NCBI GenBank assembly: GCA_020059745.1 | Contig: JAGVBK010000004.1 | Coordinates: forward strand, 178,511 to 242,510 | Reading direction: 5' to 3' | Source of the DNA: Candidatus Shapirobacteria bacterium | GTDB lineage: Bacteria > Patescibacteriota > Microgenomatia > UM-FILTER-40-11 | Length of the DNA stretch: 64,000 nucleotides | Shown here: positions 1 to 64,000 of the stretch, piece after piece | Position numbering within the stretch: the first letter of the stretch is position 1 | Layout: every line of letters begins with the position of its first letter | Translations under genes and position numbers: made by a program | Notes under the pieces: generated by a model | Told to the model about the DNA's origin: nothing | The model's database searches: none | Seen by the model: only the letters and a program-made list of their open reading frames with translations

Positions 1-391
1 AGGCGCTTTAACGGCAGACGAGGTGGCTGAGGAAGCTGATTTCTTCTCCTGCGGAACAAACGATTTAACCCAAATGACCATGGGTTTTTCAAGAGACGAT
101 TCCGGTAAGTTTATCAAGGTCTATCTTGATCAGAAGATATTGAAGTCCGATCCTTTCCAGACTTTAGATCAAGAGGGAGTGGGGCAGCTGGTTAAAATGG
201 CAGTGGAAAAGGGAAGAAAAGTTAAAAAGGACCTGAAAGTGGGAATCTGTGGAGAACACGGCGGAGATCCGGATTCCGTTAAGTTCTGCCATAAAATAGG
301 TTTAACTTATGTATCTTGTTCTCCTTACCGGGTGCCAATTGCCAGGCTCGCAGCAGCTCAGGCAGCAGTTGAGGAAAAACAAGAAAAGTAA
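1..391 (+). CDS. ppdK: pyruvate phosphate dikinase, C-terminal PEP-utilising/TIM-barrel end (5'-truncated by the window edge)
   Basis: The ORF track has the in-frame tail 23..391, and the reading frame stays open to position 2. The PEP-utilising enzyme signature [11 protein letters not shown] is present, and the C-terminus [10 protein letters not shown]...[20 protein letters not shown] is typical of PPDK. Confidence 0.8.
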
Positions 392-453
392 GCTTGATGT
401 TCAGAAAAACTAAACAGCTATACCTGTTTAGTAGTGTATTTGCTTCTTACTTC

Positions 454-687
454 TTACAAGAAGACTAAAAAAGCATATTTTATTAGGCAGGCAGTGAGAG
501 CCATGGCAACTGCCAGCCAAAAAAGACTGTACCAAAAAGCGGCTTTTCCTTTTAATTCTTTTAAGGCCATTCCTTTGTAAACAGCCATAATTTTTTTCTC
601 TTTTAAACCCTTAATTGAGATTTTCCAGCAGAGAAAAATGCCGGGGACAAATATAGCAAACAATAAAATATCTCTTTTATCTAGCAC
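454..687 (-). CDS. hypothetical small membrane protein (77 aa)
   Basis: The ORF is 77 aa with two hydrophobic segments. No recognisable RBS or homology, and an intrinsic terminator separates it from the upstream cupin gene. Confidence 0.25.
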   Translation of the reverse strand: MLDKRDILLFAIFVPGIFLCWKISIKGLKEKKIMAVYKGMALKELKGKAAFWYSLFWLAVAMALTACLIKYAFLVFL

Positions 688-737
688 TAATTAATTTTAG
701 CATGTAACTTTTGTTGAATCTAAACTTAAGGATTTTT

Positions 738-770
738 AAAGACCCCCGCCTCTGGCGGGGGTCTTTTGTT
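738..770. terminator. rho-independent terminator hairpin, likely bidirectional
   Basis: A perfect 10-bp GC-rich stem gacccccgcc (741-750) / ggcgggggtc (754-763) is followed by ttttgtttgt on the + strand. It lies between the convergent cupin gene (-) and the upstream + strand gene. Confidence 0.7.
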
Positions 771-784
771 TGTGAAGCAGAAAT

Positions 785-1177
785 TTAAGCGTGTTCTTCT
801 TTTTCTGCTTCCATTGCCTCTTCCTTGGTTTCATGAACCGTTCCGTCCGGGTGGTGAGGAGGAGAATAGATAGTGTAAAGCCTTAAAGGCTCTTCTCCTT
901 GGTTAATGATATTATGCTCAGTGCCAGCGGGAACCACTACGGCTGAACCGTCTTTTATTTCGTGTTCTTGCCCGTCCAAAACTGCTTTTCCGGTTCCACT
1001 CTCAACCCGAAAGAACTGGTCAACATCGTTGTGAACTTCCGTCCCAATGTCCTCGCCTGATTTTAAGGTCATTAAAACAAGCTGAGAGTGTGGAGCAGTA
1101 AAAAGTACCTGACGGAATTTATTGTTTTCCAGGGTTTTTTCTTCTATATTGGTAACATAACCAGACACTAAAATCAC
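785..1177 (-). CDS. cupin domain protein
   Basis: The 130-aa product has a cupin beta-barrel pattern (G-x-H-x-H...VVPAGTEHNIINQGEEPLRLYTIY) and an acidic C-terminal tail. Confidence 0.6.
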   Translation of the reverse strand: MILVSGYVTNIEEKTLENNKFRQVLFTAPHSQLVLMTLKSGEDIGTEVHNDVDQFFRVESGTGKAVLDGQEHEIKDGSAVVVPAGTEHNIINQGEEPLRLYTIYSPPHHPDGTVHETKEEAMEAEKEEHA

Positions 1178-1235
1178 CCCCTTTCAGTACAAAAAGTATA
1201 CCTGAATAATTATTTAATCTCTAGCAATTAATTTT

Positions 1236-2399
1236 ATGGAACTTTCTTCTGACCAAAAAAATGCTTTAGAAAACTTACTTTTTTGGTATAAAGAAAAAAG
1301 CAGGCAATTTATTACCCTAGGAGGATATGCCGGAACAGGAAAAACAACTCTTATTTCCCACCTGCGGGAGAAGCTTTATAAAAATGACAAAAATCTAAGG
1401 ATTGCTTTTTGTGCTTATACTGGAAAAGCCTCACGGGTTTTAAGGTTTAGGCTTTCTGAGACAAAAGCTCTTTACCCTAGTGATTTTGTCGGAACCATTC
1501 ATTCTTTGATTTATTCTCCTGTTACAAACGATAAAGATGAAATTGTCGGCTGGGAATTAAAAGAAAAAGTGGAAGCAGATTTAATTATTATTGATGAAGC
1601 TTCAATGGTGGATTATTCTATTTGGGAACACCTTCTTTCTTTTGGTATTCCCATTATTGCCGTAGGTGATCATGGTCAGTTGCCGCCAATAAGCGGCAAA
1701 TTTAATTTAATGGAAAAACCTGAACTTGTTCTTGAAGAAATTCACCGCCAGGCTAGGGAAAACCCGATTATCAGGCTTTCGGCCCTGGCGCGGTCAGAAG
1801 GAAAAATTCCTTTTGGCAAGTTTGGAAAAAACATATTAAAAATAAACAACTTAGAGCCTGAATCAAGAGAACTAGTTGAAGAGATCCTTAAAAACTATCA
1901 CCCAAACACCTTAATTCTTTGCGGTTATAACTCAACCCGGATTAAGATAAATAATTTTATCCGCAGTAGTCTTGGCCTTGAAGAAACGCCTCAAAAAGGC
2001 GATAGAGTCATTTGTTTGAGAAACAACCACGCTAAAGAAGTTTTTAACGGTATGCTTGGGGAAATTGTTAGTCTTAAAAAGAAAGACGAAGGTTGGTATC
2101 AAGCAAAAATTATAATGGATGGCGAAGAGAAAACATATAAAGGCCAAATTCTTGCTTCTCAGTTTAATTGCAAAGAGGCTCTAAATTTTACCAAAGAAAG
2201 ATACAAAACAAAACTTGGCGACCTTTTTGACTTTGGTTATGCTCTAACAGTGCATAAGGCACAAGGCAGCCAGGCAAAAAGAGTGGTTGTTTTTGAAGAA
2301 AGATTTCCTAAAATGGACGATGAGGAATGGCGACGCTGGCTTTACACCGCAATAACCAGGGCAGAAGAAGAGCTTTTTGTTGTGGGCCAGGAGGCCTGA
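1236..2399 (+). CDS. RecD/Dda-like SF1 ATP-dependent DNA helicase (AAA_30 + UvrD_C_2 type)
   Basis: Walker A GYAGTGKTT, Walker B IIIDEASMV, the HGQLPPI motif, and the C-terminal TVHKAQGSQAKRVVVF motif typical of RecD/TraA/Dda-family helicases. Confidence 0.75.
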   Translation: MELSSDQKNALENLLFWYKEKSRQFITLGGYAGTGKTTLISHLREKLYKNDKNLRIAFCAYTGKASRVLRFRLSETKALYPSDFVGTIHSLIYSPVTNDKDEIVGWELKEKVEADLIIIDEASMVDYSIWEHLLSFGIPIIAVGDHGQLPPISGKFNLMEKPELVLEEIHRQARENPIIRLSALARSEGKIPFGKFGKNILKINNLEPESRELVEEILKNYHPNTLILCGYNSTRIKINNFIRSSLGLEETPQKGDRVICLRNNHAKEVFNGMLGEIVSLKKKDEGWYQAKIIMDGEEKTYKGQILASQFNCKEALNFTKERYKTKLGDLFDFGYALTVHKAQGSQAKRVVVFEERFPKMDDEEWRRWLYTAITRAEEELFVVGQEA

Positions 2400-2463
2400 G
2401 CGGGAATTGCACCCGCGCATCGCGGTTTTGCAGACCGCTGCCTTACTGCTTGGCTATCAGGCC
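2392..2463 (-). tRNA. tRNA-Cys (anticodon GCA), 72 nt, CCA not encoded
   Basis: The minus-strand sequence GGCCTGA-TA-GCCAAGCAGTAAGGC-A-GCGGT-CTGCAAA-ACCGC-GATGC-GCGGG-TGCAATT-CCCGC-TCAGGCC-T folds with a perfect 7-bp acceptor stem, a 5-bp anticodon stem and a 5-bp T stem. The anticodon loop is CT-GCA-AA, and the discriminator is U73, the Cys identity element. It is a GC-rich island in an AT-rich region. The atypical points are that the T-loop TGCAATT has G at position 55 and the D-loop lacks the GG dinucleotide. Confidence 0.6.
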
Positions 2464-2523
2464 GACAGCTATAGTTTACCTTATTTAGCCTCAGAAAGCA
2501 AAGCTAAAAGATAAATTTTTTTC

Positions 2524-2552
2524 TTGCCATAAGCTTTGTTTAGTGCTATATT
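2524..2552 (+). promoter_or_regulatory. sigma70-like promoter TTGCCA-17-TATATT upstream of the lipoprotein gene
   Basis: TTGCCA at 2524-2529, a 17-nt spacer, and TATATT at 2547-2552. The -10 element ends 7 nt before the ATG at 2560 and lies inside the longer ORF call that starts at 2536. Confidence 0.4.
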
Positions 2553-3408
2553 AGAGCTAATGTTAAGAAAGTTATTAATTGGCTTTGGCGTTGTTTTTTT
2601 AAGTGTTTTTCTTTCAGGCTGTTCTTTTAAGAAAGACCCTGCTGCCTTACAGATTAACACTAACCCTCCGGCAAATGTTTTTATTGACGGTAAAATTTTA
2701 GGTAAAACCCCTTTTCAGTCAAGTGAAATGCAATCCGGAGAGATTACGGTTAAGCTCATTCCTGAATCAACCGAAGAAGCTCTTTCTTCCTGGGAAAGTA
2801 AAATTACTCTTAATTCCGGGGTTTTAACTTTAATTGAAAGAGAGTTGGGCCAAACCGAGGAAGAATCTTCCGGGCAAATTTTGAGTTTAGAAAAATCAAA
2901 AGACAAAGAACAAGCATCCCTAACAGTTATTTCCAATCCCGACGGTGCTTTAATTCATATTGACGGCGAGGCCAAAGGCTTTACCCCAATCACCATTGAT
3001 CAAATCGGTGTAGGTGATCACCAGATCACCCTTTCCAAGGAAGGCTATGTTGATAAATCAATAAAAGCAAGAGCTGTCGCCGGCTTTAAGTTAATTGTTA
3101 ACGCCAAAATGGGCCAGGAAGTAAACAAAGAATCTACCCCCGCTACTTCTTCCGGAACACCAACGCCTTCAGCAAAGCCAACAGCTGCTTCAGGTTCTTC
3201 CTCAAATTCTTCAACCATAGAAATTAAAGATACCCCAACCGGCTGGCTAAGAGTGAGAAAAGAAGCCAGTACTGCTTCAGCTGAAGTGGGCAAGGTTAAT
3301 CCCGGAGAAACATACGAAATCTTAGAAGAAGAAAATGGTTGGTATAAAATTGAGTATGAAAGCGGTAGTGAAGGTTGGATTTCAGGGCAGTACGCAAAAA
3401 AGATTTGA
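2536..3408 (+). CDS. lipoprotein with two PEGA domains and a C-terminal SH3b domain
   Basis: The signal peptide plus lipobox (LSGC) is best formed from the internal Met at 2560 (MLRKLLIGFGVVFLSVFLSGCSF). PEGA-like repeats are present (NVFIDGKILGKTPF, ALIHIDGEAKGFTPITI). The C-terminus GWLRVRKEAS...GWYKIEYESGSEGWISGQY is a bacterial SH3 domain. The true start may be 2560. Confidence 0.6.
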   Translation: MFSAILELMLRKLLIGFGVVFLSVFLSGCSFKKDPAALQINTNPPANVFIDGKILGKTPFQSSEMQSGEITVKLIPESTEEALSSWESKITLNSGVLTLIERELGQTEEESSGQILSLEKSKDKEQASLTVISNPDGALIHIDGEAKGFTPITIDQIGVGDHQITLSKEGYVDKSIKARAVAGFKLIVNAKMGQEVNKESTPATSSGTPTPSAKPTAASGSSSNSSTIEIKDTPTGWLRVRKEASTASAEVGKVNPGETYEILEEENGWYKIEYESGSEGWISGQYAKKI

Positions 3409-4338
3409 TCAGCCGACTACATAAATCACCCAGATTATAAGAAAACCCCAGACAATTACTGCTCCCAGCAAGGGTTTGTCAGACAGAAGCACTCTTTCCG
3501 GCGATTCCGCTCTTGACCCCTGATAAATTATGTTTAAATAACGCATAATGCCGTAGATAACTACGGGAATCGTGATCATTAGCCATTTGCTTGAACCACT
3601 GATTGTTAAAGGCAAAACACTGTGTATTGAAGGCCCAACCACAATTGGCGGTGACTGCAGAAAGGTAAAAAGGGCCCAGGAAAGCCAGGCTGAGGCAGCA
3701 AACATGGAGAGATAATCATCCAGAAGATCAGGAGGGTAATTAATGAGTGTTTTTCTGTGCCCCGAAACAGCTTCTTTATCAAGTATGGCCAGTTCAGATC
3801 TTCTTTTCCCTACTGCCATGAAAAGAGCCAGGGAAGTAACACAAAGAAGAAACCAGACAGAGATATGGTGGTTAAGAACAATAGCTCCGGCATAAACCCT
3901 TAAGATAAAACTGGCAGCAATCGACAAAACATCAAAAATAATCTGGTTTTTTAAATAGAAGGAGTAAACCAGCTGGAGTAGAAAATAAATGAGACAAACC
4001 AAAAAAAAGAAAAAAGCAGTTTGGTAAGCTAGATAAAGACTTAAAGAAATGCCGATTGAAGCAAAAAAAGCAGCCAGGGGAATGGGTAGTTTACCTGAGG
4101 CGATTGGTCGTTTCTTTTTAAAAGGATGCAGTCTGTCTCTTGAGAAGTCAACAATATCATTTATAAAGTAAACAGAAGAGGTGAGTATGGAAAAAACAAA
4201 AATAGCCCAGATTGTCAGCCAGAAGCTTTCCGGATGAAAAAGCCGTCCGGAAAAAACCAAAGCCGCAGCCAAGCTTAGGTTTTTTAGCCATTGTCTTGGC
4301 CTGGCGGTTTTAAGGATGCTGATAAATAACTGAGCCAT
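3409..4338 (-). CDS. UbiA-family prenyltransferase, decaprenyl-phosphate 5-phosphoribosyltransferase (DPPR synthase)-like
   Basis: The 309-aa polytopic membrane protein has the N-terminus ARPRQWLKN and the Asp-rich motif NDIVDFSRDRLHPFKKKRPIASG (NDxxDxxxD...RPIASG) characteristic of DPPR-synthase-type UbiA enzymes. Confidence 0.7.
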   Translation of the reverse strand: MAQLFISILKTARPRQWLKNLSLAAALVFSGRLFHPESFWLTIWAIFVFSILTSSVYFINDIVDFSRDRLHPFKKKRPIASGKLPIPLAAFFASIGISLSLYLAYQTAFFFFLVCLIYFLLQLVYSFYLKNQIIFDVLSIAASFILRVYAGAIVLNHHISVWFLLCVTSLALFMAVGKRRSELAILDKEAVSGHRKTLINYPPDLLDDYLSMFAASAWLSWALFTFLQSPPIVVGPSIHSVLPLTISGSSKWLMITIPVVIYGIMRYLNIIYQGSRAESPERVLLSDKPLLGAVIVWGFLIIWVIYVVG

Positions 4339-5372
4339 AATATTATTCCCAAAAAAGCAATAACAAGCATGAACATTGTATATAACTTTTGTCTACTATT
4401 CAATTGCAAGGCCAGCAGCCCCAAGAGCGCGGTAATGCTCCAGTAAAAAACAGAAATTCTTTTTTTGCTCCAACCAAGGGCTAGCAGTTTATGGTGAAGG
4501 TGCTCTTTACCCCCCCAGACTGGTGAACGGCCTGATAAGAGTCTTTTGAACACAAGGTAAGAGGCATCTATCAAGGGAACGGCTAAAACAAGCATAAGAG
4601 TAGCGACTTTTGCGGTTGAGAGGATTGAAAGCACGGCCAGCATAAAGCCGGCCAGAGATTTTCCGCTGTAGCCAGGCATAATCTTCTGGGGCGAAAAATT
4701 CCAAGGTAAAAACCCAAGGTAAGAACCGGCCACAACCAGAGCAAGAATAATTACCGGCCATTGGGTAATATCAGCGGAGAATCTTAGGCTCAGGAAAGCA
4801 ATTGTTAAGGCGGCGATCACCACGACTCCTGGCAGCTGGCCTTCGACTCCTCCTGACCAGCCGACAAAATTCATGGTCCAAGCAATCCATAAAAGAGCAA
4901 AAAGATCGGCAAGCAACCAAAGGCAGCGGCTATCACCAAAAAGAGAAAAGCAAAGCTGGGGGTTGTCAAGCCTGATAATTCCACCGAGGGGATTATTGAT
5001 AAAAGCAATTCCAATTCCGGAAAAAACCACCACTCCCGCGGCCAGGAAATTACCCCCCAGCCTTAAAAGGGGATGAATTTTTTCTTCAAAGATATCGTCA
5101 AAGATTCCAACTACTAGCGCTATCAAAGCTCCTAGAAAAATTCCCTGAAGGTGTTTGTCAAGAGGAAGGAAAAATAAGGAAACAGCTATTCCCAGAAAAA
5201 TCGGAATTCCGCCGCCCCGAGGAACTGGATAGGAATGGACAACTTTGGGGTGTTTGTGCTTTTTAGGGTCGTCAACAAAGCCTTTTTTCTTTAAAAAAAG
5301 GATCACTGCCGGAGTAAAAATAAAGCTAACCAAAAACGAGACTAAAAAAGGCAGCAAAAAGGTTAAGGTCAT
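4284..5372 (-). CDS. MraY/WecA-family (glycosyltransferase family 4) polyprenyl-phosphate sugar-1-phosphate transferase
   Basis: The 362-aa protein has about 10 TM segments. There is a DD motif in a cytoplasmic loop (GIFDDIFEEK), an HHH-like region (KEHLHHKL) resembling MraY, and an N-terminal PVPRGGGIP segment. The DGLDG motif is divergent (GGVEG). Confidence 0.6.
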   Translation of the reverse strand: MTLTFLLPFLVSFLVSFIFTPAVILFLKKKGFVDDPKKHKHPKVVHSYPVPRGGGIPIFLGIAVSLFFLPLDKHLQGIFLGALIALVVGIFDDIFEEKIHPLLRLGGNFLAAGVVVFSGIGIAFINNPLGGIIRLDNPQLCFSLFGDSRCLWLLADLFALLWIAWTMNFVGWSGGVEGQLPGVVVIAALTIAFLSLRFSADITQWPVIILALVVAGSYLGFLPWNFSPQKIMPGYSGKSLAGFMLAVLSILSTAKVATLMLVLAVPLIDASYLVFKRLLSGRSPVWGGKEHLHHKLLALGWSKKRISVFYWSITALLGLLALQLNSRQKLYTMFMLVIAFLGIILWLSYLSASLKPPGQDNG

Positions 5373-5722
5373 TAAGTAATTAAAAAAATAATTCTTAAAA
5401 GCGTGATAAATCCAAGTGAAGAAAAAAGCAAGGCAAAGCCGTTGCTTAAAAAGGCCATAAATTTCTCTCCTCTTTTAATAAAGGTTAAAGAAAGCTCTAA
5501 ATTAACAAAAAAGAGAATGAACGAGATTGAAGGAATAAGGAAAAGATAACGAGATAAAGTAAGCTGTTCTTCTCCCCAAGGCCGGCTGTAAAAAAGAGGC
5601 ACTTTCTCCGGCAAGGACTCATTTTTTATTAAGATAAAGAATGTCCCGAGCAGAATGAGGGAAAAATTAACCGCCAGAAGTCTTAAAAGCGTTTTTTCTT
5701 TCTTTAAAAGCTTAGTTTCCAT
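5372..5722 (-). CDS. hypothetical membrane protein (116 aa)
   Basis: Three predicted TM segments. It overlaps the neighbouring genes by a few nucleotides (operon-like) and has no recognisable motif. Confidence 0.4.
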   Translation of the reverse strand: METKLLKKEKTLLRLLAVNFSLILLGTFFILIKNESLPEKVPLFYSRPWGEEQLTLSRYLFLIPSISFILFFVNLELSLTFIKRGEKFMAFLSNGFALLFSSLGFITLLRIIFLIT

Positions 5723-7184
5723 TTAAACCTTTTTTTCTGAAAATGACAAAGTCGCCAATACTTTCAACCTGCCTATAGTTGTTTTTGAGAAGAATTTCCA
5801 GTCCTAAAAAGTCTTCTTTTTTAACATCTTTTATTATGAGGCTGATTTTATCATTTTCAAGCCTGGAAAGCACGGTGTCGGTTTTTTTAAGGTCACTAAC
5901 ATGATAAGCGGCGGCGTAAGGAGTAGCCGGCAGTCTTTGAGATAGAGGATATATATTTGATTCATCAGCCCAAACAAAAACTCTCTCTGTTTTATTGGTA
6001 TTGGCTTTAATAAATTCAGAAATAAGGTAAATCTCCGTCATCCTGGGGTTAAAATAGTTAAAATAACTGGTTTTGTCTTTTTTGCCTCTGGAAAAATCAA
6101 TAAAGTTTCTGTAATAAGAAAAAGTTTCATAAGCCCAGAACTGGTAGCGCCAATAGGTGGCGGTCAAAAACGCAAATAAAAGCAAGGGAAGAGCCTTTCT
6201 TATAATAGTTTTTTGGTTAATTTCTTTTACAAAAATTCCTAGCAAAAGAGAAAAACCCGGAATTACCTGAATAAGATAATGGGGATATGGCCTACCGGAA
6301 AGAGAAGCTCCGTAAAGAGCAAATAGAAACCAAGCCGTAGCCAAGCTTAGGTCTTCTTTTAGCTTTTTTCTGAAAGCAAAAGTTAAAACTAAAGAAAAAA
6401 GCAGGATAATTGACCTGATTGCAAAATCACTTTTAAGAAGCCGAAGAGGGTTAAGGACATGTGAGCCTGTTTCCCAGGAAGAAAGATAGCCAATGGTTTG
6501 CAGAAAAACAGAATTAAAGTAAACACTAAAGGCACCTTTTAAAATAAAATAGGCCGAAACTAAGAAAATGGGTAGTAAAAAGCTAAAGAAAAGGGTAAGG
6601 CCTTCTTTTAGATTGATCCTTTCTTTTTCTCTTAAAAAGATAAGGAAAAAAGAAAGAGCGGCAAAATCAAAAAGAGCTGGTACTTTAAAAAGAAAGGCAG
6701 TTGAAAAAAGCAACCCTGAAAAAATAAAGTTTTTTAAAGACTTTTCTTTGAAAACAGCAAAGTAGCCTAAAACTGCAGGAAGAAGAATAAAGATTTCAGC
6801 GTTAGCAATATTCCCTTCAAGAAACCTGATCGTGGTAAATAAGGCAAAACTGAGAACAGATACTTTAACTGCTTTGTCAGAATTTATGATTTTTTTTGAC
6901 AAAAGGAAGAAAAAATAAATTGAAGCAAGACAGGAGACAAAAAGCATAGACCTAAACCAGTAAAGTCTTCCGTCAGCAAGGGCAGTAAGAAGATAAATTA
7001 AAGGAGGCTTGTTGTCAAAAATATCCCTATAAAGTAAAAGACCCCTTTTTATACCCATTCCCAGGGTAAGATAAATTCCTTCATCGCCATACCAGTAGGG
7101 TTCAAACAAAGAAGGAATTCTTAAAACCGCAACAGAGGCCAAAACAAAAAGAATAAACCGGTTTTTCTTGAAGAAAGAAAGCAT
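5712..7184 (-). CDS. GT-C superfamily membrane glycosyltransferase (ArnT/PMT-like)
   Basis: The 490-aa protein is polytopic along its whole length, with a DE motif in the first extracytoplasmic loop (EPYWYGDEGIY). The C-terminal half is soluble. Confidence 0.5.
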   Translation of the reverse strand: MLSFFKKNRFILFVLASVAVLRIPSLFEPYWYGDEGIYLTLGMGIKRGLLLYRDIFDNKPPLIYLLTALADGRLYWFRSMLFVSCLASIYFFFLLSKKIINSDKAVKVSVLSFALFTTIRFLEGNIANAEIFILLPAVLGYFAVFKEKSLKNFIFSGLLFSTAFLFKVPALFDFAALSFFLIFLREKERINLKEGLTLFFSFLLPIFLVSAYFILKGAFSVYFNSVFLQTIGYLSSWETGSHVLNPLRLLKSDFAIRSIILLFSLVLTFAFRKKLKEDLSLATAWFLFALYGASLSGRPYPHYLIQVIPGFSLLLGIFVKEINQKTIIRKALPLLLFAFLTATYWRYQFWAYETFSYYRNFIDFSRGKKDKTSYFNYFNPRMTEIYLISEFIKANTNKTERVFVWADESNIYPLSQRLPATPYAAAYHVSDLKKTDTVLSRLENDKISLIIKDVKKEDFLGLEILLKNNYRQVESIGDFVIFRKKGLNGN

Positions 7185-7221
7185 TAATTTATTTTAACCA
7201 ATTTGGTTTTTCTTGTAAATT

Positions 7222-8697
7222 CTATACTTTTTCTGTAACTCTGTACTCCATATATTTGCCGAGCATTAGCCTGGTGTGAGCATCAAGTCCGGGCAGCGCG
7301 GTAAAAAAGAAACCAATTATCGGCATCAAAAGGAATTCAAAGGGAATAAGATAAGCTTTTATTTTAGGAACTTCTGCCGGTCTTGGTGGCCGCTGTTTTG
7401 AATCAATAATGATGATAATTGCCAAAAAGATAAGACAAAGAGTCAGGATAAAAGACGAGGTTTTGGACATGTTAAAACCAAGAGCGGTTCTGCTGAAGTT
7501 TTTGTTTATTAAAGAAGGCATATTAATTCCAATAGTAATGATAAACCAGTTAACGGGCCAAAGAAAATGATCTTCAATTAGCCTTAAGGTTCTTATTGTT
7601 TTGTCCCAAAAAGGTATGTTTTTTGAGAGAAAGTATTTTTTAATTACATAAGGATCATCGGAAACCCCCCATGCCCAGCGCTTAAACTGTTCATATTGAT
7701 TATGAAGGGTTTTAAAAAATGAAGTCGATTCAGCGGCATCAGCAGATAAAGGTAAGAAAATCGGCTCAACTTCAACTTTACCGTCGGTGCTAAAAAAGGC
7801 TTTAAAAAAGATGTGCCAGTCTTCGGGAATGACATCAGGGTCCCAATAGCCGATGCGTTCAAGAAGCCTGAAGGAAAGGGCATAGTTTTGTTGGTTTATC
7901 AGCCGATCGGTTCTGGCCAGTTGGGCAATATTCCAGATGGTACCAAAAGTATTAGCTACTCTTGAAGGAGCCGGCAGTCGCCAAAAATTATTATAGAAAA
8001 CAATTGCCGGCTGCCAAAAACGCTCATAACGGTGTGGATCATCTAAAAACTTGTAGGAAAGGTAAGAAAAATGGTTAGGGTGATAAACATGGTCAGCGTC
8101 ACAGGAATAAACAACACAGTAGTTGGGATCAACTTTTTTGCTGTCAATTAGTTGTTTTTTGGCTGTAATTATGGCCGCGCGGGCGTTTGAATGTTTTCCC
8201 GCTGTTTCGCCGGGAATAAGGGTGTGCTCGCTGACAACGATATGTGCAAATTTTCCGCGGAATTTCCGCTTTAATTCCGCGGCTTTTTCTTGCCAGTTTT
8301 CTTCTCTTTTTTCAAAGCCTAAAGCAATGCTTATTTGGTTACCCGGAAGTGTTTGGTCAACCAGGCTTTGGAGTGTTCTTTCCAGGATATAAAGAGGCTC
8401 TTTGTAAGTACAAATAACTACTAGATGGTGTACCTTTTTCCAATCAGGAAAAAACTTGAGCTCTCCCAGCCAGTCCATTTTTTTAGAAGCCTCAATTCTT
8501 AGGTGAGAGATAGTGGCAAAAATCGCCAGAGTAATTGATTTATAAAACCAGAAAATGTCAAAAAGAAGGACAAAGTAAGCAACTCCGGTAGGAACAAAAA
8601 AAGCACCCCAAAAAGGGAAAAGAATCAGATTCCAGGAGACAAATCCGGGAAGAATTTCTAAAACTCTTTGAATAAACCTTGCTTTTTTATTTTTCAT
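7222..8697 (-). CDS. processive family-2 glycosyltransferase (cellulose/chitin/hyaluronan-synthase-like, membrane-embedded)
   Basis: N-terminal and C-terminal TM segments flank a GT-A domain. It carries a DxD-type motif (CDADHVYHP) and the processive-synthase QxxRW motif (EQFKRWAWG). Confidence 0.6.
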   Translation of the reverse strand: MKNKKARFIQRVLEILPGFVSWNLILFPFWGAFFVPTGVAYFVLLFDIFWFYKSITLAIFATISHLRIEASKKMDWLGELKFFPDWKKVHHLVVICTYKEPLYILERTLQSLVDQTLPGNQISIALGFEKREENWQEKAAELKRKFRGKFAHIVVSEHTLIPGETAGKHSNARAAIITAKKQLIDSKKVDPNYCVVYSCDADHVYHPNHFSYLSYKFLDDPHRYERFWQPAIVFYNNFWRLPAPSRVANTFGTIWNIAQLARTDRLINQQNYALSFRLLERIGYWDPDVIPEDWHIFFKAFFSTDGKVEVEPIFLPLSADAAESTSFFKTLHNQYEQFKRWAWGVSDDPYVIKKYFLSKNIPFWDKTIRTLRLIEDHFLWPVNWFIITIGINMPSLINKNFSRTALGFNMSKTSSFILTLCLIFLAIIIIIDSKQRPPRPAEVPKIKAYLIPFEFLLMPIIGFFFTALPGLDAHTRLMLGKYMEYRVTEKV

Positions 8698-10114
8698 TTT
8701 CTAATCTGGGAAACAAAACTGCCTCAGGTTTTATTTCCGGACCTTTGAACTGTTTTAATATTTTTTCAGCTGTTTCCGGTAAAAAGGGCCTGAGATTGCC
8801 GGCAATTTCCCTGATTGTTTCTACTGACTGCAAAAGAAAGTTTTGCAAATCGCTTTTTTCCATTTGCCAGGGCTTTTCTTCGTTAATTCTTTTGTTTTCT
8901 TTTGTTACTTTATGCCAGATTGTTTCCAATGCCTCGTTAAAGCGAAAATCAGCCAATTGTGTGTTTACTTTGCTGTCAAGAGTAATGCTTTTTTGTTCAG
9001 GGAATTTTAACTCTGATTTTTCGCAAAGTCTAGCGATTCGAGAGACTAGGTTGCCAAGGCCGTTTGCCAAGTCAGCGTGATAAACCTCCAAAAATCTTTT
9101 TTGGGAAAAATCACCGTCATTAAAAGGCGGGATTTCTTTTAAAAGGTAGTAACGGACCGGATCAGTGCCATATTTTTTGACAACTTCATAAGGGTCAACC
9201 ACATTGCCGAGTGATTTGCTTATTTTTTGGCCTTCAACTGTGACATAACTGTGGATAAAAATTTCTTTAGGGGTTTCAAGACCAGCACTTTTAAGCATGG
9301 CTGGCCAATAAATTGCGTGGAAACGGGAAATACCCTTGCCGATGACATGCACATCAGCAGGCCAAAACTTTTTAAAAAGCTCTCCGTTTTTCTGCCAGTC
9401 TAAGGCGGTAATATAGTTGGCCAGGGCATCAAACCAGACATAGATAATCTGGTCAGAGTCACCTGGCACAGGAATACCCCAATTGCGAGCTCTTTCCTTG
9501 CTTCTTGAAATACTAAAGTCCTCAAGCCCTGATTTTATAAAAGAAATTACCTCATTTTTTCTTTTATTAGGTGTAATTTTTAGTTTATCCGAGGAGATAA
9601 GTTCAAGAAGCCAATCCTGGTAGCCTGAAAGCCTAAAAAAGTAATTTTCTTCTTCAACCACTTCAGGTTCAATTAAATGTTCCGGGCATTTACCGTCAAC
9701 TAAGTCTTTTTCAGTTAAAAAAGCCTCGCAGCCCATGCAGTATAGGCCTTGGTATTTCTTTTTATAAATATCTTCTTTTTTACACGCTTTCCAGAGAGCT
9801 TGAACCCCTTGAACGTGCCTTTCCTCTGAAGTTTTTATAAAATCATCAAAAGTAAGATTAAGTGCCCCCTTTAGTTCCTTAAACTTGGCTGCATTTTTAT
9901 CAACCAGTTCTTTAACCGGCAGATTAAGAAGGTTAGCCGCTTGAACATTTTTAAGACTGTTTTCATCGGCGCCGGTTAAAAAATAAACTTCTTCGTTAAG
10001 CAGTCGGTGTTGCCGGGCAAGAGTATCTGTTTGCACAATTTCCAAAGCAAACCCAATATGGGGTGAAGCGTTGACAAAGGGGATTGCGCTGGTAATATAA
10101 AACTTCTTGCTCAT
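8687..10114 (-). CDS. metG: methionine--tRNA ligase (core enzyme, no C-terminal tRNA-binding extension)
   Basis: The N-terminus MSKKFYITSAIPFVNASPHIGFA carries the HIGH-type motif, KISKSLGN corresponds to KMSKS, and a CxxC...CPEH zinc knuckle is present. Confidence 0.9.
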   Translation of the reverse strand: MSKKFYITSAIPFVNASPHIGFALEIVQTDTLARQHRLLNEEVYFLTGADENSLKNVQAANLLNLPVKELVDKNAAKFKELKGALNLTFDDFIKTSEERHVQGVQALWKACKKEDIYKKKYQGLYCMGCEAFLTEKDLVDGKCPEHLIEPEVVEEENYFFRLSGYQDWLLELISSDKLKITPNKRKNEVISFIKSGLEDFSISRSKERARNWGIPVPGDSDQIIYVWFDALANYITALDWQKNGELFKKFWPADVHVIGKGISRFHAIYWPAMLKSAGLETPKEIFIHSYVTVEGQKISKSLGNVVDPYEVVKKYGTDPVRYYLLKEIPPFNDGDFSQKRFLEVYHADLANGLGNLVSRIARLCEKSELKFPEQKSITLDSKVNTQLADFRFNEALETIWHKVTKENKRINEEKPWQMEKSDLQNFLLQSVETIREIAGNLRPFLPETAEKILKQFKGPEIKPEAVLFPRLENEK

Positions 10115-10163
10115 GAATGTAATTTTAGCTTAAATAGCCTCTGAAAGCAAAGGATTATGGAGG

Positions 10164-10613
10164 TTACTTCCCAAAGATTTCTTTAATTTTCTTTTCCCAT
10201 TTTTCTGCCCATTGTTCTGTTTCTATTTTTTCAAGCACAATTTGAAATCCCGGATCAGTTTGTATTTGGCTTTGGATTTGGGAAACAGTAGCAGAAGAAA
10301 CCTTGAGCTTTTTTTTAATTTCCGTATAGCTAAGACCTTCTTTAAGGTATTTTGCTACGGCAATTCTTTTGGCAATGGAAAAAAGCTCAGCTTCAGAAAG
10401 CAGGCCCTTAAGAAGCTTTTCTGTTTCATCGACCCTTCTTGTGTCGGCAATAACCTGATATAAAAGCGACAAGGCTTCTTTTTCAACTTTTTGGTTTATT
10501 TTTTGTGAAGAGACTCTCATTTTTTCTTTTTTAATAAAAAATCCGGCTCGGCCGGACAGGATTACTAGTTTGATTAATAAAATCAAAATATCATTTAAAC
10601 TGATTTTTGTCAA
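10164..10613 (-). CDS. TrpR/YerC-YecD-like DNA-binding protein
   Basis: The 149-aa product has a C-terminal HTH, KYLKEGLSYTEIKKKLKVSSATVSQ, resembling the Trp-repressor-like YerC family. Confidence 0.45.
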   Translation of the reverse strand: MTKISLNDILILLIKLVILSGRAGFFIKKEKMRVSSQKINQKVEKEALSLLYQVIADTRRVDETEKLLKGLLSEAELFSIAKRIAVAKYLKEGLSYTEIKKKLKVSSATVSQIQSQIQTDPGFQIVLEKIETEQWAEKWEKKIKEIFGK

Positions 10614-10992
10614 TTACAGTTGTAGATTTTTTATCCTTACTCTTTGAATAAAGAAACAGCTCAACTGCAATAAAAAAAGCAGCGGAAAGAAAAGTGTTTA
10701 TGATTGAGTCTTGTTTTATTATTCTGAAAAAAAACAGGCTATCAATAAAAAGGGCAGCTAAAAACCCTCTTCTGGTACTGCTAAAAAGAAGAGCCAAAGT
10801 AAGAGAAAGAGAAGCAGTGAGTAGAATAAAAAAGATAATTATATTTTTACCGAAGGACAAGTTTATTGAAAAGATTGATAGCTGAGAGATTTGTTCAGGG
10901 CTGGTTTTAAATATAAAAGCAGCAAGAAGCATCCATAAAAAAATGTTCAAGATAAACGTAGGTAAAAAATTTCTCCGGCTTTTCCTTATCAT
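10591..10992 (-). CDS. hypothetical membrane protein (133 aa)
   Basis: Four hydrophobic segments; overlaps the start of the downstream gene. Confidence 0.35.
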   Translation of the reverse strand: MIRKSRRNFLPTFILNIFLWMLLAAFIFKTSPEQISQLSIFSINLSFGKNIIIFFILLTASLSLTLALLFSSTRRGFLAALFIDSLFFFRIIKQDSIINTFLSAAFFIAVELFLYSKSKDKKSTTVIDKNQFK

Positions 10993-11029
10993 AACCTAAT
11001 TTTATACAAAGCCGTGATAAAATAAAACC

Positions 11030-12040
11030 ATGGCCAGGGAGTTTGTCTTAATCAGTGCTGTTTTAGTTTTAGGTTTTTTGGCGATTATTTTTTTTCTTAA
11101 CCGCAAGCTTTCCTCTAAAGCCGACAGCGCTCTTCTTGAATGGCTTAAAACAATGCAGCTTTCTCTCGACAGTTCAAACAAAAATATAAACGAGACACTC
11201 CAAAAAAGCAGTTTTGAGTTAAACAGAAGGCTTGATCTGGCTTCCCAGCTTATGGGCCAAATCCAGAAAGAAGCCGGTAAGTTTTCCGAGCTTTCCCTGT
11301 CCATGAAAAACTTGCAGGATTACTTAAGAAGCCCGAAACTAAGGGGAAACATTGGAGAACAGGTTCTAAAGGATTTAATCTCACAGATGTTTCCCAAAAA
11401 CTCTTTTTTTCTTCAGTATGCTTTTAAATCCGGCAACAGGGTTGATGCGGCTATTAAAACAGATGCCGGTATCTTGCCGATTGACTCTAAGTTTCCAGCA
11501 GAAAACTTCCAAAGAATGATGATTGCAGAAAGCGAAGCAGAAAAAGAAAGCTCAAAAAAGGACTTTGTCCGTGACATTAAAAAGCACATTGCTGATATTT
11601 CCCAAAAATATATCCTTCCTGAGGAGGGGACCATGGACTTTGCTTTAATGTACATTCCCTCAGAGCCGGTTTACTATGAGGTGATAAATGACTCTGGGCT
11701 TATGGACTTTGCTCGGAAAGAAAGAGTTTATCCTGTTTCCCCCAATACTTTGTATGCCCATCTACAAGTACTTCTTTTGTCTTTTGAAGGCAAGGAGATT
11801 GAGAAAAAATCAAGAAAACTTTTTTCTTTAATAAGGGGAATTCAAAAAGATTACTCAAAATTAAGCGAAAACCTTTCTGTTTTAAACAAGCACATAACCA
11901 ATTCATATAATCAAATGGCCAATGTCAACAATGAGTTTATGCAAATAGGGCAAAAACTAACTTTTACCCAGGCACTTGAAGAAGAAGAAAAAATCGAAAA
12001 AATTGAGATATTTTCCAGAAGTGCTGAGGAATCTTCTTAA
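11030..12040 (+). CDS. rmuC: DNA recombination protein RmuC
   Basis: An N-terminal TM segment, a coiled coil, and the RmuC core LRSPKLRGNIGEQVLKDL...NRVDAAIKTDAGILPIDSKFP. Confidence 0.75.
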   Translation: MAREFVLISAVLVLGFLAIIFFLNRKLSSKADSALLEWLKTMQLSLDSSNKNINETLQKSSFELNRRLDLASQLMGQIQKEAGKFSELSLSMKNLQDYLRSPKLRGNIGEQVLKDLISQMFPKNSFFLQYAFKSGNRVDAAIKTDAGILPIDSKFPAENFQRMMIAESEAEKESSKKDFVRDIKKHIADISQKYILPEEGTMDFALMYIPSEPVYYEVINDSGLMDFARKERVYPVSPNTLYAHLQVLLLSFEGKEIEKKSRKLFSLIRGIQKDYSKLSENLSVLNKHITNSYNQMANVNNEFMQIGQKLTFTQALEEEEKIEKIEIFSRSAEESS

Positions 12041-12399
12041 GGAGCTTGGCTATTAATTAATCTTCTTGTTCTGTTTTTAAAGATTTTACCGTCTTTTTTA
12101 AAATAATTTTCATCAATTATTCCTGCAATTTCTCTTCCGTACCTTTTGGTAAATTCTCCCAAGGACTTACTAAGTATTTCAGCCTTTGGTTCAGAAATCA
12201 TGCCGTTTATCAAAACAACTTTTCTTACAACTTCCGGTCTTAGACCAGTACTTTCTGACAGTTCAGTGATTCTTCCTTCTGTTATTGTTGCTTCGTTTAT
12301 TTGTCTTTGCAGCCTTGCCGAGGTAGGTGGGGAATCAGTAGCTGGGCCAAGTCCGTGTGCTATCCTTAATCTTTCCAGAGAAAATTCAGTTTCTCTCAT
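12037..12399 (-). CDS. hypothetical protein with a putative helix-turn-helix
   Basis: The 120-aa product has an HTH-like segment, RITELSESTGLRPEVVRKV. Its family is not recognised. Confidence 0.35.
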   Translation of the reverse strand: MRETEFSLERLRIAHGLGPATDSPPTSARLQRQINEATITEGRITELSESTGLRPEVVRKVVLINGMISEPKAEILSKSLGEFTKRYGREIAGIIDENYFKKDGKIFKNRTRRLINSQAP

Positions 12400-12468
12400 T
12401 AAAAAGATTTTATAAGCAAAAAACTTAAGTATCTGTAACTATTTTCACTAATTTTCACTTAGTGTTTT

Positions 12469-15400
12469 ATGGCAGTTATCTTTTTTAAATATTTAAAGCT
12501 TCAATGCTATAATTACCTCGTGTCTGATTCTTCTGAAAAGAAATTAAATCCAGAGCAAAAAAAAGCAATTGAACACGGAAACGGCCCGCTTTTAATTATT
12601 GCCGGAGCAGGAACAGGAAAAACCACGGTTATCACCGAAAGAGTCAGGTTTTTAATTTCTGAAAAAAAAGTTTCGCCCTCAGAAATTTTAGCTCTTACTT
12701 TTACGGAAAAAGCAGCCAGGGAAATGGAAGAGAGGATAGATGAAAAGTTGCCTTTAGGTTATGCTGACATGTGGATTTCCACTTTTCATGCTTTCTGTGA
12801 CCGGATTCTTCGCAATGAGGCCATAAATATTGGCCTTGATCCTAAATACAAGGTTATGACTCAGGCAGAAAACATCCAATTTTTAAGAAAAAACCTTTTT
12901 AAATTTGAACTTGATTATTTCAGACCCTTAGGAAACCCGAATAAATTTTTGGAAGGTTTGCTTGTGCATTTTTCACGCCTTAAAGACGAGACAGTTTCTA
13001 AAGAAGAATATTTGAAATATTTTGAGAAAATTTCTGCTGACATAAATAATAAAAAGAAATTAAAAAGCGAAGAAAGAGAAATGCTTGAAGAAGAAATAAA
13101 AAAAACCGAAGAATTGGCAAAAGCTTACCGGAAATATGAAGAGCTTAAGATAAAAGAAGGGCTTTTTGATTTCAGCGACCTTATTGATAAGGTTTTGACA
13201 ATCTTTAAAGAAAGACCGGGGATTGTTGGCAGATACCGTCAAAAATTTAAATATATTTTAATTGATGAGTTTCAGGATACAAACTTTGCCCAGTACACCT
13301 TAATAAAAATGCTTGCTCCGCCGCCTTTGGCTAATTTGACTGTCGTTGGTGACGATAACCAGTCAATCTACAAGTTTAGGGGAGCTGCAATTTCCAATAT
13401 CTTGCAGTTTAACAAAGATTATCCTCAGTCAAAAAACATTATTTTAAATAAAAACTATCGTTCTTCTCAGACAATTTTGGATTCAGCCTACAAGCTAATT
13501 AAAGAAAATGATCCCGATACTCTTGAGGCAAAATTGGGAATTAGTAAAAAGCTTGAAAAAATGCGTGAGGTGAGTGAAGAGCCGGTTGAATTTCTTTTTG
13601 CGGATCGGGTTGAAGACGAAGCAGGGTTGGTGGCGGAAAAGGTAAAAAGCTTAATTGACCGCTATTCTTATAAAGACTTTGCGGTTTTAGTAAGAGCAAA
13701 CAGCCATGCCGAGCCCTTTTTAAGGGCTTTTGAAAGAGCGGGTATTCCTTGCCAATTTTTAGGCCCGGCCATGCTTTTCCGCCAGCCAGAAGTGAAAGAT
13801 CTAATTTCATATTTAAAAGTGCTTAATGATTACGAAGACTCTGTTTCAATGTATAGACTGCTTTCTATGGATTACTTTAACATTCACGGTCGGGATTTAG
13901 CTTTTTTGCTTAATTTAAGCCGCAAAAGAAAAATTTCTCTTTTTGAAGTCTGCGAAGAAGCAGCCGTATCTGAGGAAGCTGCAATCAGCATGGAGGCAAA
14001 AGAGAAAATAAAAAAAATTGTTAAAACAATTCATTCTCACCTTGATTTAGCCAAAACTGAAAATGCTGGCAAGATTCTTTACTGGTTTTTAGATGAAAGC
14101 GGGTATCTAAGAAGGCTTTCTAATTACCAAGCCTCTGATGATGAAAGAAGGGTTCAAAATATTAAAAAGTTTTTTGATAAAATAACGACTTTTGAGGCTG
14201 AACACGAAGATGCTTCTGTTTTTTCTTTAGTTGAACACATTAACCTTTGCCTTGAGCTGGGAGAGTCTCCTTTAGCCAATGATACAGACTGGCAGGAAAA
14301 CGACGCCGTTAACCTGCTTACGGTCCATTCAGCGAAAGGGCTTGAGTTTCCGGTTGTTTTTTTAGTAAACCTGGTTACCCAGCGCTTTCCCACCACCGAA
14401 AGACGCGAGCAAATCCCAATTCCTGATGCTTTGATAAAAGAAATCTTGCCACAAGGTGATTTTCATCTTCAAGAAGAAAGAAGACTTTTTTATGTAGGCA
14501 TGACTAGAGCCAAAGATAGGCTTTTTTTGACTGCTGCCAAGTATTATGGCGAGGGAAAGCGGGAAAAAAAGATTTCCCCTTTTATTTATGAAGCGCTTGG
14601 CAAAGAGTTTTTTAATAATTCTTCTTCAAAGAAAAAAAGCCAACTTTCACTTTTTGGAATAACCGTGGCAAAAAATGAGCCTAGAAAAGAAAAAACACCT
14701 CTGTTTTTTAACTCTCTTTCCTACTCTCAGCTTGATACTTTTAGCACCTGTGGCCTTAAGTATAAATATAGCTACATTCTTAACCTTCCTGCCCCACCCT
14801 CGGCATCTCTTTCTTTTGGTAGCGCTATTCACGAAACTCTTTGTGACTTTTACCAAAAAGCAATGGTCGGACAAAAGCCGGGCAAGGAAACACTTTTGAA
14901 AACCTTGGCGGAAAACTGGAGACCTTTAGGTTTTTCTTCAAAAGAACACGAAGAAAAGTTTAAAAAAGAAGGAGAAAAGATTTTAACTGAGTATTTTGAA
15001 AAAAGTTATGACCCCAAAAATTTGCCGGTGGCTTTAGAAGTGCCTTTTATGGTTAGAATAAGCCCGTCTTTAAAGATAAAGGGTAAGATTGACAGAATTG
15101 ATCGCGTAGAACGCGACAAGTCCGTAGAACGCGACAAGTCCGAGTATGAAATAGAAATTATTGACTACAAAACCGGTAAGTCTGCTACTCAAAAAGAAGT
15201 TGAAAAAGATCTTCAACTTTCGCTTTATGCCCTGGCAGTTTCTGAGGGCAATCTTAGACACTTGGGAATTAAAGATAAAGCGGAGGTTAAGGTTTCTTTT
15301 TATTTCTTAAACACTCAGGAAAAGGTTTCAACTATTAAGAAACCAGAGGATCTTAATATGGCGCGACAGGAAGTTTTGAAAAAAGTTGAAGAAATGGTTA

Positions 15401-15477
15401 ATTCCGATTTTCCTCCAAAACCCGGCAAACACTGTGACTTTTGTGAGTTTAGGATGTTATGCGAAGCTTGGTCTTAA
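12469..15477 (+). CDS. UvrD/PcrA-type SF1 helicase fused to a C-terminal PD-(D/E)XK Cas4/AddB-like Fe-S nuclease domain (single-chain AddAB-like helicase-nuclease)
   Basis: The N-terminus GPLLIIAGAGTGKTT is followed by UvrD motifs (DEFQDT, VGDDNQSIY, VHSAKGLEFPVVF, YVGMTRAK). The C-terminus has the RecB-nuclease motifs GKIDRIDR, IIDYKTGK and QLSLYALA, plus four Cys (TCGLKY...HCDFCEFRMLC) typical of Cas4/AddB iron-sulfur nucleases. Confidence 0.8.
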   Translation: MAVIFFKYLKLQCYNYLVSDSSEKKLNPEQKKAIEHGNGPLLIIAGAGTGKTTVITERVRFLISEKKVSPSEILALTFTEKAAREMEERIDEKLPLGYADMWISTFHAFCDRILRNEAINIGLDPKYKVMTQAENIQFLRKNLFKFELDYFRPLGNPNKFLEGLLVHFSRLKDETVSKEEYLKYFEKISADINNKKKLKSEEREMLEEEIKKTEELAKAYRKYEELKIKEGLFDFSDLIDKVLTIFKERPGIVGRYRQKFKYILIDEFQDTNFAQYTLIKMLAPPPLANLTVVGDDNQSIYKFRGAAISNILQFNKDYPQSKNIILNKNYRSSQTILDSAYKLIKENDPDTLEAKLGISKKLEKMREVSEEPVEFLFADRVEDEAGLVAEKVKSLIDRYSYKDFAVLVRANSHAEPFLRAFERAGIPCQFLGPAMLFRQPEVKDLISYLKVLNDYEDSVSMYRLLSMDYFNIHGRDLAFLLNLSRKRKISLFEVCEEAAVSEEAAISMEAKEKIKKIVKTIHSHLDLAKTENAGKILYWFLDESGYLRRLSNYQASDDERRVQNIKKFFDKITTFEAEHEDASVFSLVEHINLCLELGESPLANDTDWQENDAVNLLTVHSAKGLEFPVVFLVNLVTQRFPTTERREQIPIPDALIKEILPQGDFHLQEERRLFYVGMTRAKDRLFLTAAKYYGEGKREKKISPFIYEALGKEFFNNSSSKKKSQLSLFGITVAKNEPRKEKTPLFFNSLSYSQLDTFSTCGLKYKYSYILNLPAPPSASLSFGSAIHETLCDFYQKAMVGQKPGKETLLKTLAENWRPLGFSSKEHEEKFKKEGEKILTEYFEKSYDPKNLPVALEVPFMVRISPSLKIKGKIDRIDRVERDKSVERDKSEYEIEIIDYKTGKSATQKEVEKDLQLSLYALAVSEGNLRHLGIKDKAEVKVSFYFLNTQEKVSTIKKPEDLNMARQEVLKKVEEMVNSDFPPKPGKHCDFCEFRMLCEAWS
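15106..15141 (+). repeat. perfect 18-bp tandem duplication (2 copies) inside the nuclease domain of the helicase-nuclease gene
   Basis: gtagaacgcgacaagtcc occurs at 15106-15123 and again at 15124-15141. It is in frame and gives VERDKS-VERDKS between nuclease motifs II and III. Confidence 0.9.
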
Positions 15478-16285
15478 CATAGGGAGCAGGAAAAATAACT
15501 TCTTCTCCTCTAAATCCCCTTTTAAAGCGGGTAAAGCCTTGCCAGGAACGGTTTTGGGGAAATCTTTCGTCATAAATCCCCTCAAAGTCAAAAAACAGAC
15601 AACCTTCTTTTTTGGCCAGTTTTATTGCTTCCCAAACAACTAAAGTCGGTGCCAAAAGTTTTTTACCTTTATCAGTTGCGGCAGCTTGCCAATAATAAGC
15701 TGTTTTTTCACAGAAAAGGATAATGGCTCCGGCCAGAGGTTCGGGGGAATCTTTTTTGTAGGTAATAACTGCTTTTGCCTTATCCCTGAAAGCCTCAAAA
15801 AGCAGCTTTGTTTCTTTATTAATACCTAAGGGTAAAATAAATTTTTTTAGTAGATACTCTCTTTTTAGTGTTAAAAAATCTTTTAAGGTTCCTTCTTTTA
15901 CCAGCAAGCCATTTTTCTGGGCATAAAGCACATCTCTTTTTTTGTTTTTGGAAAAAGAGGAAAGAATTTCTTTTTCTTCTTTTTTAACATCTTTTATTAT
16001 TGTTTTAGTAGGGATAAAAGGAGAAGATAGTGGCTTGTATTTGTATTTTTTTAAGTCTTCAGGGTCGATCTTAAAAGCCGGTTCTAAAATTATTTGAAAT
16101 GCCCTGAATTTTTTTGCGACTTTTTCAATTTCTTCAAAAGGGACTTTTTCTGTTCTTTGGATTTTAACAATTGATCCTAAAACCGGGATTTTTTTTATAA
16201 AAATATTAATACCATTTATTTTTTTTACTTCCCAGCCTAGGCTTTTAGTAAAAAAGGCGTATTCTTCTGATTGTCTAATATCCAT
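15449..16285 (-). CDS. FemAB-family peptidoglycan interpeptide-bridge aminoacyltransferase (paralog 1)
   Basis: The C-terminus LLAPTLVVWEAIKLAKKEGCLFFDFEGIYDERFPQNRSWQGFTRFKRGF matches the FemABX fold. The likely start is the Met at 16285 (MDIRQSEEY), since the ORF-track extension to 16333 runs into low-complexity intergenic sequence. It overlaps the 3' end of the convergent helicase-nuclease gene. Confidence 0.65.
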   Translation of the reverse strand: MDIRQSEEYAFFTKSLGWEVKKINGINIFIKKIPVLGSIVKIQRTEKVPFEEIEKVAKKFRAFQIILEPAFKIDPEDLKKYKYKPLSSPFIPTKTIIKDVKKEEKEILSSFSKNKKRDVLYAQKNGLLVKEGTLKDFLTLKREYLLKKFILPLGINKETKLLFEAFRDKAKAVITYKKDSPEPLAGAIILFCEKTAYYWQAAATDKGKKLLAPTLVVWEAIKLAKKEGCLFFDFEGIYDERFPQNRSWQGFTRFKRGFRGEEVIFPAPYVKTKLRITS

Positions 16286-16410
16286 ATTTATTAAATTCCA
16301 AATTCCAAGCTCCAAGTTCCAAAAAATTACCAATATTCAAATCCTAAATACTTGTTACATATTATTTGCTCCTTGGTTATTGGAATTTTTTGTTTCTTGT
16401 TTTTTGATTA

Positions 16411-17439
16411 TTAGGATTTAGAGTTTTGAGTTTTGAATTTTGACTTTAGGCGCAGGACTTTCCAACGGAGGATATCGCCAAGATTATAAATTTTATAAAG
16501 TAAGGGATTTATGACAAGGTCGTAAGTTCCCAAAAACTCGACAAGCTCTGGAGAAAAGCCTTCTTTAAAGCGGTGGAAGCCATAGTAAGGATGCGAGGGA
16601 GAAGGATTTGGTTCAATGTCGCCCCAAAGGTCAAAGCTTTTGCAGTCTAGTTTTTTTCCAAACCGCATTGATTCCCACATAAGAAGGGTCGGTGCCATAA
16701 GCTCTCTTTGTTCCCGGGTTGAAGCGCCGTAGGGATAATATAAAACCCTATTAAAGCAAAAAAGAAGAAAAGCGGCCAAGGTCTTTTCTTTGTGTTTGGC
16801 CAGCAAGAGATGAGAAATGCCGGCCTTACTTAAGATTTCCCACTGTTTTTGATGATATTTTCTGTCATGAGCGTAAAAACCCTGGCGACTAGTTGTCTCA
16901 AAAAGAAGGTCAAGATAATCTTTAAAAGCTTCTTTTGAATTATTCTCCACTACTTTTACCCCGTGTTTTTGGGCAAGCTTAATGTTGTAGCGGGTTTTAG
17001 GCTTAAAACTAGCTAAAAGTTCTTCTTCGCTTTTCTCAAGATTAATAATTGAGGTGAATTTTGTAAAAAGAGGCTTTCCCTTTTTTAGCCCCATTTTAAA
17101 AAGCGCTTCCTTCTCTCTTGGATCATTTTTTCGGTTTGGCTCAATTTTTACAAAAACAGCCTTGTTTTTTTCCCCGATTTTTCTTAGATAAACTATTACC
17201 GCCTTGTTTAGAAGATCACTTTTAGGAAGGTAGCCGATAGTTAACGGGAGTTTAGGAATTTTATGGAAAGTGACCTGGTACACACTCGTGAGTTTTCCTT
17301 TTTCTTCTTCTCCAAGCCTGACTACCCGGTGCCCTTGTTTTTCTCTGAATTCTCCCCATTCCCAAGATTGAAGCGGGTGAACAGCCAGACGGTTAAAGTC
17401 GTTTTTGTCTTTTTCTGTAATTTCAATTACTTTGGCCAT
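16411..17439 (-). CDS. FemAB-family peptidoglycan interpeptide-bridge aminoacyltransferase (paralog 2)
   Basis: The 342-aa product has LMAPTLLMWESMRFGKKLDCKSFDLWGDIEPN...HPYYGFHRFKEGF and is paralogous to the downstream gene. Confidence 0.7.
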   Translation of the reverse strand: MAKVIEITEKDKNDFNRLAVHPLQSWEWGEFREKQGHRVVRLGEEEKGKLTSVYQVTFHKIPKLPLTIGYLPKSDLLNKAVIVYLRKIGEKNKAVFVKIEPNRKNDPREKEALFKMGLKKGKPLFTKFTSIINLEKSEEELLASFKPKTRYNIKLAQKHGVKVVENNSKEAFKDYLDLLFETTSRQGFYAHDRKYHQKQWEILSKAGISHLLLAKHKEKTLAAFLLFCFNRVLYYPYGASTREQRELMAPTLLMWESMRFGKKLDCKSFDLWGDIEPNPSPSHPYYGFHRFKEGFSPELVEFLGTYDLVINPLLYKIYNLGDILRWKVLRLKSKFKTQNSKS

Positions 17440-17639
17440 AAACTGTTAGTTAAATCTTCTTTATTCTTGTGCTATTATATAAAAAGATGGCCAGGAAAGC
17501 TAAAAGGCACACAAGGGGGGTATTTCCCGTTATTAATCCCACCAATTTCTACTTCAAACCGGAAATATCTCCCTTTTTCCGTGTCCTACTTTTATTTGAA
17601 TTTATAATCTGCAGTTTTTGCGTTCTGGGAGCATTTTTC

Positions 17640-19466
17640 TTAGCAGCTTTGAAATTCGTTGAGTCTTTGTAAAAAGTCTTCAGGAATATCAAGGATAAAT
17701 CTTGAGATTTGGTTGGCAGTTCTTTGTCCGAAAAAAAGCCTTTTTCTGGCGTAAATTAAGAAAAGATTTTCTTTTGCTCTGGTGATGCCCACATAGCAAA
17801 GCCTTCTTTCTTCCTCAAGCTCGCTGTTATCAAGAAGGCTTCTTGAATGAGGGAACAGGCCTTCTTCCATGCCAATCATAAAAACAACCGGAAACTCTAG
17901 CCCCTTGGCCGCATGCAAGGTCATTAAGGTAACTGCTTCTCCTTTTTTGTTCTTGGCTTTTTCAGAAAGGTATTCTTCTTCAACCAAGGCCACATTTTCT
18001 AAAAAGTCATTTATTTCCGGAAACTGAGTGGCAACAGAGCGAAGCTCTTTTATGTTTTCAAGCCTCGATAAATCCTCCTCGATTTCAGGATTATAAAGCT
18101 CAAGATAAGAGCTAACCTGTAAAACTTCTTCAAGAAGTTCAAGGGTTTTCCTATTTATAAAATTTTGGTCACCTTCAAAGCGGTTTTCTCTCCAGGTCAT
18201 AAATTTTTGCAATTTTCCCTTACCCAGTTTTTCCGCTCTTTTTAAGGAAACAAGGTCCTTTGGGTTTACAAGAAGCCTGAGATAGGAAAGCACATCTTTA
18301 ATTTCTTTTCTTTGGTAAAACCTGGTGCCGCCAACAAGTAAGTAAGGAATACCGGAATGTAAAAACATTTCTTCTAAAATTCTTGACTGAGCGTTTGTCC
18401 GGTAAAGAACCACAAAATCAGAAAGCTTATATTCTTTCAACAAAGCCTTTATTTTTTCTACCACAAAACTGGCTTCATTAAGTTCGCTTTCTGCTTCAAA
18501 AAGACAAATTTTTTCGCCCTTTTTGTTTTCTGTCCAAAGCTTAAGAATGGGGTGTGAAGAGTTCTTAGAAATAACAGAATAAGCGACATCAAGAATTATC
18601 TGTGTTGAGCGGTAATTTTGCTCCAGGTTTATGACTTTTATTTCCGGGAAATCTCTTTTTAAATTCAGCAAATTTCTGAAGTTTGCCCCCCGCCAGCCAT
18701 AAATACTTTGGGAAGCATCGCCAACCACGGTCAGGTTTCGGTAGCGGCCGGAAAGGAGCTTGGTAAGCACATACTGGGCGTGGTTTGTGTCCTGGTATTC
18801 GTCCACTAAAACATATTGATACTGATTTTGGTATTTTCCAAGTGTTTCGGGAAACTTTTTAAAAATATCAACGGTTTTAAAAATTAGGTCATCAAAATCA
18901 AGAGCAGAATTTTCCCTTAAAAGCCTTTGATATTCAAGGTAAATTTGTGCTACCCCTTTTTGCCAAGGAGTGCGGGCATATTGGGGGTATTCAAGTTCTG
19001 AGATAAGCTCATTTTTAGCTTGGGAAATTGTATTAAGCACTGATGAAGGCTTGTAGTCTTTAACTGAAAAACGAAGCTTGCTTATAATTTCCTTAGCTGC
19101 TTCTACCTGATCTGTTTCATCATAAATTAAAAAGTTACGCGAAAATCCCAAAAGCTCCCCTTCTTTTCTTAAAAGCTTGGCGCAAAAAGAATGAAAAGTA
19201 CCGGCATAAGGAATTTCTTTCTTTTTTTCAGCATTTTTTATTAGGTTTTCAATTCTTTCTTTCATTTCTCCGGCAGCTTTGTTGGTAAAAGTAAGAAGAA
19301 GAATATTTTCTGAAAGAATTTGCTTTTCTTTAACAAGATAAGCTGCCCGGTGGGTTAGGGCCCGGGTTTTGCCGCTACCGGCTCCGGCTAAAATAAGCAA
19401 AGGACCGTTTCCAAAGGAAACCGCCCGTTGTTGAGAGGAATTCAAGTTTGCTAAAATATCTTCCAT
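17640..19466 (-). CDS. pcrA: ATP-dependent DNA helicase PcrA/UvrD (compact, 608 aa)
   Basis: QQRAVSFGNGPLLILAGAGSGKTRALTHR, DEYQDTNHAQY, VVGDASQSIYGWRGA, LHAAKGLEFPVVF, YVGITRAK. Confidence 0.85.
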   Translation of the reverse strand: MEDILANLNSSQQRAVSFGNGPLLILAGAGSGKTRALTHRAAYLVKEKQILSENILLLTFTNKAAGEMKERIENLIKNAEKKKEIPYAGTFHSFCAKLLRKEGELLGFSRNFLIYDETDQVEAAKEIISKLRFSVKDYKPSSVLNTISQAKNELISELEYPQYARTPWQKGVAQIYLEYQRLLRENSALDFDDLIFKTVDIFKKFPETLGKYQNQYQYVLVDEYQDTNHAQYVLTKLLSGRYRNLTVVGDASQSIYGWRGANFRNLLNLKRDFPEIKVINLEQNYRSTQIILDVAYSVISKNSSHPILKLWTENKKGEKICLFEAESELNEASFVVEKIKALLKEYKLSDFVVLYRTNAQSRILEEMFLHSGIPYLLVGGTRFYQRKEIKDVLSYLRLLVNPKDLVSLKRAEKLGKGKLQKFMTWRENRFEGDQNFINRKTLELLEEVLQVSSYLELYNPEIEEDLSRLENIKELRSVATQFPEINDFLENVALVEEEYLSEKAKNKKGEAVTLMTLHAAKGLEFPVVFMIGMEEGLFPHSRSLLDNSELEEERRLCYVGITRAKENLFLIYARKRLFFGQRTANQISRFILDIPEDFLQRLNEFQSC

Positions 19467-20406
19467 GGTAAAAAAACTCCTGCCTTATTTTTTTGGGGTA
19501 CTCTTGATTTTACTATTTTCCGGAGGTTTTTTGTGGGGTTATTATATCAAAAAAAGCTATTTTAAGAAGCTGCCCGAGAAAGAGCCGGGAAGAACAAACT
19601 TTCTTCTTTTGGGGGTTAATGATTCGCAATCAGAAGTAGCTGACCTTACAGATACAATAATTTTTCTTTCAGTTGATCCGGTCGCCAAAAAAGCCTACCT
19701 TGTTTCAATCCCCAGAGATTTATGGGTACCGGAAATGCAAGCAAAGATTAACACAGCCTATCATTACGGCGGTTTTGATTTAGCCAGAAAATCAGTTGAG
19801 GATATTTTAGGCCAAAAGATTGATCGGGTAGTGGTTTTAGGCTTTGACGGTTTTGTGGAAGCCGTGGATATAATCGGTGGTGTTGAAGTTGAGGTACTTA
19901 AAAGCTTTGATGACTATAAATACCCAATTGCCGGCAAAGAAAAAGATCTCTGCAACGGAGACCCTTCGTACAGGTGCCGTTATGAGCACATCCATTTTGA
20001 CGCCGGCAGACAAGAAATGAACGGCACAACTGCACTGAAATTTGTAAGAAGCAGAAACGCAGAAGGAGAAGAAGGTACGGATTTTGCCCGCTCTCTAAGG
20101 CAGCAGCAGTTAATTAAGGCGGTAAAAGAAAAACTGCTAACTAAAGAGGTAATGTTTTCGCCTGAAAAAATTAGCGGCTTAATAGGTGTTTTTAAAAAGG
20201 TAACTAAGTCTGACATTGATCCCTCAGAATACGGAAGTTTGCTTGTTCTTTTTTCGAAAATTGACTGGGACAGCATGAAAACAACCTCCTTAGGAGAAGA
20301 TCTTATATTTCATCCAGCAAACCATAGTTCAAAACAATGGGTTATGGTAACCAGGACAGGAGATTGGCAACAAACCCGCGATTTTATTAAGGACTTTTTA
20401 AAATAA
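19465..20406 (+). CDS. LytR-CpsA-Psr (LCP) family cell-wall polymer phosphotransferase
   Basis: An N-terminal TM anchor is followed by the LCP core RTNFLLLGVNDSQ...TDTIIFLSVDPVAKKAYLVSIPRDLWV. Confidence 0.75.
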   Translation: MVKKLLPYFFGVLLILLFSGGFLWGYYIKKSYFKKLPEKEPGRTNFLLLGVNDSQSEVADLTDTIIFLSVDPVAKKAYLVSIPRDLWVPEMQAKINTAYHYGGFDLARKSVEDILGQKIDRVVVLGFDGFVEAVDIIGGVEVEVLKSFDDYKYPIAGKEKDLCNGDPSYRCRYEHIHFDAGRQEMNGTTALKFVRSRNAEGEEGTDFARSLRQQQLIKAVKEKLLTKEVMFSPEKISGLIGVFKKVTKSDIDPSEYGSLLVLFSKIDWDSMKTTSLGEDLIFHPANHSSKQWVMVTRTGDWQQTRDFIKDFLK

Positions 20407-22533
20407 TTCGTAAACTGAGGCCTCGCCGCTTTTAAAGACTTTTTTTCCGATTTTCTCAAATTTAGCCTCATTAAGCTGGGGATATTTTTGCTTCTCAAGC
20501 TTTGAGATAAAGACATACTTTACTTCATATTTTTTAAGAAGTTCTTTTACCTGGTTTATATTAGACGATTCGTAAATAGTTTTAACTTCCCCTGATCTTT
20601 TTCCCGGCTCGTCAAAAGAGCCACGCCAAAGCCACTCGTGAACAAGCCAGCCTTGGACAGTAGGTAAACCGGTGGCCATGGAAACACGGTTATAGTCGGT
20701 GTAGCTGTCCCCAACCGCTTCTAAAACCACAGGCTGTCCTTTGATATTTTTGTTTAGCCAGTTTATGGCTTCATAATCACCGGGATATTCTCTTTTGAGG
20801 AAATTAAGGCCGTAAAGACCTTTGTAATTTTCTTTTTTAAGATCTCCGTAATAACCTTTAATTGAATATAAAGGATAAACAGCAAGTGAAGAGAAAATTA
20901 AAAAAAACAAAAAAGACACAGTTTTTCTTACTAAAACTCTTTTAATTTGAGAAGCAACTCTAAACATGATGTAACCGGAAAGAAGCGAAAACATGACAAA
21001 GCTTTGGTAGGTCAGCTTAAACATGGTGTTGGCTCGGTGGTAGGAGGCAATATAAATGTCCTTAAGGTAAATTATTTCTGGAATGATTATTAAGAATGTA
21101 GCTACGGCAAAAAGAATTAAAGCAAAGCTGTCAGCAGCCGGAAGCGTTTTCAGGTTAAAATTTAAGGTTTTTGGCACCTTTCTAAATACTCTTTTTACTA
21201 AAGAAACTATTTCTTTACCAAAGAGATAGCTTATAAATAAAACACCCAAAGCCCAAGGCGCTCCCCATAAAATAAGCAGTTGATAAAAACGCGATCGGCT
21301 GTTAACTAAGGCTACTCCTTTGGCGATTGATTCAAAACCAAGTTGAAAGGGAAGAATAAGCGGAATCACGGCCACAATAACTAAAAAACAAGTCAAAGCG
21401 GTTTTAAAAAAAGCCTCTCTTAATTTGTGGTGATAGGAATATCCTGCCAAAAGGGTTAACCCTAGAGCTAAAAGATAGATTGGAAAATCCCACTGGTTGG
21501 TCATGTACATGATTGAAAGAAGAGGAGAAAACAAAAAAGGCAGAAATCGATTTCTATTATTTTCCTTAAGAGAAAGAAAAAGGTTCAGAAGCAGGGCAAT
21601 AAAAAGAAAAACAAAAGGAAGATCAGAAACATGGCCGTGAAGATCGGAAACAACAAAAGAGTATGAAGGAAATTCATGAATTGTTTTATCTTCAACATCG
21701 GGACAATAACCAATATAGCGGGTTGCATTTGGGTACCAATAAAAAGAAGCTCCGTCGCAATAAGGTATTTTTAAAAGGCTCATTTTAACATTGTAAAAAG
21801 CAGGGTGAAGATTAGCTCCCAAAGAGACAAGGACAGAAGAAGCCAAACCGGCAAAAACTAAAAGATAGGATTTGCCAAAAGAAAAGCGAAGAGATTTTTC
21901 TTTAGTTAAGAGATAAAAAAGATTTCCGGTTATTGAAAAAGCTAAAGAAAAAGTAAAGGAAAAAAGCGTGGCAATCATTAGGTTATAGGTAATGGCAGAA
22001 TCAAGACCGGAAAGTTTAGTGAGAAAAGCAGCGATAAAATGGCCAAAATAATAATAATTTATGGATTTTCCGGCAAACCAGATATCCGGGGGAGGCATAA
22101 ACTTGCTTCTTAAGGCTGAGTTAACAAAACCAAAATCCATGAATTTTTCCAAGCCTTGGATATCTGGCTGAAACCCGCGGACAAGCCCCCAAGCGACCAA
22201 AGCACCTAAAAAAAGAAACTCTTCTCCGCTTAAGATAATTAAGAAAGAACGGTCAAGTTTAAACTTTTCTTTATTTTTAACAAATAAAAGCAGGTTAAGA
22301 GCAAGTCCAAAAACTAAAACCAAAAAAACACTTTCTCTGAAAAAGGGCAAAAGCTTAAGCGAGGCCAAAAGCCACACTAAATATGAAGAGAAAAGTATTC
22401 CGATTACCTTGGCAAAAAGATAGCCTTTATCAAAAAACCTGCCAAAAATTACCATCGCCGTTGGCAGAAAGCCAAGGCCGATTATAAAAATAAAAAACCA
22501 CCACCAGAGGATATTTCCAAAATCAGAAAGCAT
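20398..22533 (-). CDS. large polytopic membrane protein, DUF2298 / 'chlor_Arch_YYY' domain family (putative GT-C-like glycosyltransferase)
   Basis: The 711-aa protein has more than 12 TM segments and the signature SINYYYFGHF (the YYY motif), plus a C-terminal soluble domain of about 200 aa. Confidence 0.5.
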   Translation of the reverse strand: MLSDFGNILWWWFFIFIIGLGFLPTAMVIFGRFFDKGYLFAKVIGILFSSYLVWLLASLKLLPFFRESVFLVLVFGLALNLLLFVKNKEKFKLDRSFLIILSGEEFLFLGALVAWGLVRGFQPDIQGLEKFMDFGFVNSALRSKFMPPPDIWFAGKSINYYYFGHFIAAFLTKLSGLDSAITYNLMIATLFSFTFSLAFSITGNLFYLLTKEKSLRFSFGKSYLLVFAGLASSVLVSLGANLHPAFYNVKMSLLKIPYCDGASFYWYPNATRYIGYCPDVEDKTIHEFPSYSFVVSDLHGHVSDLPFVFLFIALLLNLFLSLKENNRNRFLPFLFSPLLSIMYMTNQWDFPIYLLALGLTLLAGYSYHHKLREAFFKTALTCFLVIVAVIPLILPFQLGFESIAKGVALVNSRSRFYQLLILWGAPWALGVLFISYLFGKEIVSLVKRVFRKVPKTLNFNLKTLPAADSFALILFAVATFLIIIPEIIYLKDIYIASYHRANTMFKLTYQSFVMFSLLSGYIMFRVASQIKRVLVRKTVSFLFFLIFSSLAVYPLYSIKGYYGDLKKENYKGLYGLNFLKREYPGDYEAINWLNKNIKGQPVVLEAVGDSYTDYNRVSMATGLPTVQGWLVHEWLWRGSFDEPGKRSGEVKTIYESSNINQVKELLKKYEVKYVFISKLEKQKYPQLNEAKFEKIGKKVFKSGEASVYELF

Positions 22534-22610
22534 GATGATATTTTAAATAAATTAGCTTCAAGTTTCAATTCTTAAAGCTAAAGATTAATGTATAATCAAA
22601 GTTAGAAAAA

Positions 22611-23162
22611 ATGAAAAAGAATAAAATAAAAATTGCCTTTGATTTGGACGGGGTAATTGTCAACAAACCTCCCTTGGTTCCTAAAAGATTGCTGGAATGG
22701 TTGTTTAAAGGAGGCGGAAGCAGGCTTCATTACCGTTTTCCCCATTCAAACCTTGAGCAGATGATAAGAAAAATTTCCCACTTTTATTTGTTTAGGCCGC
22801 CGATGGGAAAAAACATTAATTTTATTAAAAAAATTGCCAAAGACGATGATTATGAGCTTTATATTGTTTCTTCCCGATACTCCTTTTTAAAAAGGGAAAC
22901 AGAAATATGGCTTGAAAAAAGAAACCTTGAAAAACTATTTAAAAAAATTTATCTTAACGAAAAGAACGAACAGCCTCATTTGTTTAAAGAAAAAGTTTTA
23001 AAGGAAATAAAACCAGACATTTTTATTGACGATGACGAGGCAATTGTAGATTATCTTTGCCAAAAGACAAAAACCCATATTTATTGTTTTTCTTTAAAAA
23101 AAGTAACTCCCAAACCCGAAACAAACCTTTTTCTTAGTAGCCTTGAATTACTCTTCCGATGA
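22611..23162 (+). CDS. HAD-superfamily hydrolase-like protein
   Basis: HAD motif I IAFDLDGVI at the N-terminus and FIDDDE near the C-terminus. Its stop overlaps the next gene's start (ATGA). Confidence 0.45.
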   Translation: MKKNKIKIAFDLDGVIVNKPPLVPKRLLEWLFKGGGSRLHYRFPHSNLEQMIRKISHFYLFRPPMGKNINFIKKIAKDDDYELYIVSSRYSFLKRETEIWLEKRNLEKLFKKIYLNEKNEQPHLFKEKVLKEIKPDIFIDDDEAIVDYLCQKTKTHIYCFSLKKVTPKPETNLFLSSLELLFR

Positions 23163-24289
23163 AAATCCTTTTAGGAATTACTTATTACCTTCCTAACGTA
23201 AGTGGAGTCACAATTTATGCAAGAAGGCTGGCCGAGGAGCTGGTTAAAAAGGGCCATGAGGTTACAATAATTGCCTCAAGACATGACAAATCCTTGCCTT
23301 TAAAAGAGACTATAAATGGAGTTAGGGTTAGAAGGGTTCCCGTTTTTTTAAAAATCGGCAAAGGAGTGATCATGCCCACACTTCCTTTCTTAGTTTTAAG
23401 GGAAGCATTATTTTCGGATGTTATAAACTGCCATCTTCCGCAATTTGAGTCATTTGTCTTTGCCGTTACTGGAAAAATTCTTGGAAAAAAAATAATCCTT
23501 ACCCACCACACCGACCTTTCAGGATGGAAAGGGTTTTTAAACAGAATTTCTGAGGCAAGTGTTTGGCTCGGCCAGATGGTAGCCGGAGCCCTGGCAGACA
23601 AAATTGTTCCGTACACTAAAGATTATGCTGATCATTCCTGGTTTTTAAGGCTCTTTCCTAAAAAGCTTTTCTATATTCTGCCGCCGATTGTTACCGGGAA
23701 AGTAAAAAAAGAACTAAAAGAAAAATGGCGAAAAGAAGCTAAAAATCCAGAGGTAATTATCGGTTTTGCCGGAAGAATTGCCAGACAAAAAGGCATCCCT
23801 TATCTTTTAAACGCTGTTCCTTTGTTAAGGAAAGAATTTCCTTCTTTTAAAATAATCTTTGCCGGTCCCCATAAAGGAGTAATTGGTGAAAAATATTTTG
23901 AAGAAATTGAAAAGCTCGTCACTAAATACAAAAAAAACCTTTGTTTTTTAGGAAACATAAAGGAAGATGACATGGCAAGTTTTTATTCTCTTTGTGATGT
24001 TTTAGTGCTGCCAAGCGATGACAGGCTTGAGTCTTTTGGATTAGTCCAGCCTGAGGCAATGCTAAAAGGTTGTCCTGTTTTAGTTTCTGATTTACCTGGA
24101 GTAAGAGTTCCAGTCAAACTGACAGGAATGGGGTTAACTTTTAAACCAAAAGACACAAAAGATCTTATCCAAAAAACAACCTTTATCTTAAGGAATAAAG
24201 CAAAATTTCAAATAAACCAAAAAAGGCTAAGAGAAATTTTTAGTCTTAAAAAAACAATAAAAGAATATGAAAAAGTTTTTAAAAACTGA
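23159..24289 (+). CDS. GT-B fold glycosyltransferase, family 4 (group 1)
   Basis: GRIARQKGIPYLL...E-x7-E-type C-terminal region FGLVQPEAMLKGCPVLVSDLPG. Confidence 0.75.
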   Translation: MKILLGITYYLPNVSGVTIYARRLAEELVKKGHEVTIIASRHDKSLPLKETINGVRVRRVPVFLKIGKGVIMPTLPFLVLREALFSDVINCHLPQFESFVFAVTGKILGKKIILTHHTDLSGWKGFLNRISEASVWLGQMVAGALADKIVPYTKDYADHSWFLRLFPKKLFYILPPIVTGKVKKELKEKWRKEAKNPEVIIGFAGRIARQKGIPYLLNAVPLLRKEFPSFKIIFAGPHKGVIGEKYFEEIEKLVTKYKKNLCFLGNIKEDDMASFYSLCDVLVLPSDDRLESFGLVQPEAMLKGCPVLVSDLPGVRVPVKLTGMGLTFKPKDTKDLIQKTTFILRNKAKFQINQKRLREIFSLKKTIKEYEKVFKN

Positions 24290-25067
24290 ACCTGACCCGG
24301 CTTTTGCAAGAAGGGCTGAAATAATTATTGAAAACCTTGAACTTAAAAAAGGAGATAAAGTTATTGATATTGGCTGCGGCCGGGGCTTTTATATTAATTT
24401 TCTGAGCCAGCTAAATCTTGGTCTTGAAATCTTTGGAATAGACCAAAACGAAAAATATTTAAAAGTAGCCAAAAAGAACCTTGGCGGAAAAAAGGTTTTT
24501 TTAAATAGGGGTAATGCACTAAATCTTCCTTTTAAAGCAAACTTTTTTGATAAAGTTATTGCCTCAGAAATACTCGAGCATATTAATGATGATGTAAAAG
24601 CTCTTGAAGAAATGTACCGGGTCTTAAAGCCTGGTGGAATTATTTTAATTAGTGTCCCCAATCAAAATTACCCCTTTTTTTGGGATCCTTTAAATTGGAC
24701 ACTTGAAAGAGTTTTTAGAAAGCACATTCCTTCTCACCTTTGGTGGCTTGCTGGTATTTGGGCAGACCATGTCAGGCTTTACAAAGAAAGGGAATTAAAG
24801 GAAAAACTAAAAAAAGCTGGTTTTAGGATCAAGGGTTTCTGGTGCGCTACTCATTTTTGTTTCCCCTTTTCCCATTTTATTTTGTACGGAATAGGAAAAA
24901 ATCTTGTTGAAAAGGGACTCTTAAAAGATTTTAACCGTTTTTATAGAGATGACAATCAGTCGTTTTTTAACAAGATTTTATTATGGCCGGCAAGAAAAAT
25001 CGATTTTTTAAATTCAAAAGACGATTATAAAGTTTCGGTTAATTTGATTTGTAAAGCCATTAAATAG
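24267..25067 (+). CDS. class I SAM-dependent methyltransferase
   Basis: Motif I VIDIGCGRGFY and motif post-II LKPGGIILISVPN. It overlaps the upstream GT4 gene by 23 nt. Confidence 0.75.
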   Translation: MKKFLKTEPDPAFARRAEIIIENLELKKGDKVIDIGCGRGFYINFLSQLNLGLEIFGIDQNEKYLKVAKKNLGGKKVFLNRGNALNLPFKANFFDKVIASEILEHINDDVKALEEMYRVLKPGGIILISVPNQNYPFFWDPLNWTLERVFRKHIPSHLWWLAGIWADHVRLYKERELKEKLKKAGFRIKGFWCATHFCFPFSHFILYGIGKNLVEKGLLKDFNRFYRDDNQSFFNKILLWPARKIDFLNSKDDYKVSVNLICKAIK

Positions 25068-25069
25068 CA

Positions 25070-26461
25070 ATGAGGAGTTTTCTGAATATTAAGAAAAAAA
25101 AGCTTCCTGATTTGATTTTTTTTACCTTTTTAATATTTGTCTTTGGATTTGCCTTATTTATTAGAATTTGGAAATTAACGGAAACGCCTTCTGTAATCAA
25201 CGGTGATGAACAAGGCAGTTTGGTTCACCCCTGGCAGATAATTCTTGGCCAATTAAAACCATTTGACCTAACCCACGATGGTAGTATTCCGGCCATAGTT
25301 TACTATCCCAAGGCTCTTTTTGTAGTTTTATTAGGAATTGAAAACTCCTTGTTGGCGGCCCGCTTGGTATCAGTTATTTTCAGTATGGGAGCCTTGATTT
25401 TATTCTATCTTATTCTATTAAAAGAATTTTCGAGATGGACTTCGGCAGTTGCAACTCTTTTTTTTGCTTCTTCCTATTGGCTTTTGAATTTTTCTCGCCT
25501 TTCCTGGATTAGCGTGGACGGGCTTTTTTGGGGATTGTTTTTTTATTTTCTGCAGCAAAAGGCTCTTTTGTCCGGACAGCTGAGGTATTATGCTCTTAGC
25601 GGATTTGTGGCTAGCTTGGTGGCTGCTAATTACATGGGGACACGCATTTATCTTCTAGCTGGAATATTTTTACTTATAACCCAAGTATTTAAAAAAAAGA
25701 AAAAGGCTTTATATAATTTTTTAATTTTTATTTTGGTTTTCGTTCTTTCCTCTCTTCCTTTAATAAATTCAGTAATTAAAAGCAAAGAGAAATTTCTGTT
25801 AAGAGCAAACACGCTCTCCGTTTTTAATATAAGTTCTGATTACTATGGTATTCGTCCTGCTGATTTTTCAAAAATTCTTTCTCATCAAGTTATTTATACT
25901 TTTAGAGGTTTTGCACTTTTTGACGGAAGAGTTTCAGGAGAAGGATTTGAAAACAAACGATTAATTCCTTTGGGAAAATCAGCTGTTAGTCCGGCAATAA
26001 TAATTCTTTACTATGTTGGCCTGGCTTTGGCTATTAAAAGAAAAAGAAGTTCATTTTGGCTATTTATTTTGGTTATTAATTTTTTATTAGTCCAAGTTCT
26101 GTCGGTCTATATTCCTGCTTGGGCGCGTGGTATTGGAGTACTGCCTTCAATTTACTATTTCGTTGCCTGCGGTTTAGAGGAAATTTTAGTTATAGTTAAG
26201 AAAAAAGGTTTAACTTTCTTTGTTTTCGGGCTGCTTGTTCTATTTATAGTCATTCCTTATGGAGATTTTCAGACTTATTGGCAGTGGGTAAAAAGCGAAG
26301 AATTCGTTCAATTTCAAGAGCCGGCGGTAAAAATGATTGAATATGAGGATTGGCAAAAGCTGCAGTGGCGGTGGATGTCGGGTGCTCGTCATCCTTTTAC
26401 ACACTATCAGTGGCAAGATAAAAGCTTTAGGGAATATTTGGAAGATCAACAGTCTTTTTAA
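25070..26461 (+). CDS. GT-C superfamily membrane glycosyltransferase (ArnT/PMT-like)
   Basis: The 463-aa polytopic protein has a DE motif right after TM1 (VINGDEQGS). Confidence 0.5.
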   Translation: MRSFLNIKKKKLPDLIFFTFLIFVFGFALFIRIWKLTETPSVINGDEQGSLVHPWQIILGQLKPFDLTHDGSIPAIVYYPKALFVVLLGIENSLLAARLVSVIFSMGALILFYLILLKEFSRWTSAVATLFFASSYWLLNFSRLSWISVDGLFWGLFFYFLQQKALLSGQLRYYALSGFVASLVAANYMGTRIYLLAGIFLLITQVFKKKKKALYNFLIFILVFVLSSLPLINSVIKSKEKFLLRANTLSVFNISSDYYGIRPADFSKILSHQVIYTFRGFALFDGRVSGEGFENKRLIPLGKSAVSPAIIILYYVGLALAIKRKRSSFWLFILVINFLLVQVLSVYIPAWARGIGVLPSIYYFVACGLEEILVIVKKKGLTFFVFGLLVLFIVIPYGDFQTYWQWVKSEEFVQFQEPAVKMIEYEDWQKLQWRWMSGARHPFTHYQWQDKSFREYLEDQQSF

Positions 26462-28127
26462 ATATCATTACTTTAGGGTGATCATAAACAGTGAAGGCTT
26501 CTTCTGAAGAGTCGTCGTTAAAACAAAAAAGAGATTTGGCAAACGGAGGAAAACAGGGATACGAGGTAAATTCAGCTACTTTTTCAAATCCAAGCGAGCC
26601 GTTAAAAAGCTTTTCATAATATTTGGCGGTTTGGCTGTAATACTCCGGATTTTTGGGGATTGAACCGTAAAGCCGGTTTGAAGAAAGAACAATATAGTCT
26701 GTTTTTTCTAGTTGAGCATTAATTTTTTCCCATTTTTGATTGCTTTCTGGATCATACAAAGAAAGCATTTCATATTTAAACTTGCTGTGGTTTTCGTTAG
26801 GCAGGAGAAGCGGTAAAGGATCGTCCCAGTGTTCATTGGTAATTGTTGAGCCTATGGGAATGTTTCTGTATATCCATCTCGAAGCGCTAATCCTGGTAAC
26901 GGGTTTGGTATAAATTGAGATAAAAGACAAAGGATAGATGAGAACGGAAAGGAAAATAAGTACTTTAAAAAGTTTATTTTTAATTCTTTCAAACTGCCAG
27001 GCAGAAAATAGGGCTAAAAAGGGGTAAAGAAAAAGGAAATACCGCATTGTTTTTACTTGTTGAATTCCTAGATAAAAAAGTAAGATTGCCGTCCAGCCTA
27101 AAGCAGCAAAAACAAAGAAGCTTTTATTAATTTTTTTTACCGCCAGAAAAAAAAGCCGGAAAAAAGAGAAAAAACTGAAAACCCCTAAAGGCAACCCCAG
27201 TCCCCAAAGCAAAAGATTTTTAAGTGGAAAGAAAACAGGAGTTGTTTTTTTCCACTGAACTGAGGGAGGAAACCAGGAGCTAGGGTCGTTAAAAGATTTT
27301 AACTGTTTTAAATTCAGTAAAAACTGGGGATTAAGATTGGGGGTTAAAAAATTGCCGTTCGTAAAAAAAGAGGGCTGGCATATTCTTAAAGTAAGGTAGA
27401 AAAAGAAGGCTGCCAAAAGTCCAGACAATAATATTTTTTTTATTTTTTCTCCCGACTTGAGAAGGTAGAGGTAAAAAAGCAAGATAACCGGGGAAAAATA
27501 TATTGCTGAAATTTTTGAAGTCATGGCCAGCCCAAAAGAGATTCCCAAAGAAGGACTTAGCCAAAGAAAAACTTTCTTTTTATTATTTATCAAAATCAGA
27601 AGATAAAAGCAAAGGATAATGAAAAAATTTAAGTATGTGTCAACCGCAAAAAAATGGGAAAGCTGTATTGGCAAAACCATGACAGAATAAAAAAATGCAG
27701 CAAAAAGCCCGGCTTTTTCTGAGAACAGTCTTTTTCCTATTAAGTAAACAAGGCAAACTACGCCTAAATCAAAAAAAGCAGAAAAGAACCGACCAACAAG
27801 GTAAAGGCTGCTGTAGGTATCACGGTTTAAAATCAAGCTTGCTGCTTTAACAAAATAAACAGGAAAAGTACCGTAAACATAAAAATTGTATCCGTTGTTA
27901 TAGGGATTTAGTGAAGATTTGGCAGGGTTTAGGTAATCGAGCAAATTTTCAGGAAATCTTATATCAACGCTTACCATGGTTAAGAATCTTTCGTCAGGGT
28001 GCAGATGCTGTCCTTGGTCCCAGTTAATTCCAAACAAGCGTAAAAAACCTGCCAATACCAGGACCATCAGCAAAACAAGTTTTTGGTTTTTATTAAAAAA
28101 GCTTTTAATTTTTAAAAAGTTCTTCAT
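26427..28127 (-). CDS. GT-C superfamily membrane glycosyltransferase (ArnT/PMT-like), tandem paralog A
   Basis: The 566-aa protein has HLHPDERF after TM1 and a C-terminal periplasmic domain (ASRWIYRNIP...) homologous to the neighbouring gene. Confidence 0.55.
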   Translation of the reverse strand: MKNFLKIKSFFNKNQKLVLLMVLVLAGFLRLFGINWDQGQHLHPDERFLTMVSVDIRFPENLLDYLNPAKSSLNPYNNGYNFYVYGTFPVYFVKAASLILNRDTYSSLYLVGRFFSAFFDLGVVCLVYLIGKRLFSEKAGLFAAFFYSVMVLPIQLSHFFAVDTYLNFFIILCFYLLILINNKKKVFLWLSPSLGISFGLAMTSKISAIYFSPVILLFYLYLLKSGEKIKKILLSGLLAAFFFYLTLRICQPSFFTNGNFLTPNLNPQFLLNLKQLKSFNDPSSWFPPSVQWKKTTPVFFPLKNLLLWGLGLPLGVFSFFSFFRLFFLAVKKINKSFFVFAALGWTAILLFYLGIQQVKTMRYFLFLYPFLALFSAWQFERIKNKLFKVLIFLSVLIYPLSFISIYTKPVTRISASRWIYRNIPIGSTITNEHWDDPLPLLLPNENHSKFKYEMLSLYDPESNQKWEKINAQLEKTDYIVLSSNRLYGSIPKNPEYYSQTAKYYEKLFNGSLGFEKVAEFTSYPCFPPFAKSLFCFNDDSSEEAFTVYDHPKVMIFKKTVDLPNIP

Positions 28128-29811
28128 ATTGATTTCTGTTTAAAAATTTTTCTTTTTTGTAGATTCTTATGGTTGGGTGGTCAAAAACACTAAAGGTTTC
28201 CTCGGCCATTTCGTCAAAAATTAAGGGGTTATAGGAAATTTCTTTTATTTTGACAAATCCAAGTTTGCCGGAAAAGAGAAGTTGGTAGTATTTGGCAGTC
28301 AGAGGAAACCTTTCCGTCAATCTTTGGTGGTTGGCAAAGATTCTTCTTGAAGGCACAAAGATATAATCAGATTTTTCCAAAGATAAAAGCAGCTGTTCAA
28401 ATACTTTTTTTTCTTCGTCAAGTCTGTAAAAATCAAAAGAAACCGGAGAAAGTCTGAAATTACGAGCGTAAAAGTCTTGAGGAAAAACAGGAATATCAAT
28501 TACGTTTCCGGTTTCAGAAAGAACCCTGCTTCCTGAGGGAATATTTTTAAAAATCCACCTCGAGGCTTTAAAGCGGATATCTTCTCTCAAATATATTGAG
28601 GAAAAAAGAACCCCTGGTATTAAAGCTAAAAAGACAACACCGGCCAGCATACTCCTTAGAGGTTTTACTTTGGTACTGATTTTTTCAAGAAAATATGCTG
28701 AAAAAATCGAGAAAAAAGAAAAAATTGGGGCCATGAAACGGGTCCATTTACAAAACAAGAACGATTGGTAAAAAAAGAAAACAAGGAAAGAAATAAACAA
28801 AATTAAAAATCCTTTATCTATTTCCGGCTTTCTTTTTTTAAGAAACCAACTGGTAAGCTGAAAGGCAAAGTAAAAAATACCGGCAAGGCCAAGCAAAAAC
28901 ACTATCGGCCCTAGGGCAAAAGGAAAGATTTTTTTAAGTTGAAAAAGAGCGGGGGTTGTTTTTATAAACTGTCTGGTGTAAAAAACGGGAATTTTGCCTG
29001 TTGCTACCAGGGTTTCATAGGAGAGGATTCTTCTTGTTTCTTCAAACTCAAGCAAAAAATAAGGAGAAGAAATTAGAAAAAAAACGGCAGCGATAATCAA
29101 AAAAAACAAAAAATAAGAGATTTGGTTTAAAAGCTGGTTCCATTTCTTTTCCTTGACTGAGGAAAAAATTTTAAGCAAAGATAAAAACCCAATCGGAGCC
29201 AAAAAAAGAAGCGAGCTTATTTTTGTCCCCAAAGCCAGACCAAAGACAATTGAGGAAAAAAAATAGTATTTTAACGAGTCTTTTTCGTTGATTTTAAAAG
29301 AAAAGTAAATCAGGAGAAGGAAAAAGAAGCCCAGAAGAGATTCAGTGGTACCAAAGTGGGCAGACTGAATTAATCCCGGAGAAAAAGCGGCCATAGCAGC
29401 AGCAACCAGGGGGAAATATTCCCTGACCATTTTTTTAGAAAGGATATAGACAAGATAAACAGAGGCAACTCCGGCCAGAGCAGACCAGAACCTTAAGAAA
29501 AATATTGCCTCGTTAATGCTAATACTTTTAAGCTCTATCCAGGGAAGAAGATTATAAAGCTTTGCTGAAAAAAAAGAAAGGTAAAGAGGAAACTGGCCAT
29601 AAGCAAAAAAATTCGGATTAAGCTTGTTTTCAAGAGAAAGCCCGTTTATGGCCGCTGCCATGTTCCACTCGTCAGGATGAAAATGAAAAGGCAGCCCCCA
29701 GGAAATACCGGTAAACCTCAAAGAAAAAGCAAAAAAGAGAATTAAAAGGATTATCTTATTAGCGCTCTTTTTTAACTTCATCGGCAATTTTTTCGGCAAT
29801 TTTGATTGCAT
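28105..29811 (-). CDS. GT-C superfamily membrane glycosyltransferase (ArnT/PMT-like), tandem paralog B
   Basis: The 568-aa protein has HFHPDEW after TM1. Its C-terminal domain (ASRWIFKNIP...KYYQLLFSGKLGF) aligns with paralog A (KYYEKLFNGSLGF). Confidence 0.55.
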   Translation of the reverse strand: MQSKLPKKLPMKLKKSANKIILLILFFAFSLRFTGISWGLPFHFHPDEWNMAAAINGLSLENKLNPNFFAYGQFPLYLSFFSAKLYNLLPWIELKSISINEAIFFLRFWSALAGVASVYLVYILSKKMVREYFPLVAAAMAAFSPGLIQSAHFGTTESLLGFFFLLLIYFSFKINEKDSLKYYFFSSIVFGLALGTKISSLLFLAPIGFLSLLKIFSSVKEKKWNQLLNQISYFLFFLIIAAVFFLISSPYFLLEFEETRRILSYETLVATGKIPVFYTRQFIKTTPALFQLKKIFPFALGPIVFLLGLAGIFYFAFQLTSWFLKKRKPEIDKGFLILFISFLVFFFYQSFLFCKWTRFMAPIFSFFSIFSAYFLEKISTKVKPLRSMLAGVVFLALIPGVLFSSIYLREDIRFKASRWIFKNIPSGSRVLSETGNVIDIPVFPQDFYARNFRLSPVSFDFYRLDEEKKVFEQLLLSLEKSDYIFVPSRRIFANHQRLTERFPLTAKYYQLLFSGKLGFVKIKEISYNPLIFDEMAEETFSVFDHPTIRIYKKEKFLNRNQYEELFKN

Positions 29812-31030
29812 AGTTTATTCCTCTGTCTTCTGGATAGACATGGTGTAAAGATGCCCAGTATAGCCCGGAAACTGAAGTGGTAATTTTAGGCAAACGGTAA
29901 GAATAATTCAAGGAAACAACAGGCTGGGCATACTCCTCTTTGAATAGCCAAGATTTTTTTATCTTAATGTTGGGATTGATTTTTTTAAGGAAAGGGGTAA
30001 ATTTTTGTAAAACCTTGTCTTTTGTTAAAGAAAAAATCGGGTTATCCAGCGAATAGTAACCGCCGATATAAACAAGTATTTCATTGCCGTATTTTTCCTT
30101 CTCAATATAGTTTGTGTGTTCAACCACTGCCACAAAAGGATATGAAGAGTCGTTCACATTAAGCCAGTAAGTGCCGTCATTAAGCAGGTGGCGGTCAAGT
30201 GAAATAATAAGGCAAAGGCTCCCCAGGGACTTAAGGGAAGAAAGGTAGGCCTTTTCTTCTTGGCTTAGGTCCTCTGACATTTTTGAAAAGTGACAGGGAG
30301 GAACGGTAACAATTACCTTGTCAAAAAGATATTTTTTCTCTGCCTGTAGTTCAAACTTCTTCCCAATTTTTTTTATTGTTTTTACCTCTGAATTAAGTAA
30401 AATTTGCCCTTTGTTTTTAAGAATATTTTTTTCAAGGTTTGAAACTAGAGTTTGCGTTCCGCCTTCAAAATAACCTAAAGAAAAGCTCCTTTTTTTAACC
30501 CTTGTCCAAAACCAGGAAGCAGGAATATCTAAAAAATCTTTTCCAAACTTGCTTTCCAAAAGCGGCTTCCAGATAAGGTTATAAGTATTTTTCCCCATTG
30601 TTTTTTTTATAAAAGAATAAGCTGGGATTTTTTCCAGGGGTTTCCAGTTATTGTTGAGCTTAAGCCCTAAGACAGTAAGCCCTGTTCTCAGCTTGTCGAT
30701 AATGCTTAACTTTGGAAAAGAAAGGATGCTTTGAGGATTGTCAAAACGGTAAATTTTTCCATCCACCAAGACTGATGTTTTAGGATTTTTAAAAAATAGC
30801 TTATCTTGAATCCTCAGGCTTTTGCAAAGGTCAAAGAGTTCCTGATCTGAAGTAAAAAAATGGTGATAAAACTTTTCAAGACTCCACTGCCAAGCGTTTT
30901 CTTTGAAAAAGGAAGCCAAGCCACCTAAGGTTTTTTCTTTTTCAAAAATATAAACTTCATGGCCTTTTCTTGAAAGAAGGTAAGCGCTGGCTAGTCCGGT
31001 AATTCCGCCGCCGACAACTGCAATTTTCAT
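29759..31030 (-). CDS. FAD/NAD(P)-binding oxidoreductase, amine-oxidase / UDP-galactopyranose-mutase-like (GR2 Rossmann family)
   Basis: The N-terminal dinucleotide-binding motif is MKIAVVGGGITGLASAYLL...FEKEKTLGG. The segment YHHFFTSDQ resembles Glf/protoporphyrinogen-oxidase-type enzymes. Confidence 0.55.
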   Translation of the reverse strand: MKIAVVGGGITGLASAYLLSRKGHEVYIFEKEKTLGGLASFFKENAWQWSLEKFYHHFFTSDQELFDLCKSLRIQDKLFFKNPKTSVLVDGKIYRFDNPQSILSFPKLSIIDKLRTGLTVLGLKLNNNWKPLEKIPAYSFIKKTMGKNTYNLIWKPLLESKFGKDFLDIPASWFWTRVKKRSFSLGYFEGGTQTLVSNLEKNILKNKGQILLNSEVKTIKKIGKKFELQAEKKYLFDKVIVTVPPCHFSKMSEDLSQEEKAYLSSLKSLGSLCLIISLDRHLLNDGTYWLNVNDSSYPFVAVVEHTNYIEKEKYGNEILVYIGGYYSLDNPIFSLTKDKVLQKFTPFLKKINPNIKIKKSWLFKEEYAQPVVSLNYSYRLPKITTSVSGLYWASLHHVYPEDRGINYAIKIAEKIADEVKKER

Positions 31031-31053
31031 TACGATATTTTAATACAAAATAG

Positions 31054-32439
31054 TTAGAAAAAAACCAGAGCAAGACTAACAAGTATAATTAACACTCCGG
31101 CTCCCAAGAAAATTTTTGAAGGCGAATCAAATCCCGAATCAGGAAGTTCTTCGGCTTGGGTAGGAGAAATACTAGTTTCAACTTCCTTAACGGTTGGCGA
31201 TAACTTTGTGGTAGGTTGAAGTGTGGGAGAAGATTTTACTGTTGGCGAAGGGCTTGACGCTAAAGCAGTAGTGGGGGTTATTGTTAGAGAGGCTGTCTCT
31301 CCTGAAGGCGTGGCGGTAAAAGAAGGCAGATCGCTTTCTCCTGTTGCCAAGACGACAAAACTTCTGCTTACCTTTTTAATCACGCCGTTTTCAAGGTAGG
31401 AAACAATAATGCGGTGTTCTCCTGGTTCAAGAGGGGTTTTTGGAGACCATTTCCACTCTCCGTTGCTGCCAACCTTGACGCTTGAGGTAATTTTTTGGTT
31501 TGATTCTACTTCAATGGTTAGTTCTTGTCCTTCCGGTCCCTTGCCGATAAATTCCGGAATAATGGTATTTAAATTTTCATTCTCAGAAGGGGAAAGTATA
31601 ATTAGTTCTTCTTGAGTAAAAGGTACTGAGGTGGGAGCCTGAAAACCGCTTTGGTTTATGGTTGTTTTGGTTTCTGAACTAGTTTGGGGAGTTGCTCCTT
31701 CCTCAAGGAAGTTGTGATTCTTACCAATAGTTATGTCTGGAGCAGGGTTATCACTTGCAGTAGTGAGAGTTGCCGTGGCTGTTTCCATGCCTTTTTTAAC
31801 AGTGATTTCTATGATTTGAGCATTTCTGTCATAGTTGGAAACACTTTGTAGGTCAAGTGTCCTTGCCGTGGCAAGGGGAATCATCCAGTGCCCATTTTTA
31901 TCAGTAAGAGCTGCTTGTTCAACTGCATTTGCCATTGAAAGATAAACCAGAGCATCTGGCAAAGGACTGCCGATAGGGTCAAGTATCCTGCCTTGGGCAA
32001 TATCATTGTCCTCTGGAATTGAAGGCAAGGCGGTAGTTACCTCATAAGGCTTTCCTGAATTATCAAAAGCTCTTCCGTTGGAAACCACTTTGAAATAATA
32101 TTTTGTTTGCGGTTTAAGGCCGTCAACGATGACAAAATGAACTCGGGATTTAATAAAAGTGCTTTCAGTGTCTCTTATGTCTTTTTTAATTTCTCCTGTT
32201 TCCTTTGTTTCGCCGACTGTCAGGCTGCCTGAAGTTTCTTGTGAAGTTGCCCAGGAAACAACAAAAGACGACTGACCAACATTAGTTATTTTAAGCTGAA
32301 GAGGAGTATCCTCGGGAGAAGCTTTGGTGGAAAAATTCTGAACTCTATTAATTGCAAAAATTCCCGCCACCAGCCCAAGGATAAGAATAGCTAGTCCGAT
32401 TGGAATCGGAAGGTGCTTCGGTTGCAAGTATTTTTTCAT
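31054..32439 (-). CDS. cell-surface multi-domain protein (Fn3-like, carboxypeptidase-regulatory-like and Ig-like domains) with an S/T/P-rich stalk and a C-terminal LPDSG-plus-hydrophobic anchor (putative sortase substrate)
   Basis: An N-terminal signal/anchor is followed by FVVSWATS...TKYYFKVVSNG (Fn3), DALVYLS...TDKNGHWMIPL (CarboxypepD_reg-like), and a Ser/Thr/Pro-rich region. The ORF ends ...ELPDSGFDSPSKIFLGAGVLIILVSLALVFF. Confidence 0.6.
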   Translation of the reverse strand: MKKYLQPKHLPIPIGLAILILGLVAGIFAINRVQNFSTKASPEDTPLQLKITNVGQSSFVVSWATSQETSGSLTVGETKETGEIKKDIRDTESTFIKSRVHFVIVDGLKPQTKYYFKVVSNGRAFDNSGKPYEVTTALPSIPEDNDIAQGRILDPIGSPLPDALVYLSMANAVEQAALTDKNGHWMIPLATARTLDLQSVSNYDRNAQIIEITVKKGMETATATLTTASDNPAPDITIGKNHNFLEEGATPQTSSETKTTINQSGFQAPTSVPFTQEELIILSPSENENLNTIIPEFIGKGPEGQELTIEVESNQKITSSVKVGSNGEWKWSPKTPLEPGEHRIIVSYLENGVIKKVSRSFVVLATGESDLPSFTATPSGETASLTITPTTALASSPSPTVKSSPTLQPTTKLSPTVKEVETSISPTQAEELPDSGFDSPSKIFLGAGVLIILVSLALVFF

Positions 32440-32472
32440 TAATTTCTTTAGGCAATTTAGTCTAAATCTTGG

Positions 32473-32670
32473 TTAGTGATATCTTTTCGCAAGCTCCTCG
32501 AACACTTTTTCATCCAAGTCGGGGTTTAAAACTTTAATTTCCTCTTGGGTTAAAATCGGTTTTTCAGTTTTTTTAGCGGCGAAATGAACGCTCAGATAAA
32601 TCCAAAGAAAAGCAATTGTCAGGCTTAAAATTGATATAAGTAAAATTGCTTGGCTGTAATTTTTTTTCAT
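32473..32670 (-). CDS. hypothetical small single-TM protein (65 aa)
   Basis: One TM segment (AILLISILSLTIAFLWIYL). It is tightly packed between the PilO-like gene and the surface-protein gene. Confidence 0.35.
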   Translation of the reverse strand: MKKNYSQAILLISILSLTIAFLWIYLSVHFAAKKTEKPILTQEEIKVLNPDLDEKVFEELAKRYH

Positions 32671-32671
32671 T

Positions 32672-33316
32672 TTAGCTTGATTGTTTGTTTTGGTCCTCTA
32701 CAAAGGTTGCTTCTCCGGTTATTATCAGCATCAAAACTGGCTCTTCTTTGTTTTTTGATTCTGAAAAGCTTGTTTCTTTTATTTTAACCATTCTTCTTGA
32801 TGCTTCCATGAATCCTAAAAAATCCTTTAGTTGCTGATATTGACCGATGACATTAATCGAAAAGTTAAAAGAGCTTGTTTGGGTTTCTTTGCCTTTAACC
32901 GCTTTTGGCTGGCTGCCTACTTTTTCAAAATTGATTGTTCTAAGCTCAACCCCAGAGGAGCTGGCAGCAGTTTCAAAAAATAAAGCCAGCTGAGGAAATT
33001 CGTTTTGTTTAGGCAAGGCTTCGTCTAAAAGAGCCATATATTCAGCATTTTTAGCGTATTCTTCCTGGGCTTTTACGATGGCATCAATTTTTTGCTGAAG
33101 TTTTTCGCTTGCTTCTCTTTTTTCCTTAATCTCTTTTCTCAAGCTGGTAATGGTGACCAAGGTAGGTTTAATAGCCATGATTAGAAAAAAAGCCGCAGTT
33201 GAAATAGAAAGTGAAAGCCAGATAAAAGATTTAATTTGTTCTGTCTGATAAAGTCTTTGGACATCAGAAAAGTATCTTTTGTAAGGAATGGCGTTATTTT
33301 TAAATTTTAAGTTCAT
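32672..33316 (-). CDS. type IV pilus assembly protein PilO-like
   Basis: A short cytoplasmic N-terminus, one TM segment, a coiled coil, then LDEALPKQNEFPQLALFFETAASSSGVELRTINFE, which matches the PilO periplasmic domain pattern. Confidence 0.5.
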   Translation of the reverse strand: MNLKFKNNAIPYKRYFSDVQRLYQTEQIKSFIWLSLSISTAAFFLIMAIKPTLVTITSLRKEIKEKREASEKLQQKIDAIVKAQEEYAKNAEYMALLDEALPKQNEFPQLALFFETAASSSGVELRTINFEKVGSQPKAVKGKETQTSSFNFSINVIGQYQQLKDFLGFMEASRRMVKIKETSFSESKNKEEPVLMLIITGEATFVEDQNKQSS

Positions 33317-33888
33317 TGGCTAGATAAGCTGGTTTTGCTTTGTTTTGCTTCTTTTATTGTGGCAGTAATATTAAAACTTATTCCCGGCAGACCTTCTTTT
33401 CGCGATGAAACTTCGTCAAGTGAAACTTCTGAAATATTTGGGAGGCTTACTAACCCTGTCATAAAATATTTAAGCCCGCTTTCAGTAAAAGAGTAGCCTG
33501 TGATTTTCAGCTCATCATCAGCAACTGCAATTCTATTTAAAGTAACTTCAACAGGAAGAAGCTTGCTGACCTCAACAATCCAAACTGAGGGTTTTTTTTC
33601 TTGAGCAAGAAGCGTTTTTACCAAATTGGTTCTTTCCTGTATCTGGCGGAAATTATCCTCGAAACTGGTAGCCGAGGCAACAATCGCTTTTTTCTGTTTT
33701 ATTTCGTCAAAAAGGTTTGCCAGTTGGGTGTCGAAGTAAAATCTTGACAAAAAAGCGCAAATTACCACAAATTCCGTTAAAACAACGATCCAGCGGCCAA
33801 CAGAGACAGCCCAGCCTACAAGTTTGCCGGTTGGGGAATAGGCAAAATCATCCTTGGGGAGAAGATTTATTTTGTCAGCAGAAGACAT
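33313..33888 (-). CDS. type IV pilus assembly protein PilN-like
   Basis: The N-terminal INLLP motif (KINLLPKDDF, the PilM-binding signature of PilN) is followed by a single TM segment and a coiled coil. Its 4-nt overlap with the downstream PilO-like gene indicates coupling. Confidence 0.55.
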   Translation of the reverse strand: MSSADKINLLPKDDFAYSPTGKLVGWAVSVGRWIVVLTEFVVICAFLSRFYFDTQLANLFDEIKQKKAIVASATSFEDNFRQIQERTNLVKTLLAQEKKPSVWIVEVSKLLPVEVTLNRIAVADDELKITGYSFTESGLKYFMTGLVSLPNISEVSLDEVSSRKEGLPGISFNITATIKEAKQSKTSLSSQ

Positions 33889-33948
33889 AATACCAGTATA
33901 TTAGAGTCCGAAGATTATTGTCAAAGCCGTTTTTGGTTCGGGAAAGGT

Positions 33949-34236
33949 CTATTTTTTATTCTTTTTTTCTGAAGCTTTATTTTTGGGTTTTTCCGCTTTT
34001 TTTTCTGTTAGGCCTAAAGTAGCTTTACTTTTTATCCTTGCCGCTTTTCTTTTGTGAATCACTCCGGTTTTGGCCAATTTATCTGCCAGAGAAAAGATTG
34101 AGCTTAAGGTTTTTTCATCAGCTTTACTTTTGAAATTTTTAATTTCTTTTTTTAAAGCCACTTTTTTAGCCCGATTTCTCTCGGTTCTTTTTTTTGTTTG
34201 TCTTAAAGCTTTTTTAGCGCTTTGAATAATTGGCAT
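33949..34236 (-). CDS. rpsT: 30S ribosomal protein S20
   Basis: MPIIQSAKKALRQTKKRTERNRAKKVALKKEIKNF. The start is chosen at the internal Met, since the ORF-track extension to 34314 is not conserved. Confidence 0.85.
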   Translation of the reverse strand: MPIIQSAKKALRQTKKRTERNRAKKVALKKEIKNFKSKADEKTLSSIFSLADKLAKTGVIHKRKAARIKSKATLGLTEKKAEKPKNKASEKKNKK

Positions 34237-34344
34237 AGTGCCTAATATCCTACCAATTCCCTCTTTAAAAAGCAAGACTTTTTTCATATACTGGCATTGC
34301 TTTGTTAAAAGCACTGGCGAAATTTTTTTAAAAACCTCAAAATT

Positions 34345-36021
34345 ATGTTTAAATTAAAAAGTTTTTGGCAAAACGGAAGAAGTCTTTTGGTCCGTCGCCA
34401 GTCAAGCATACTTTCTGCGGCCTTAGTAATCGCTTTAACCTATGGGGTTTCTATGGTTTTAGGGATTATTCGCGAAAGACTGATTGTGGCCAGGTTTTAC
34501 TCCTGTTGCAAGCAACAAGTTGATGTTTACTATGCTGCTTTCAGGTTGCCGGATATGATTTTTCAGCTTGTAGTCATTGGGGCCTTGTCCGCTGCTTTTA
34601 TTCCGGTTTTTTCAGAAAGGCAGTCAAAAGATAGGCAAGATGCCAACCACCTGGCCTCCTCTTTAATAAACTTGCTTTTAGGTTTCTTTTTAATTCTCTC
34701 AGTAATAATTTTTATTGCCGCCAAACCTTTTTCCTCTTTAATTACCGGAAATTTTTCGCCGGAACAAATTGAGTTAATGGCAAAAATGACCAGGGTGATG
34801 CTTTTGGCCCAGATCTTTTTTCTTATCTCCAATTTCTTTTCTGCAATTTCCCAATCTAATCAAAGATTTTTATTACCTTCGATTTCGCCGATTGTCTATA
34901 ATCTGGGAATAATTCTTTCTGTTTATTTCTTTTCTTCAACCCTGGGAATATGGTCGGCAACAATTGGTGTCCTTGTCGGTGCCTTTTTTCATTTGCTAAT
35001 CCAGGTTCCTTTGGTGGCAGGGCTTGGCTACCGCTATTCTTTTGTTTTTGACCTTAACCACGGTGGGGTAAAAAAAGTGGTTAAGCTGATGTTGCCCAGA
35101 ACTTTGTCCCTCGCTGCAGGGCAAATAGAAGCAACCGTGTCTTTGTTTTTAGCAACCTCACTTTCAGCCGGGTCTCTAACAATTTATTATTTAGCCCAGA
35201 AACTTTCAGATTTACCGGTAAGACTTTTGGGAACATCAATCGGACAAGCCGCGCTTCCGCTGTTGTCTCTTCAAATTGCAGAAAATAAAACTGAGGAGTT
35301 TAAGAAAACTTTAGCCCAGTCGTTAAACCAGATTCTTTTTTTTGCCTTGCCCATGACCGCCATTTTTTTGGTTTTGCGTGTTCAGATTGTCCGTTTTGCT
35401 TATGGAGCAAAAAGCTTTCCCTGGGTGGCGACAATTATCACGGGAAGAACCTTGGCAGCAATTGCTTTTTCCATTTTTTCACAAAGTGCTTCCCAGCTTT
35501 TGGTGCGGGGTTATTATGCCCTTCACGATACTAAAACACCATTTTTTATTAGTTTTCTTTCTGTTGGCGTTAATATTCTTTTGAGCCTTCTTTTAGTTTT
35601 TGGTTTTAATTTGGAAATTTTTGGCCTGGCCCTTGCTTTTTCTGCCTCAAGTTTCATTCATTTCGTCTTTTTGCTTTTTATTTTCAATGCCAGGAAAATG
35701 AATTTTCTTAACAAGGCAGATTTGGTAGTTTGGGCAAAAATGACCTTTTCTGCAATAGTTGCTGCTTTTAGTTCCTGGGGGTCAATGAAGTTTCTTGACG
35801 CCTTTGTCTTTGAAACCACACGGGCCTTGCCTCTTTTGGTCCTAACGATTATTTCAGGCAGTTTGGGCCTTTTGTCCTATTTTTTAATTGTGGCCTTTTT
35901 TGAACTTGAAGAGCTGAAAATCATTTTTGGTATAAGAAGAAAACTTTCCCAGTGGCGTAAATCTCTGGTACCGGTGAAAGAAATTATTGAGCCTCATACA
36001 GACTCAATTCCTAAGGTCTAG
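34345..36021 (+). CDS. murJ: lipid II flippase MurJ (MviN)
   Basis: The 558-aa protein has 14 TM segments and the N-terminus SILSAALVIALTYGVSMVLGIIRERLIVARF...YYAAFRLPDMIFQLVVIGALSAAFIPVF, typical of MurJ. Confidence 0.8.
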   Translation: MFKLKSFWQNGRSLLVRRQSSILSAALVIALTYGVSMVLGIIRERLIVARFYSCCKQQVDVYYAAFRLPDMIFQLVVIGALSAAFIPVFSERQSKDRQDANHLASSLINLLLGFFLILSVIIFIAAKPFSSLITGNFSPEQIELMAKMTRVMLLAQIFFLISNFFSAISQSNQRFLLPSISPIVYNLGIILSVYFFSSTLGIWSATIGVLVGAFFHLLIQVPLVAGLGYRYSFVFDLNHGGVKKVVKLMLPRTLSLAAGQIEATVSLFLATSLSAGSLTIYYLAQKLSDLPVRLLGTSIGQAALPLLSLQIAENKTEEFKKTLAQSLNQILFFALPMTAIFLVLRVQIVRFAYGAKSFPWVATIITGRTLAAIAFSIFSQSASQLLVRGYYALHDTKTPFFISFLSVGVNILLSLLLVFGFNLEIFGLALAFSASSFIHFVFLLFIFNARKMNFLNKADLVVWAKMTFSAIVAAFSSWGSMKFLDAFVFETTRALPLLVLTIISGSLGLLSYFLIVAFFELEELKIIFGIRRKLSQWRKSLVPVKEIIEPHTDSIPKV

Positions 36022-36039
36022 GTAGAAAAAAATTTATTC

Positions 36040-36078
36040 TTGACAAACATTAGCAATCATGATATACCTTTGCTAATG
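36040..36078 (+). promoter_or_regulatory. sigma70-like promoter (TTGACA-17-TATACC) overlapping a CIRCE-like inverted repeat (HrcA operator) immediately upstream of hrcA
   Basis: TTGACA at 36040-36045. The inverted repeat TTAGCAATC-N9-CTTTGCTAA at 36050-36076 matches the CIRCE consensus TTAGCACTC-N9-GAGTGCTAA in 8/9 and 6/9 positions, and its outer 7 nt are perfectly complementary. Confidence 0.5.
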
Positions 36079-36804
36079 AACTCTTTATCTGACCGCCAAA
36101 TTAAGATTCTTAAGGCAATCATTGACGAGTACATTGCCACCGCTCTTCCGGTTGGCTCAAATACCATTGAGAGAAAATACAACCTTGGCGTTTCTCCGGC
36201 CACCATCCGTAATGAAATGGTTAAACTTACTGAAGAAGGTTATCTCAAAAAAAGCCATTCTTCTTCAGGCCGAAGCCCGACCCCCGCCGCTTTAAAATTT
36301 TATGTTTCTAACCTCATGAAAGAGCAACAGCTTTCATTAACAGAGGAAGTGGCGGTAAAAGAAAAAGTATGGGACCACCGTGATGAGCTTGATAAGTTCT
36401 TAAGGGAAATGACCAAAGAACTGGCACTTAGGACAAAGGAGCTGGCTTTGTCAATGACAGAAGAAGGAGACATATATACGGCAGGAATGGCCAATATTCT
36501 TGAGTTTCCAGAGTTTTTTGACATTGATCTTACCAAAAGCCTTCTTGCCCACCTTGATGATGCCGATTATTGGAAAGGACTCTTAAATCATTCTCCAGAA
36601 GAAAGCCAGGTGGGGATTCTTATCGGAGACGATTTAGGAGATGAGCTTTACGAATCATGTGGTTTTGTTTTCCGTCGTTTTGAAGCCGGCCCCCACACAG
36701 GCGTTATTGGTGTTGTTGGTCCGGCCAGATTAAATTACAGTCGGATTTACCCCACGGTAAGATATTTTGGGGAATTGATAGACGAAATTTTCAGGAGTTG
36801 GTAA
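36076..36804 (+). CDS. hrcA: heat-inducible transcription repressor HrcA (compact)
   Basis: MNSLSDRQIKILKAIIDEYIATALPVGSNTIERKYNLGVSPATIRNEMVKLTEEGYL. The start is moved to the Met at 36076 because the upstream extension contains the CIRCE/promoter element. Confidence 0.8.
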   Translation: MNSLSDRQIKILKAIIDEYIATALPVGSNTIERKYNLGVSPATIRNEMVKLTEEGYLKKSHSSSGRSPTPAALKFYVSNLMKEQQLSLTEEVAVKEKVWDHRDELDKFLREMTKELALRTKELALSMTEEGDIYTAGMANILEFPEFFDIDLTKSLLAHLDDADYWKGLLNHSPEESQVGILIGDDLGDELYESCGFVFRRFEAGPHTGVIGVVGPARLNYSRIYPTVRYFGELIDEIFRSW

Positions 36805-37262
36805 TGAAAAAAGGATCTGAAAAGCAAATTAAAGAAGCGGAAGAACTTGCTTTGGAAATTGAGGAACTTACTAATTGCTGGAAAAGAGCCTTGGCTGATT
36901 ACCAGAACTTGGAAAAAAGAATTGAAAATGAAAAAAAAGATTTTATCCAGTTTTCCAACCGTGAGCTGATACAAAAACTACTGCCAGTGCTTGATCATTT
37001 TGAAAGAGCCGATGAGCATCTTAAAGATCAGGGTTTACAGATGGCAATCAGGGATTTTAAAAGGGTTTTGTCGGAGGAAGGTTTGGAAGAAATCGGTGTT
37101 TTGGGTCAGGAATATAACCCCGTAGAGATGGAAGCAGTTGAGGTTGTGGAAGGCAAAGAATCGGGAAAAGTAGTTGAGGTTGCCCAAAAAGGTTATCGGC
37201 TTAAAGATAAAGTGATAAGGCCCGCACGGGTAAAAGTTACTAAAGTTAATGAACAAAAATAA
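36798..37262 (+). CDS. grpE: nucleotide exchange factor GrpE
   Basis: ALADYQNLEKRIENEKKDFIQFSNRELIQKLLPVLDHFERA and the C-terminal beta-domain. It overlaps the hrcA stop. Confidence 0.85.
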   Translation: MVMKKGSEKQIKEAEELALEIEELTNCWKRALADYQNLEKRIENEKKDFIQFSNRELIQKLLPVLDHFERADEHLKDQGLQMAIRDFKRVLSEEGLEEIGVLGQEYNPVEMEAVEVVEGKESGKVVEVAQKGYRLKDKVIRPARVKVTKVNEQK

Positions 37263-37278
37263 GTAAAAAGGAGGTTAT

Positions 37279-39162
37279 ATGGCAAAAATTATCGGTATTG
37301 ATTTAGGAACCACCAATTCTGCGGTTGCTGTCATGGAAGGCGGCAGTCCAAAAATAATTTATTCGGCCGAAGGAAGGAATGTTATTCCTTCCATAGTAGA
37401 CCCTGTTTCCCATGTTGTCGGAGATGTAGCCAAAAGGCAAATGGTACTTAAGCCCAAGTCAACGATTTTTTCAATCAAAAGATTGATGGGAAAGAAATTT
37501 AAGGACGAAAGTGTTCAGGAGGACACAAAGTGGCTCCCTTACAGCATAAAAGAAGGCCGCGATGGTATGGCGGTTGTTGAGGTGGAGGGAAGAACTTTTA
37601 CCCCCCAGGAAATTTCTGCCATGATTTTACAGAAAGCAAAAGCCGACGCTGAAGCTTATCTGGGTACTAAAGTAACCCAAGCCGTAATTACCGTGCCTGC
37701 ATATTTTGACGATTCACAAAGACAGGCTACTAAACAAGCGGGAGAAATTGCCGGACTTGAAGTATTAAGAATTATAAACGAGCCGACAGCAGCAGCCCTA
37801 GCTTATGGTTTGGACAAAAAGAATGCCCAGACAGTGGCGGTATATGACCTTGGCGGCGGAACTTTTGACATTTCAATTTTGGAGTTGGGAGAAGGTGTTT
37901 ATGAAGTTAAATCAACCAGTGGCGATACCCACTTGGGAGGCGATGACTTTGACAAGGCAATCTTAAGCTACATTGCTGATGAGTTTCAGAAAGAGCACGG
38001 AATTGATTTGAGAAAAGACCCCCAGGCGCTACAAAGGTTAAAAGAAGCAGCAGAAAAAATTAAAATCGAGCTGTCTTCTTCTCAGGAGGGGGAAGTTAAC
38101 CAGCCGTTTATTACCCAGGGCAAAGATGGCAGCCCGCTTCACTTAAATATGAAAATTACCAGGGCAAAACTTCAGGATTTGGTAAGTGATTTAATTGAAA
38201 AAACAATTGAGCCAGTTAAGCAAGCCCTAAAAGATGCAGGCATTGAAAAGGGTGATGTCGATGAAATAATCATGGTTGGCGGTATGACCAGAATGCCAAA
38301 GGTTTACGAAACAGTTAAAAACTTTTTCGGCAAAGAACCTAACCGCTCGGTTAACCCAGACGAGGTGGTAGCTATTGGCGCTGCCATTCAAGGGGGAGTG
38401 CTAGGCGGCGAAGTAAAAGATGTGCTTTTACTGGATGTTACTCCTTTAACCTTGGGAATTGAAACCCTTGGCGGTGTTTCTACTCCGCTTATTCCGAGAA
38501 ACACCACAATTCCTACCTCAAAATCTCAGGTTTTTTCAACTGCAGCTGACAATCAGACGCAGGTTGAGATTAATGTCCTTCAGGGAGAAAGACCAATGGC
38601 AGCTGACAACAAATCCCTTGGCCGCTTTATTCTTGACGGCATTCCTCCGGCACCAAGAGGAATTCCTCAGGTTGAGGTTACTTTTGACATTGACGCTAAC
38701 GGCATTCTAAACGTTACGGCAAAGGATAAAGCAACCGGAAAAAGCCAGAGTGTTTCCATTAAAGGTTCAACCGGGCTTTCCAAAGACGAAATTGAGAAAA
38801 TGACCAAAGAAGCGGAGATTCACGCTTCAGAAGACGAGGAGAGAAGAAAAATTATTGAAGTAAGAAACCAGGCGGAAAGCATTGTCTATACTGCGGAAAA
38901 AACCCTTAAAGATGCGGGTGACAAGATTAAGCCAGAGGATAAAAAAGATATTGAAGATAAAATAAGCGATCTTAGAGAAACTCTTAAGACCGAAAACAGG
39001 GAAGAGATTGAGAAAAAAACTGCTTCTCTTTCCGAAACCCTGCAAAAAGTTGGCGCTTCTTTGTATCAGGAAGGACCGACCCAGGAAGCTCCGAAAGAGC
39101 AGCCTGAGGAGCAGCCAAAGGAGGAAGGAGAAGAAGCTGAAGAAGGAGAAGTTGTAAGTTAA
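37279..39162 (+). CDS. dnaK: molecular chaperone DnaK (Hsp70)
   Basis: [30 protein letters not shown], and the C-terminal lid with an EEVD-like acidic tail. A strong SD (AAGGAGG) lies 8 nt upstream. Confidence 0.95.
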
Positions 39163-39194
39163 AAACTAAAAAATTTTAAAAAATTGTAAAATAA

Positions 39195-39222
39195 ATGGTG
39201 GGGTTTTCCCCGCCATTTTTTT
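39195..39222 (+). terminator. intrinsic terminator between dnaK and dnaJ
   Basis: Stem AUGGUGGGG / CCCCGCCAU with one G-U pair, a UUUU loop, and a 7-T run after the stem. Confidence 0.65.
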
Positions 39223-39259
39223 CAAAGAAACTAAATAATTAAAAATAAAGAGATAAGGT

Positions 39260-40141
39260 ATGGCTGCTAAAAGAGATTATTATGAAATTTTAGGCATTAA
39301 AAAGAATGCCTCTGAAGCAGAAATTAAAGCTGCTTACCGTAGGCAGGCTTTGCAGTGGCATCCTGACAAGAATAAGTCTTCAGAAGCTGAATCAAAATTT
39401 AAAGAGGTTAATGAGGCTTATGAGGTTTTATCAAATAAAGACAAGAGAGCTGCTTACGATCAGTTTGGTCATGCAGCCTTTGAGCAAGGCGCTGGCTTTG
39501 GTAGTGGGGCTGGGCCATTCGGCGGACAAACAAGAAGCTATCAGCAGGGTCCGTTTTCCTATACTTATACTACTTACGGCGGCAATGGACCTGAAGGTTT
39601 TGATTTTGGTGGTTTTTCAGACCCCTTTGACATTTTCGCTCAGTTTTTTGGAGGCGCTTCTCCTTTTGGTAGTGGCCGGGCTTCAAGAAAACCCCGCTAC
39701 GGGATTTCGCTTTCTTTTATGGAAGCAGTAAAAGGAGTAGAGAAAGAAGTCAACATAGAAGGTAAAAAAAGAAAAATTAAAATTCCCCCCGGAGTTGACG
39801 ATGGCACAATTATTGATTTTGGTAACTTTTATCTTTCAGTTGATGTCAGGCCTGACCCTACTTTTAAAAGAGACGGCTTAGATGTTTATGTGGATAAAGA
39901 AATCTCATTTAGCCAAGCAGCCTTGGGGTCAGTAGTTGAAGTGCCTACGCTTGGCGGCAAGGTAAACCTAAAAATTAGGCCGGGGACTCAACCGGATACC
40001 TTGGTACGGCTTCGTGAAAAAGGTATTTTAAGCCCGAGAACAGGTAGAAAAGGTGACCAGTATGTCAGGATTAAGGTAATGGTGCCAACAAGGCTTTCAA
40101 GAAAGCAAAAAGAAATTCTTGAAGAGTTTGAAAATTCTTAA
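39260..40141 (+). CDS. dnaJ: J-domain co-chaperone DnaJ/CbpA type (no zinc-finger domain)
   Basis: J domain DYYEILGI...HPDKN, a G/F-rich linker, and the DnaJ C-terminal substrate-binding domains. No CxxCxGxG repeats. Confidence 0.8.
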
Positions 40142-40183
40142 AGTTTTTTGCTTTAATTAATTTTCTAAAGTATTATTTTCTTT

Positions 40184-40840
40184 ATGCTAAATAACACGAT
40201 TTTTGAGTTTATTAGACAATACGGGGTAAAAAGCGTTATTGTCGGAGGCTTAATCGAGCAGATTGTTGTTCCTGTCCCCTCTCCCTTAGTGCCAATGGCA
40301 GCAGGCTTTCTTTTTGTTGACCAGTCAATAACAAATTATTTCATTGTTTTTAGGGAGCTTTTTTTAAAGGCTGCTTTGCCTTTTGCTATCGGTTCAACCA
40401 TTGGCTCAACTATGGTTTATCTTGTTTCTTGGTACGGCGGAAAATGGCTTGTTGATAAATTTCACAAGTGGCTTGGTTTTGACTGGGAGGACATTGAAGG
40501 GATTCAGAGGAAGTATTTTAAAGGAAAGTCGACTGACGAGCTTTTAATTTTTGTGTTTCGGGCTATTCCCATGGTTCCTTCTTCTTTGATTTCTGCGGTT
40601 TCCGGAGCGATAAGAATTAAGCCGCTAAGTTTTTATCTTTACACCTTTTTAGGATTACTTTTCCGGGGTATTGTTTTGGGTTTTGTTGGTTGGCAAAGCG
40701 GAGAGGCAATTTTTAAAATCTCAAGCGGTCTTGATAAAACAGAGATGGTAATTAGCGTTTTAATGCTTCTTTTGTTTGCGGCGGCTTTTTTCTTTGCTTA
40801 TGCAAAAAGGAAAAAGTGGCTAAGGTCCATAAAAGAATAA
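40184..40840 (+). CDS. DedA/VTT-domain membrane protein
   Basis: The 218-aa protein has 5-6 TM segments and a DedA-like pattern (PVPSPLVPMAAGFLF ... GGKWLVDKF). Confidence 0.5.
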   Translation: MLNNTIFEFIRQYGVKSVIVGGLIEQIVVPVPSPLVPMAAGFLFVDQSITNYFIVFRELFLKAALPFAIGSTIGSTMVYLVSWYGGKWLVDKFHKWLGFDWEDIEGIQRKYFKGKSTDELLIFVFRAIPMVPSSLISAVSGAIRIKPLSFYLYTFLGLLFRGIVLGFVGWQSGEAIFKISSGLDKTEMVISVLMLLLFAAAFFFAYAKRKKWLRSIKE

Positions 40841-40861
40841 TTTTCTATCTTGCTTCTGAGA

Positions 40862-40890
40862 TTGACCCTTGGTTTTCAAAGTGTTACAAT
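40862..40890 (+). promoter_or_regulatory. near-consensus sigma70 promoter TTGACC-17-TACAAT for the nusA-infB operon
   Basis: TTGACC at 40862-40867, an exact 17-nt spacer, and TACAAT at 40885-40890. Confidence 0.65.
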
Positions 40891-40917
40891 AGATTTGTTA
40901 GTTTAAACATGGAGCAG

Positions 40918-40940
40918 AGGCGAGATATCTCGCCTTTTTA
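40918..40940 (+). promoter_or_regulatory. perfect 18-bp palindrome plus T-tract in the nusA leader (attenuator/terminator-like hairpin or operator)
   Basis: aggcgagat|atctcgcct at 40918-40935 is followed by ttttt, about 12 nt upstream of the nusA ATG. No SD is visible. Confidence 0.5.
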
Positions 40941-40947
40941 GATAAAT

Positions 40948-41991
40948 ATGGCAAATATTAATATACCAAGAACTGAATTTGCAGCTGCTTTGGCTCAGGT
41001 TGCTTCGGAAAGAGGCATTGACCCTGATCAGGTTTTGGAGTCTATTAAAGTGGCAATAATTACGGCCTACAAAAAAGATTACGGGGTTAAGGAAGGCTTT
41101 GAATACGGAGTTGAAATTGACCCTGCCTCTGGAGAATCACGGCTTTTTGCTTGGCCTGAAGGCGAGGAAGAAAAAAAGGAAGAAATCACTCCTGCCGGTT
41201 TTGGAAGAATTGCTGCCCAACAAGCAAGAAACATTATTGTCCAAAAAATAAGAGAAGCGGAAAAGAACTCCGTTCTTGAAGAATATGAAAAAAGGATCGG
41301 AACTTTGGTAAATGGCATGATTTTAAGATTTGAGGGAGACAATATTTTGGTTGATATTGGTAAAGGCGAAGCGGTAATGCCTCCTCAGGAACAAAACAGA
41401 GCAGAAAACTATCGCTTAAACATGAGAATGGTTTTTTTCTTGGAAGGAATTAGAGAAACCATGAAAGGCAGACAAATTATTGTTTCGAGAGCACACGAAG
41501 GCTTAGTTGAAGGTTTATTTAAAAGAGAGGTTCCCGAAGTTGCTTCAGGGGCAGTAGAAATAAAGGCAATTGCCAGAGAAGCAGGTTCCAGAACTAAAAT
41601 TGCCGTATTTTCCCAACAGCCAGGAGTCGATCCGGTTGGTTCTTGTGTTGGTCAAAAAGGAGTTCGGGTTCAGGCTGTAATTAATGAGTTAAACGGAGAA
41701 AAAATTGACATTATCCAATATAGTGAGGACGCAGAGAAATTTATTATCGCCGCTTTGGCTCCGGCAGAAAACATTGAAGTTGTAAAAATTGACAAAGAAG
41801 ACAAGATAGCCCATCTTATCGCTCCTGAGGATCAGCTTTCTTTGGCCATTGGTAAAGGCGGCCAAAATGTGAGGTTGGCGATTAAACTTACGGGTTATAA
41901 AATTGACATTGAGCCAAAAGAAGGGGTAACTCAGACCACTACCTCTCTGGAGGAACCAGGACCTCGGGAAACTCAGACAGAAGAAAAATAA
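40948..41991 (+). CDS. nusA: transcription termination/antitermination factor NusA
   Basis: NusA N-terminal domain, S1 domain (GTLVNGMILRFEGDNILVDIGKGEAVMP), and two KH domains (VGSCVGQKGVRVQAV, IGKGGQNVRLAIKLTG). 347 aa, without AR repeats. Confidence 0.85.
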   Translation: MANINIPRTEFAAALAQVASERGIDPDQVLESIKVAIITAYKKDYGVKEGFEYGVEIDPASGESRLFAWPEGEEEKKEEITPAGFGRIAAQQARNIIVQKIREAEKNSVLEEYEKRIGTLVNGMILRFEGDNILVDIGKGEAVMPPQEQNRAENYRLNMRMVFFLEGIRETMKGRQIIVSRAHEGLVEGLFKREVPEVASGAVEIKAIAREAGSRTKIAVFSQQPGVDPVGSCVGQKGVRVQAVINELNGEKIDIIQYSEDAEKFIIAALAPAENIEVVKIDKEDKIAHLIAPEDQLSLAIGKGGQNVRLAIKLTGYKIDIEPKEGVTQTTTSLEEPGPRETQTEEK

Positions 41992-42012
41992 AAGGCAAGA
42001 AAGGAGGGAGCC

Positions 42013-43443
42013 ATGGCTTCACAGAAAAAACCACCTGTAGTTACAATCATGGGTCATGTTGACCACGGAAAAACCACGCTTTTGGATTACATCAGAAAAA
42101 CAAAGCTGGTTGAAAAAGAAGTGGGACAGATTACCCAGGCTATTGGTGCTTATCAGATCGAACTTAAAAACGAAAAAATTACCTTCATTGATACCCCGGG
42201 CCACGAGGCGTTTACCAAAATGCGCTCAAGAGGAGCAAGGGTAGCTGATGTGGTTGTTTTGGTTGTTGCTGCTAATGACGGAGTAATGCCCCAGACAGAA
42301 GAAAGCCTTCGCATTATTGAAGAATCAAAAACCCCTTTTATTATTGCCATTAATAAAGTTGACTTACCCGAAGCTTCGCCGGACAAAGTTAAAGCTCAAT
42401 TGGCAGAAAATAATGTTTTAGTGGAAGAATACGGCGGTAAAGTGGTTGCAGTGCCTGTTTCCGCAAAGACAGGAGAAGGAATTGATCAGCTCTTAGAAAT
42501 GATTCTTCTTACTGCCGAAATTTCAGAGCTTAAAGCTGACCCTGAGGCTCATTTTGAGGGAGATATCATTGAATCAAAAGCTGACAAATATTGTGGTTCT
42601 GTGGCTACCCTAATTGTAAGGAGTGGCACCTTAAGGAAAGGGGACCAGATTACGGCTGACGGTGTTTCCGCTAAGGTGAGAATGATGCGGGATGAGTTTG
42701 GCAAGCCGGTTGAAAAAGCATTCCCCGGAGATCCGGTTTTGGTTTTAGGTTTTTCTTCAGTTCCCCAGGCAGGAGCTTTGGCAAAAGAGCTTTTTGAGAC
42801 TGAAGAAAAAGCTTCCGGAACTTTAAAAGAAAGGACAATGCCCGCTCCTCAAAAAGAGGAGGAAAGCAAACTGAAAATTATTCTTAAAGCTGATGTGACT
42901 GGTTCTTTGGAGGCAATCTTGGGTTGTCTGCCCGATGAGGTTTTGGTAATGGAAAAAGGGGTTGGCGAGGTAACGGAATCTGATGTTTTATTGGCTAAGA
43001 CTTTTGGAGCGGAGATTTACAGCTTTAATTTAAACCAAGGCCCAAACATAAAAAAATTAGCAGAAACAGAAAATGTAAAAATCAGGAATTACAATATTAT
43101 CTATAACTTACTTAAGGAAGTTGAAGAAAGAATTTTAAAGATTCTTGAGCCTACTATTGACCGAAAAGTTTTGGGAAAGGCAGAAATTTTGGCGGTTTTT
43201 GAAATGAAGGGAGAAAAAATTGCGGGAGCAAGGGTAACTGAAGGCAAAATAAACAAAAATTTTGCTGTCTGCCTCCAAAGAGACAATAAAATTCTTGTCG
43301 AAACAAGAATAACTTCGCTTAAGGTTGAAAAGCAGGACGTTAATGAAGTTGGCGAGGGCGGTGAATTTGGGGTGATTTTTGCCAAAAAAGTTGATTTTCA
43401 GAAGGGCGATATGATAATATCTTACAGCCTAGAGGAAAATTAA
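42013..43443 (+). CDS. infB: translation initiation factor IF-2 (short form starting at the G domain)
   Basis: [31 protein letters not shown], and the C-terminal beta-barrel domains. 476 aa, with no N-terminal extension. Confidence 0.9.
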
Positions 43444-43460
43444 TAAGGTTTAGCATAAAT

Positions 43461-44366
43461 ATGAATAAAGACTATCCTTTTAGCGAGTTGAAGGAAAGAA
43501 TTTCTACAGCTCAAAAAATTATTGTTGCCTTGCCAAAAAACCCATATTTTGACCAGGTGGCTGCGGCCTTGGCTTTGGCAATTTCTCTTGAAGAATCAGA
43601 CAAAAGCGTTTCAGTCCTTTGTGCTACTCCTATGACGGTTGAATATAACCACCTTGTGGGAGTAAACAAGATTACCAGCAAGGTCCAGGGAAGAGACTTG
43701 CTTATTACTTTCAATTATTCGGCTGAAGATATTGAGCGCGTTAGCTATAACGACGATGGCAATAAACCAAACATTCTTATTCAGCCCAAATCAGGAGCGT
43801 CTCCAATTTCCCAGGAACTGGCAAATTTTTCTTATTCCGGAACTGGAGCCGATTTGGTTTTTACTGTGGGTTTAAAAAATGCTAATCAGCTTAATTTTAC
43901 CGGTCTTAATCCAGAAGAAAATTTTGTGATTAACCTAGACACCGATCCGTCAAATTCCCAGTTTGGCCAAGTGAATGTTATTGATACTGAAGCAGCTTCT
44001 TACTCGGAAGTAGTTTTAGCTTTGATTGCCGGTCTTGGTCTTTCTTTGGGAACTGATTCTGCTCAAAATGTGATTTCCGGAATTTGGGCTGGAACTCAGG
44101 GGCTTTCTTCACCCCGTGTTCAGGCTGATACTTTTGAGGCAATTTCAATTTGTTTAAGAACCGGTGCCCAAAAACCTGCCGGGGGTGTTGGTAAAAAAGA
44201 AGCTCAATTTGTTTCTTCACCAAAACAGGAGCAAAAAGAGAAAACTACTTTTTTAAAAGAAGAAAGCCAGGGTAAAGATAAAGCGGAACAGGATAAAAGC
44301 GGAAATCCCCCGGCTGACTGGTTTGAACCGAAGATTTATAAAGGAACAGATCTTTCTCAAAAATAA
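43461..44366 (+). CDS. DHH/DHHA1-family NrnA-like protein with degenerate catalytic motifs (probable pseudo-phosphoesterase) and a Lys/Glu-rich C-terminal tail
   Basis: Architecture and spacing match NrnA, but motif I PKNPYFDQVAA stands in place of NPDGDAIGS, and motif III INLDTD stands in place of IDHH. The gene sits at the infB-rbfA-nrnA syntenic position. Confidence 0.45.
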   Translation: MNKDYPFSELKERISTAQKIIVALPKNPYFDQVAAALALAISLEESDKSVSVLCATPMTVEYNHLVGVNKITSKVQGRDLLITFNYSAEDIERVSYNDDGNKPNILIQPKSGASPISQELANFSYSGTGADLVFTVGLKNANQLNFTGLNPEENFVINLDTDPSNSQFGQVNVIDTEAASYSEVVLALIAGLGLSLGTDSAQNVISGIWAGTQGLSSPRVQADTFEAISICLRTGAQKPAGGVGKKEAQFVSSPKQEQKEKTTFLKEESQGKDKAEQDKSGNPPADWFEPKIYKGTDLSQK

Positions 44367-44434
44367 GCGTAGCTTGATTTCAGGAAAATAAGCGTAGCTT
44401 GATTTCAAGAAAATAAGCAGAGCTTGATTTAAAT
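44360..44434 (+). repeat. 3 x 25-bp direct tandem repeat in the DHH-like/rpsO intergenic region
   Basis: aaaataagcgtagcttgatttcagg (44360-44384), aaaataagcgtagcttgatttcaag (44385-44409), aaaataagcagagcttgatttaaat (44410-44434). The first copy overlaps the upstream stop codon. Adjacent units can pair (GCUUGAUUU / AAAUAAGC) to give hairpins. Confidence 0.9.
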
Positions 44435-44493
44435 AATCCTTGTATTGAGAAACAAAATCAAATATAATTAGGCAATAAAACATAACTATAAAC

Positions 44494-44763
44494 ATGGCCT
44501 TAAGATCAGAAGAAAAGAAAGAAATTATTGATAAGTACGCAACCGCCAAAGGGGACACTGGTTCTCCTGAAGTGCAAATTGCTTTGCTTTCAACTAAAAT
44601 TGACAAACTGGTAGGTCATCTTAAAGAAAATAAAAAAGATGTTCACTCCAGGCGTGGACTTCTCTCTATGGTCTCCAAGAGAAGAAGGCTTTTATCATAT
44701 TTGTTAAAGAAAGATGAAGAAAGGTATCGGAGAATCGTTAAAGACTTAGGGCTTTCTAAGTAA
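44494..44763 (+). CDS. rpsO: 30S ribosomal protein S15
   Basis: [57 protein letters not shown]. Confidence 0.95.
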
Positions 44764-44783
44764 TTAACTTCCCTTAAATTTTT

Positions 44784-46964
44784 ATGAGTATTGTTTCAAA
44801 AGAAGCCCAGATTGGCGGAAGAACATTAAAACTGGAAGTAGGGCGTTTTGCTCCCCAAACCAACGCTTCCGTGATTGCCCAATACGGTGAAACCATGGTT
44901 CTGGTTACTGTGGTTCGTTCAACTCCCAGAGAAGACTTGGGTTATTTTCCTTTAAGCGTGGAATATGTGGAAAGACTCTACGCCGGTGGAAGGATTAAAG
45001 GTTCGCGTTGGGTAAAAAGAGAAGGAAGGCCCACTGACGAGGCAATTTTAATCGGTCGCTTGGTTGATCGCTCCATAAGACCGCTTTTCCCTAAGGGTTA
45101 CAATGACGAAGTTCAAGTAACAATCACCGTTCTGTCCGTTGATCTTGAAAATGATCCTGATATTGTTTCTCTAATTGGAACCTCTGCAGCTTTGGCGATA
45201 TCTGATATTCCCTGGAATGGACCTATTGGTGCGGCCAGGGTTGGTTTAAAAGAGCAGGTTCCTTTTGTAAACCCGACTGAAGCGGAAAAGGCTTTTTCGG
45301 ACTTAGATTTGGTTGTTGCCGCCTCAAAGGAAAGGGTGGTCATGATTGAAGGTAAGGGAAACGAGGTTACTGAAGCTCAAGTTCTTGAGGCAACTAAATT
45401 CGGTAAAGAAGAGTCACAAAAAGTGATTGCTTTAATTGAGGAACTTCAAAAAGAAGTTGGCCAGGAGAAAAAAAGCTTTGTTGAGAAAGAGATTAATGAA
45501 GAAATTAAGAAAAGAGCGCAAAAATTTGTCAAAGAATATCTTGACGCTGTTTTTTCTAAGGAAAAAGGCCGGGAAACTGGCGGAACAGGTTCTGCAGAGG
45601 CATTGACTTCGTTTCTTTCCGAATTTGAACCTGAACAAAAAAGAGAGGCTTCGGCCGCTTTTGAATATTTTTGGAAGAAGATATTTCGGGAAAACGTACT
45701 TTCAGGAAAAAGAGTTGACGGGAGAGCATTAACTGAGGTTCGTCCAATTGAGGTTGAAGTGGGAATTCTTCCCAGAACCCACGGCAGCGCTATGTTTAAA
45801 AGAGGGTTAACTCAGGTTCTTACCGTAACTACCTTGGGTGCACCTTCTTTGCAGCAGCTTATCGAGACTGCTACAGGAGAAGAATCAAAGCGCTATATTC
45901 ATCATTATTCAATGCCGCCCTACTCCCTTGGCGAAACTGGGCGTACTGGTTTTCTTTCCAGGAGAGAGATAGGACATGGGGCTTTAGCCGAGAAAGCGAT
46001 TGAACCAGTTGTTCCTACTGAAGAAAATTTTCCTTATACTATTAGGGTTGTTTCTGAGGTTTTGTCTTCCAACGGTTCAACCTCAATGGCGTCAACTTGC
46101 GGTTCAACACTTTCTTTAATGGATGCCGGTGTTCCGATAAAGACTCCGGTTTCCGGGGTGGCGATGGGATTGGTTACCGGAGAAAAAGCCGGAGCAGAAG
46201 GAGACTATCTTATCCTGACTGACATTTTAGGCGCTGAGGATTTTAACGGTGACATGGATTTTAAAATTACCGGTTCTGAAAAGGGGATTACCGCAATCCA
46301 GCTTGACGTTAAAATCCCCGGTCTTACTGACGAAATCATTGAGAAGACTCTTGCCCAGGCCAAAGAAGGAAGGCTTTTTATTCTCGAGCGCATGCTCACG
46401 GCCTTAAAAGAGCCAAGACAAAAAATTTCTGAATACGCTCCCAGGGTTGCAGTGATTCACGTTCCTCAGGAAAAAATCGGGGAAGTAATCGGTCCGGGCG
46501 GAAGGGTTATCAGAAGGCTTATTGAGGAAACCGGAGCAAGCATTGAAGTTCAAGATGATGGTTCCGTTAATGTTTCGGGAGTTGACGAAAAATCAGTAGA
46601 GTCAGCATTAAACCAAATTAAAGGTTTGGTTCAGGACGCTGAAGTTGGCCAGACTTATGAGGGCGAAGTTAAAAGAATCCAACCTTTTGGCGCTTTTGTT
46701 GAAATTTTGCCTGGCAAAGAGGGTCTAGTGCATGTTTCACAGATGTCGGAAGAGTTTGTTGACGATCCTTCAACAGTTGTTTCCATTGGCCAGAAAGTTT
46801 CCGTTAAAGTGATGGAGATTGACGAAAAAGGCAGAATAAACTTAACCATGCTTCTTAATGGAGAAAAAAAGGGTGGCGGTAACCGCGGCCAAGGAAGAGA
46901 TTTTAGCCGTCAGCCGAAGTTTGAGAAAAAGCCTTATTTCCCTTCTTCAAAGTACAGAAAGTAA
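44784..46964 (+). CDS. pnp: polyribonucleotide nucleotidyltransferase (PNPase)
   Basis: Two RNase PH domains, a KH domain (IGEVIGPGGRVIRRL) and an S1 domain (VGQTYEGEVKRIQPFGAFVEI), with an R/G-rich tail. Confidence 0.95.
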   Translation: MSIVSKEAQIGGRTLKLEVGRFAPQTNASVIAQYGETMVLVTVVRSTPREDLGYFPLSVEYVERLYAGGRIKGSRWVKREGRPTDEAILIGRLVDRSIRPLFPKGYNDEVQVTITVLSVDLENDPDIVSLIGTSAALAISDIPWNGPIGAARVGLKEQVPFVNPTEAEKAFSDLDLVVAASKERVVMIEGKGNEVTEAQVLEATKFGKEESQKVIALIEELQKEVGQEKKSFVEKEINEEIKKRAQKFVKEYLDAVFSKEKGRETGGTGSAEALTSFLSEFEPEQKREASAAFEYFWKKIFRENVLSGKRVDGRALTEVRPIEVEVGILPRTHGSAMFKRGLTQVLTVTTLGAPSLQQLIETATGEESKRYIHHYSMPPYSLGETGRTGFLSRREIGHGALAEKAIEPVVPTEENFPYTIRVVSEVLSSNGSTSMASTCGSTLSLMDAGVPIKTPVSGVAMGLVTGEKAGAEGDYLILTDILGAEDFNGDMDFKITGSEKGITAIQLDVKIPGLTDEIIEKTLAQAKEGRLFILERMLTALKEPRQKISEYAPRVAVIHVPQEKIGEVIGPGGRVIRRLIEETGASIEVQDDGSVNVSGVDEKSVESALNQIKGLVQDAEVGQTYEGEVKRIQPFGAFVEILPGKEGLVHVSQMSEEFVDDPSTVVSIGQKVSVKVMEIDEKGRINLTMLLNGEKKGGGNRGQGRDFSRQPKFEKKPYFPSSKYRK

Positions 46965-46991
46965 ATTTCTTAAAAGAAGAAACCTCCTTTT

Positions 46992-48101
46992 GTGTTATCA
47001 TTGAGTGAAGGTAACTTCAAGATAACAAGTTTAAAAATGATTGATTCAAACCAAAGTAAGGATTTTTTGCTGGAAATAGAGAAGCTTGAAGATAAAGTCA
47101 GTTCCGAAGCGATCCCGCCTGACCTTAAAGAAAAAATTATTACTTCAATTGAAAGGCTTAAGCTTGCTTTTAGGTTTGGAAATTATTCAAAAGACCTCGA
47201 GGAAATTTCAAACTATATTGATTGGGTAGAAAGTTTGCCGTGGGCAAAACGAACTGACGATATTCTTGATCTTGGCCACGCTAAAAAAATTCTTGATGAA
47301 AATCATTATGGTTTGCAACAGATAAAAGACAGAATCCTTGAATATTTGGCAGTTTTAAAGCTTAAAAAAGAAAGGTCAAGCGAAAAAATTGTCAGAGCTC
47401 CAATACTTTGTTTTACCGGCCTTGTCGGGACGGGGAAAACTACTATTGCCTATTCTATTGCCCAAAGTTTGGGCAGAAAGTTTGTCAGAATTCCTTTTGG
47501 CGGGCTTGGCGATCCTGGTTTTCTCAGAGGAAGGTCGCGCAAGCTAACCGAAGCAGAGCCGGGTCAAATAATTAAAGCCATAAGAACAGCAGGGACAAAA
47601 AATCCGGTTATTTTACTTGACGAGATAGACCGGGTGGTTGAAGAATCAAGGTCAACAATTATGGGTGTTTTGGTTGAGCTTTTAGACCCGGAACAAAATG
47701 CCCGTTTTATGGATTATTTTCTCGATTATCCTTTTGATTTGAGCGAGGTTTTGTTTATTGCCACGGCTAACAACACCACCAATATTTCAACTGCAGTTTT
47801 AGACCGGCTTGAACCAATGCAAATGCCTTCATACAACGACGAAGAAAAAATGATTATTGGCCAAAAGTTTATTTTGCCCAAAACCATGAAAGAAATGGGT
47901 CTTAGCCCGGCCGACCTTGAACTATCTGTTTCTGTCTGGCCAAAAATTATCCGGCCTCTTGGTTTTGACGCTGGGGTAAGAACTCTGGAGAGAAACATTG
48001 CCGCTATTTGTCGGAAAGTTGCTAAAATAATTGTTGAAGGCAAAAAGGCAAAAGTAATTGTTAGTGATGAAAACTTGAGAGAGTTTGTACAAGTTTGGTA
48101 A
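46992..48101 (+). CDS. Lon-type AAA+ ATPase module without the S16 peptidase domain
   Basis: Lon-specific pre-AAA helix NYIDWVESLPW, HYGLQQIKDRILEYLAV, Walker A GLVGTGKTT, Walker B VILLDEIDR, sensor FIATANN, and GVRTLERNIAAICRKVA. The ORF stops where the protease domain would begin, and the next gene is UDG. Confidence 0.65.
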   Translation: MLSLSEGNFKITSLKMIDSNQSKDFLLEIEKLEDKVSSEAIPPDLKEKIITSIERLKLAFRFGNYSKDLEEISNYIDWVESLPWAKRTDDILDLGHAKKILDENHYGLQQIKDRILEYLAVLKLKKERSSEKIVRAPILCFTGLVGTGKTTIAYSIAQSLGRKFVRIPFGGLGDPGFLRGRSRKLTEAEPGQIIKAIRTAGTKNPVILLDEIDRVVEESRSTIMGVLVELLDPEQNARFMDYFLDYPFDLSEVLFIATANNTTNISTAVLDRLEPMQMPSYNDEEKMIIGQKFILPKTMKEMGLSPADLELSVSVWPKIIRPLGFDAGVRTLERNIAAICRKVAKIIVEGKKAKVIVSDENLREFVQVW

Positions 48102-48102
48102 A

Positions 48103-48747
48103 ATGGAAACAGAATCGGAATTAAGAAAAATTGAAGAAGAGATAGCTTCTTGCAACAAGTGTCCGCTAAAAAAAACGGCCACAAGACCTGTTCCGGGAGA
48201 AGGAAATTGCCATGCTGAAATTATGTTTATCGGTGAGGCTCCGGGTTATTGGGAAGATCAGAGAGGTATTCCTTTCTGTGGTGCTGCCGGAAAGCTTTTA
48301 GACGAACTTCTTTTATCAATAAATCTAAAAAGAGAAGATGTTTTTGTGGCCAACATTCTCAAGCACCGGCCACCTGAAAACAGGGACCCGTTGCCAAATG
48401 AAGTCGAGGCCTGTAAAGAGTACCTGGACCGGCAGCTTAAGGCAATAAGACCTAAAGTGATTGTTGCTTTGGGTCGTTTTGCCATGGCTAAGTTTTTCCC
48501 TTATGGAAAAATCAGCCGCGATCACGGTATTGCCAGGTTAGTTGACTACGGTGGACAAAGATATATTTTTGTGCCGATGTTTCACCCGGCAGCTGCCTTA
48601 AGAAGTAGCGAAGTTGAAAAACAGTTGAGGCGGGATTTTTTGAACCTGACTCAGGGGGTAGAGAGGTTTAAAAATTCAGACCAGCAAGAAAAAAGCGAAA
48701 GCGATCAAAAAGAAAAAATTATAAATGAACAATTGGAATTAATTTAA
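48103..48747 (+). CDS. uracil-DNA glycosylase, family 4 (Fe-S type)
   Basis: CNKCPL Cys cluster, GEAPG motif, and HPAA near the C-terminus. The start is taken at the Met at 48103, immediately after the Lon-module stop; the ORF-track start at 48085 would overlap by 17 nt. Confidence 0.8.
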   Translation: METESELRKIEEEIASCNKCPLKKTATRPVPGEGNCHAEIMFIGEAPGYWEDQRGIPFCGAAGKLLDELLLSINLKREDVFVANILKHRPPENRDPLPNEVEACKEYLDRQLKAIRPKVIVALGRFAMAKFFPYGKISRDHGIARLVDYGGQRYIFVPMFHPAAALRSSEVEKQLRRDFLNLTQGVERFKNSDQQEKSESDQKEKIINEQLELI

Positions 48748-48762
48748 TATAGAAAGGAACTT

Positions 48763-50427
48763 ATGAAAAAATATTTAAAAATCATTTCTTTAGGAGGTTT
48801 CGGCAGAGTGACAAAAAACATGTTTGTCTATGAAACTGATAAAGATATTATTATTGTTGATTGTGGAGTTGGTTTCCCTGAAGAAGAAATGCTGGGAGTT
48901 GATTTAGTAATTCCCGATATCACCTACCTTAAGGATAAAAAAGATAAAATTAGGGCAATTTTTCTTTCCCATGGTCATGACGACCATGTTGGCGCTTTGC
49001 CTTATATTCTTCCCCAGCTTTCTACCAAACTTCCAGTTTTTGCACCTAGGTGGGCCAAGGCCTTGGCGGAAAACAAACTTTCTGAATTTGGGATTTTTCC
49101 CAACATTGAAGAAATTGATGAAGGGAAACGGGTTAAGGTGGGAGATTTTTCTCTGGAGTTTGTTAAGGTAACCCATTCGATTCCGGACACACTTCATTTG
49201 GCGATTGAAACCCCGGTTGGGCTTATTTATCATGCTGCTGATTTTAAACTTGACCTTAACCCGGTTATGGGCAAACCTACCAACCAGGAGCTTGTCAGGC
49301 AAATTGGTAAAAGAGGGGTTTTGTGTTTGCTTTCAGATTGTCTAAGGTCAGAAAACCCTGGTTTTACTCCTCCTGAGGTTAAGCTTGAAGAAGTTTTCGA
49401 GCAGGAAATCACTGACTGCGAGGGCAAGTTTATTGTGACTACTATGTCCTCAAACATTTCCAGGCTAAAGCAGGCAATTGATGTTTCCCTAAGACACGGC
49501 CGTAAAATTATCCTTGTTGGCCGGTCAATTGAAAAAAATATTGAAATTGCCACCAAGCTTAAGTATATTTCTTACCCGAAGGAAGCCTTTATCCCCAAAA
49601 AACTAATAAACAAATACCCGCCTAGAGCAGTGACCTTGATTGTTGCCGGAAGCCAGGGACAACTAGGCTCAGGGATGGACAGAATGGTCGCGGGAGAAAT
49701 AAAAGATATCAAAATTAAGCCTGGTGATAAGGTTGTTTTTTCAACTGATTATATTCCCGGAAATGAAACCGCAATCTACAACATGATCGATAATCTTTAC
49801 CGTCTAGGCGCTGAGGTTGCCTACTCGGACATAAGAAGCGACATCCATGTTTCCGGCCACGGCTCTCAGGGAGATTTAGGGAAGCTGATGGAAATGATTA
49901 ATCCTAAATATCTTATTCCTATTGGCGGCAACTACCGGCATATGGTTGCCTATAAAAAACTGGCTATAAAAAATGGTTTTAAGACAGACCAGGTTTTGAT
50001 TCAGGATAACGGCAAAGTAATTGAGTTTAATGAATCAGGGCTTTCTGAAACTAAGGAAAGGGTTGAAATCGGTCAGGTGATGGTTGACGCGCTTGGTGTC
50101 GGTGATGTTGGCAATGTTGTCTTAAGGGACAGGAGAATTCTTTCCGAGGAAGGAATTGTGGTGGCAATTCTGCCGGTTAACCAAAGCAAGATGACGCTTG
50201 AGGGCGAGCCGGAAATTGTTTCCCGCGGCTTTGTTTATATAAAAGAAAACCTTGAGCTTTTAGCAGAAGCAAAAAGAGGGATTGAGGGAACACTTAAAGA
50301 GCACCAACAGCGCGGCCGTTTAGATACCCGGCTAGTGAGGGAAGTAGTTCAGGATTATCTGGAGAAGTTCTTCTTTAATAAAACAGGAAGAAGGCCGATG
50401 GTTTTAGTTGTTATTGTCGAGGTTTAA
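48763..50427 (+). CDS. rnj: ribonuclease J (metallo-beta-lactamase/beta-CASP)
   Basis: FLSHGHDDHVGALPY (HxHxDH), beta-CASP motifs, and the C-terminal domain. 554 aa. Confidence 0.85.
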   Translation: MKKYLKIISLGGFGRVTKNMFVYETDKDIIIVDCGVGFPEEEMLGVDLVIPDITYLKDKKDKIRAIFLSHGHDDHVGALPYILPQLSTKLPVFAPRWAKALAENKLSEFGIFPNIEEIDEGKRVKVGDFSLEFVKVTHSIPDTLHLAIETPVGLIYHAADFKLDLNPVMGKPTNQELVRQIGKRGVLCLLSDCLRSENPGFTPPEVKLEEVFEQEITDCEGKFIVTTMSSNISRLKQAIDVSLRHGRKIILVGRSIEKNIEIATKLKYISYPKEAFIPKKLINKYPPRAVTLIVAGSQGQLGSGMDRMVAGEIKDIKIKPGDKVVFSTDYIPGNETAIYNMIDNLYRLGAEVAYSDIRSDIHVSGHGSQGDLGKLMEMINPKYLIPIGGNYRHMVAYKKLAIKNGFKTDQVLIQDNGKVIEFNESGLSETKERVEIGQVMVDALGVGDVGNVVLRDRRILSEEGIVVAILPVNQSKMTLEGEPEIVSRGFVYIKENLELLAEAKRGIEGTLKEHQQRGRLDTRLVREVVQDYLEKFFFNKTGRRPMVLVVIVEV

Positions 50428-50430
50428 GAG

Positions 50431-51390
50431 ATGCTGGTTGACGAGGCGGTAATTAAGATTGAGGCGGGAAATGGCGGCAACGGTAAGGTTTCCTTCAGAA
50501 GGGAAAAATTTGTTCCTAAAGGTGGACCAGACGGCGGTGATGGCGGCAATGGAGGAAGTATATATTTTCGGGGCATTGAAGATATCACCGGTCTTAATAA
50601 ATTTCGTTTTAAAAAAGAATTTAAAGCCCAGGATGGAGAGCCCGGGCAAAGCCGGAAAAAAACTGGGGCAAACGGCAGGGATTTGGTTTTAGCCCTTCCG
50701 GCGGGAACTGTTATTAAGGACCTTGGTACTGATGAGACTTGGGAGATTGTACAAGCAGGAGAAGAGATTTTAGTGGCTGAGGGTGGTAAAGGCGGCCGTG
50801 GTAACTGGCATTTTCGTTCTGCTACCAACCAAACACCCAAAGAGTTTGAATACGGAACTTATGGTCGAAAAAGAGAATTGCTTCTTGAACTAAGGCTGGT
50901 TGCCGACCTTGGTTTTATCGGCTTTCCTTCAGTTGGTAAATCAAGCCTTCTTAATGAGTTTACGCAAGCGAGTGCTAAGGTTGCTCCTTATCACTTTACC
51001 ACCTTAGAGCCAAACCTAGGAGTAATGGACGGCGTTATTTTAGCGGATTTGCCGGGTTTGATTGAGGGTGCTTCTGGGGGGAAAGGTTTGGGAATTAAAT
51101 TTTTAAAACACATTAAAAGAACTAAGGCTTTAGTACATTGTGTTAGCGCCGATTCAAAAAACCCGCTTAAAGACTATAAAGATGTAAGAAAGGAGCTGGG
51201 TGATTATGACAAAGAACTTCTTTTAAAGCCAGAACTTATCTTGATCACCAAGTCAGACTTGGCAAGTAAGGAAGATCTTAAAAATATTAAGGAAAAACTA
51301 AAGGAAACAAAAAAGGAAGTTTTGCCTGTTTCCATTTATGATTATGACCAAATGCAAACAGTAAGGGAGCGTTTAAAAAAACTAGCCTAG
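50431..51390 (+). CDS. obg: GTPase Obg
   Basis: The Obg fold with Gly-rich N-terminus GGNGGNGKVSF...GGDGGNGGSIYF, and the G domain GFPSVGKSSLL, DLPGLIEGA and TKSD. Confidence 0.9.
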   Translation: MLVDEAVIKIEAGNGGNGKVSFRREKFVPKGGPDGGDGGNGGSIYFRGIEDITGLNKFRFKKEFKAQDGEPGQSRKKTGANGRDLVLALPAGTVIKDLGTDETWEIVQAGEEILVAEGGKGGRGNWHFRSATNQTPKEFEYGTYGRKRELLLELRLVADLGFIGFPSVGKSSLLNEFTQASAKVAPYHFTTLEPNLGVMDGVILADLPGLIEGASGGKGLGIKFLKHIKRTKALVHCVSADSKNPLKDYKDVRKELGDYDKELLLKPELILITKSDLASKEDLKNIKEKLKETKKEVLPVSIYDYDQMQTVRERLKKLA

Positions 51391-51410
51391 TTTTTTGCTA
51401 TAATTTAGCC

Positions 51411-53123
51411 ATGAGATATTCAAAACTTTTCGGAAAAACAGTTAAGGAAGCACCTTCTGAGGCGGCTCTAGAATCTCATAAACTTCTTTATCGGGCTGGT
51501 TTTATAAGAGAATCAACCGCCGGCAGATACTTTTTTTTACCTCTTGGAGAAAGAGTTCAGCAAAAAATTATGAAAATTATCAAAGAAGAGATGGACAGAA
51601 TTGGCGGTCAGGAAATGCTTGCACCGGTACTTCACCCTCTTTTTCTTTGGCAGGAAACAAACAGGGATAAAGCCGTTGGTTTTGAGTTAATGAAGGTAAG
51701 GGACAGACGGGACTTTGAATTTGCTTTGGGCGGAACAGCTGAGGAAATGTTTGTTGATGTCGTCAGAAAATTTCAGATAAGTTATAAAGACCTCCCTTTT
51801 AATGTTTACCAGTTTTCTACCAAGTTTAGAGATGAGCTTCGTGCTCGTGGCGGGCTTCTTCGTGTACGCGAGTTTATTATGAAGGATGCTTACTCGTTTC
51901 ATACCGGAAAGGAAGACTTTAAAAAAGAATACCACCGAATGTGGGACACTTATACCTTAATTTTTGAAAGAATGGGGCTAAAAACAATTCCCGTTGAAGC
52001 TGATAATGGCTATATTGGCGGCGAGTATTCCCATGAGTTTGTGGTTGAATCCAAAATTGGAGAAAGCCGGTTTTTGATTACAAAAGGCAGTGAGGTGGGG
52101 ATGCATGAAGATGTGGCCAGGTTTAAGAAAGAAGAAAAAAATCTTGACGAAAAAGAACAGCCCTTAAAAGAAGTTGAAGCGGTTCGCGGAGCAAGTATGG
52201 AAGACGGAGTTGAATTTCATAATTTGCCTTTGTGGCAGCAGATAAAAGATGTAGTTTATGTGGACGATAGCGGCCGATTTATTTTGGCAGTAATAAGAGG
52301 AGATTATGAAGTTAATGAGGTTAAACTTAAGAATTTACTCTCCCTTAATCTTTTTCGTTTTGCCACCGATGAGGAAATCAGGGAAAAGCTTCGTTCAGAG
52401 CCCGGATTTATTTCTCCGGCAGGAATTAAGGACAATCTGACTAAGGGAGTTGAGCTTATTGTGGTGGGAGACGATTCGCTAAGAACAGTAAAAAATGCTT
52501 ACGGTGGAGCAAACAAGAAAAACAAAGACCTTCTGAATGTTAATATTGACCGTGACTACCAGCTTGACAAAGAAGGAGACATTGCTATGGCCCAGCCTGG
52601 GTTTACCTCTCTTGATGGAGAAATGCTTTTTGAGAAAAGAGGGATTGAAGTAGGTAATATTTTCCAGCTGGGAGAGTATTATTCAAAAAGGATGAAAAAC
52701 GCCACTTTCATTGATAAAGACGGAAAACTAAAGCCTTTTTACATGGGCTGTTATGGGATTGGTTTAGGAAGAACAATGGCAACAATAGCAGAAATCCACC
52801 GCGACGAAAAAGGTCTTGTCTGGCCTGACTCAGTTGCTCCTTTTTTGGTTCATTTAATCGGTCTTAAAGGGGCAGAAGAAAAAGCGAATGAAGTCTATAA
52901 AAAGCTTAATGAAGAAGGCATTGAGGTTTTGTTTGATGATAGAGAAGATGTTTCTGCTGGAGTTAAGTTTGCAGATGCAGACCTAATCGGTATACCGGTA
53001 AGACTGGTAGTGAGCCTTAAAACGGGAGATAAAATTGAATGGAAAAAAAGAAACCAGGAGAAAAGCGAACTTCTTGTTTTTGAAGAACTGGTTGACAGGC
53101 TCAAAACAGCTGTTTTTCCTTGA
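51411..53123 (+). CDS. proS: proline--tRNA ligase (bacterial type with editing insertion)
   Basis: Class II motifs (FRDELRARGGLLRVREFIMKDAYSF; GCYGIGLGR), the C-terminal anticodon-binding domain and the characteristic N-terminal region. Confidence 0.9.
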   Translation: MRYSKLFGKTVKEAPSEAALESHKLLYRAGFIRESTAGRYFFLPLGERVQQKIMKIIKEEMDRIGGQEMLAPVLHPLFLWQETNRDKAVGFELMKVRDRRDFEFALGGTAEEMFVDVVRKFQISYKDLPFNVYQFSTKFRDELRARGGLLRVREFIMKDAYSFHTGKEDFKKEYHRMWDTYTLIFERMGLKTIPVEADNGYIGGEYSHEFVVESKIGESRFLITKGSEVGMHEDVARFKKEEKNLDEKEQPLKEVEAVRGASMEDGVEFHNLPLWQQIKDVVYVDDSGRFILAVIRGDYEVNEVKLKNLLSLNLFRFATDEEIREKLRSEPGFISPAGIKDNLTKGVELIVVGDDSLRTVKNAYGGANKKNKDLLNVNIDRDYQLDKEGDIAMAQPGFTSLDGEMLFEKRGIEVGNIFQLGEYYSKRMKNATFIDKDGKLKPFYMGCYGIGLGRTMATIAEIHRDEKGLVWPDSVAPFLVHLIGLKGAEEKANEVYKKLNEEGIEVLFDDREDVSAGVKFADADLIGIPVRLVVSLKTGDKIEWKKRNQEKSELLVFEELVDRLKTAVFP

Positions 53124-53161
53124 TGTTTTAAATTTGTTCTTCGACTTGATATAATTTCAGT

Positions 53162-55255
53162 ATGGCCAGAAGGAAAGGTTGGTTTAAACGCCGTTTTAAA
53201 ATTAAGCTAAAGAAAGACGCAATTTATTCAATTGCATACCTTACTCTTTTTTCTTTAGCCTTTTTAGTAATTCTTTCTTTTACCAGACAGGGAGGATTTT
53301 TATTTTCTTTAAATGTTAAGCTTCTTGAGTACTTTGGTTGGGGGACAGTTTTTGTGGCTTTCTTCCTTATGCTTTCTGGTCTTATGCTTACTAAGCTAGA
53401 GATTCCCTGGACACGAGCCAGCGTTATGGTTGGCGGCGGACTTTCTTCGTTGTCTCTCATGGGGCTAACGCGCTCCGGACTTGTAGGTAAGGGGGTTTTT
53501 GAACAAATAGCTTACTACCTAACCTCTCTGGGAAGTGTCTTTGTTTTGGTAGTTTGCGCGCTTATTGGTTTTGTGGTTTTGTTTAATACCTCTCTTGACC
53601 AGATTTTCCTCGGGTTTGCCGATTTTTTAAAAGCAGTAAAGGGCATTGGCTTTAAACCAAAAAAAGAAACTCCTCAGTTTATACAGGAAAAAAATGCTTT
53701 AAAGTCTGTTTCTGCCAAGCCTAACTTTAGTATTAAAGAGCCTTCAAAAGCATTGATAACCGCTGAGCCGGAAGAAGAGTTTACTGCTGTGGCAACAAAT
53801 ATTCCCGGTGCCCAAAACGAAGTTTGGAATTACCCGCCGCTTTCGCTTTTAAGCGAAGCCAGCGGAGGTAAGGCCGACCGGGGCGATGTTAAGACTAATG
53901 CTTCGACAATTGAAAGAACTTTTGATTCTTTTGGCATTTCTGCCCGGGTGGTTGAAGTCAACAATGGTCCGGCTGTAACTCAATATGCGATTGAGGTTGG
54001 TCTTGGCACCAAACTCTCAAAAATTACCAGTCTTGCCAATGATCTTGCCTTAGCCTTGGCTGCGCCAACCGGACAGATCAGGGTAGAAGCGCCAATACCA
54101 GGGCGTTCTTTGGTGGGCATTGAGCTTCCTAATCGCTCTTTGGAAATAGTTACCCTAAAGCAGCTTCTTTCAGTTCAGGGAATGAAAGATAAAAAAAGAA
54201 AACTTTTGGTGCCTTTAGGACTTGATGTTTCCGGTGAGCCTAAAATTGCCGACATTAGCAAAATGCCCCATGTTTTAATTGCCGGACAAACAGGTAGCGG
54301 TAAATCCGTTCTTCTAAATTCCTGGATTTCGACTTTTCTTTTCCGGACTTCTCCTTCCGAGGTAAAGCTTATTTTGATTGATCCAAAAAGAGTTGAATTT
54401 ACGCAATATAATGGTGTTCCCCATTTACTTACTCCAGTGATAGTTGAACCTGAAAAAATTGTCAGTGCCTTAAAATGGGCTACTAAAGAAATGGATAATC
54501 GCTACAAACAATTTGCCCAAGCTGGAGCCAGAAATATCGAAATGTATAACGAGAATGTAGGCTTTCAGGCGCTTCCTTATATTGTCATTATGGTTGACGA
54601 ATTAGCTGATATTATTCTATTTGCTCCTGCTGAGGTTGAAGACAATATCTGCCGGCTGGCGCAAATGGCAAGAGCGACCGGGATTCATTTGGTTATTGCC
54701 ACCCAAAGACCATCAGTTGATGTCTTAACCGGACTTATTAAGGCCAACATTCCCACCAGAATGTCTTTTGCTGTTGCTTCAATGACTGACTCAAGGGTAA
54801 TTCTTGACAGTCCGGGCGCAGAGAAGCTTTTGGGAAGAGGAGACATGCTTTATATCCCTCCTGACCAGGCTAAACCTTCAAGAATTCAGGGCTGTTTTGT
54901 TTCTGATGCTGAAATTCTAAGGCTTATTGGTCACTTGGGTAAAACAGGCGTAAGGCCGGTTTATACAGAAGAAGTAACGGAAATGGCCGACTCCTCTTTA
55001 AAAGGCGGAGTTAGCGGCGGGGGCGAGGAAAGAGATGAGTTTTTTGAAGAGGCAGTTAAGACCGTCTGTCAGTTTGGTAGGGCTTCAGCTTCTTTGTTGC
55101 AAAGGCGGCTTTCTGTTGGTTATAATCGGGCGGCAAGAATTTTAGATCAGCTTGAAGCGGCTGGTGTAATTGGCCCTGGTGACGGAGCAAAGCCAAGAGA
55201 TATTTTAATCAAAAATCCTGACGAATTTTTAGCCTCAGAAACTCCAGGGACATAA
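53162..55255 (+). CDS. ftsK: DNA translocase FtsK/SpoIIIE
   Basis: N-terminal TM segments, the motor domain with Walker A GQTGSGKSV and Walker B MVDELAD, and the C-terminal gamma winged helix (GYNRAARILDQLEAAGVIG). Confidence 0.9.
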   Translation: MARRKGWFKRRFKIKLKKDAIYSIAYLTLFSLAFLVILSFTRQGGFLFSLNVKLLEYFGWGTVFVAFFLMLSGLMLTKLEIPWTRASVMVGGGLSSLSLMGLTRSGLVGKGVFEQIAYYLTSLGSVFVLVVCALIGFVVLFNTSLDQIFLGFADFLKAVKGIGFKPKKETPQFIQEKNALKSVSAKPNFSIKEPSKALITAEPEEEFTAVATNIPGAQNEVWNYPPLSLLSEASGGKADRGDVKTNASTIERTFDSFGISARVVEVNNGPAVTQYAIEVGLGTKLSKITSLANDLALALAAPTGQIRVEAPIPGRSLVGIELPNRSLEIVTLKQLLSVQGMKDKKRKLLVPLGLDVSGEPKIADISKMPHVLIAGQTGSGKSVLLNSWISTFLFRTSPSEVKLILIDPKRVEFTQYNGVPHLLTPVIVEPEKIVSALKWATKEMDNRYKQFAQAGARNIEMYNENVGFQALPYIVIMVDELADIILFAPAEVEDNICRLAQMARATGIHLVIATQRPSVDVLTGLIKANIPTRMSFAVASMTDSRVILDSPGAEKLLGRGDMLYIPPDQAKPSRIQGCFVSDAEILRLIGHLGKTGVRPVYTEEVTEMADSSLKGGVSGGGEERDEFFEEAVKTVCQFGRASASLLQRRLSVGYNRAARILDQLEAAGVIGPGDGAKPRDILIKNPDEFLASETPGT

Positions 55256-55261
55256 AATCTC

Positions 55262-55894
55262 ATGAGAACAGTAGGAGAAATACTTTCCGAAAAAAGAAAA
55301 GAGCTAAACCTCAGTCTTGAAGATATTGAGAAAGAAACAAAAATCAGGCAAAAGTATCTTGAGGCAATTGAAAAAAACAATTTTCAGCAGATAGAGGAAA
55401 GCACCATTGTTAAAGGATTTATCAGGAATTATGCTCTTTCCTTGGGATTATCGGCTGAAAATGTTCTCGCTGTTTTCAGAAGGGATTTCAGGGAAAACGA
55501 AAAAGGTCAGGTTATACCGCGGGGGATGGTTGAACCCTTGGGCGAAAAAAGCTTTTGCTGGACTCCGAAAATGACCTTTATTTTTTTTGTTTCTTTTTTA
55601 ATCATCGGCTTTACCTACTTTTTTGTCAGGCAATATGTTGGTTTTTCTTCTGCTCCCGAACTTGAAGTTTTTTCTCCGGTTGAAGGCCAGGTATTTGAGG
55701 AAAAAATCGAAGTTAGAGGGAAGACTCATCCTGAAGCTTCGGTTAAGATTGACGGTACTTTAATCTCTATTTCGGAAGACGGCAGCTTTAAAGAAGAAGT
55801 TACTCTTCCCCGAGGAGAAAATTTTGTGACTGTTGAGGCAGTAAACAGGCAAGGTAAAAAAAGAACTTTTAATATAAAAGTAAAAGTGGAGTAA
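55262..55894 (+). CDS. RodZ-like cytoskeleton protein (XRE-type HTH, single TM, C-terminal extracytoplasmic domain)
   Basis: N-terminal HTH (TVGEILSEKRKELNLSLEDIEKETKIRQKYLEAIE), a TM segment (MTFIFFVSFLIIGFTYFF), and a beta-rich C-terminal domain. Confidence 0.5.
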   Translation: MRTVGEILSEKRKELNLSLEDIEKETKIRQKYLEAIEKNNFQQIEESTIVKGFIRNYALSLGLSAENVLAVFRRDFRENEKGQVIPRGMVEPLGEKSFCWTPKMTFIFFVSFLIIGFTYFFVRQYVGFSSAPELEVFSPVEGQVFEEKIEVRGKTHPEASVKIDGTLISISEDGSFKEEVTLPRGENFVTVEAVNRQGKKRTFNIKVKVE

Positions 55895-55949
55895 CCTTGA
55901 CAAGAAGTCTTTTTAAACCTTAAACTAAGTTATATAAAATAAACTGCCC

Positions 55950-56243
55950 ATGCAAATACCTTACCTTAACCAAGCTCTTCTTTTTTTAGTTGTTACGGTT
56001 TTGACCACCTTGCTTGCAATTGCCGGAGTTCAAGTGATTCACATTTTAAAAGAATTTAGGCAAACGGCAGCTAAACTTAACAAAATTGTTGACGACTGCC
56101 AGCTCATTTCTTCCTCTGTAGCTAAGCCAGTAGCCGGGCTTTCAGGTTTTATTACCGGTTTAAAAAGCGGCAGTGATTTTATTAGCTTTTTTTTGAAAAA
56201 CAAAACTCAAAAAACAAGCCTTAAGGAGCCAAAAGATGAATGA
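55950..56243 (+). CDS. hypothetical membrane protein (97 aa)
   Basis: An N-terminal TM segment followed by an amphipathic region. It overlaps the start of the next gene. Confidence 0.4.
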   Translation: MQIPYLNQALLFLVVTVLTTLLAIAGVQVIHILKEFRQTAAKLNKIVDDCQLISSSVAKPVAGLSGFITGLKSGSDFISFFLKNKTQKTSLKEPKDE

Positions 56244-56685
56244 CGAAAACAATGAAAGCAATAACGGTTTTTGGATTGGTCTGATCGTCGGCGGCATATT
56301 AGGAGCAGGCGCTTCTTACCTTCTTGGTATCGAGGACAAGGAAGAAGCCAAAAAGAAACTTCTTCAAAAAGGCAAGTGGCTTCTTGAAAATTTTGAGGAG
56401 ATTGGTGAAAAAGTTGAAGAAAAAGGAGAGGAAATAAAAGAAAAAGCAACTGAGCAAGTGGCGGAAGTTAAGAAAGAAGTTGAAGAAAAGGTTAAAGATT
56501 TGCCGGAAATTGCCCAAGAAGCAGTCGAAAATGTTCAGAAAGCAGCGCAAGAAGCAGTTGAAAACATTGTTAACGCGGTTGAAGAAAACGAGGAAGTCTT
56601 GGTTGAAAAACCGGTTAAAGAAAAGAAAGCTTCCAGCGGAAAAAGGTTTTTCTTTAAAAAAGGAGCACCGCTGACAAAAAAATAA
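56236..56685 (+). CDS. YtxH/DUF948-like membrane-anchored coiled-coil protein
   Basis: Small-xxx-small TM segment (GFWIGLIVGGILGAGASYLL) followed by a charged helical repeat (AQEAVENVQKAAQEAVENIVNAVEE). Confidence 0.45.
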   Translation: MNDENNESNNGFWIGLIVGGILGAGASYLLGIEDKEEAKKKLLQKGKWLLENFEEIGEKVEEKGEEIKEKATEQVAEVKKEVEEKVKDLPEIAQEAVENVQKAAQEAVENIVNAVEENEEVLVEKPVKEKKASSGKRFFFKKGAPLTKK

Positions 56686-56689
56686 TAAA

Positions 56690-57397
56690 ATGGAAAAAAA
56701 AGAAGCAGACGAAATCCAATCTCAGGAGCAAGTTCAACCAGCACAAACAGAACCAGCTCCTAATTTATCCGGAGAAAAATCTATTTTAAAAATCGTTGTT
56801 ATATTGGCTGTTGCCATCCTGTTAATTGCGACGGGAACAGTATTGGGAATGCAAATAGGGAAAAAGCAAATTGCTCCCAAGGAAATAATTTCCGACAAAA
56901 ATACCCCTACGGCTACGGTTTCCGAACCAACTATTACTCCAGTTGTTGATGAAACAACTAACTGGAAAACCTATTCAGATAATATTGCAAAATTTGAGAT
57001 TAAATATCCGGCTGGTTGGTCTTACTCCGTGAAGACAAAAACAAAAGTGTCTTATGGTGTAAATTCAAATGAACCAATTTATTATGGAAATTTATCTTTT
57101 TCCGGTCCAGAAGGACAAATTGAGCTTGTCTTTGGCGATGGTTTTGGCGGGGCGACATGTCAAGTGGCGAAGGGTGCTGGAGCACGGTTGGCCAATATTA
57201 AAATCGGTGATTACAATATTCCCTTATGTAATTACAAACAAGGAGAAATCATTTACTATGACAGTCCTTTTGGTGATGCTGGCGGTCCGCGAATTGGCAA
57301 TACCTCTTATAATTTTTCTTTTTCTTATCGAGAGTCTTCTCCTGAGTCTAAAGATTTAATTTTGGAAATTCTTTCCACTTTAAAGTTTGCCGACTAA
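56690..57397 (+). CDS. hypothetical membrane-anchored extracytoplasmic protein
   Basis: An N-terminal acidic region, one TM segment, then a beta-rich domain of about 150 aa. No recognised motif. Confidence 0.4.
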   Translation: MEKKEADEIQSQEQVQPAQTEPAPNLSGEKSILKIVVILAVAILLIATGTVLGMQIGKKQIAPKEIISDKNTPTATVSEPTITPVVDETTNWKTYSDNIAKFEIKYPAGWSYSVKTKTKVSYGVNSNEPIYYGNLSFSGPEGQIELVFGDGFGGATCQVAKGAGARLANIKIGDYNIPLCNYKQGEIIYYDSPFGDAGGPRIGNTSYNFSFSYRESSPESKDLILEILSTLKFAD

Positions 57398-57463
57398 GAG
57401 TTAGAATTGTTTCATTCAAAAAATTTGCCCTTTGGCTTCGGTTCAGCTATACTTTTAAATTAA

Positions 57464-59218
57464 ATGACCGCCAAGGAGCTTCGAGAAAAATTCATTAATT
57501 TTTTTACAGAAAGGGAACATAAAGTTATTCCTTCTTCATCGCTTATTCCCGAAAACGACCCGACCACGCTTTTTATTTCTGCCGGCATGCACCCTCTTGT
57601 TCCCTATCTTTTAGGAGAACCCCATCCCCAGGGAAGGCGGCTTTGCAGTGTGCAAAAATGTTTAAGAACCGGAGACATTGAGGCTGTTGGCGATACCTAT
57701 CATCACACTTTTTTTGAAATGCTTGGAAACTGGTCATTAGGCGATTACTGGAAAGAGACAATGATTCCCTTAAGTTTTGAATTTTTAACTAAGGTGCTTA
57801 AAATTCCTTCGGAAAAAATATCAGTCACTTGTTTTGCCGGAGATAAAGACGCTCCTAAAGACGAAGAAACTGCCAAGCTTTGGGAAAAGGCAGGAATTCC
57901 AAGGGAAAGGATTTTCTTTTTAGGCAAAGAAGACAACTGGTGGGGTCCGGCCGGAAAAACAGGGCCTTGCGGTCCGGATACGGAAATGTTTTATGATACC
58001 GGCAAACCCGACTGCGGGCCAGATTGCCAACCAGGGTGTTCTTGTGGAAAGTATCTTGAAATATGGAATGATGTTTTCATGCAATACTACAAAACACCTG
58101 AAGAAGATTTTAAGACTTTGGAGCAAAAAAATATTGATACGGGAATGGGGGTGGAAAGAACAACTGCGGTTTTAAATGGTTTAGACGACGATTACAAAAC
58201 TGAGCTTTTTTTACCAATTATTAAGGAAATTGAGAAAATCTCCGAGAAAAGCTACGAAAAAGAAGAAAACAAAAAGCCAATGCGTATCATTGCTGACCAC
58301 TTAAAAGCATCTGTTTTTATCTTGGCTGAAGGAATTACTCCTTCCAATACTGAACAAGGCTATGTCTTAAGAAGGCTTATAAGAAGGGCAGTCCGTTTTG
58401 GTAGAATGCTTGAAATTCACGGCTCTTTTAGCGGTTTGGTGGCAGAGTCGGTTATCAGGACAATGGGAGATACCTATCCTGAGATTGTTTCCCAAAGCGA
58501 AAGAATTTACAGGGAACTAGGGCTTGAAGAAGAAAGGTTTTTAAAAACCATTCAGCGGGGGACAAAAGAGTTTGAAAAGCTCTCCCAAAAAGGAAAGATC
58601 ACTGGTAAAGAAGCCTTTTTTCTTTATGAAACTTATGGTTTTCCTTTTGAGCTAACAGTTGAAATGGCTAAAGAAAAAGAAATTGAAATTAATGAAGAGG
58701 AGTTTATAAAAGCCCAAGAAGAGCATCAGCGAAAGTCAAGAATCGGTGCGGAAAAGAAGTTTGCCGGCGGTTTGGCTGACCAATCAGAACAAGTAACTAA
58801 ATACCACACAGCCACTCATCTTTTGCATGCAGCCTTAAGGAAAGTATTAGGCGAGACAGTGCGCCAAGCCGGTTCTAATATTACGGCCGAAAGAATGAGA
58901 TTTGATTTTACCTATCCTAGCAAAATGACAGATGAGCAAATTAACAAAGTTGAGGATTTAGTTAACCAAAAAATAAAAGAGAATTTGCCTGTGGAATTTA
59001 AGGTTGTTAGTCTTGAGGAAGCAAAAAAAGAAGGGGCAATGGCTTTATTTGAGCAAAAATACCAAGAAAGAGTTAAACTGTATAAAATTGGCGATTTTTC
59101 AAAAGAAGTCTGCGGAGGTCCGCATGTTTCTTTTACAGGTGAGTTAGGAAAGTTTAAAATAATAAAAGAAGAAGCCTCAGGAGCAGGCAAAAGAAGAATT
59201 TATGCAACCCTAAGCTAA
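57464..59218 (+). CDS. alaS: alanine--tRNA ligase (compact; catalytic and editing domains, no C-Ala domain)
   Basis: The N-terminus REKFINFFTEREHKVIPSSSLIPENDPTTLFISAGM...FEMLGNWSLGDYWK and the editing-domain zinc motif HTATHLLHAAL...CGGPHV. 584 aa. Confidence 0.85.
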   Translation: MTAKELREKFINFFTEREHKVIPSSSLIPENDPTTLFISAGMHPLVPYLLGEPHPQGRRLCSVQKCLRTGDIEAVGDTYHHTFFEMLGNWSLGDYWKETMIPLSFEFLTKVLKIPSEKISVTCFAGDKDAPKDEETAKLWEKAGIPRERIFFLGKEDNWWGPAGKTGPCGPDTEMFYDTGKPDCGPDCQPGCSCGKYLEIWNDVFMQYYKTPEEDFKTLEQKNIDTGMGVERTTAVLNGLDDDYKTELFLPIIKEIEKISEKSYEKEENKKPMRIIADHLKASVFILAEGITPSNTEQGYVLRRLIRRAVRFGRMLEIHGSFSGLVAESVIRTMGDTYPEIVSQSERIYRELGLEEERFLKTIQRGTKEFEKLSQKGKITGKEAFFLYETYGFPFELTVEMAKEKEIEINEEEFIKAQEEHQRKSRIGAEKKFAGGLADQSEQVTKYHTATHLLHAALRKVLGETVRQAGSNITAERMRFDFTYPSKMTDEQINKVEDLVNQKIKENLPVEFKVVSLEEAKKEGAMALFEQKYQERVKLYKIGDFSKEVCGGPHVSFTGELGKFKIIKEEASGAGKRRIYATLS

Positions 59219-59221
59219 AAT

Positions 59222-61537
59222 ATGCTGCCCTTAAGTAGTTTACTTGAAAAAATTAACCCGCTTGATAAAAATAACGGTTCTTCTGTGGAATACTACCTCA
59301 GCTTGCTTGTTAATGAAAAAAAGGTAAAAAGCGCGATTTGGTCGGTTGCTAAAAACGGCGAAAAAGACATAGTTTTTGGCAATCCTGAATCATGGGGAAA
59401 CAACAACCCCGAAGAGCTTATTGTTGCCGCCGACGCTTCAATTGCCTCTGCGGTTACCAAGCTTGCCAGTCTTGAAGGAAAGCAGCCAGGTAAAGTTATT
59501 TTGGGTATTCCCGAAAATTGGGTGCAGGAAAATTCAATTGAACAAAGCAAGCAAGACCTTTTTAGAGAAGTCTGTAAAAAAATGGAATTAAAGCCAGCTG
59601 GCTTTATCGTTACTCCTGAGGCAATTGCCCACTTTCTAAAAAGCGAAGAAGGCGGCTTGCCCAGTTTAATTTTGGTTAATGTCGGCGAAACAGAAATTAC
59701 CGTTTCCCTTATTAGTAAAGGAAAGTTTTTAGGTAGCAAGTTGGTGGGCAGAAGCGACAACCTTGCCCTAGATCTAGAAGAAGGACTTCTTAGGTTTGAT
59801 ATTCAGGACAACCTTCCCAATAGAATTCTTCTTATAAACGACGCTGAAAACCAAAATATTGAAGAAGCCAGGCAAACATTAGTGGCTTACCCCTGGGTTG
59901 GTCCTGAGGGAGAGAAAAAGCTTAAGTTTTTACAACTGCCCAAAGTTGAGGTTGCCGACCCGAATTTTGAAATAAAAGCTGTTGTTTTGGCTGGTTTTAG
60001 GGAAATCAACCCGGAAAGAGCTGAAGAAAAAGTTGAAGTTCAGGCAGAAAAAAAAGTCAATGAAGAGCCTGTCTTTGAAACTACTCCAGAAGAAACTCTT
60101 CATGAAGAAAGTGAAAGCAAACACTTCGAAGAGCAGGAAGAAGATTTTGGTTTTCTAAAAGGTGAAGACATTTTAGCTACCGGGATTTATGTTCCCCAAA
60201 AGGCTGAAGCTGGCAGCGGAGTTGAGGAAAACGGGGAAACAGTTTACACCGCCAGTGAGGTACCGAAAGAAGAAATGAAAAGACCTGAGCCAATACCTAA
60301 GAGAAAAATTAGCTTTAACTTCCTGCCAAAGTTTTCTTTGGCTTTTTCCTGGTTTAAACGGATAAGGCTTCCTCGTTTAAGATTTGATTTAAAATTTGGA
60401 AAACTACCTCTAGTTGTTCTTTTTCTCCCACTCCTTGTTCTTGGTTTTTCCCTTTTTGGTTTTTGGAACTGGGCCAAGGCTGAGGTTAAAATCATTGTTG
60501 AACCGCAAAAAATTGATAAAGAATTTGAATTTACTATTTCAGACGAAATTACCGCAGCTGATTCCGAGGGAATGGTTGTGCCGGCGAGAACCCTGAGCCA
60601 TCAAGTTTCCGGCTCAAAAACAGCGCAAGTAACTGGTAAAAAAACAGTTGGGGACAAAGCCAAAGGAGAAATTATTATCTACAACCGCACTGAGCAGGCA
60701 AAAAGAATTCCCGCCGGCTCCATTCTTAAAGGACCCGGAGGACTTAAGTTTGTAATTGACGAAGAAGTAAATGTGGCTTCAAAAACAGCAGACCTGGCTA
60801 TGGGAGTTGATAAATGGGGAGAGATTAAAACAACGGCAACAGCTGAGGATATCGGTGCGCAATATAACATTGCTTCAGATTCGGTTTTATCCTTTGAAAC
60901 TGTTTCTTCTTCAAGCCTGCTTGTTAAAAACCCCTCTGCTTTTTCCGGAGGCACCAGCAGAGAAATACAGGCAGTATCCAAAACTGATAGGGAAAACCTA
61001 CAGAAAGAATTGCTTTCCGAATTAAGAGAAGTGGCAAAACTGGAAATCACAAACTCTCTTTCGGAAGGAGATTATCTTCTTGAAGATTCCTTTGAACTGG
61101 AAAGCAAAACCGATAGTTTTGACCGTGAGATTGACGAAGAAGCTACCAGTTTATCTCTTGAACAGGAGGCAGAATTTTCTGTTCTTTATATAAAACAAGA
61201 GGACTTTTTATCTCTTGTGGAAGAAGTGCTTAGCAGAGAAGTAAATGAGGGTTACCGCCGTGATTCTTCCTCAAGTAACCAGACCTTTAGTGTGGTTGAT
61301 CCTAAAAAAGGAGTTTATAAAGCCTCGGTGAGAGAAAAGTTTTTGCCCGAGATAAACACCGCGGGAATTCCGTTGCTTCTTAAAAGTAAACCTCTAAAAA
61401 GTGGAGAAAAAATTATTGGTAACATAAATAAAGTAAGCGGGGTTAAAATAAATATTAGCCCCAAACCCTTTTCCTATTTGAAATTCTTCCCTTTTAAGGA
61501 GCAAAATATTAGCGTTTCAATAGAAACACTAGAATAA
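59222..61537 (+). CDS. hypothetical 771-aa protein: N-terminal actin-like ATPase fold (FtsA/PilM-like), central TM segment, acidic linker and a large extracytoplasmic C-terminal domain
   Basis: VILGIPENW...FIVTPEAIAHFL...SLILVNVGETEITVSLISKGKF resembles the phosphate-2 / adenosine motifs of actin-fold proteins. The TM segment is LPLVVLFLPLLVLGFSLFGFWNW. The stop overlaps the sortase start (TAATG). Confidence 0.3.
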   Translation: MLPLSSLLEKINPLDKNNGSSVEYYLSLLVNEKKVKSAIWSVAKNGEKDIVFGNPESWGNNNPEELIVAADASIASAVTKLASLEGKQPGKVILGIPENWVQENSIEQSKQDLFREVCKKMELKPAGFIVTPEAIAHFLKSEEGGLPSLILVNVGETEITVSLISKGKFLGSKLVGRSDNLALDLEEGLLRFDIQDNLPNRILLINDAENQNIEEARQTLVAYPWVGPEGEKKLKFLQLPKVEVADPNFEIKAVVLAGFREINPERAEEKVEVQAEKKVNEEPVFETTPEETLHEESESKHFEEQEEDFGFLKGEDILATGIYVPQKAEAGSGVEENGETVYTASEVPKEEMKRPEPIPKRKISFNFLPKFSLAFSWFKRIRLPRLRFDLKFGKLPLVVLFLPLLVLGFSLFGFWNWAKAEVKIIVEPQKIDKEFEFTISDEITAADSEGMVVPARTLSHQVSGSKTAQVTGKKTVGDKAKGEIIIYNRTEQAKRIPAGSILKGPGGLKFVIDEEVNVASKTADLAMGVDKWGEIKTTATAEDIGAQYNIASDSVLSFETVSSSSLLVKNPSAFSGGTSREIQAVSKTDRENLQKELLSELREVAKLEITNSLSEGDYLLEDSFELESKTDSFDREIDEEATSLSLEQEAEFSVLYIKQEDFLSLVEEVLSREVNEGYRRDSSSSNQTFSVVDPKKGVYKASVREKFLPEINTAGIPLLLKSKPLKSGEKIIGNINKVSGVKINISPKPFSYLKFFPFKEQNISVSIETLE

Positions 61538-62307
61538 TGCTTTACCGTTATGTTAAGAAACAACCACGCTTTAATGTTTTTAGCCCAAAACTTGGAAGTT
61601 CTAGGAAAAGATATTTTGCCGGTTTCCTTTTGGTTGTCGGCATCTTTCTTTTTATAAACGCAGCCTATCCAATAATTTCCTACCAGCTTTTAGTGGCTCC
61701 CCGTTTTTCCGCTTCTTTTGTCAGCCCTTCTTCTGAGGCAGCAATTTCCCATTCTTTCGGGCCTCCTCAAAAAAATGAGTTTTTGAGCTCGGCTCAGGTA
61801 ATTGGCACTGAAATTGATTTGGTAGACTATACCAAGGCGGGCAACTGGTTTAGTGAAGAGAAAATTGAAAAGGAGTTTAGTGTTGAAACCGATAACTCTA
61901 CTTATTTCTTGTCAATTCCCAAGCTGGGGATAGAAAAAGCTGAGGTCAGGGTTGGGGTTGAGGATCTTAAGCAAAGCCTTATTCAGTATCCAGGAACAGC
62001 AGCACCTGGCCGTTATGGCAACACGGTTGTTTTTGGCCATTCGGTTCTGCCTCAGTTTTTTAACCCTAAAAACTACTTAACCATTTTTTCCACTCTTCCG
62101 ACCCTTAAAGTTCAGGATGAGATTATTGTCTACCATAACGAGGTTACCTATCGTTATGTAATTGAAAATATGATTGAAGTTTCTCCAAGCGATATTTCAA
62201 TTCTTGCCCAAAGGTTCGACGATTCGTATCTTACTTTAATTACTTGTGTACCGCCAGGTACTTATTTGCGCCGCTTAATTATCAGAGCCAGGCTGGCAAA
62301 AATTTAA
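61537..62307 (+). CDS. sortase (transpeptidase)
   Basis: An N-terminal TM anchor, catalytic His (VVFGHSV), the TLXTC active site (LTLITCVPPG), and the conserved Arg (RRLIIRARL). Confidence 0.75.
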   Translation: MLYRYVKKQPRFNVFSPKLGSSRKRYFAGFLLVVGIFLFINAAYPIISYQLLVAPRFSASFVSPSSEAAISHSFGPPQKNEFLSSAQVIGTEIDLVDYTKAGNWFSEEKIEKEFSVETDNSTYFLSIPKLGIEKAEVRVGVEDLKQSLIQYPGTAAPGRYGNTVVFGHSVLPQFFNPKNYLTIFSTLPTLKVQDEIIVYHNEVTYRYVIENMIEVSPSDISILAQRFDDSYLTLITCVPPGTYLRRLIIRARLAKI

Positions 62308-62323
62308 AGAGTAAAATACGCTT

Positions 62324-62716
62324 ATGAAAATATTAGGCATTGATTACGGAAGAAAAAAAATCGGCCTTGCTTTGGCTGATACTTCTTTGGGGGTGGTTGA
62401 GCCTTTGCTGACTTTGCCTTTTTTAGGATTTTTAAAGGAAATCAGCGGGATTGTTTCCCGATATGAATTTAAAAAAATTGTAATTGGCAATCCCGGCGGT
62501 TTAATTGAAAAAGAAATCTTTGAATTTGGAAAAAAAATTAAAAAAGAAACCGGCCTTGAGGTTGACTTTCATGACGAAACCCTAACCACCGTCGATGCTC
62601 AAAAAGTACTTTTACAATCAGGAAAAAAAAGAAAGCAAAGGCAAAAAAAAGAGGATGCAATTGCTGCCGCTCTTATGCTAGAATCATATTTAGAAGGAGG
62701 TGTTAATAATGTTTAA
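62324..62716 (+). CDS. ruvX: Holliday-junction resolvase-like putative pre-16S rRNA nuclease YqgF/RuvX
   Basis: MKILGIDYGRKKIGLALAD...KIVIGNPGG...DETLTTVDAQ. Confidence 0.85.
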   Translation: MKILGIDYGRKKIGLALADTSLGVVEPLLTLPFLGFLKEISGIVSRYEFKKIVIGNPGGLIEKEIFEFGKKIKKETGLEVDFHDETLTTVDAQKVLLQSGKKRKQRQKKEDAIAAALMLESYLEGGVNNV

Positions 62717-62909
62717 AAACATAATTGCTCCCGTTCAGGCTTGGCTTCTTTCCAAGGGGCAATGTGTTGGCTGTGGTGCCCCCCTTTCTAAAGGTAATCA
62801 CACCAAAAGAGAGGACGGGACAGAGAAGATTACCTGCAAATGCGGTAGAATCTTCATATATGACAAAAAAGCCCAGAAATACCGCCGGGCTCTTTTTGAG
62901 GAAGTTTAA
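62709..62909 (+). CDS. small zinc-ribbon protein (66 aa, CxxC...CxC)
   Basis: A strong SD GGAGG sits 8 nt upstream of the ATG at 62709. It has four Cys (CVGCG...CKCG) and a basic C-terminus, and overlaps the ruvX 3' end and the mltG 5' end. Confidence 0.4.
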   Translation: MFKNIIAPVQAWLLSKGQCVGCGAPLSKGNHTKREDGTEKITCKCGRIFIYDKKAQKYRRALFEEV

Positions 62910-63942
62910 GAAAATTACTGATTCTTCTTATAAGGTGAAAAAAATTCCTTTTAATCTTAGCGTGCTTTTTTTTCTTCTTTTATTTGTATTTATTGGCGGA
63001 AAAGTTTGGTGGAAAGAGAGCCTTAAGCCCTTTGACCCCAGCAAGCAAACAAAAATAAGTTTTGTGATTAGGAAAGGCGAGCCAATTTCCTTGGTTGCCA
63101 GCCGGTTAAAAGAGGAAGGATTAATAAAAAGCCCTGTTTTTTTTAAGGTTTATCTTATGATTCAGGGTTTGTCTAAAAAAATCCAAGCTGGCACTTATCA
63201 GCTTTCAGCCTCAATGACACCAATGGAAATCTCGGGATTATTCATAAAAGGAACCAACGACCAATGGGTGACAATTATAGAAGGTTTAAGACAGGAGCAA
63301 ATTGGAGCCCAGCTTATAAAAAGCGGTTTTGCAGTCAACCCTAAAGATTGGCAAGAAAAAGTAATAAGTGAAGGACTTGAGGGTAGAATCTTTCCGGATA
63401 GCTATTTGTTTCCCAAAGATGCTAAGGAGGAAACAATTCTTAAAATCATTGCCAGTAACTTTGAAAAAAAAGTTATAAGTGGGCTTAAAGAGGAAATTGC
63501 CGAAAGCAAACTCAGCTTTGAAGATGCCCTTATCCTTGCTTCAATTGTGGAAAGGGAAGCAAGAACGGAGACTGATAGAAAAATTGTAGCGGGAATTCTT
63601 TTAAAAAGACTTCAAAACAACTGGCCGCTTCAGGTTGATGCCTCGGTACAGTACGCAGTGGCAAGTCAAAGGTGCCGAAACTCATATGATCCAAACTGTG
63701 ACTGGTGGCCAAAAAGCCTGAGCAAAAACGATTTAAAAATAAGCTCTCCTTTTAATTCTTATCTTAATCAGGGTTTGCCGCCAGGACCAATTTGTAATCC
63801 AGGCCTTTCTTCGATTAAGGCTGCTCTTTCTCCCAAGGAAAGCTCGTATTGGTTTTATATCTCAGACCTTGAGGGAAAAATGCATTATGCTAAAACAAGT
63901 GAAGAACATGCCCAAAACATCGGCCGTTATCTTTTAAGGTAA
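62860..63942 (+). CDS. mltG: endolytic murein transglycosylase MltG (YceG family)
   Basis: N-terminal TM segment (IPFNLSVLFFLLLFVFIGG) and the YceG domain with C-terminal GLPPGPICNPGLSSIKAAL. The start is taken at the ATG at 62860, because the ORF-track start at 62725 is a TTG with no N-terminal features. Confidence 0.8.
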   Translation: MTKKPRNTAGLFLRKFKKITDSSYKVKKIPFNLSVLFFLLLFVFIGGKVWWKESLKPFDPSKQTKISFVIRKGEPISLVASRLKEEGLIKSPVFFKVYLMIQGLSKKIQAGTYQLSASMTPMEISGLFIKGTNDQWVTIIEGLRQEQIGAQLIKSGFAVNPKDWQEKVISEGLEGRIFPDSYLFPKDAKEETILKIIASNFEKKVISGLKEEIAESKLSFEDALILASIVEREARTETDRKIVAGILLKRLQNNWPLQVDASVQYAVASQRCRNSYDPNCDWWPKSLSKNDLKISSPFNSYLNQGLPPGPICNPGLSSIKAALSPKESSYWFYISDLEGKMHYAKTSEEHAQNIGRYLLR

Positions 63943-64000
63943 GTTTTTTGAGGATAGAAATTTGCCTATGTTATAGGAAAGAAATCCTTTTTTGGGTAAG

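Follow-up and report, generated by a model that had tools for sequence, protein, structure and literature searches.

Positions 3409-8697 of the 64-kb window (the whole stretch of DNA analysed here) contain five minus-strand genes, whose products are a GT2 membrane enzyme, a GT-C, a small membrane protein of 116 aa, a polyprenyl-phosphate phospho-sugar transferase of the WecA/MraY family (PNPT) and a UbiA-family enzyme. Microgenomates-type Patescibacteria share the cluster as a syntenic core, one that ranks among their most conserved syntenic blocks, and its gene set recurs in many CPR lineages. From this window, which covers 64 kb of a contig at least 371 kb long, and from related CPR loci, we lean towards the view that the operon encodes the membrane enzymes of a pathway that depends on a lipid carrier to build an envelope glycan and belongs to the conserved core of these bacteria.

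In the pathway proposed, homology and active-site conservation predict that the UbiA enzyme moves 5-phosphoribose from PRPP to polyprenyl phosphate, giving polyprenyl-P-beta-D-ribofuranose-5-P. An unlinked phosphatase would then strip the 5-phosphate, and the resulting lipid-P-ribose would be flipped outward. There, as gene neighbourhood suggests, outer-face GT-Cs would add pentofuranose from the lipid-P-ribose donor onto an acceptor, the enzyme involved being the 490-aa GT-C in this operon and a PMT-type GT-C encoded directly 3' of UbiA in more distant lineages. As a fourth step, the PNPT, whose family membership is clear, would act with the small membrane protein to make a polyprenyl-PP-linked primer, the sugar of which is presumably a HexNAc. 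The GT2, synthase-like in fold, may then extend this primer or else polymerise and export a backbone, and an LCP ligase encoded elsewhere in the window could anchor the product to peptidoglycan.

Organization and conservation of the operon

Neighbouring genes in the operon overlap or lie no more than 37 nt apart. The GT2 start is overlapped by 11 nt by a methionyl-tRNA synthetase gene (MetRS; 8687-10114, minus strand), a conserved upstream neighbour whose presence is probably a matter of context and not of function. A gap of 37 nt separates GT2 from GT-C, while GT-C and the small ORF overlap by 11 nt, the small ORF and PNPT by 1 nt and PNPT and UbiA by 55 nt. Such tight packing of five genes fits a single operon and suggests co-transcription; a scan of the window for promoters and terminators returned counts close to shuffled expectation. 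A preliminary description had listed four of the ORFs, all of which are present on the minus strand where it placed them; the fifth, at 5372-5722 (minus strand; 116 aa), was missing from its list. Identical proteins for the operon exist in GenBank (RJR25926-RJR25930, from a Candidatus Microgenomates MAG), and the UbiA and PNPT proteins are already named there. No description of the gene set was found in the papers searched, nor did the literature searched contain biochemical or glycan-composition data for any Patescibacterium.

The order GT2-GT-C-small ORF-PNPT-UbiA is retained in loci whose proteins have diverged to 47% (GT2) and 26-30% (GT-C) identity. The PNPT gene adjoins UbiA in 82/83 loci, usually with an overlap of 52-64 nt, and is the gene directly upstream of UbiA in 54/54 eligible metagenome loci. 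GT-C is found upstream in 30/39 loci, the cluster lacking it in 9/39; GT2 is upstream in 18/22 loci, and MetRS in 18/22 eligible ones. Genomically, UbiA is tied most firmly to PNPT and not to the 490-aa GT-C. A pathway of this kind had been considered unexpected in a small, CPR-like genome, a view contradicted by the conservation of the cluster in Microgenomates-type Patescibacteria and by the occurrence of the UbiA gene in Saccharibacteria and WWE3 as well.

The UbiA-family enzyme and the identity of the pentose

The UbiA-superfamily protein (309 aa; 3409-4338, minus strand) is very probably a PRPP-dependent polyprenyl-P phosphoribosyltransferase, that is, a homologue of DPPR synthase. It matches the NCBIfam DPPR-synthase models NF008977 and NF008978 with 208.9 and 204.5 bits, slightly below both equivalog cutoffs, which counts somewhat against the assignment, and the structure of Rv3806c (PDB 8j8j) with E=3.3e-32. 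The sequence NDIVDFSRDRLHPFKKKRPIASG, singled out earlier as a signature of this enzyme class, is indeed present (UbiA residues 60-82; 4093-4161, minus strand) and comprises the first Asp-rich motif and the cytoplasmic-loop Lys/Arg cluster of the PRPP site. Eleven of the 12 residues that make up the PRPP, ribose, 5-phosphate and Mg sites of Rv3806c (roles according to PMC10994848) are identical in the UbiA protein (R22, K28, Y70, N73, D77, K87, R90, Q135, Y138, K143 and K208), and Y157 of Rv3806c is replaced by Phe. In an alignment of 17 UbiA sequences, 15 from Patescibacteria and two from other phyla, 9 of the 12 positions are invariant, Gln135, Lys143 and Lys208 being variable in some of the sequences.

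A general match to the Pfam UbiA family (65.2 bits; cutoff 34.2), together with the label 4-hydroxybenzoate polyprenyltransferase in one source, might suggest an aromatic or other prenyltransferase of the MenA, UbiA or heme o synthase type, having no link to sugars. However, the heme o, GGGP, chlorophyll and UbiA prenyltransferase models score at most 45 bits, against 209 for DPPR synthase, and the protein keeps the ribose- and 5-phosphate-binding residues, which are not conserved in prenyltransferases according to the Rv3806c study (PMC10994848). These two lines of evidence effectively refute a prenyltransferase identity, to which we give hardly any credence. As the preliminary description had proposed, the protein falls in the DPPR-synthase clade, away from the MenA/UbiA quinone clade.

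The UbiA protein is homologous to a component of the decaprenyl-P-arabinose/arabinogalactan pathway of Mycobacterium tuberculosis (Rv3806c, Rv3807c, DprE1/DprE2, Rv3789, Emb/Aft GT-Cs, WecA, GlfT2 and Lcp1), with which the CPR cluster shares the logic of a PNPT primer, a lipid-P-pentose donor, GT-Cs, a GT2 and an LCP ligase, the last encoded within the window. The two differ in that CPR loci yielded no homologue of DprE1/DprE2 or of the GtrA-like Rv3789, and no phosphatase of the Rv3807c type. The extension of the analogy to arabinose, drawn earlier, finds no support: neither the 64-kb window nor about 95 related CPR loci gave a DprE1/DprE2 homologue, although the search picked up its positive controls on a Chondrinema plasmid and in an Acidimicrobiia locus. 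The lack of this pair in the sequence examined makes ribofuranose likelier than arabinofuranose, and we give ribose rather than arabinose an even chance of being the pentose. Similarly, no 5-phosphatase (PAP2 or HAD-IB) and no GtrA/MATE flippase was found linked to the cluster in the window or the approximately 95 related CPR loci. One speculative candidate for the phosphatase is an unlinked HAD-type phosphatase-like protein (22611-23162, plus strand), recognized by DLDGV, SSR and DDD motifs read from the sequence and by weak Pfam HAD matches below cutoff; no homologue lies near the cluster in other loci.

The concept of the operon matches published "three-component" pentofuranose systems, composed of a PPPRS, a flippase and a GT-C (PMC11127046) and exemplified in Citrobacter youngae by ORF15 (PPPRS-PRP), ORF14 (MATE flippase) and ORF12 (GT136) (Kelly et al. 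2024, PMC11127046). In such systems, ribofuranose is the default product when an epimerase is lacking (PMC11127046). Both types pair a PRPP-dependent polyprenyl-P phosphoribose synthase with GT-Cs. No HAD phosphatase domain is fused to the CPR enzyme, in contrast to its C. youngae counterpart, nor does a MATE or GtrA flippase gene lie in cis; in turn, the CPR cluster always includes PNPT and its small subunit and usually the synthase-like GT2. Moreover, the published three-component systems modify O antigens by adding side chains, whereas the CPR genes form a conserved core cluster. DPPR-synthase homologues with 34-35% identity are found on Lactococcus plasmid pLLF27D and on a Chondrinema litorale plasmid, where, in common with CPR loci, the synthase has large membrane or GT39 proteins as neighbours; on pLLF27D it is also near an LCP ligase. 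In the non-CPR systems (the Lactococcus plasmid and a phage contig), 5-phosphatase and flippase genes accompany DPPR synthase. A HAD-IB phosphatase and GtrA right beside the synthase on pLLF27D, and an FAD oxidase and SDR (a DprE1/DprE2 pair) in the same position on the Chondrinema plasmid, have no equivalents in CPR clusters.

The GT-C protein, its donor and its acceptor

The GT-C fold glycosyltransferase (490 aa; 5712-7184, minus strand) ends in a small C-terminal alpha/beta domain and belongs to a family seen in this analysis only in Patescibacteria. The DE motif attributed to it previously is borne out by the sequence YGDEGIY (7071-7091, minus strand), in which an invariant pair, D34 E35, follows TM1 in the first outer loop, a putative catalytic loop. 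Among solved structures, polyprenyl-P-mannose and Ara4N transferases come closest to it, rather than arabinofuranosyltransferases; structurally, the CPR protein is nearer to ArnT, PMT and ALG enzymes than to the mycobacterial Aft or Emb. No similarity could be detected between this protein and the membrane proteins encoded beside DPPR synthase on the plasmids of Lactococcus and Chondrinema. The enzyme families invoked in the earlier proposal of a polyprenyl-P-pentofuranose GT-C pathway are present, while it is gene neighbourhood that suggests the use of the UbiA product by some GT-C, a reading we hold to be slightly better than even.

Conceivably, GT-C and GT2 are merely syntenic with UbiA, the 490-aa protein using an ordinary polyprenyl-P-hexose (with mannose or glucose, for instance) that a GtrB/Ppm1-type enzyme from another locus supplies, and the UbiA product feeding other GT-Cs or another sink. 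Small GtrB/Ppm1-sized GT2 genes are found within GT-C arrays of related CPR genomes, indicating that ordinary polyprenyl-P-hexose donors occur in the group. We consider this arrangement unlikely, since one or other GT-C family flanks UbiA in most lineages (the 490-aa family upstream; PMT-type or DUF2298 proteins downstream), GT39-annotated GT-Cs also lie beside the DPPR synthase on the Chondrinema plasmid, and no GtrB/Ppm1-type GT2 was detected among the scanned ORFs of at least 150 aa in the 64-kb window despite its five GT-C-like genes.

The acceptor might also be a protein rather than a wall polymer, PMT-like GT-Cs attaching pentofuranose by O-glycosylation to surface proteins rich in Ser/Thr or to type IV pilins. 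A precedent, as cited in PMC11127046, is TfpW, which puts D-arabinofuranose on Pseudomonas aeruginosa pilin; genes for PilN and PilO lie within the window. The 490-aa GT-C has a PMT-style DE motif after TM1, and full PMT+PMT_4TMC enzymes are encoded immediately 3' of UbiA in distant lineages (L009, L011, L084, L087 and L088 by Pfam; L010 and L012 have a PMT-type GT-C there by sequence motif). Furthermore, a convergent gene (2536-3408, plus strand) encodes a lipoprotein in which a domain search and linker composition reveal two PEGA domains, a Ser/Thr/Pro-rich linker and an SH3 domain; it is conserved downstream of UbiA in 47/56 eligible loci, and its role as acceptor would be speculative. However, Ser/Thr/Pro linkers are common among secreted proteins, and a protein acceptor leaves unexplained why the tightest linkage is with PNPT and the synthase-like GT2. 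We regard it as rather doubtful, and favour the glycan pathway outlined above.

The PNPT, its small partner and the GT2

The neighbour of UbiA is a WecA/MraY-family PNPT (362 aa; 4284-5372, minus strand), in agreement with the preliminary description. It matches Pfam Glycos_transf_4 (71.4 bits; cutoff 27), its family profile matches MraY structures at 2.7e-17, and D92, D93, N168, D269, H291, H293 and H294 are invariant. The Glycos_transf_4 domain, DD motif and third Asp are shared with WecA, TagO and MraY, and its HLHH motif resembles the HIHH of WecA. In contrast to these enzymes, it scores far under the equivalog cutoffs of the TIGR models (wecA 71.6 bits, mraY 41.3 bits), and its motif NxxNWSxGV(D/E)GQ corresponds to the canonical DGxDG without the first Asp. 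It also has a dedicated partner, the 116-aa membrane protein (5372-5722, minus strand), which has about three hydrophobic segments by hydropathy and bears the motif VPLFYSRPWGEEQL. This protein has no Pfam or NCBIfam match but has homologues in 651 cluster representatives at E<=0.001; its gene keeps its position between GT-C and PNPT in related loci and is fused onto the PNPT N-terminus in a Saccharibacteria locus (L014:1391-2878), and the two proteins are likely to work as partners.

The PNPT and UbiA genes, unlinked in M. tuberculosis, overlap in the CPR operon. Their near-constant adjacency, the divergence of the PNPT with its dedicated subunit, and the failure to find a phosphatase in cis in any CPR locus examined would all suit a serial action of both enzymes on one lipid, the PNPT taking, for example, the 5-phosphate of polyprenyl-P-ribose-5-P as a phosphate-monoester acceptor. 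Were this so, the product would be either a lipid-linked primer that contains ribose phosphate or an anionic polymer resembling teichoic acid, and no 5-phosphatase would be needed. We find it improbable: we know of no precedent for such chemistry, a shared polyprenyl-phosphate pool and one end product account for the tight linkage equally well, and loss of the first Asp is not diagnostic, as the DGxDG aspartates are missing from human GPT as well.

The GT2 (491 aa; 7222-8697, minus strand; Pfam Glyco_trans_2_3, 33.9 bits, cutoff 27) consists of two N-terminal helices, a GT-A domain, a QFKRW interface helix and about four C-terminal TM helices. Its membrane-embedded fold resembles cellulose and hyaluronan synthases, unlike GlfT2, and it has the D, DxD, ED, QxxRW constellation. 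The DAD (residues 200-202; 8092-8100, minus strand) and QxxRW (QFKRW, residues 337-341; 7675-7689, minus strand) motifs and the synthase-like fold announced in the preliminary description are thus verified. Neither of the two observations that this description had named as fatal to it, a UbiA protein of the quinone clade or a GT2 lacking the synthase fold, was made. Processivity, also claimed, cannot be inferred, since the protein that matches best in structure, the minimal cellulose-synthase-like mannosyltransferase PcManGT, is non-processive. Compared with membrane-embedded synthases (BcsA, class I hyaluronan synthases) and PcManGT, the GT2 resembles no solved synthase at the sequence level, and an invariant Glu takes the place of its first UDP-binding Asp. 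Finally, an unlinked gene of the window (19465-20406, plus strand) encodes an LCP-family glycopolymer-peptidoglycan ligase (Pfam, 125.9 bits; TIGR00350, 105.6 bits), which may serve in this pathway to tether a polyprenyl-PP-linked polymer to the cell wall.

Layout of the cluster and its UbiA-family protein

Five tightly spaced genes occupy the minus strand between positions 3409 and 8697. In the direction of transcription, they encode a GT2 glycosyltransferase (7222-8697, 491 aa), a GT-C protein (5712-7184, 490 aa), a small membrane protein (5372-5722, 116 aa), a WecA/MraY-family transferase (PNPT; 4284-5372, 362 aa) and a UbiA-family protein (3409-4338, 309 aa). The preliminary description had presented this region as a four-gene operon. 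The four genes are indeed there, but the small protein had been missed and the ORF count is five. A 37-nt gap separates the first two genes and the remaining junctions are overlaps of 11, 1 and 55 nt. The end of the gene for methionyl-tRNA synthetase (MetRS; 8687-10114) shares 11 nt (8687-8697) with the start of GT2. At the opposite end, a convergent plus-strand gene (2536-3408), encoding a lipoprotein with two PEGA domains, a Ser/Thr/Pro-rich linker and an SH3 domain, ends at position 3408 with no base between its end and the UbiA stop codon. We infer that the cluster genes are co-transcribed; a promoter and terminator scan gave counts near the shuffled expectation and left the operon boundaries undefined. 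All of the motifs originally quoted were located in the window proteins: NDIVDFSRDRLHPFKKKRPIASG in UbiA (4093-4161), DAD (8092-8100) and QFKRW (7675-7689) in GT2, and DE in GT-C (within 7071-7091). Three cluster proteins scored above the Pfam gathering score (UbiA, Glycos_transf_4 and Glyco_trans_2_3). Identical proteins are deposited in GenBank under a Candidatus Microgenomates MAG, where the UbiA protein (RJR25926.1) is named decaprenyl-phosphate phosphoribosyltransferase, the PNPT undecaprenyl/decaprenyl-phosphate alpha-N-acetylglucosaminyl 1-phosphate transferase, and both the GT-C and the small protein are labeled "hypothetical".

The UbiA protein scored 208.9 bits with NCBIfam DPPR-synthase (polyprenyl-phosphate 5-phosphoribosyltransferase) equivalog NF008977 (cutoff 234) and 204.5 bits with NF008978 (cutoff 207), narrowly short of the curated cutoff in both cases. 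Models for heme o synthase, GGGP synthase, chlorophyll synthase, EboC and 4-hydroxybenzoate prenyltransferase gave at most 45 bits. The only solved structures matched were entries for Rv3806c, the Mycobacterium tuberculosis DPPR synthase (best E=3.3e-32). In Rv3806c, Asn73 and Asp77 bind Mg2+; Asn73 and Gln135 contact the ribose, Lys28, Tyr70 and Tyr157 the 5-phosphate, and Arg22, Lys87, Arg90, Tyr138 and Lys143 the pyrophosphate, while Lys208 is part of a positively charged cleft; this phosphoribose site is not conserved in prenyltransferases (PMC10994848). These twelve positions (R22, K28, Y70, N73, D77, K87, R90, Q135, Y138, K143, Y157, K208) were compared in an alignment of the window protein, 14 other Patescibacteria orthologues and two non-CPR homologues, with Rv3806c as reference. 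The window protein is identical to Rv3806c at 11 of the 12, the exception being Phe in place of Tyr157, a replacement also found in some mycobacteria (PMC10994848). Nine positions never change among the 17 non-reference sequences; some of the sequences differ at Gln135, Lys143 and Lys208. The assignment to the DPPR-synthase type, as opposed to MenA/UbiA, was thus borne out by the score difference (209 versus at most 45 bits), the Rv3806c match and the retained PRPP site. As judged from sequence, the window protein very probably catalyzes PRPP-dependent phosphoribosyl transfer to polyprenyl phosphate, an assignment that we regard as well supported.

The partner enzymes

The PNPT matched Pfam PF00953 with 71.4 bits (cutoff 27) and keeps the DD motif, the third Asp and the HLHH motif, with D92, D93, D269, H291, H293 and H294 invariant among 11 orthologues. 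Where WecA and MraY have NxxNxxDGxDG, however, it reads NxxNWSxGV(D/E)GQ, and its scores lie far below the equivalog cutoffs for WecA (TIGR02380, 71.6 versus 326 bits) and MraY (TIGR00445, 41.3 versus 192 bits). Its family profile reaches only MraY among solved structures (2.7e-17). By these sequence criteria the protein represents a separate subfamily within the PNPT superfamily. The possibility that it is the cell's MraY was set aside on the strength of the 41-bit score against a cutoff of 192; the true mraY would lie outside the window.

The 116-aa protein has no family match. Its own family comprises 651 cluster representatives sharing the motif VPLFYSRPWGExQL. In a Saccharibacteria locus (L014:1391-2878), one 495-aa protein has this module at its N-terminus, fused to the PNPT, which argues that the small protein is a PNPT partner rather than a flippase; its identification as a GtrA-like flippase was set aside for this reason and for the lack of a family match. 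The fused gene is closely preceded by a distant GT2 (27% identity), with UbiA 1.4 kb further downstream.

The GT2 has a GT-A domain preceded by two N-terminal helices and followed by an interface helix bearing QxxRW and about four C-terminal helices. Family invariants are E129, D200 and D202 (DAD), E292, D293, Q337 and R340, with W341 conserved in at least 90% of members; the PED sequence containing E292 and D293 is the counterpart of TED. The protein therefore displays the D, DxD, (T)ED and QxxRW motifs together with transmembrane and interface helices, and structural comparison gave no grounds for denying it the synthase fold that had been proposed. Processive action, in turn, cannot be deduced, since a sequence search against solved structures returned no significant match to any synthase and the top structural match, PcManGT, is a non-processive enzyme using lipid-linked acceptors. 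Conservation within the family is unusually high: of more than 4,697 matches, the best 120 clusters are 61-81% identical.

The 490-aa protein is a GT-C enzyme: it has the multi-transmembrane GT-C fold, and its first outer loop bears a conserved acidic motif. The Pfam PMT_2 score (19.6 bits) is under the 26.1 cutoff and a sequence search against solved structures found nothing significant, so fold comparison was used in its place. Scores were 20.9 for GPI mannosyltransferase I, 20.5 for ALG3, 18.6 for ArnT (385 residues aligned), 18.2 for Pmt4 and 18.0 for AglB; arabinofuranosyltransferases scored lower (AftA 13.6, AftD 12.2, AftB 11.9, EmbA 8.1), and an Emb/Aft-type identity was not found. Invariant residues include D34 and E35 directly past the first transmembrane helix, D57-N58-K59-P61 and R298-P299-Y300-H302. 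All homologues bearing names, among more than 2,257 matches, belong to Patescibacteria, and hhalign revealed no relationship of the family to the membrane proteins adjacent to DPPR synthases on Lactococcus and Chondrinema plasmids (probability below 1%). Neither sequence nor fold pointed to any particular transferred sugar.

Gene neighborhoods in other Patescibacteria

Species-representative genomes and gene look-ups gave the order MetRS, GT2, in some cases an extra GT-C, GT-C, small protein, PNPT and UbiA, followed by the convergent PEGA-SH3 lipoprotein gene. This order is kept down to 47% identity for GT2 and about 30% for GT-C. In a sample of 80 metagenome loci, with counts limited to loci having enough flanking sequence, the PNPT gene was directly upstream of UbiA in 54 of 54, GT-C upstream of UbiA in 30 of 39, GT2 upstream in 18 of 22, MetRS upstream of GT2 also in 18 of 22, and the lipoprotein gene downstream of UbiA in 47 of 56. 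The linkage of MetRS, a housekeeping gene, to a glycan cluster is a long-lived and unexplained association. In the lipoprotein, 16 of 30 linker residues are Ser or Thr, and this protein could be a target of glycosylation.

Several loci (L022, L077, L090-L093) have GT2, small protein, PNPT and UbiA with no intervening GT-C, indicating that these four genes form the constant core and that GT-C is variable. In more distant lineages a PMT-type GT-C gene is found downstream of UbiA, on the same strand and within about 350 nt (L009:7577-8968; L010:10970-12313; L011:10934-12286; L012:10977-12332; L084:10279-11862; L087:9935-11383; L088:9938-11410), the distance being 4-20 nt in six of these seven loci. 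Pfam detected PMT and PMT_4TMC domains in L009, L011, L084, L087 and L088, and a (Y/I/M/Q)FDEVYHA motif is present in six of the seven, including L010 and L012 (L087 was recognized by Pfam only). In L085 a DUF2298 protein (10197-12359) directly follows UbiA in place of the PMT-type enzyme. From the upstream and downstream genes combined, UbiA appears to be flanked by some GT-C family in most lineages. The UbiA gene of Saccharibacteria and WWE3 (46-47% identity) resides in other gene contexts.

Six of the compared loci (L004, L005, L022-L024, L029) carry a gene for a DedA/VTT-domain membrane protein just past the PEGA-SH3 gene; in the window, such a gene lies about 36 kb from it (40184-40840, plus strand). 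DedA proteins have been linked to polyprenyl-phosphate recycling and might be relevant to the carrier-lipid supply of the cluster.

Outside CPR, DPPR synthase genes have other companions. On a Lactococcus plasmid the order is large membrane protein, DPPR synthase, HAD-IB phosphatase and GtrA, with an LCP ligase nearby; on a Chondrinema plasmid, GT39 genes, DPPR synthase, FAD oxidase and SDR, a DprE1/DprE2 arrangement. A phage contig pairs the synthase with HAD-IB and an Acidimicrobiia locus (L018) pairs it with a DprE1 homologue. BLAST searches with HAD-IB, GtrA, DprE1-like, DprE2-like and GT39 references gave no match in the window or in any of about 95 CPR loci; the phage control was positive for HAD-IB. 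Likewise, tblastn with the Chondrinema DprE1/DprE2 pair detected nothing in the window, L001-L016 or L022-L101, and was positive for the Acidimicrobiia control. The analogy drawn in the preliminary description with the mycobacterial DPA (arabinose) route found no support: the DprE1/DprE2 pair was found neither in the window nor in the approximately 95 CPR loci. In a Pfam scan of 150 neighbor ORFs sampled across 31 CPR loci, the families PAP2, HAD, SDR (adh_short), FAD_binding_4 and GtrA did not recur, the sole recurrent glycan-related neighbors being further PMT-type GT-Cs. Thus no MATE or GtrA flippase was seen in the locus, by BLAST for GtrA or among the recurrent Pfam families, and no 5-phosphoribose phosphatase is fused or adjacent, the 309-aa UbiA protein having no extra domain.

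The only window candidate for a 5-phosphatase is a HAD-like ORF (22611-23162, plus strand) with DLDGV, SSR and DDD motifs and no curated family; it has no linkage to UbiA here, and the other loci lack it. This ORF opens a run of four plus-strand genes (22611-26461), overlapping by 4 to 23 nt or 2 nt apart, which continues with a GT4 glycosyltransferase, a SAM methyltransferase and a GT-C-like protein (463 aa; PMT_2 under cutoff).

A possible pathway and other genes of the window

In the published three-component systems for pentofuranose glycosylation, a PRPP-dependent polyprenyl-P phosphoribose synthase works together with a phosphatase, a flippase and a GT-C; their default product is ribofuranose, with xylofuranose or arabinofuranose made only when an epimerase is present (PMC11127046). 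The CPR cluster matches the first and last components, synthase and GT-C, and extends this set by the PNPT and its partner as well as a synthase-like GT2. It also recalls the logic of mycobacterial arabinogalactan, with a WecA-type primer, a lipid-P-pentose donor, GT-Cs and an LCP ligase; an LCP gene is present in the window (19465-20406). We favor, as the best reading, a conserved pathway for an envelope glycan in which GT-C would draw on polyprenyl-P-ribofuranose as its donor. The cluster would then predict a PRPP-derived pentofuranose, probably ribofuranose, carried on polyprenyl phosphate and installed outside the membrane beside a PNPT-primed glycan. Family membership, folds, motifs and synteny are established by the analysis; the connection from UbiA to GT-C, the primer sugar, the dephosphorylation and flipping steps, and the acceptor are all inferred elements of this scheme.

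Alternatively, the GT-C donor may be an ordinary polyprenyl-P-hexose. GtrB-sized GT2 genes do occur within the GT-C arrays of CPR relatives; among the scanned window ORFs of at least 150 aa, there is no GtrB/Ppm1-type GT2. The acceptor, for its part, may be a protein, as in pilin arabinosylation by TfpW. A further alternative concerns the PNPT-UbiA pair. These genes are adjacent in 82 of the 83 loci holding both (the exception being in Saccharibacteria), typically with a 52-64 nt overlap, and are never fused in frame among these 83. If both enzymes worked on one intermediate, the near-universal overlap and the missing phosphatase would be accounted for, but such a model has no known precedent. 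The boldest version of the ribofuranose reading holds that Patescibacteria share a lineage-defining envelope polymer or glycoconjugate of PRPP-derived ribofuranose (possibly ribose-5-phosphate), built by an obligatorily coupled PNPT, small subunit and phosphoribosyltransferase together with a GT2 of hyaluronan-synthase-like type, and needing no phosphatase, epimerase or flippase of its own. We consider this improbable as a whole. Were it true, neither the biosynthetic route nor the wall component would have a counterpart described so far, and the product might be a CPR stand-in for teichoic acids or arabinogalactan.

Patescibacteria cells live attached to hosts, a lifestyle probably governed by surface molecules, and to our knowledge almost nothing is known of their envelope chemistry. 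Within the library searched, no paper tied CPR bacteria to DPPR synthase, UbiA, GT-C, ribofuranose or arabinofuranose. The individual families were known before, GenBank already carries correct names for two of the five proteins, and the general concept dates from a 2024 publication. We believe the following to be new: the realization that the cluster is a conserved core throughout Patescibacteria, the stripped-down set of genes that it contains, the obligatory coupling of PNPT and UbiA, the family of small PNPT partners and a GT-C family met here in Patescibacteria only. If the ribofuranose pathway is correct, pentofuranose systems would reach the whole superphylum in a stripped-down form lacking the usual accessory enzymes, and GT-C and small-protein families now annotated as hypothetical would acquire a role. 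Co-culture and genetic tools are available for Saccharibacteria (PMC10633639); as the UbiA gene is found in this group, the prediction can be tested by gene disruption and sugar analysis.

Several other genes of the window are of note. An FAD oxidoreductase (29759-31030, minus strand) matches the uncharacterized family NF005560/PRK07233 of NCBIfam with 450 bits. Two PMT_2-type GT-C genes (26427-28127 and 28105-29811) are on the same strand, one overlapping it. Homologues in three other Patescibacteria loci (L102, L103, L104) are within arrays of four or five GT-C genes, where small GT2s and a GT4 also occur; L103 has an SDR as well. Such a grouping of flavin oxidase and SDR with GT-Cs formally resembles DprE1/DprE2, with a different flavoprotein fold; the enzyme could be a lipid-linked sugar oxidase or epimerase. 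The LCP ligase gene is convergent with, and overlaps the end of, a DUF2298/Chlor_Arch_YYY gene (together 19465-22533) encoding a 711-aa membrane protein (TIGR03662, 543 bits); in L102 a DUF2298 gene is beside the FAD oxidoreductase and an LCP gene. Two tandem FemAB-family genes (15449-17439, minus strand) suggest, when taken with the MurJ, YceG/MltG-like, sortase and LCP genes in other parts of the window, that the peptidoglycan is of the Gram-positive type and has peptide cross-bridges. At 59222-62307 (plus strand), a sortase gene immediately follows the gene of a 771-aa protein whose match to a Baseplate_J-like family is weak, an odd pairing for CPR. Finally, an Rfam RF03531 match (Clostridioides difficile sRNA "included into helicase gene"; 68.3 bits, 14442-14544, plus strand) falls inside the ORF of a 1002-aa UvrD/PcrA-type helicase and most likely represents conserved coding sequence rather than an RNA gene.

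What the first reader, a model, noticed from the sequence alone, without database searches (positions are those of the whole stretch)
19465..31030. Second envelope-glycosylation block: five GT-C membrane glycosyltransferases (one tandem paralog pair, one YYY/DUF2298) with LCP, GT4, SAM-MTase, HAD and a Glf-like FAD oxidoreductase
Within 12 kb there are an LCP ligase, a DUF2298 protein with the SINYYYFGHF motif, a HAD-GT4-MTase-GT-C operon with overlapping or adjacent stops and starts, two divergently duplicated GT-C paralogs (HLHPDERF and HFHPDEW after TM1, with alignable C-terminal periplasmic domains), and a Rossmann-type FAD enzyme resembling UDP-galactopyranose mutase/amine oxidases. Together with the 3.4-8.7 kb block, this is an unusually large investment in lipid-linked glycan transfer for a reduced genome. 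It may define an uncharacterised wall glycopolymer (furanose-containing, methylated).
Basis: partly seen in the sequence, partly recalled or inferred. Interest (0 to 1): 0.65.

Follow-up and report, generated by a model that had tools for sequence, protein, structure and literature searches.

The report
Conserved CPR envelope-glycosylation locus with orphan flavoenzyme
This is a real cell-envelope sugar-attachment gene cluster conserved across Microgenomates bacteria; it has four rather than five membrane glycosyltransferases, and its flavoenzyme is not a galactofuranose mutase but an uncharacterised family that always sits beside lipid-linked-sugar machinery in two bacterial phyla.

Summary
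Three details are wrong. The interval holds four GT-C-type proteins, not five; a fifth lies in the 3.4-8.7 kb block. The paralog pair is tandem on one strand. The FAD enzyme is not Glf-like.

The FAD enzyme belongs to the unnamed NCBIfam family PRK07233. Its fold matches protoporphyrinogen oxidase, phytoene desaturase and amine oxidases. UDP-galactopyranose mutase matches only the FAD-binding N-terminus.

The source is a Candidatus Microgenomates bacterium. Related genomes keep the order surface protein - FAD - GT-C (one or two) - (HAD/GT4/MTase) - DUF2298 - LCP. The GT-C duplication predates the divergence of those lineages.

In Chloroflexota the same flavoenzyme follows an MprF-type flippase-like protein, often with a UDP-sugar dehydrogenase.

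A DUF2298 model matches only GT-C enzymes (DPY19, STT3, AglB).

Best reading: an extracytoplasmic glycosylation system fed by polyprenyl-phosphate-linked donors. The cytoplasmic flavoenzyme would modify the lipid-linked substrate before flipping. The acceptor is a wall glycopolymer and/or the Ser/Thr/Pro-rich stalk of the adjacent wall-anchored protein.

The furanose idea survives only through a separate DPPR-synthase-like UbiA at 3409-4338. The chemistry is unproven. Interest is moderate.

The parts
31054..32439 (-). Surface protein with N-terminal TM/signal, fn3/Pur_ac_phosph_N, CarboxypepD_reg and Big_13 domains, a Ser/Thr/Pro-rich stalk (65% STP around residues 372-411), an LPDSG sortase-like motif and a C-terminal TM. 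It lies 23 nt upstream of the FAD gene and is a candidate glycosylation acceptor.
   Evidence: Pfam. STP stalk in 20/20 orthologues, with an [LI]PxxG-type motif in most. Directly upstream of FAD in 16/23 Microgenomates-type loci. Junction.
29759..31030 (-). Cytoplasmic FAD-dependent oxidoreductase of NCBIfam family PRK07233 (NF005560), in the amine-oxidase/PPO/phytoene-desaturase fold class. It has no TM segment or signal peptide. Invariant motifs are WFWxRxKKR (173-181) and YPxDRG (399-404). It is not Glf.
   Evidence: 450 bits against cutoff 252; pLDDT 94.9.
28105..29811 (-). GT-C-type membrane glycosyltransferase, PMT_2-like, paralog B (first-copy clade). HPDE at residues 45-48 follows TM1. 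It has a C-terminal extracytoplasmic domain of about 160 aa. Its start overlaps the end of the FAD gene.
   Evidence: (44 bits against GA 26.1).
26427..28127 (-). GT-C-type membrane glycosyltransferase, PMT_2-like, paralog A (second-copy clade). HPDE at residues 43-46 follows TM1.
   Evidence: (48.6 bits).
25070..26461 (+). Shorter GT-C-type membrane protein (463 aa), a distant homologue of the paralog family. GDE at residues 45-47 follows TM1. It is the last gene of the HAD-GT4-MTase operon.
   Evidence: PMT_2 20.8 bits, below GA; hhalign 98.2%, E 5.9e-14, 390 columns.
24267..25067 (+). Class I SAM-dependent methyltransferase (Methyltransf_11; nearest NCBIfam is DVU_1556-like, below its cutoff).
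   Evidence: The same MTase type is fused to a GT2 upstream of the flippase-FAD pair in Anaerolinea locus L076.
23159..24289 (+). Cytoplasmic GT4-family (GT-B fold) glycosyltransferase.
22611..23162 (+). HAD-superfamily phosphatase-like protein. Motifs DxDGV, S87, K126/128 and DD140-141 are present. The substrate is unknown.
   Evidence: Weak Pfam hits below cutoff. No NCBIfam or PDB hit. Motifs read from the translation. Syntenic in 8 loci.
20398..22533 (-). DUF2298 / TIGR03662 'chlor_Arch_YYY' membrane protein (711 aa). The predicted fold is GT-C, nearest to DPY19, STT3 and AglB, including an AglB-like C-terminal globular domain. Invariant motifs are NYYYFGH (159-165) and GWxVHEWLWRG (628-638).
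   Evidence: 543 bits; pLDDT 86.7.
19465..20406 (+). LCP (LytR-CpsA-Psr) phosphotransferase with an N-terminal TM. It is convergent with DUF2298 and overlaps it by 9 nt.
   Evidence: The DUF2298-LCP pair is conserved (DUF2298 in 16/17 loci, LCP in 13/16).
3409..4338 (-). Possibly connected, in block 1: a UbiA-family enzyme most similar to decaprenyl-phosphate 5-phosphoribosyltransferase (DPPR synthase).
   Evidence: 208.9 and 204.5 bits against cutoffs 234 and 207. (the only PDB hits are 8j8j/8j8k, E 3e-32).
4284..8697 (-). Possibly connected, in block 1: a WecA/MraY-family polyprenyl-phosphate sugar-1-phosphate transferase (4284-5372), a 116-aa multi-TM protein (5372-5722), a fifth GT-C-like protein (5712-7184) and a membrane GT2 (7222-8697).
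   Evidence: hhalign 95%, E 3e-8 to the paralog family.

Best explanation
The interval is the core of a lineage-wide Microgenomates (CPR) locus for extracytoplasmic glycosylation of the cell envelope, fed by polyprenyl-phosphate-linked donors.

Inferred cytoplasmic steps: a GT4 transferase, a SAM methyltransferase, a HAD-type phosphatase and a peripheral flavoenzyme of the uncharacterised PRK07233 family build or modify a lipid-linked sugar.

Shown by homology, topology and fold: four GT-C-type integral membrane proteins are present. Three are PMT_2-like, with a DE motif at the outer end of TM1. The fourth is DUF2298, whose model resembles STT3, AglB and DPY19.

Inferred: these proteins transfer the sugars outside the membrane. 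The LCP enzyme then ligates a polyprenyl-diphosphate-linked glycan to peptidoglycan or to a wall-anchored protein.

The flavoenzyme is not a UDP-galactopyranose mutase. It lacks a signal peptide and is always encoded next to a membrane protein that handles lipid-linked sugars. In Microgenomates that neighbour is a GT-C; in Chloroflexota it is an MprF-type flippase-like protein. It most likely oxidises or reduces the lipid-linked substrate, either the sugar head group or the polyprenyl chain, on the cytoplasmic face just before translocation.

The acceptor is either a wall glycopolymer or the Ser/Thr/Pro-rich stalk of the surface protein co-transcribed upstream. Neither the sugar nor the acceptor is established.
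For: - Family assignments.
- GT-C status: the paralog-family profile hits only STT3A and ArnT in the PDB. The 463-aa protein matches that family at 98% hhalign probability. The DUF2298 model (pLDDT 86.7) has DPY19, STT3, AglB and the AglB C-terminal domain as its only significant matches.
- Topology: N-terminus inside, TM1, then DE within about 10 residues.
- Synteny in type-M loci: surface protein directly upstream of FAD in 16/23, DUF2298 in 16/17, LCP in 13/16. A GT-C directly downstream of FAD in 12/22, and the A5 GT-C-like family fills that slot in further loci.
- The paralog split has 100/100 bootstrap support with gene order conserved.
- Chloroflexota: flippase-like PF03706/TIGR00374 directly upstream of FAD in 27/34 loci and a UDP-sugar dehydrogenase directly downstream in 12/29.
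- L008 has DUF2298, two PMT_2, two flippase-like genes, FAD and UGDH together.
- A published Chloroflexi neighbourhood lists DUF2298, PMT2, a Rossmann protein and PMT2 (PMC8756737).
- FAD is cytoplasmic: the GxGxxG motif is at residues 7-12 and there is no TM-like window.
- FAD/parB and parB/parA overlaps suggest translational coupling.
Against: - No experiment exists for any of these families. DUF2298 has essentially no literature.
- No nucleotide-sugar synthesis gene and no obvious polyprenyl-phosphate-sugar synthase (GT2 of the DPM1/GtrB type) lies inside the interval. The only GT2 is 14 kb away.
- The paralogs' relatives in TIGR03663 (Agl23) are described as flippase-associated rather than as transferases.
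- The PDB profile hits for the paralogs are weak (E 0.002-0.02), and Foldseek TM-scores for DUF2298 are low (0.27-0.41).
- Conserved synteny in small CPR genomes partly reflects general genome colinearity, since UvrD, FemAB, PilNO and MurJ are also syntenic. Adjacency alone therefore overstates functional linkage.
- The cross-phylum FAD association is with different partner families in the two phyla.
Confidence: 0.6

Rival explanations
1. One reading: the FAD enzyme is a Glf-type UDP-galactopyranose mutase, and the block makes a galactofuranose-containing, methylated wall glycopolymer.
For: - Single-sequence phmmer hit to C. jejuni UNGM 4mo2 over residues 5-230, E 8e-6.
- UGM belongs to the same broad flavoenzyme fold class and appears in the Foldseek list (3ukk, E 1e-19).
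- An MTase is present in the locus.
Against: - No PF03275 GLF domain.
- The family profile matches UGMs only over the N-terminal 58-70 residues, while PF1083 and MAO-A align over about 270-300 residues.
- UGM ranks 47th in the fold search, behind PPO, PDS, LAAO and MAO.
- UDP-Galf is a cytoplasmic donor for GT-A/GT-B enzymes, not for GT-C enzymes, which use lipid-linked donors (established knowledge of the families).
Confidence: 0.07
2. Protein O-glycosylation: the PMT_2-like GT-Cs glycosylate the Ser/Thr/Pro-rich stalk of the co-transcribed sortase-anchored surface protein, as actinobacterial Pmt does with polyprenyl-phosphate-mannose. LCP may add a glycan to the same protein, as LcpA does for GspA in Actinomyces oris.
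For: - The surface-protein gene lies 23 nt upstream of FAD, in the same direction.
- It is directly upstream of FAD in 16/23 related loci.
- All 20 orthologues have a 60-82% STP stalk and a C-terminal TM, and most have an [LI]PxxG motif.
- PMT_2 family membership of the paralogs.
- LCP-mediated glycosylation of a wall-anchored protein is documented (PMC6381275).
Against: - STP-rich wall-spanning stalks are common in wall-anchored proteins whether or not they are glycosylated.
- Synteny extends to unrelated genes (PilN/O, MurJ), so adjacency could be colinearity.
- In Chloroflexota the FAD module occurs without this protein.
- No sortase gene was seen in the window.
Confidence: 0.3
3. Arabinogalactan-like pentofuranose pathway. 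The DPPR-synthase-like UbiA (3409-4338) makes polyprenyl-phospho-5-phosphoribose and the HAD phosphatase removes the 5-phosphate. The flavoenzyme stands in for DprE1 and oxidises the 2'-OH. The GT-Cs act like Aft/Emb/TfpW arabino- or ribofuranosyltransferases on a WecA-primed polymer that LCP then ligates to peptidoglycan.
For: - UbiA: the only PDB hits are M. tuberculosis DPPR synthase, E 3e-32, with the NDxxDxxxD region conserved. Its NCBIfam scores are just below the equivalog cutoffs.
- A WecA-like gene is adjacent to the UbiA.
- The component list parallels the mycobacterial pathway: WecA, UbiA, a phosphatase, FAD-dependent DprE1, GT-C AraTs and Lcp1 (PMC7502851). It also parallels P. aeruginosa TfpW (bioRxiv 10.1101/2020.04.19.049825).
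- In M. tuberculosis dprE1-dprE2-aftA-embCAB are contiguous by Rv numbers.
Against: - The flavoenzyme is not homologous to DprE1. DprE1 is a vanillyl-alcohol-oxidase-type flavoenzyme (established knowledge), whereas this one has an amine-oxidase/PPO-type fold.
- No DprE2-like reductase is in the window.
- No UbiA homologue lies within 10 kb of the FAD gene in any of the 85 loci.
- In Chloroflexota the partner is a UDP-sugar dehydrogenase or phosphohexomutase, which points to hexose or uronate chemistry.
Confidence: 0.15
4. The flavoenzyme acts on the lipid carrier, not the sugar. It would be a phytoene-desaturase/RetSat-like saturase or desaturase that alters polyprenyl phosphate, for example alpha-saturation to a dolichol-like carrier. 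The archaeal-type GT-Cs (DUF2298, TIGR03663-like) might require such a carrier.
For: - The best TM-score (0.85, rmsd 3.5) is to rice phytoene desaturase, a monotopic enzyme acting on long isoprenoids.
- The nearest solved sequence relatives are uncharacterised archaeal proteins PF1083 and 3ka7.
- DUF2298/TIGR03662 and TIGR03663 are families shared by Chloroflexi and Archaea, judging by their model names.
- The archaeal Dol-P alpha-reductase is unknown (PMC5088576).
- The invariant Trp/Arg/Lys-rich helix WFWxRxKKR is compatible with interfacial binding of a phosphorylated lipid (inference).
Against: - No lipid data exist for these organisms.
- Many invariant residues are polar or aromatic (H57, D62, D97, K161, Y187, Y288, Y314, Y321, Y325, Q369), which is more typical of a sugar- or phosphate-binding pocket than of a hydrophobic tunnel (inference).
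- PPO and amine oxidases score as well as PDS by E-value.
- Frequent adjacency to UDP-sugar dehydrogenase suggests sugar chemistry.
Confidence: 0.15
5. The PMT_2-like paralogs are Agl23-like lipid-linked-sugar flippases rather than glycosyltransferases. On this reading the FAD enzyme is paired with a flippase in both phyla.
For: - The paralogs' only NCBIfam hits include TIGR03663 (Agl23).
- H. hispanica Agl23 is proposed to flip hexose-P-dolichol, and the purified protein flips M5GN2-PP-Dol in liposomes (PMC11182771).
- In Chloroflexota the gene next to FAD is a flippase-like protein.
Against: - The TIGR03663 scores are 15-16 bits against a cutoff of 126, so the paralogs are not members.
- The invariant HPDE motif, together with conserved R, K and H residues, is what a catalytic GT-C site looks like.
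- A conserved C-terminal extracytoplasmic domain of about 160 aa suggests acceptor binding.
Confidence: 0.12

Closest known systems
Mycobacterial arabinogalactan assembly (WecA, UbiA/DPPR synthase, DprE1/DprE2, GT-C AftA/Emb, Lcp1) and P. aeruginosa TfpW pilin arabinosylation
   Same: The logic and parts list match: a polyprenyl-phosphate GlcNAc-1-P transferase, a DPPR-synthase-like UbiA, an FAD enzyme encoded beside multiple GT-C transferases, and an LCP ligase.
   Different: The flavoenzyme has an unrelated fold (amine oxidase/PPO-type, not DprE1). There is no DprE2. The GT-Cs are PMT_2-like or DUF2298, not Emb/Aft families. The UbiA is 15 kb away and is never linked to the FAD gene in other genomes.
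Three-component periplasmic glycosylation systems (GtrA/GtrB/GtrC, CsbB/YfhO, ArnC/ArnEF/ArnT) and actinobacterial Ppm1/Pmt protein O-mannosylation
   Same: A lipid-phosphate-sugar donor is made in the cytoplasm, flipped, and used by a PMT_2/ArnT-like GT-C with an acidic motif in the first outer loop. In Chloroflexota the GT2 + flippase-like + UDP-sugar dehydrogenase context resembles the Arn and Rgt pathways.
   Different: No flavoenzyme is part of those systems. No GT2 donor synthase lies inside this interval. There are up to four GT-Cs in one locus.
Archaeal/Chloroflexi TIGR03662 (chlor_Arch_YYY, DUF2298) and TIGR03663 (Agl23) gene pair
   Same: DUF2298 here is a full-length member (543 bits). 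It is encoded near PMT-like membrane proteins with a DE motif, which mirrors the pairing implied by the two family models.
   Different: The PMT_2-like proteins here score far below the TIGR03663 cutoff (15-16 against 126 bits). The host is a CPR bacterium with peptidoglycan, LCP and FemAB genes.
Actinomyces oris LcpA/GspA/SrtA surface-glycoprotein pathway
   Same: An LCP enzyme and a sortase-type wall-anchored protein sit in one glycosylation context.
   Different: No GT-C or flavoenzyme is known in that pathway. The link here rests on synteny only.
Protoporphyrinogen oxidase (HemY), phytoene desaturase (PDS/CrtI) and monoamine oxidase flavoenzymes
   Same: Same three-domain fold (TM 0.77-0.85) and the same N-terminal dinucleotide-binding motif.
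   Different: Identity is only 15-17%. Scores fall below every curated PPO, CrtI and HpnE family cutoff. The genomic context is glycan-related, not tetrapyrrole or carotenoid, and CPR bacteria are not known to make either (own knowledge).

Membership tests
GT-C glycosyltransferase superfamily (PMT_2 / ArnT-PMT type): paralogs A and B | Sequence match to a GT-C family model above its curated cutoff | tested here: met
   PF13231 PMT_2 at 48.6 and 44.0 bits against GA 26.1. The family profile's best PDB hits are STT3A (E 0.0019) and ArnT (E 0.019).
GT-C glycosyltransferase superfamily (PMT_2 / ArnT-PMT type): paralogs A and B | Cytoplasmic N-terminus, multiple TM helices, and a conserved acidic motif (DE/DxD) in the first extracytoplasmic loop | tested here: met
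   K/R-rich N-terminus, TM1 at 14-37 and 18-40, and an invariant H-P-D-E at 43-46 and 45-48. Topology comes from hydropathy and the positive-inside rule only.
GT-C glycosyltransferase superfamily (PMT_2 / ArnT-PMT type): paralogs A and B | GT-C fold and use of a polyprenyl-phosphate-linked donor | not tested
Donor use cannot be tested with these tools.
GT-C superfamily: 463-aa protein (25070-26461) | Homology to a GT-C family | tested here: met
   Pfam PMT_2 at 20.8 bits is below GA. hhalign to the paralog family gives 98.2% probability, E 5.9e-14 over 390 columns, with GDE aligned to PDE.
GT-C superfamily: DUF2298 | GT-C fold (structural similarity to solved GT-C enzymes) | tested here: met
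DUF2298 / TIGR03662 chlor_Arch_YYY | Full-length match above cutoff, with the YYY motif | tested here: met
   TIGR03662 at 543 bits against 300.25, covering model positions 1-726 of 727. PF10060 at 343 bits. NYYYFGH is invariant in 33 sequences.
TIGR03663 / Agl23 (flippase activity-associated) | Match above the curated cutoff | tested here: not met
   14.9 and 16.5 bits against a cutoff of 126.25.
UDP-galactopyranose mutase (Glf) | GLF domain (PF03275) and similarity to UGM beyond the FAD-binding N-terminus | tested here: not met
   No GLF hit. The family profile aligns to UGMs over residues 2-58 or 2-70 only. UGM is at Foldseek rank 47.
Protoporphyrinogen oxidase, phytoene desaturase, HpnE | Match above the curated equivalog cutoff | tested here: not met
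   TIGR00562 at 61.1 against 97.85. TIGR03467 at 66.1 against 283. crtI_fam at 47 against 238. The fold is shared but family membership is not.
NCBIfam NF005560 (PRK07233, unnamed FAD oxidoreductase family) | Full-length match above cutoff | tested here: met
   450 bits against 252, covering residues 1-422 and model positions 1-431 of 435.
DprE1 (decaprenylphosphoryl-ribose 2'-oxidase) | Homology to the FAD_binding_4 / vanillyl-alcohol-oxidase-type flavoenzyme family | tested here: not met
   None of the Pfam, NCBIfam or PDB hits of the FAD protein belongs to that family. Only a functional analogy can be considered.
LCP (LytR-CpsA-Psr) phosphotransferases | LCP domain above cutoff, with an N-terminal membrane anchor | tested here: met
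   PF03816 at 125.9 bits. TIGR00350 at 105.6 against 62.3. TM-like segment at residues 1-28.
Decaprenyl-phosphate phosphoribosyltransferase (DPPR synthase; block-1 UbiA) | Match above the equivalog cutoff | tested here: inconclusive
   208.9 against 234 and 204.5 against 207 bits, just below cutoff. The only PDB hits are 8j8j and 8j8k at E 3e-32. All other UbiA subfamilies score 45 bits or less, except the HAD-UbiA fusion family NF006088 (151.8).
HAD-superfamily phosphatase | Four HAD motifs and a family-model match | tested here: inconclusive
   Motifs I-IV can be read in the sequence. Pfam hits at 17.6-20.9 bits are below their cutoffs. There is no NCBIfam or PDB match.

The most novel reading that the evidence does not exclude
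PRK07233-family flavoenzymes are a previously unrecognised, obligatory cytoplasmic step of lipid-linked glycosylation in Chloroflexota and Microgenomates. They would modify either the polyprenyl-phosphate carrier itself (for example alpha-saturation to a dolichol-like lipid, the prokaryotic counterpart of the still-unknown archaeal Dol-P alpha-reductase) or the lipid-linked sugar. On this reading DUF2298 is a new oligosaccharyltransferase-like GT-C acting with LCP.
Probability: 0.15. Interest if true: 0.8.

Novelty: new variant of a known kind. Interest (0 to 1): 0.5.

Why it matters
CPR bacteria make up a large share of bacterial diversity, yet the chemistry of their envelope is almost unknown. 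This locus is conserved across Microgenomates lineages. It combines three families with no experimental characterisation: DUF2298, divergent PMT_2-like GT-Cs and the PRK07233 flavoenzyme.

The flavoenzyme's association with lipid-linked-sugar machinery holds in two phyla, with at least 596 matching stretches in species-representative genomes. That gives a concrete, testable handle, because culturable Chloroflexota such as Anaerolinea thermophila and Chloroflexus carry the same flippase-FAD module. If the enzyme acts on the carrier lipid, the result would bear on how prokaryotes saturate polyprenyl carriers, which is an open question.

If it is simply one more tailoring oxidoreductase, the finding is a useful annotation correction. 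The enzyme is currently labelled 'protoporphyrinogen oxidase' by JGI, in organisms not known to make haem.

Tried and rejected
1. Glf hypothesis. Rejected by Pfam, by the family profile against the PDB, and by Foldseek.
2. Flippase-FAD gene fusion as Rosetta-stone evidence. Long stop-to-stop ORFs in L025, L043 and L085 looked like fusions, but they are G+C-rich out-of-frame read-through with no flippase-domain hit.
3. Genomic linkage of the DPPR-synthase-like UbiA to the FAD gene. There is no UbiA hit within 10 kb in any of 85 loci.
4. Search for a DprE2-like reductase, epimerase or nucleotide-sugar enzyme elsewhere in the window. None was found; the rest is housekeeping.
5. Sequence-profile detection of DUF2298 relatives in the PDB found nothing. 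hhalign of DUF2298 against the paralog family gave only a 77-column local match at 66% probability.
7. Literature. There is nothing functional on DUF2298, PF1083/3NRN or 3KA7, and nothing on GT-C or DPPR synthase in CPR.
8. The HAD protein has no NCBIfam or PDB relative.
9. My first hydropathy segmenter produced overlapping TM segments, so total TM counts are not reliable. Only TM1 and the position of the first loop are used.

Full report
**Source and observation**

The window comes from a Candidatus Microgenomates bacterium (Patescibacteria/CPR). The FAD protein and the DUF2298 protein are each 100% identical to NCBI entries of that name, on a contig of 370,912 bp.

| Gene | Coordinates | Evidence |
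|---|---|---|
| LCP | 19465-20406(+) | PF03816, E 1.9e-36 |
| DUF2298 / TIGR03662 'chlor_Arch_YYY' | 20398-22533(-) | 543 bits against cutoff 300; SINYYYFGHF present |
| HAD-like | 22611-23162(+) | Pfam hits below cutoff; the four HAD motifs are readable in the sequence |
| GT4 | 23159-24289(+) | Pfam |
| Methyltransf_11 | 24267-25067(+) | Pfam |
| 463-aa membrane protein | 25070-26461(+) | PMT_2 at 20.8 bits, below the gathering score |
| PMT_2 paralog A | 26427-28127(-) | 48.6 bits |
| PMT_2 paralog B | 28105-29811(-) | 44.0 bits |
| FAD protein | 29759-31030(-) | Amino_oxidase |

HLHPDERF and HFHPDEW are present in paralogs A and B. The junctions are -4, -23 and +2 nt in the HAD-GT4-MTase-GT-C operon. 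They are -23 and -53 nt for parA/parB/FAD.

Three details are wrong:
- Only four GT-C-type proteins lie in the interval. A fifth weak candidate (5712-7184) belongs to the other block (PMT_2 E 1.2e-3; hhalign 95% to the paralog family).
- The paralogs are tandem on one strand.
- The FAD protein is not Glf-like (see below).

**Are the membrane proteins GT-C?**

- The paralogs are 30% identical along their whole length (E 1e-44).
- A 22-sequence family profile finds only STT3A (E 0.0019) and ArnT (E 0.019) among all PDB sequences.
- The 463-aa protein is a distant homologue of that family (hhalign 98.2%, E 5.9e-14, 390 columns, GDE aligned with PDE).
- In all of them a K/R-rich N-terminus is followed by TM1. 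The DE dipeptide comes within about ten residues, at the start of the first outside loop by the positive-inside rule. H-P-D-E is invariant in the family.
- DUF2298 has no detectable sequence relative in the PDB. An AlphaFold2 model built on 33 homologues has pLDDT 86.7 and pTM 0.91. Its eleven best Foldseek matches are all GT-C enzymes: DPY19 C-mannosyltransferase 2e-6, yeast STT3 1e-5, A. fulgidus AglB 6e-5, and the isolated AglB C-terminal globular domain at TMt 0.54. Everything after that is noise.

**The flavoenzyme**

- Pfam gives a full-length Amino_oxidase match (E 7e-29) and no GLF domain.
- NCBIfam places it in NF005560/PRK07233, a family without a functional name (450 bits against 252). 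PPO, CrtI and HpnE models all fall far below their cutoffs.
- The AlphaFold2 model is very confident (pLDDT 94.9).
- Foldseek ranks protoporphyrinogen oxidases first (1.8e-26, TM 0.81). Rice phytoene desaturase has the best TM-score (0.85, rmsd 3.5). L-amino-acid and monoamine oxidases follow, and the first UDP-galactopyranose mutase is at rank 47.
- With the family profile, the best solved relatives are the uncharacterised archaeal proteins PF1083 (8e-20, about 265 residues aligned) and 3ka7, then MAO-A. UGMs align only over the first 58-70 residues, which is the FAD-binding motif.
- The protein starts with GxGxxG at residues 7-12 and has no TM-like window, so it is cytoplasmic or peripheral.
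- Invariant residues in 34 homologues include WFWxRxKKR (173-181), Y288-W289 and YPxDRG (399-404).

**Conservation**

A scan of one genome per GTDB species found at least 596 stretches encoding a relative at about 40% identity. Nearly all are from Chloroflexota or from Microgenomates-group CPR: Levyi-, Shapiro-, Gottesman- and Daviesbacteria. Two context types emerge.

*Type M, Microgenomates (24 loci).* The order is surface protein - FAD - GT-C (one or two) - (HAD/GT4/MTase, variable) - DUF2298 - LCP (convergent) - UvrD - FemAB.
- The surface protein is directly upstream of FAD in 16/23 loci.
- DUF2298 is present in 16/17 and LCP in 13/16 loci that have enough flank.
- The gene directly after FAD belongs to the paralog family in 12/22 loci. 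In the loci where that profile found nothing, a third, more divergent GT-C-like family of about 548 aa fills the slot (A5, built from eight loci; hhalign 95.4%, E 1.8e-8).
- A neighbour-joining tree splits first-copy (parB-type) from second-copy (parA-type) genes with 100/100 bootstrap support, and gene order is conserved. Single-copy genomes group with the parA clade. The duplication therefore predates the divergence of these lineages.

*Type C, Chloroflexota (35 loci).*
- An MprF-type flippase-like protein (PF03706/TIGR00374) is directly upstream of FAD in 27/34 loci.
- A UDP-glucose/GDP-mannose-dehydrogenase-family gene is directly downstream in 12/29.
- Some loci add an MTase-GT2 fusion of the AglJ/Dol-P-hexose-transferase type, or a phosphohexomutase.
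- Locus L008 unites both types: DUF2298, two PMT_2, two flippase-like genes, FAD and UGDH.
- A published Chloroflexi neighbourhood lists DUF2298, PMT2, a Rossmann protein and PMT2 (PMC8756737).

A suspected flippase-FAD fusion proved to be frame read-through.

**The upstream surface protein**

Gene 31054-32439(-) lies 23 nt upstream of the FAD gene. It encodes fn3-like, CarboxypepD_reg and Big_13 domains, a Ser/Thr/Pro-rich stalk, LPDSG and a C-terminal TM.

All 20 orthologues examined keep a stalk that is 60-82% Ser/Thr/Pro, and all keep a C-terminal TM. Most have an [LI]PxxG motif. This makes protein O-glycosylation by the PMT_2-like enzymes a serious alternative to a wall glycopolymer. An LCP enzyme that glycosylates a wall-anchored protein is documented in Actinomyces oris (PMC6381275).

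**The other block and the furanose question**

The UbiA-family gene at 3409-4338 matches only M. tuberculosis decaprenyl-phosphate phosphoribosyltransferase among solved structures (E 3e-32). It scores just under the NCBIfam equivalog cutoffs (208.9 against 234 and 204.5 against 207).

It sits beside a WecA-like transferase, a small multi-TM protein, the fifth GT-C-like gene and a membrane GT2.

The parts list recalls mycobacterial arabinogalactan assembly and Pseudomonas TfpW (PMC7502851; bioRxiv 10.1101/2020.04.19.049825). It includes a WecA-like transferase, a DPPR-synthase-like UbiA, a phosphatase, an FAD enzyme beside GT-Cs, and LCP.

Three facts weaken that parallel:
- The flavoenzyme is not homologous to DprE1.
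- No DprE2-like gene is in the window.
- No UbiA homologue lies near the FAD gene in any of the 85 loci.

A pentofuranose donor is therefore possible. It is not tied to this flavoenzyme.

**Mechanism**

Shown:
- family memberships;
- GT-C homology and fold;
- DE-motif placement;
- cytoplasmic location of the flavoenzyme;
- tight, conserved adjacency of the flavoenzyme to membrane proteins of lipid-linked-sugar pathways in two phyla;
- an ancient paralog pair.

Inferred:
- Cytoplasmic enzymes (GT4, MTase, HAD, flavoenzyme) prepare a polyprenyl-phosphate-linked sugar.
- The flavoenzyme oxidises or reduces that substrate, either the head group or the isoprenoid chain, before flipping.
- The GT-Cs transfer sugars outside the membrane.
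- LCP ligates a diphosphate-linked glycan to peptidoglycan or protein.

I cannot decide between sugar and lipid as the flavoenzyme's target. The phytoene-desaturase-like fold and the archaeal relatives favour the lipid. The many invariant polar and aromatic residues, and the UDP-sugar dehydrogenase neighbour, favour the sugar. The archaeal Dol-P alpha-reductase is still unknown (PMC5088576), which gives the lipid reading its interest.

**Novelty and verdict**

DUF2298 has essentially no literature. Nothing functional was found on PF1083 or 3ka7, and nothing on GT-C or DPPR synthase in CPR.

The system is a new variant of a known kind, namely GT-C/LCP envelope glycosylation. Its distinctive feature is an orphan flavoenzyme partner conserved across two phyla.

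The 'five GT-C' count and the 'Glf-like, furanose' interpretation are not. Interest is moderate (0.5). It would be high if the flavoenzyme proves to modify the carrier lipid.

Noticed in passing
window 40184-40840 (+): VTT/DedA-domain membrane protein (PF09335, E 3e-12). From my own knowledge, DedA-family proteins have been implicated in undecaprenyl-phosphate recycling. That could be relevant to a genome with this many lipid-carrier-dependent transferases.
   Followed up: no
window 14442-14544 (+): An Rfam gathering-level hit to RF03531 ('C. difficile sRNA included into helicase gene', 68.3 bits) lies entirely inside the AddA-like UvrD/PDDEXK helicase ORF 12469-15477. It is most likely conserved coding sequence rather than an sRNA.
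   Followed up: partly
window 15449-16333 (-) and 16411-17439 (-): Two adjacent FemAB-family peptidyltransferase genes. The LCP-UvrD-FemAB arrangement is conserved in Microgenomates loci (e.g. L003, L012, L031, L036, L038). This suggests interpeptide-bridged peptidoglycan.
   Followed up: partly
window 32672-33888 (-), 33949-34314 (-), 34345-36021 (+): PilO, PilN, ribosomal protein S20 and MurJ flank the cluster. The same order recurs in L001 and L002, and PilN/PilO recur in L003. The glycosylation locus therefore sits between type IV pilus assembly genes and the lipid II flippase.
   Followed up: partly
L005 1-21269 and L084 4239-18377: In two other MAGs the FAD gene is preceded by three or four PMT_2 genes in a row. 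In L005 it is followed by an island of GT2, GT4, Mannosyl_trans2-like, DUF2304 and MTase genes. This is a much larger version of the same theme.
   Followed up: partly
L008 3-14594: A Chloroflexota contig carries DUF2298, a PMT_2 protein, a PMT_2 protein fused to an NHL beta-propeller (1093 aa), two flippase-like genes, the FAD gene and a UDP-sugar dehydrogenase together.
   Followed up: partly
L022, L046, L061, L084 (record titles): These MAGs are titled 'uncultured Gammaproteobacteria bacterium', yet L022, L046 and L061 show Microgenomates-type synteny and sequence. L084 shows the CPR-like PMT_2-array arrangement seen in L005. The bins are probably mislabelled.
   Followed up: no
window 59222-61537 (+): A 771-aa protein with a weak Baseplate_J-like match (E 1.9e-5) sits among housekeeping genes. 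Its function is unclear.
   Followed up: no
window 5372-5722 (-): A 116-aa multi-TM protein lies between the WecA-like gene and the fifth GT-C-like gene. Its size and position fit a GtrA/Rv3789-like small flippase or hub protein, but no Pfam or NCBIfam model matches it.
   Followed up: partly
window 29759-31030 (-), database names: JGI annotates this protein and many of its relatives as 'protoporphyrinogen oxidase'. It scores well below the curated PPO cutoff (61 against 97.85 bits) and sits in a glycan context, so the name is probably an over-annotation.
   Followed up: yes

Follow-up and report, generated by a model that had tools for sequence, protein, structure and literature searches.

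Gene X, which encodes a 771-aa membrane protein, and the sortase gene directly downstream of it are a lineage-wide conserved envelope gene pair of the Microgenomates, and X is not a pilus gene. The Microgenomates are ultra-small and among the largest uncultivated bacterial groups, and the construction of their envelope is almost unknown. Their genomes retain the pair as firmly as alaS or rpoB, yet current annotations call it 'hypothetical' or use the misleading label 'baseplate J/gp47 family protein'.

The locus and its conservation in Microgenomates

The pair is located in a stretch of 64,000 nucleotides of a Candidatus Shapirobacteria genome, which is called the window in the following. The first-pass annotation had described the two open reading frames, their shared TAATG, and their place between alaS and ruvX-mltG. 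These observations were confirmed, and the interpretation that accompanied them was, as a whole, partly supported. The features of the locus are:

57464..59218, + strand: alaS, conserved left neighbour, 3 nt upstream of X (Pfam 3.8e-145)
59222..61537, + strand: gene X, 771-aa bitopic membrane protein (open reading frame and AF2 model)
61535..61539, + strand: TAATG stop/start overlap of X and the sortase gene (gaaTAATGctt)
61537..62307, + strand: sortase gene, 256 aa (Pfam Sortase 3.1e-23)
62324..62716, + strand: ruvX (yqgF), conserved right neighbour, 16 nt after the sortase gene (Pfam 1.6e-27)
62700..62909, + strand: open reading frame for a 69-aa zinc-ribbon protein (CxxC...CxC), conserved member of the cluster
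62725..63942, + strand: mltG/yceG (Pfam YceG 2.3e-72), start uncertain

The zinc-ribbon open reading frame was found in most loci, with identities of 68–81% between them. The start of mltG is uncertain, given the overlap between the listed TTG start and this open reading frame; the called lengths of mltG homologues were 309–336 aa. X is 100% identical to the NCBI protein C4578_00660 of a Candidatus Microgenomates bacterium. The homologues included 108 full-length proteins, with E values down to 0, and 4377 cluster representatives at E ≤ 1e-30.

For the comparison with relatives, lineages were counted as clusters at 95% identity, limited to loci with sequence downstream of X. The gene order alaS-X-sortase-ruvX-(zinc ribbon)-mltG was found in 23/23 distinct Microgenomates lineages. 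The sortase gene followed X directly at all 35 loci with downstream DNA, corresponding to 23/23 clusters. Of 36 loci, 34 had a distance of −4 to +10 nt between the X stop codon and the sortase start codon, which was tighter than for the other neighbours. The strict and tight coupling of the two genes was thus a property of every lineage examined. The locus had been described as an insertion into the alaS-ruvX-mltG neighbourhood, and the pair does sit between alaS and ruvX, but this arrangement is lineage-wide and neither local nor recent. The operon also contains housekeeping genes that are unrelated to X, namely alaS and ruvX.

Domain architecture of X

The AF2 model of X had a mean pLDDT of 83.7, and most blocks in the ordered parts exceeded 90. 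The following parts were distinguished:

59279..60031, + strand: X residues 20–270, predicted minimal, degenerate FtsA/PilM-type actin-like (ASKHA) domain, cytoplasmic (AF2, Foldseek, hhalign)
60032..60301, + strand: X residues 271–360, disordered acidic cytoplasmic linker (pLDDT, composition)
60143..60154, + strand: X residues 308–311, short linear motif DFGF within the disordered linker (alignment conservation)
60302..60400, + strand: X residues 361–393, K/R-rich juxtamembrane segment, a positive-inside signal (sequence RKISFNFLPKFSLAFSWFKRIRLPRLRFDLKFGK)
60401..60472, + strand: X residues 394–417, single transmembrane helix (hydropathy and model)
60473..61534, + strand: X residues 418–771, extracytoplasmic domain with the predicted fold of the phage baseplate wedge protein J/gp47/gp6/TRI-2 (AF2, Foldseek)
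60650..60964, + strand: X residues 477–581, Baseplate_J barrel core including the FSGGTS signature (Pfam, PHROG)

In the model, residues 20–270 form two beta-beta-beta-alpha-beta-alpha-beta-alpha halves. Foldseek matched the domain to PilM, PPX/GppA, MreB, EutJ, FtsA, and ParM in the PDB (E 3e-8 to 1e-6), with the PilM structures 5eoy, 5eq6, and 5eou at the top (E 3e-8). An actin-like, two-lobed fold of the RNase-H type, which had been suspected at the N-terminus, was confirmed by this comparison of predicted and known structures. The additional claim that the domain carries ATPase motifs did not hold. No conserved D or G was found in the columns for phosphate 1 (DxG), phosphate 2 (DxGGGT), and adenosine (GGGA) in an alignment of 59 sequences, and the adenosine site of X reads RILL-xxxxxx-LEE. 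The ATP-binding motifs are degenerate and lost, and in the best reading the protein would be non-enzymatic. Subdomains 1C and 2B are absent from the modelled domain, which has 250 residues compared with about 350–400, because the order of the secondary-structure elements leaves no space for insertions. The HMMs of PilM_2, FtsA, and MreB did not match whole X or residues 1–293, even at E ≤ 1, and NCBIfam contained no match for X.

A disordered segment of roughly 120 residues, at first acidic and then basic, joins the actin-fold domain to the transmembrane helix. The pLDDT was below 50 over residues 272–311 and 318–390. Residues 271–375 contain 25 D/E (in 105 residues) versus 12 K/R, and residues 376–400 contain 7 K/R versus 1 D/E. 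In the DFGF motif, F311 is at least 90% conserved in the 59 sequences; among the 16 closest, this level is also reached by D308 and F309, and G310 and F311 do not vary. The transmembrane segment had a peak Kyte-Doolittle hydropathy of 2.45 and was modelled as a helix at residues 395–417, so that the postulated single central membrane segment was borne out. As this single hydrophobic segment follows the K/R-rich stretch, the topology is predicted to be N-in/C-out, with the C-terminal half outside. A large acidic external domain had been expected, and an external domain of 354 aa is indeed present, but it is mildly acidic and the most acidic part of X is the linker.

The ectodomain alone was modelled with a pLDDT of 96.2. 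The Pfam family PF04865 (Baseplate_J) scored 24.5 bits with whole X and 26.8 bits with the ectodomain alone (cut-off 21.1), and PHROG phrog_6 (baseplate wedge subunit) matched the barrel core at 1.3e-7. Foldseek retrieved 17 PDB and 42 BFVD matches at E ≤ 1e-3, mostly baseplate J/wedge proteins. They included the baseplate proteins of phi812, A-1(L), diffocin (TRI-2), Mu, and phiCD508 in the PDB (E 2e-6 to 4e-4) and baseplate-J proteins in BFVD from E 7e-7 onwards. A search of the PDB with the family profile of X yielded TRI-2 (8v3w, E 2e-4). A complete wedge-protein fold of the ectodomain is well supported by these structural predictions. Structures of PilN, PilO, GspL, or GspM were not among its 50 best PDB matches. 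The baseplate-J nature of this domain had been absent from the first-pass annotation.

The sortase

The sortase consists of an N-terminal transmembrane anchor (residues 26–48) and a catalytic domain (residues 125–253). It had been called a bona fide sortase on the basis of TLITC, GHS, and an Arg residue, and in agreement with the Pfam match, PDB sortases were found with E 1e-10, and His168 (FGHS), Cys237 (TLITC), and Arg246 were invariant in 8 orthologues. The NCBIfam models for classes C, E, and D scored 51.2, 50.6, and 45.0 bits, compared with cut-offs of 160–165. The sortase remained below the cut-off of every class (A–F), and the generic model sortase_fam was the only one that was passed (45.8 versus 39.35). 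Judged from its sequence, the sortase is intact but has no class assignment. Its N-terminal anchor ends in the small-residue motif FINAA|YP, which could be a signal-peptidase site.

Relatives of X in Anaerolineae and in the L046 lineage

In Anaerolineae, a protein composed of a transmembrane segment and a J-like domain is encoded beside ruvX-mltG at 3/3 loci. It lacks the actin domain, has a different small cytoplasmic domain, and is not accompanied by a sortase. The profile of the C-terminal domain of X matched these proteins over the full length with 103–139 bits, and the profile of the N-terminal domain did not match them. In the L046 lineage (one species, two contigs), the orthologous membrane protein with its J-like domain likewise occurs without a sortase, and a separate gene of the FtsA/PilM family is located 9 nt upstream. 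The stand-alone protein obtains equal scores for the FtsA and PilM families, and FtsA structures are its best matches in the PDB. When the N-terminal domain of X was aligned with this protein using hhalign, the score was 34.5 (E 4e-4, probability 34%); the negative controls reached 10.1 (DnaK) and at most 20.9 (30 shuffles). To align the two, gaps of about 100 and about 75 residues have to be opened where 1C and 2B would lie. At the level of sequence, a specific relationship of the actin-fold domain of X to the L046 protein is supported. The separate gene directly upstream in L046 points to a gene fusion in X.

The transmembrane and J-like part is older than the X-sortase pair. Its occurrence beside ruvX-mltG without a sortase in Anaerolineae shows that the link to the sortase is secondary, and given the sortase-free forms in Anaerolineae and L046, its core function is independent of a sortase. 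The baseplate-like ectodomain beside ruvX-mltG in Anaerolineae also shows that the automatic annotation of these genes as 'prophage' is mistaken, and it suggests that cells make use of a fold so far known only from contractile injection machines.

Pilus genes and a candidate sortase substrate

X had been linked to pili via a pil operon of the window that lacks an adjacent pilM gene. It is true that pilM never adjoins pilN, but the 'operon' consists only of pilN-pilO and is located 26 kb from X. The pilN of the window retains the near-invariant PilM-binding motif INLLP, and pilB/C/T/D were not present in the window. A Microgenomates genome has been reported with pilM in the main pilus locus (PMC7143001). 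Taken together, a link of X to pili was not found. The pilN-pilO genes are followed by the gene of the sole candidate substrate in the window:

31054..32439, − strand: candidate sortase substrate, 461-aa fn3/Big_13 surface protein that ends in ...EELPDSG and a hydrophobic anchor (C-terminus)

The LPDSG and the hydrophobic tail are not followed by a basic end, and the match to Gram_pos_anchor is weak (18.6 bits, below the cut-off of 20). The sorting motif is not conserved in the relatives, which end in APSSG or YVTGS. The window contains a wall toolkit of the Gram-positive type that comprises this protein, two FemAB genes, an LCP gene, and murJ.

Possible functions of X

We tentatively favour the view that X is a non-enzymatic bitopic envelope scaffold with the sortase as its putative partner at the site of wall synthesis. 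The actin-fold domain would have been fused onto the protein with the transmembrane and J-like part, as PilM + PilN corresponds to GspL, and it would now act as a module that binds a partner protein of the cytoskeleton or of division. The ectodomain may oligomerise as wedge proteins do, by analogy with the phage proteins only. The assembly could hold, stabilise, or position the co-translated sortase where new peptidoglycan is made (lipid II, MltG), and surface proteins of the LPxSG type, e.g. the one at 31054–32439, would be attached to the wall at this site.

Alternatively, the sortase might be a mere passenger in a packed housekeeping operon and X a scaffold for wall growth or division, a tether like FtsA or RodZ between a cytoplasmic partner and MltG or nascent peptidoglycan. 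The linkage of the J-like membrane protein to ruvX-mltG without a sortase in Anaerolineae and the affinities of the L046 partner to FtsA are in line with this, and the neighbourhood contains ftsK, a RodZ-like HTH_25 protein, a YtxH-family protein, and a weak DUF948-like open reading frame. FtsA consists of an ASKHA domain, a flexible linker, and a membrane anchor, a layout that is also found in X. However, FtsA binds FtsZ at subdomain 2B, which X lacks, and in 23/23 lineages the sortase gene was never apart from X, with a start that overlaps or abuts the X stop codon. In addition, the conserved place near ruvX and alaS may reflect operon inertia and not a shared function. We regard this alternative as somewhat less likely than the favoured view.

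Subdomain 1C forms half of the PilN-peptide groove, and its absence from X argues against the original idea of a PilM/GspL-type alignment protein that binds the orphan PilN-PilO in a pilus-like machine linked to a sortase-anchored surface structure. The general notion of a PilM/FtsA-type scaffold is consistent with the ASKHA fold, PilM as the nearest structures, the kinship to the L046 protein, and the bitopic architecture, which parallels GspL (PMC4471445). The INLLP motif of a pilN without adjacent pilM and the LPDSG-ending protein behind pilN-pilO would also fit the pilus version. Nevertheless, this version is distinctly unlikely in view of the missing PilM_2 match and nucleotide motifs, the J-like ectodomain in place of the PilN/GspL ferredoxin type, the 26 kb to pilN-pilO without pilB/C/T/D in the window, and the pilM gene in the main pilus locus of another Microgenomates genome.

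A domesticated phage baseplate or receptor-binding module, with which an epibiotic cell contacts or attaches to its host while the sortase anchors accessory adhesins, is a very unlikely explanation of the ectodomain. J proteins are known as structural wedge parts and not as receptor binders. The ectodomain is highly conserved, unlike host-range proteins, it is shared in a housekeeping context with the free-living Anaerolineae, and tail or baseplate genes were found neither in the window nor in 40 related loci. The baseplate-J fold itself would fit, as would the episymbiotic life of cultivated Patescibacteria on other microbes (PMC11623550). A prophage remnant or spurious open reading frame, for which only the Baseplate_J and PHROG matches speak, is effectively refuted by the thousands of conserved full-length homologues, the fixed chromosomal position among core genes, a base composition that does not differ from the flanks, and the lack of relatives in 2.9 million viral contigs.

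A wider scenario, speculative and unlikely as a whole, is a hitherto unrecognised envelope machine common to Chloroflexota (Anaerolineae) and the Candidate Phyla Radiation. In this machine, a membrane-anchored cellular copy of the phage wedge protein would assemble into an oligomeric platform or ring at the external membrane surface. It would be driven or positioned from the cytoplasmic side by an actin-fold protein of the FtsA/PilM type, which in Microgenomates is fused to it. The Microgenomates platform would recruit the sortase and couple the anchoring of surface proteins to wall synthesis or division. The baseplate-J fold would thus have a cellular role independent of contractile injection systems.

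Comparison with known systems

The ectodomain shares with the J proteins of phages and tailocins (Mu gp47, P2 gpJ, T4 gp6, diffocin TRI-2 CD1371; PF04865) the predicted fold over about 350 columns, the barrel core with an rmsd of 2–4 Å over about 110 residues, and the F-x-GG-T/D signature. The overall TM-scores to phage J are about 0.23, a low value that results from a different domain arrangement in the model. In contrast to these proteins, X is membrane-anchored, cellular, and fixed among core genes, without further tail or baseplate genes.

With the PilM/FtsA family (PF11104, PF14450), X has in common the core fold and a residual sequence similarity to the L046 family member, and as in FtsA the actin-fold domain is membrane-tethered through a flexible linker. 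X differs in the lack of HMM matches, of subdomains 1C and 2B, and of the phosphate-1, phosphate-2, and adenosine motifs, and in the covalent fusion to a transmembrane helix and a large ectodomain. Its neighbours at all loci are alaS, the sortase gene, ruvX, and mltG, and not a pilus or dcw/ftsZ cluster.

The class C, D, and E sortases and the sortase of the pair have in common the His-Cys-Arg triad, the TLxTC motif, and an N-terminal membrane anchor, and the C-terminal TLITCVPPGTYLRRLIIRARL resembles class C. Unlike these classes, the sortase lacks a C-terminal transmembrane helix, and its catalytic domain is preceded by a long conserved segment in which D97, W104, and F105 are invariant.

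GspL/EpsL likewise combines a cytoplasmic actin-like domain, one transmembrane helix, and an external domain in N-in/C-out orientation. PilM and PilN together are equivalent to the fused GspL (PMC4471445), and X similarly exists in a split (L046) and a fused (Microgenomates) form. The external domain of X is, however, baseplate-J-like and not a ferredoxin fold of the PilN type, a GspE/GspM/secretin context is missing, and the actin-fold domain has no inserted 1C-like domain.

The actinobacterial housekeeping sortase SrtA is controlled by SafA, a membrane partner whose gene is linked to that of the sortase; SafA is small, has one transmembrane helix (residues 13–35), is encoded downstream of the sortase gene, and acts via an exoplasmic FPW motif (PMC9282373). 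The invariable adjacency of a membrane protein gene and a sortase gene is the only feature common to both systems; X has 771 aa and is encoded upstream of the sortase gene, and its partnership with the sortase is putative. If X is a sortase platform, it would be the second kind of sortase-controlling partner after SafA and the second actin-fold protein fused into a bitopic platform after GspL.

A conserved cluster with gene X and a sortase gene

Gene X encodes a bitopic membrane protein of 771 aa and is part of the following cluster in the window:

57464-59218, + strand, alaS
59222-61537, + strand, gene X, beginning 3 nt past alaS
61537-62307, + strand, sortase gene, overlapping gene X at a TAATG motif
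62324-62716, + strand, ruvX, 16 nt behind the sortase gene
62700-62909, + strand, zinc-ribbon ORF of 69 aa (CxxC...CxC), between ruvX and mltG
end at 63942, + strand, mltG/yceG

The Pfam assignments of alaS, the sortase gene, ruvX and mltG (YceG) were unambiguous. The product of gene X is 100% identical to the NCBI hypothetical protein C4578_00660 of Candidatus Microgenomates bacterium, and the base composition of the X-sortase region is the same as that of its flanks. The scans for promoter-like and terminator-like sites were uninformative, because the counts were no higher than in shuffled sequence. Family searches gave no assignment for the zinc-ribbon ORF, which is 68-81% identical between loci, in contrast to only about 35-55% for the neighbouring genes. 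As it overlaps the mltG ORF called from a TTG start, the true mltG start probably lies further downstream.

The region 5' of alaS (55262-56685, + strand) contains ftsK and the genes for a RodZ-like protein (HTH_25, TM and Glucodextran_B domain), a weakly DUF948-like protein of 97 aa and a YtxH-like protein, an order common to many related loci. At 56690-57397 (+ strand), a protein of 235 aa with an N-terminal anchor is encoded, for which family searches gave no match. Its relatives lie 5' of alaS in some loci and 3' of mltG in others, and therefore its place around the conserved cluster is mobile.

The comparison set consisted of 40 CPR-type loci plus the window; with a 16-sequence alignment of X as query, 5 loci were recovered from genomes and 31 from metagenomes. 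The sortase gene was the next gene after X in all 35 other loci with downstream DNA, and it directly followed X in each of the 23 clusters at 95% identity, window included. alaS was found directly 5' of X wherever the sequence extends, ruvX, the zinc-ribbon ORF and mltG came next in nearly all loci that were long enough, and rpoB-rpoC followed mltG in both loci reaching that far. In 34 of 36 loci, the sortase start codon was -4 to +10 nt from the X stop codon. The TAATG overlap and the coupling noted in the first-pass annotation both hold. The same annotation had viewed the pair as an insertion into alaS-ruvX-mltG, which is not tenable in light of the identical arrangement elsewhere. Because the cluster order and the tight spacing hold across loci, the X-sortase pair is a fixed core feature of the Microgenomates lineage and not a local insertion.

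Full-length homologues of X numbered 108 in a set of 5.8 billion proteins, and without exception the named sources were Microgenomates, Shapirobacteria, Curtissbacteria or the Patescibacteria group. Searched by profile, 1.84 billion cluster representatives included 4377 matches with E <= 1e-30 and 10305 with E <= 1e-10. Three loci with a typical Microgenomates cluster (L006, L009 and L010) carry the public labels Gammaproteobacteria, Clostridia or Bacillota, which are probably binning or classification errors.

Topology and actin-like domain of X

Hydropathy revealed a single TM segment at residues 394-417. Because a K/R-rich stretch directly precedes it, X is predicted to have its N-terminus inside and its C-terminus outside, in agreement with the central TM segment and exported C-terminal half proposed earlier. 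The AlphaFold2 model, built from a 59-sequence alignment, had a mean pLDDT of 83.7; residues 20-270 and 391-771 were ordered, with most blocks above 90, and residues 272-390 were disordered.

In the model, the N-domain (residues 20-270) is a bare ASKHA core of two beta-beta-beta-alpha-beta-alpha-beta-alpha halves, from which the inserted subdomains are absent. Its top Foldseek match in the PDB was P. aeruginosa PilM (E 3e-8 to 2e-7), followed by PPX/GppA, MreB3, EutJ, BT_3980, FtsA and ParM, and the TM-scores peaked (0.52) with minimal family members. The modelled structure makes the assignment of an actin-like fold safe, but the Foldseek ranking on its own is no proof of a PilM origin.

X did not match the Pfam and NCBIfam models of PilM, FtsA and MreB. 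In the column statistics of 59 homologues, neither the phosphate-1 (DxG) nor the phosphate-2 (DxGGGT) positions were conserved, and NVGETE in the X of the window is one of many variants. The adenosine site reads RILL-x6-LEE in place of GGGA. Because the nucleotide-binding motifs are unconserved and the family models unmatched, we consider the N-domain to be a putative pseudo-ATPase that would work through protein binding. The linker is acidic and contains a DFGF motif at residues 308-311, of which F311 is conserved in at least 90% of the 59 sequences; in the 16 closest sequences, each of the four positions is invariant or almost invariant.

The ectodomain has a baseplate-J fold

The large external domain described in the first-pass annotation is present, but its identity had been missed. 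Residues 477-581 score above the Pfam Baseplate_J threshold, and the PHROG match is phrog_6, 'baseplate wedge subunit'. The family profile of X led to diffocin TRI-2 (8v3w) and was the sole route to it, as the single-sequence search against the PDB gave no match. The model of the ectodomain alone (pLDDT 96.2) matched baseplate J/gp47-type proteins of phi812, cyanophage A-1(L), diffocin, Mu, XM1 and phiCD508, with phage baseplate alignments of about 350 columns (E 2e-6 to 4e-4), as well as dozens of baseplate-J proteins in BFVD. The barrel core superimposed at 2-4 A; the global TM-scores were low (about 0.23) because the domain arrangement differs. The order of helix and beta-hairpin in the C-terminal half is like that of a PilN/PilO-type ferredoxin fold, yet no such PDB match was found.

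Split and sortase-less relatives

L046 is a lineage with a short CPR-type AlaRS (one species, two contigs). There, alaS is followed by genes for a membrane protein of 200 aa, an FtsA/PilM-family protein of 397 aa, P0108 (a TM plus J-like protein) and a membrane protein of 150 aa, and then by rpoB-rpoC; ruvX, mltG and a sortase gene are all absent between alaS and rpoB-rpoC. The divergent, stand-alone FtsA/PilM-family gene lies 9 nt 5' of the P0108 gene (L046 3799-6569). Its product scored 42.4 bits with Pfam PilM_2 (cut-off 27), 32.5 bits with FtsA (cut-off 31.8) and 6e-11 with each of NCBIfam pilM and ftsA, and its top PDB matches were FtsA. The X N-domain profile aligned collinearly with it in hhalign (score 34.5, E 4e-4), in local mode only, as global mode gave no alignment. 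The aligned pairs include LDLEEGLLRF / LDEAETLR and RILL...YPW...FLHLPKVE / YILL...SNW...HFEQKPAVS. As controls, the DnaK nucleotide-binding domain of the window scored 10.1 and 30 shuffles at most 20.9. This is likely a Rosetta-stone pattern, with a separate FtsA/PilM-type partner in L046 that is fused and stripped down in Microgenomates; it is likely and not certain because one species and a weak alignment underlie it. Of the former PilM/FtsA-type reading of X, the actin fold and an FtsA/PilM-type ancestry (Foldseek, hhalign) were retained, and membership in the PilM family (no HMM match) was not.

In Anaerolineae (Chloroflexota), a relative of about 500 aa is auto-annotated as 'baseplate J/gp47 family protein'. 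Its N-terminal domain (about 95 aa) differs from that of X and received no assignment in family searches; it is followed by a juxtamembrane stretch of basic character, a single TM helix and an X-type ectodomain. The C-domain profile of X matched these proteins over the full length (103-139 bits), whereas the N-domain profile did not match. The gene is located directly 5' of ruvX-mltG in all three loci (L004 6001-9217, L013 5001-8117 and L014 5001-8251), none of which has a sortase gene, and in one locus alaS is found two genes further upstream. These proteins are membrane-anchored cellular proteins and not prophage genes, and the TM plus J-like core beside ruvX-mltG predates the X-sortase pair.

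The sortase, the cell wall and a candidate substrate

The sortase is anchored by an N-terminal TM segment and matches Pfam Sortase (3.1e-23), and FGH168S, TLITC237 and R246 are invariant in 8 orthologues. Its scores with the NCBIfam sortase class models are all far under the respective cut-offs. Within residues 1-120 (61537-61900), a long conserved stretch, in which D97, W104 and F105 are invariant, precedes the catalytic domain. The TM anchor ends in a conserved FINAAYP, with a possible signal-peptidase site at FINAA|YP.

The window encodes MurJ, an LCP (LytR-CpsA-Psr) protein and two FemAB-family proteins with adjacent genes (FemAB and LCP genes at 15449-17439, - strand, and 19465-20406, + strand). 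These genes make a Gram-positive-type wall plausible, with an interpeptide bridge that would be the sortase acceptor, and the FemAB and LCP genes point to attached glycopolymers. A possible substrate is encoded next to the only pilus genes of the window:

33888-32672, - strand, pilN-pilO
31054-32439, - strand, candidate sortase substrate, a 461-aa fn3/Big_13 protein ending in EELPDSG and a hydrophobic tail

The assignment as a substrate is weak because LPDSG reads APSSG and YVTGS in relatives.

Possible roles of X

The architecture and topology of X, the loss of its ATP motifs, the intact sortase and the invariant, tight gene coupling are established features. As for function, we propose that X acts as a scaffold. 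Its ectodomain would self-associate in the manner of wedge proteins, the cytoplasmic domain would, together with the DFGF motif, bind a cytoskeletal or division partner, and X would hold, protect or position the co-made sortase at sites of lipid II and MltG activity. The strongest competing view is that X has a role of its own in wall growth or division, with the sortase as a mere operon neighbour, which we regard as possible but rather doubtful.

That X is a PilM-type part of a pilus machine is quite improbable. The pilN of the window retains the PilM-binding motif INLLP, near-invariant in 20 relatives, yet pilM is missing from the cluster, which is suggestive. The conserved cluster (window 31054-33888, - strand; L011 7001-9831; L012 7001-9936) consists of pilN, pilO, a TM protein of 65-93 aa (65 aa in the window) and an fn3/Big_13 surface protein, LPDSG-bearing in the window, and pilM does not adjoin it in the window or in the two other genomes. 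The remaining genes of the window are housekeeping genes. The 1C lobe of PilM forms the groove for PilN, and X, unlike PilM, lacks this lobe. Furthermore, a complete Microgenomates genome is reported to encode a sortase and to have one main pilus locus, which includes pilM (PMC7143001). Both points speak against the previously suggested pilus link.

The fn3/Big_13 proteins of these clusters have a C-terminal anchor and a variable sorting motif (LPDSG, APSSG, YVTGS). An amine oxidase gene and PMT_2 glycosyltransferase genes (three in the window) lie 3' of the cluster. Judging from its S/T/P-rich stalk and from the PMT genes, the surface protein may be O-glycosylated and wall-anchored.

No tail genes besides the baseplate-J-like ectodomain itself lie near X, and scans of 2.9 million viral contigs with both X and P0108 gave no relatives. 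A prophage remnant was dismissed in view of the thousands of conserved homologues, the fixed place among core genes, the unchanged base composition and the lack of viral relatives; X as a sortase substrate was also dismissed, because a C-terminal hydrophobic anchor and LPXTG are both absent, and FSGGTS in X is a baseplate-J signature and not a sorting signal.

Comparison with known systems

No description of the X-sortase pair or of the X architecture was found in the literature on baseplate J, Microgenomates and CPR sortases. The ASKHA scaffold, the baseplate-J fold and the sortase are of known kinds; the novelty lies in how they are combined and in the constancy of their position. SafA, the membrane partner of the housekeeping sortase in actinobacteria, shields that enzyme from signal peptidase (PMC9282373) and is a precedent for the control of a sortase by a membrane partner, as proposed for X. 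In addition, PilM and PilN together are equivalent to GspL (PMC4471445), and the fused X and the split form in L046 parallel GspL versus PilM plus PilN.
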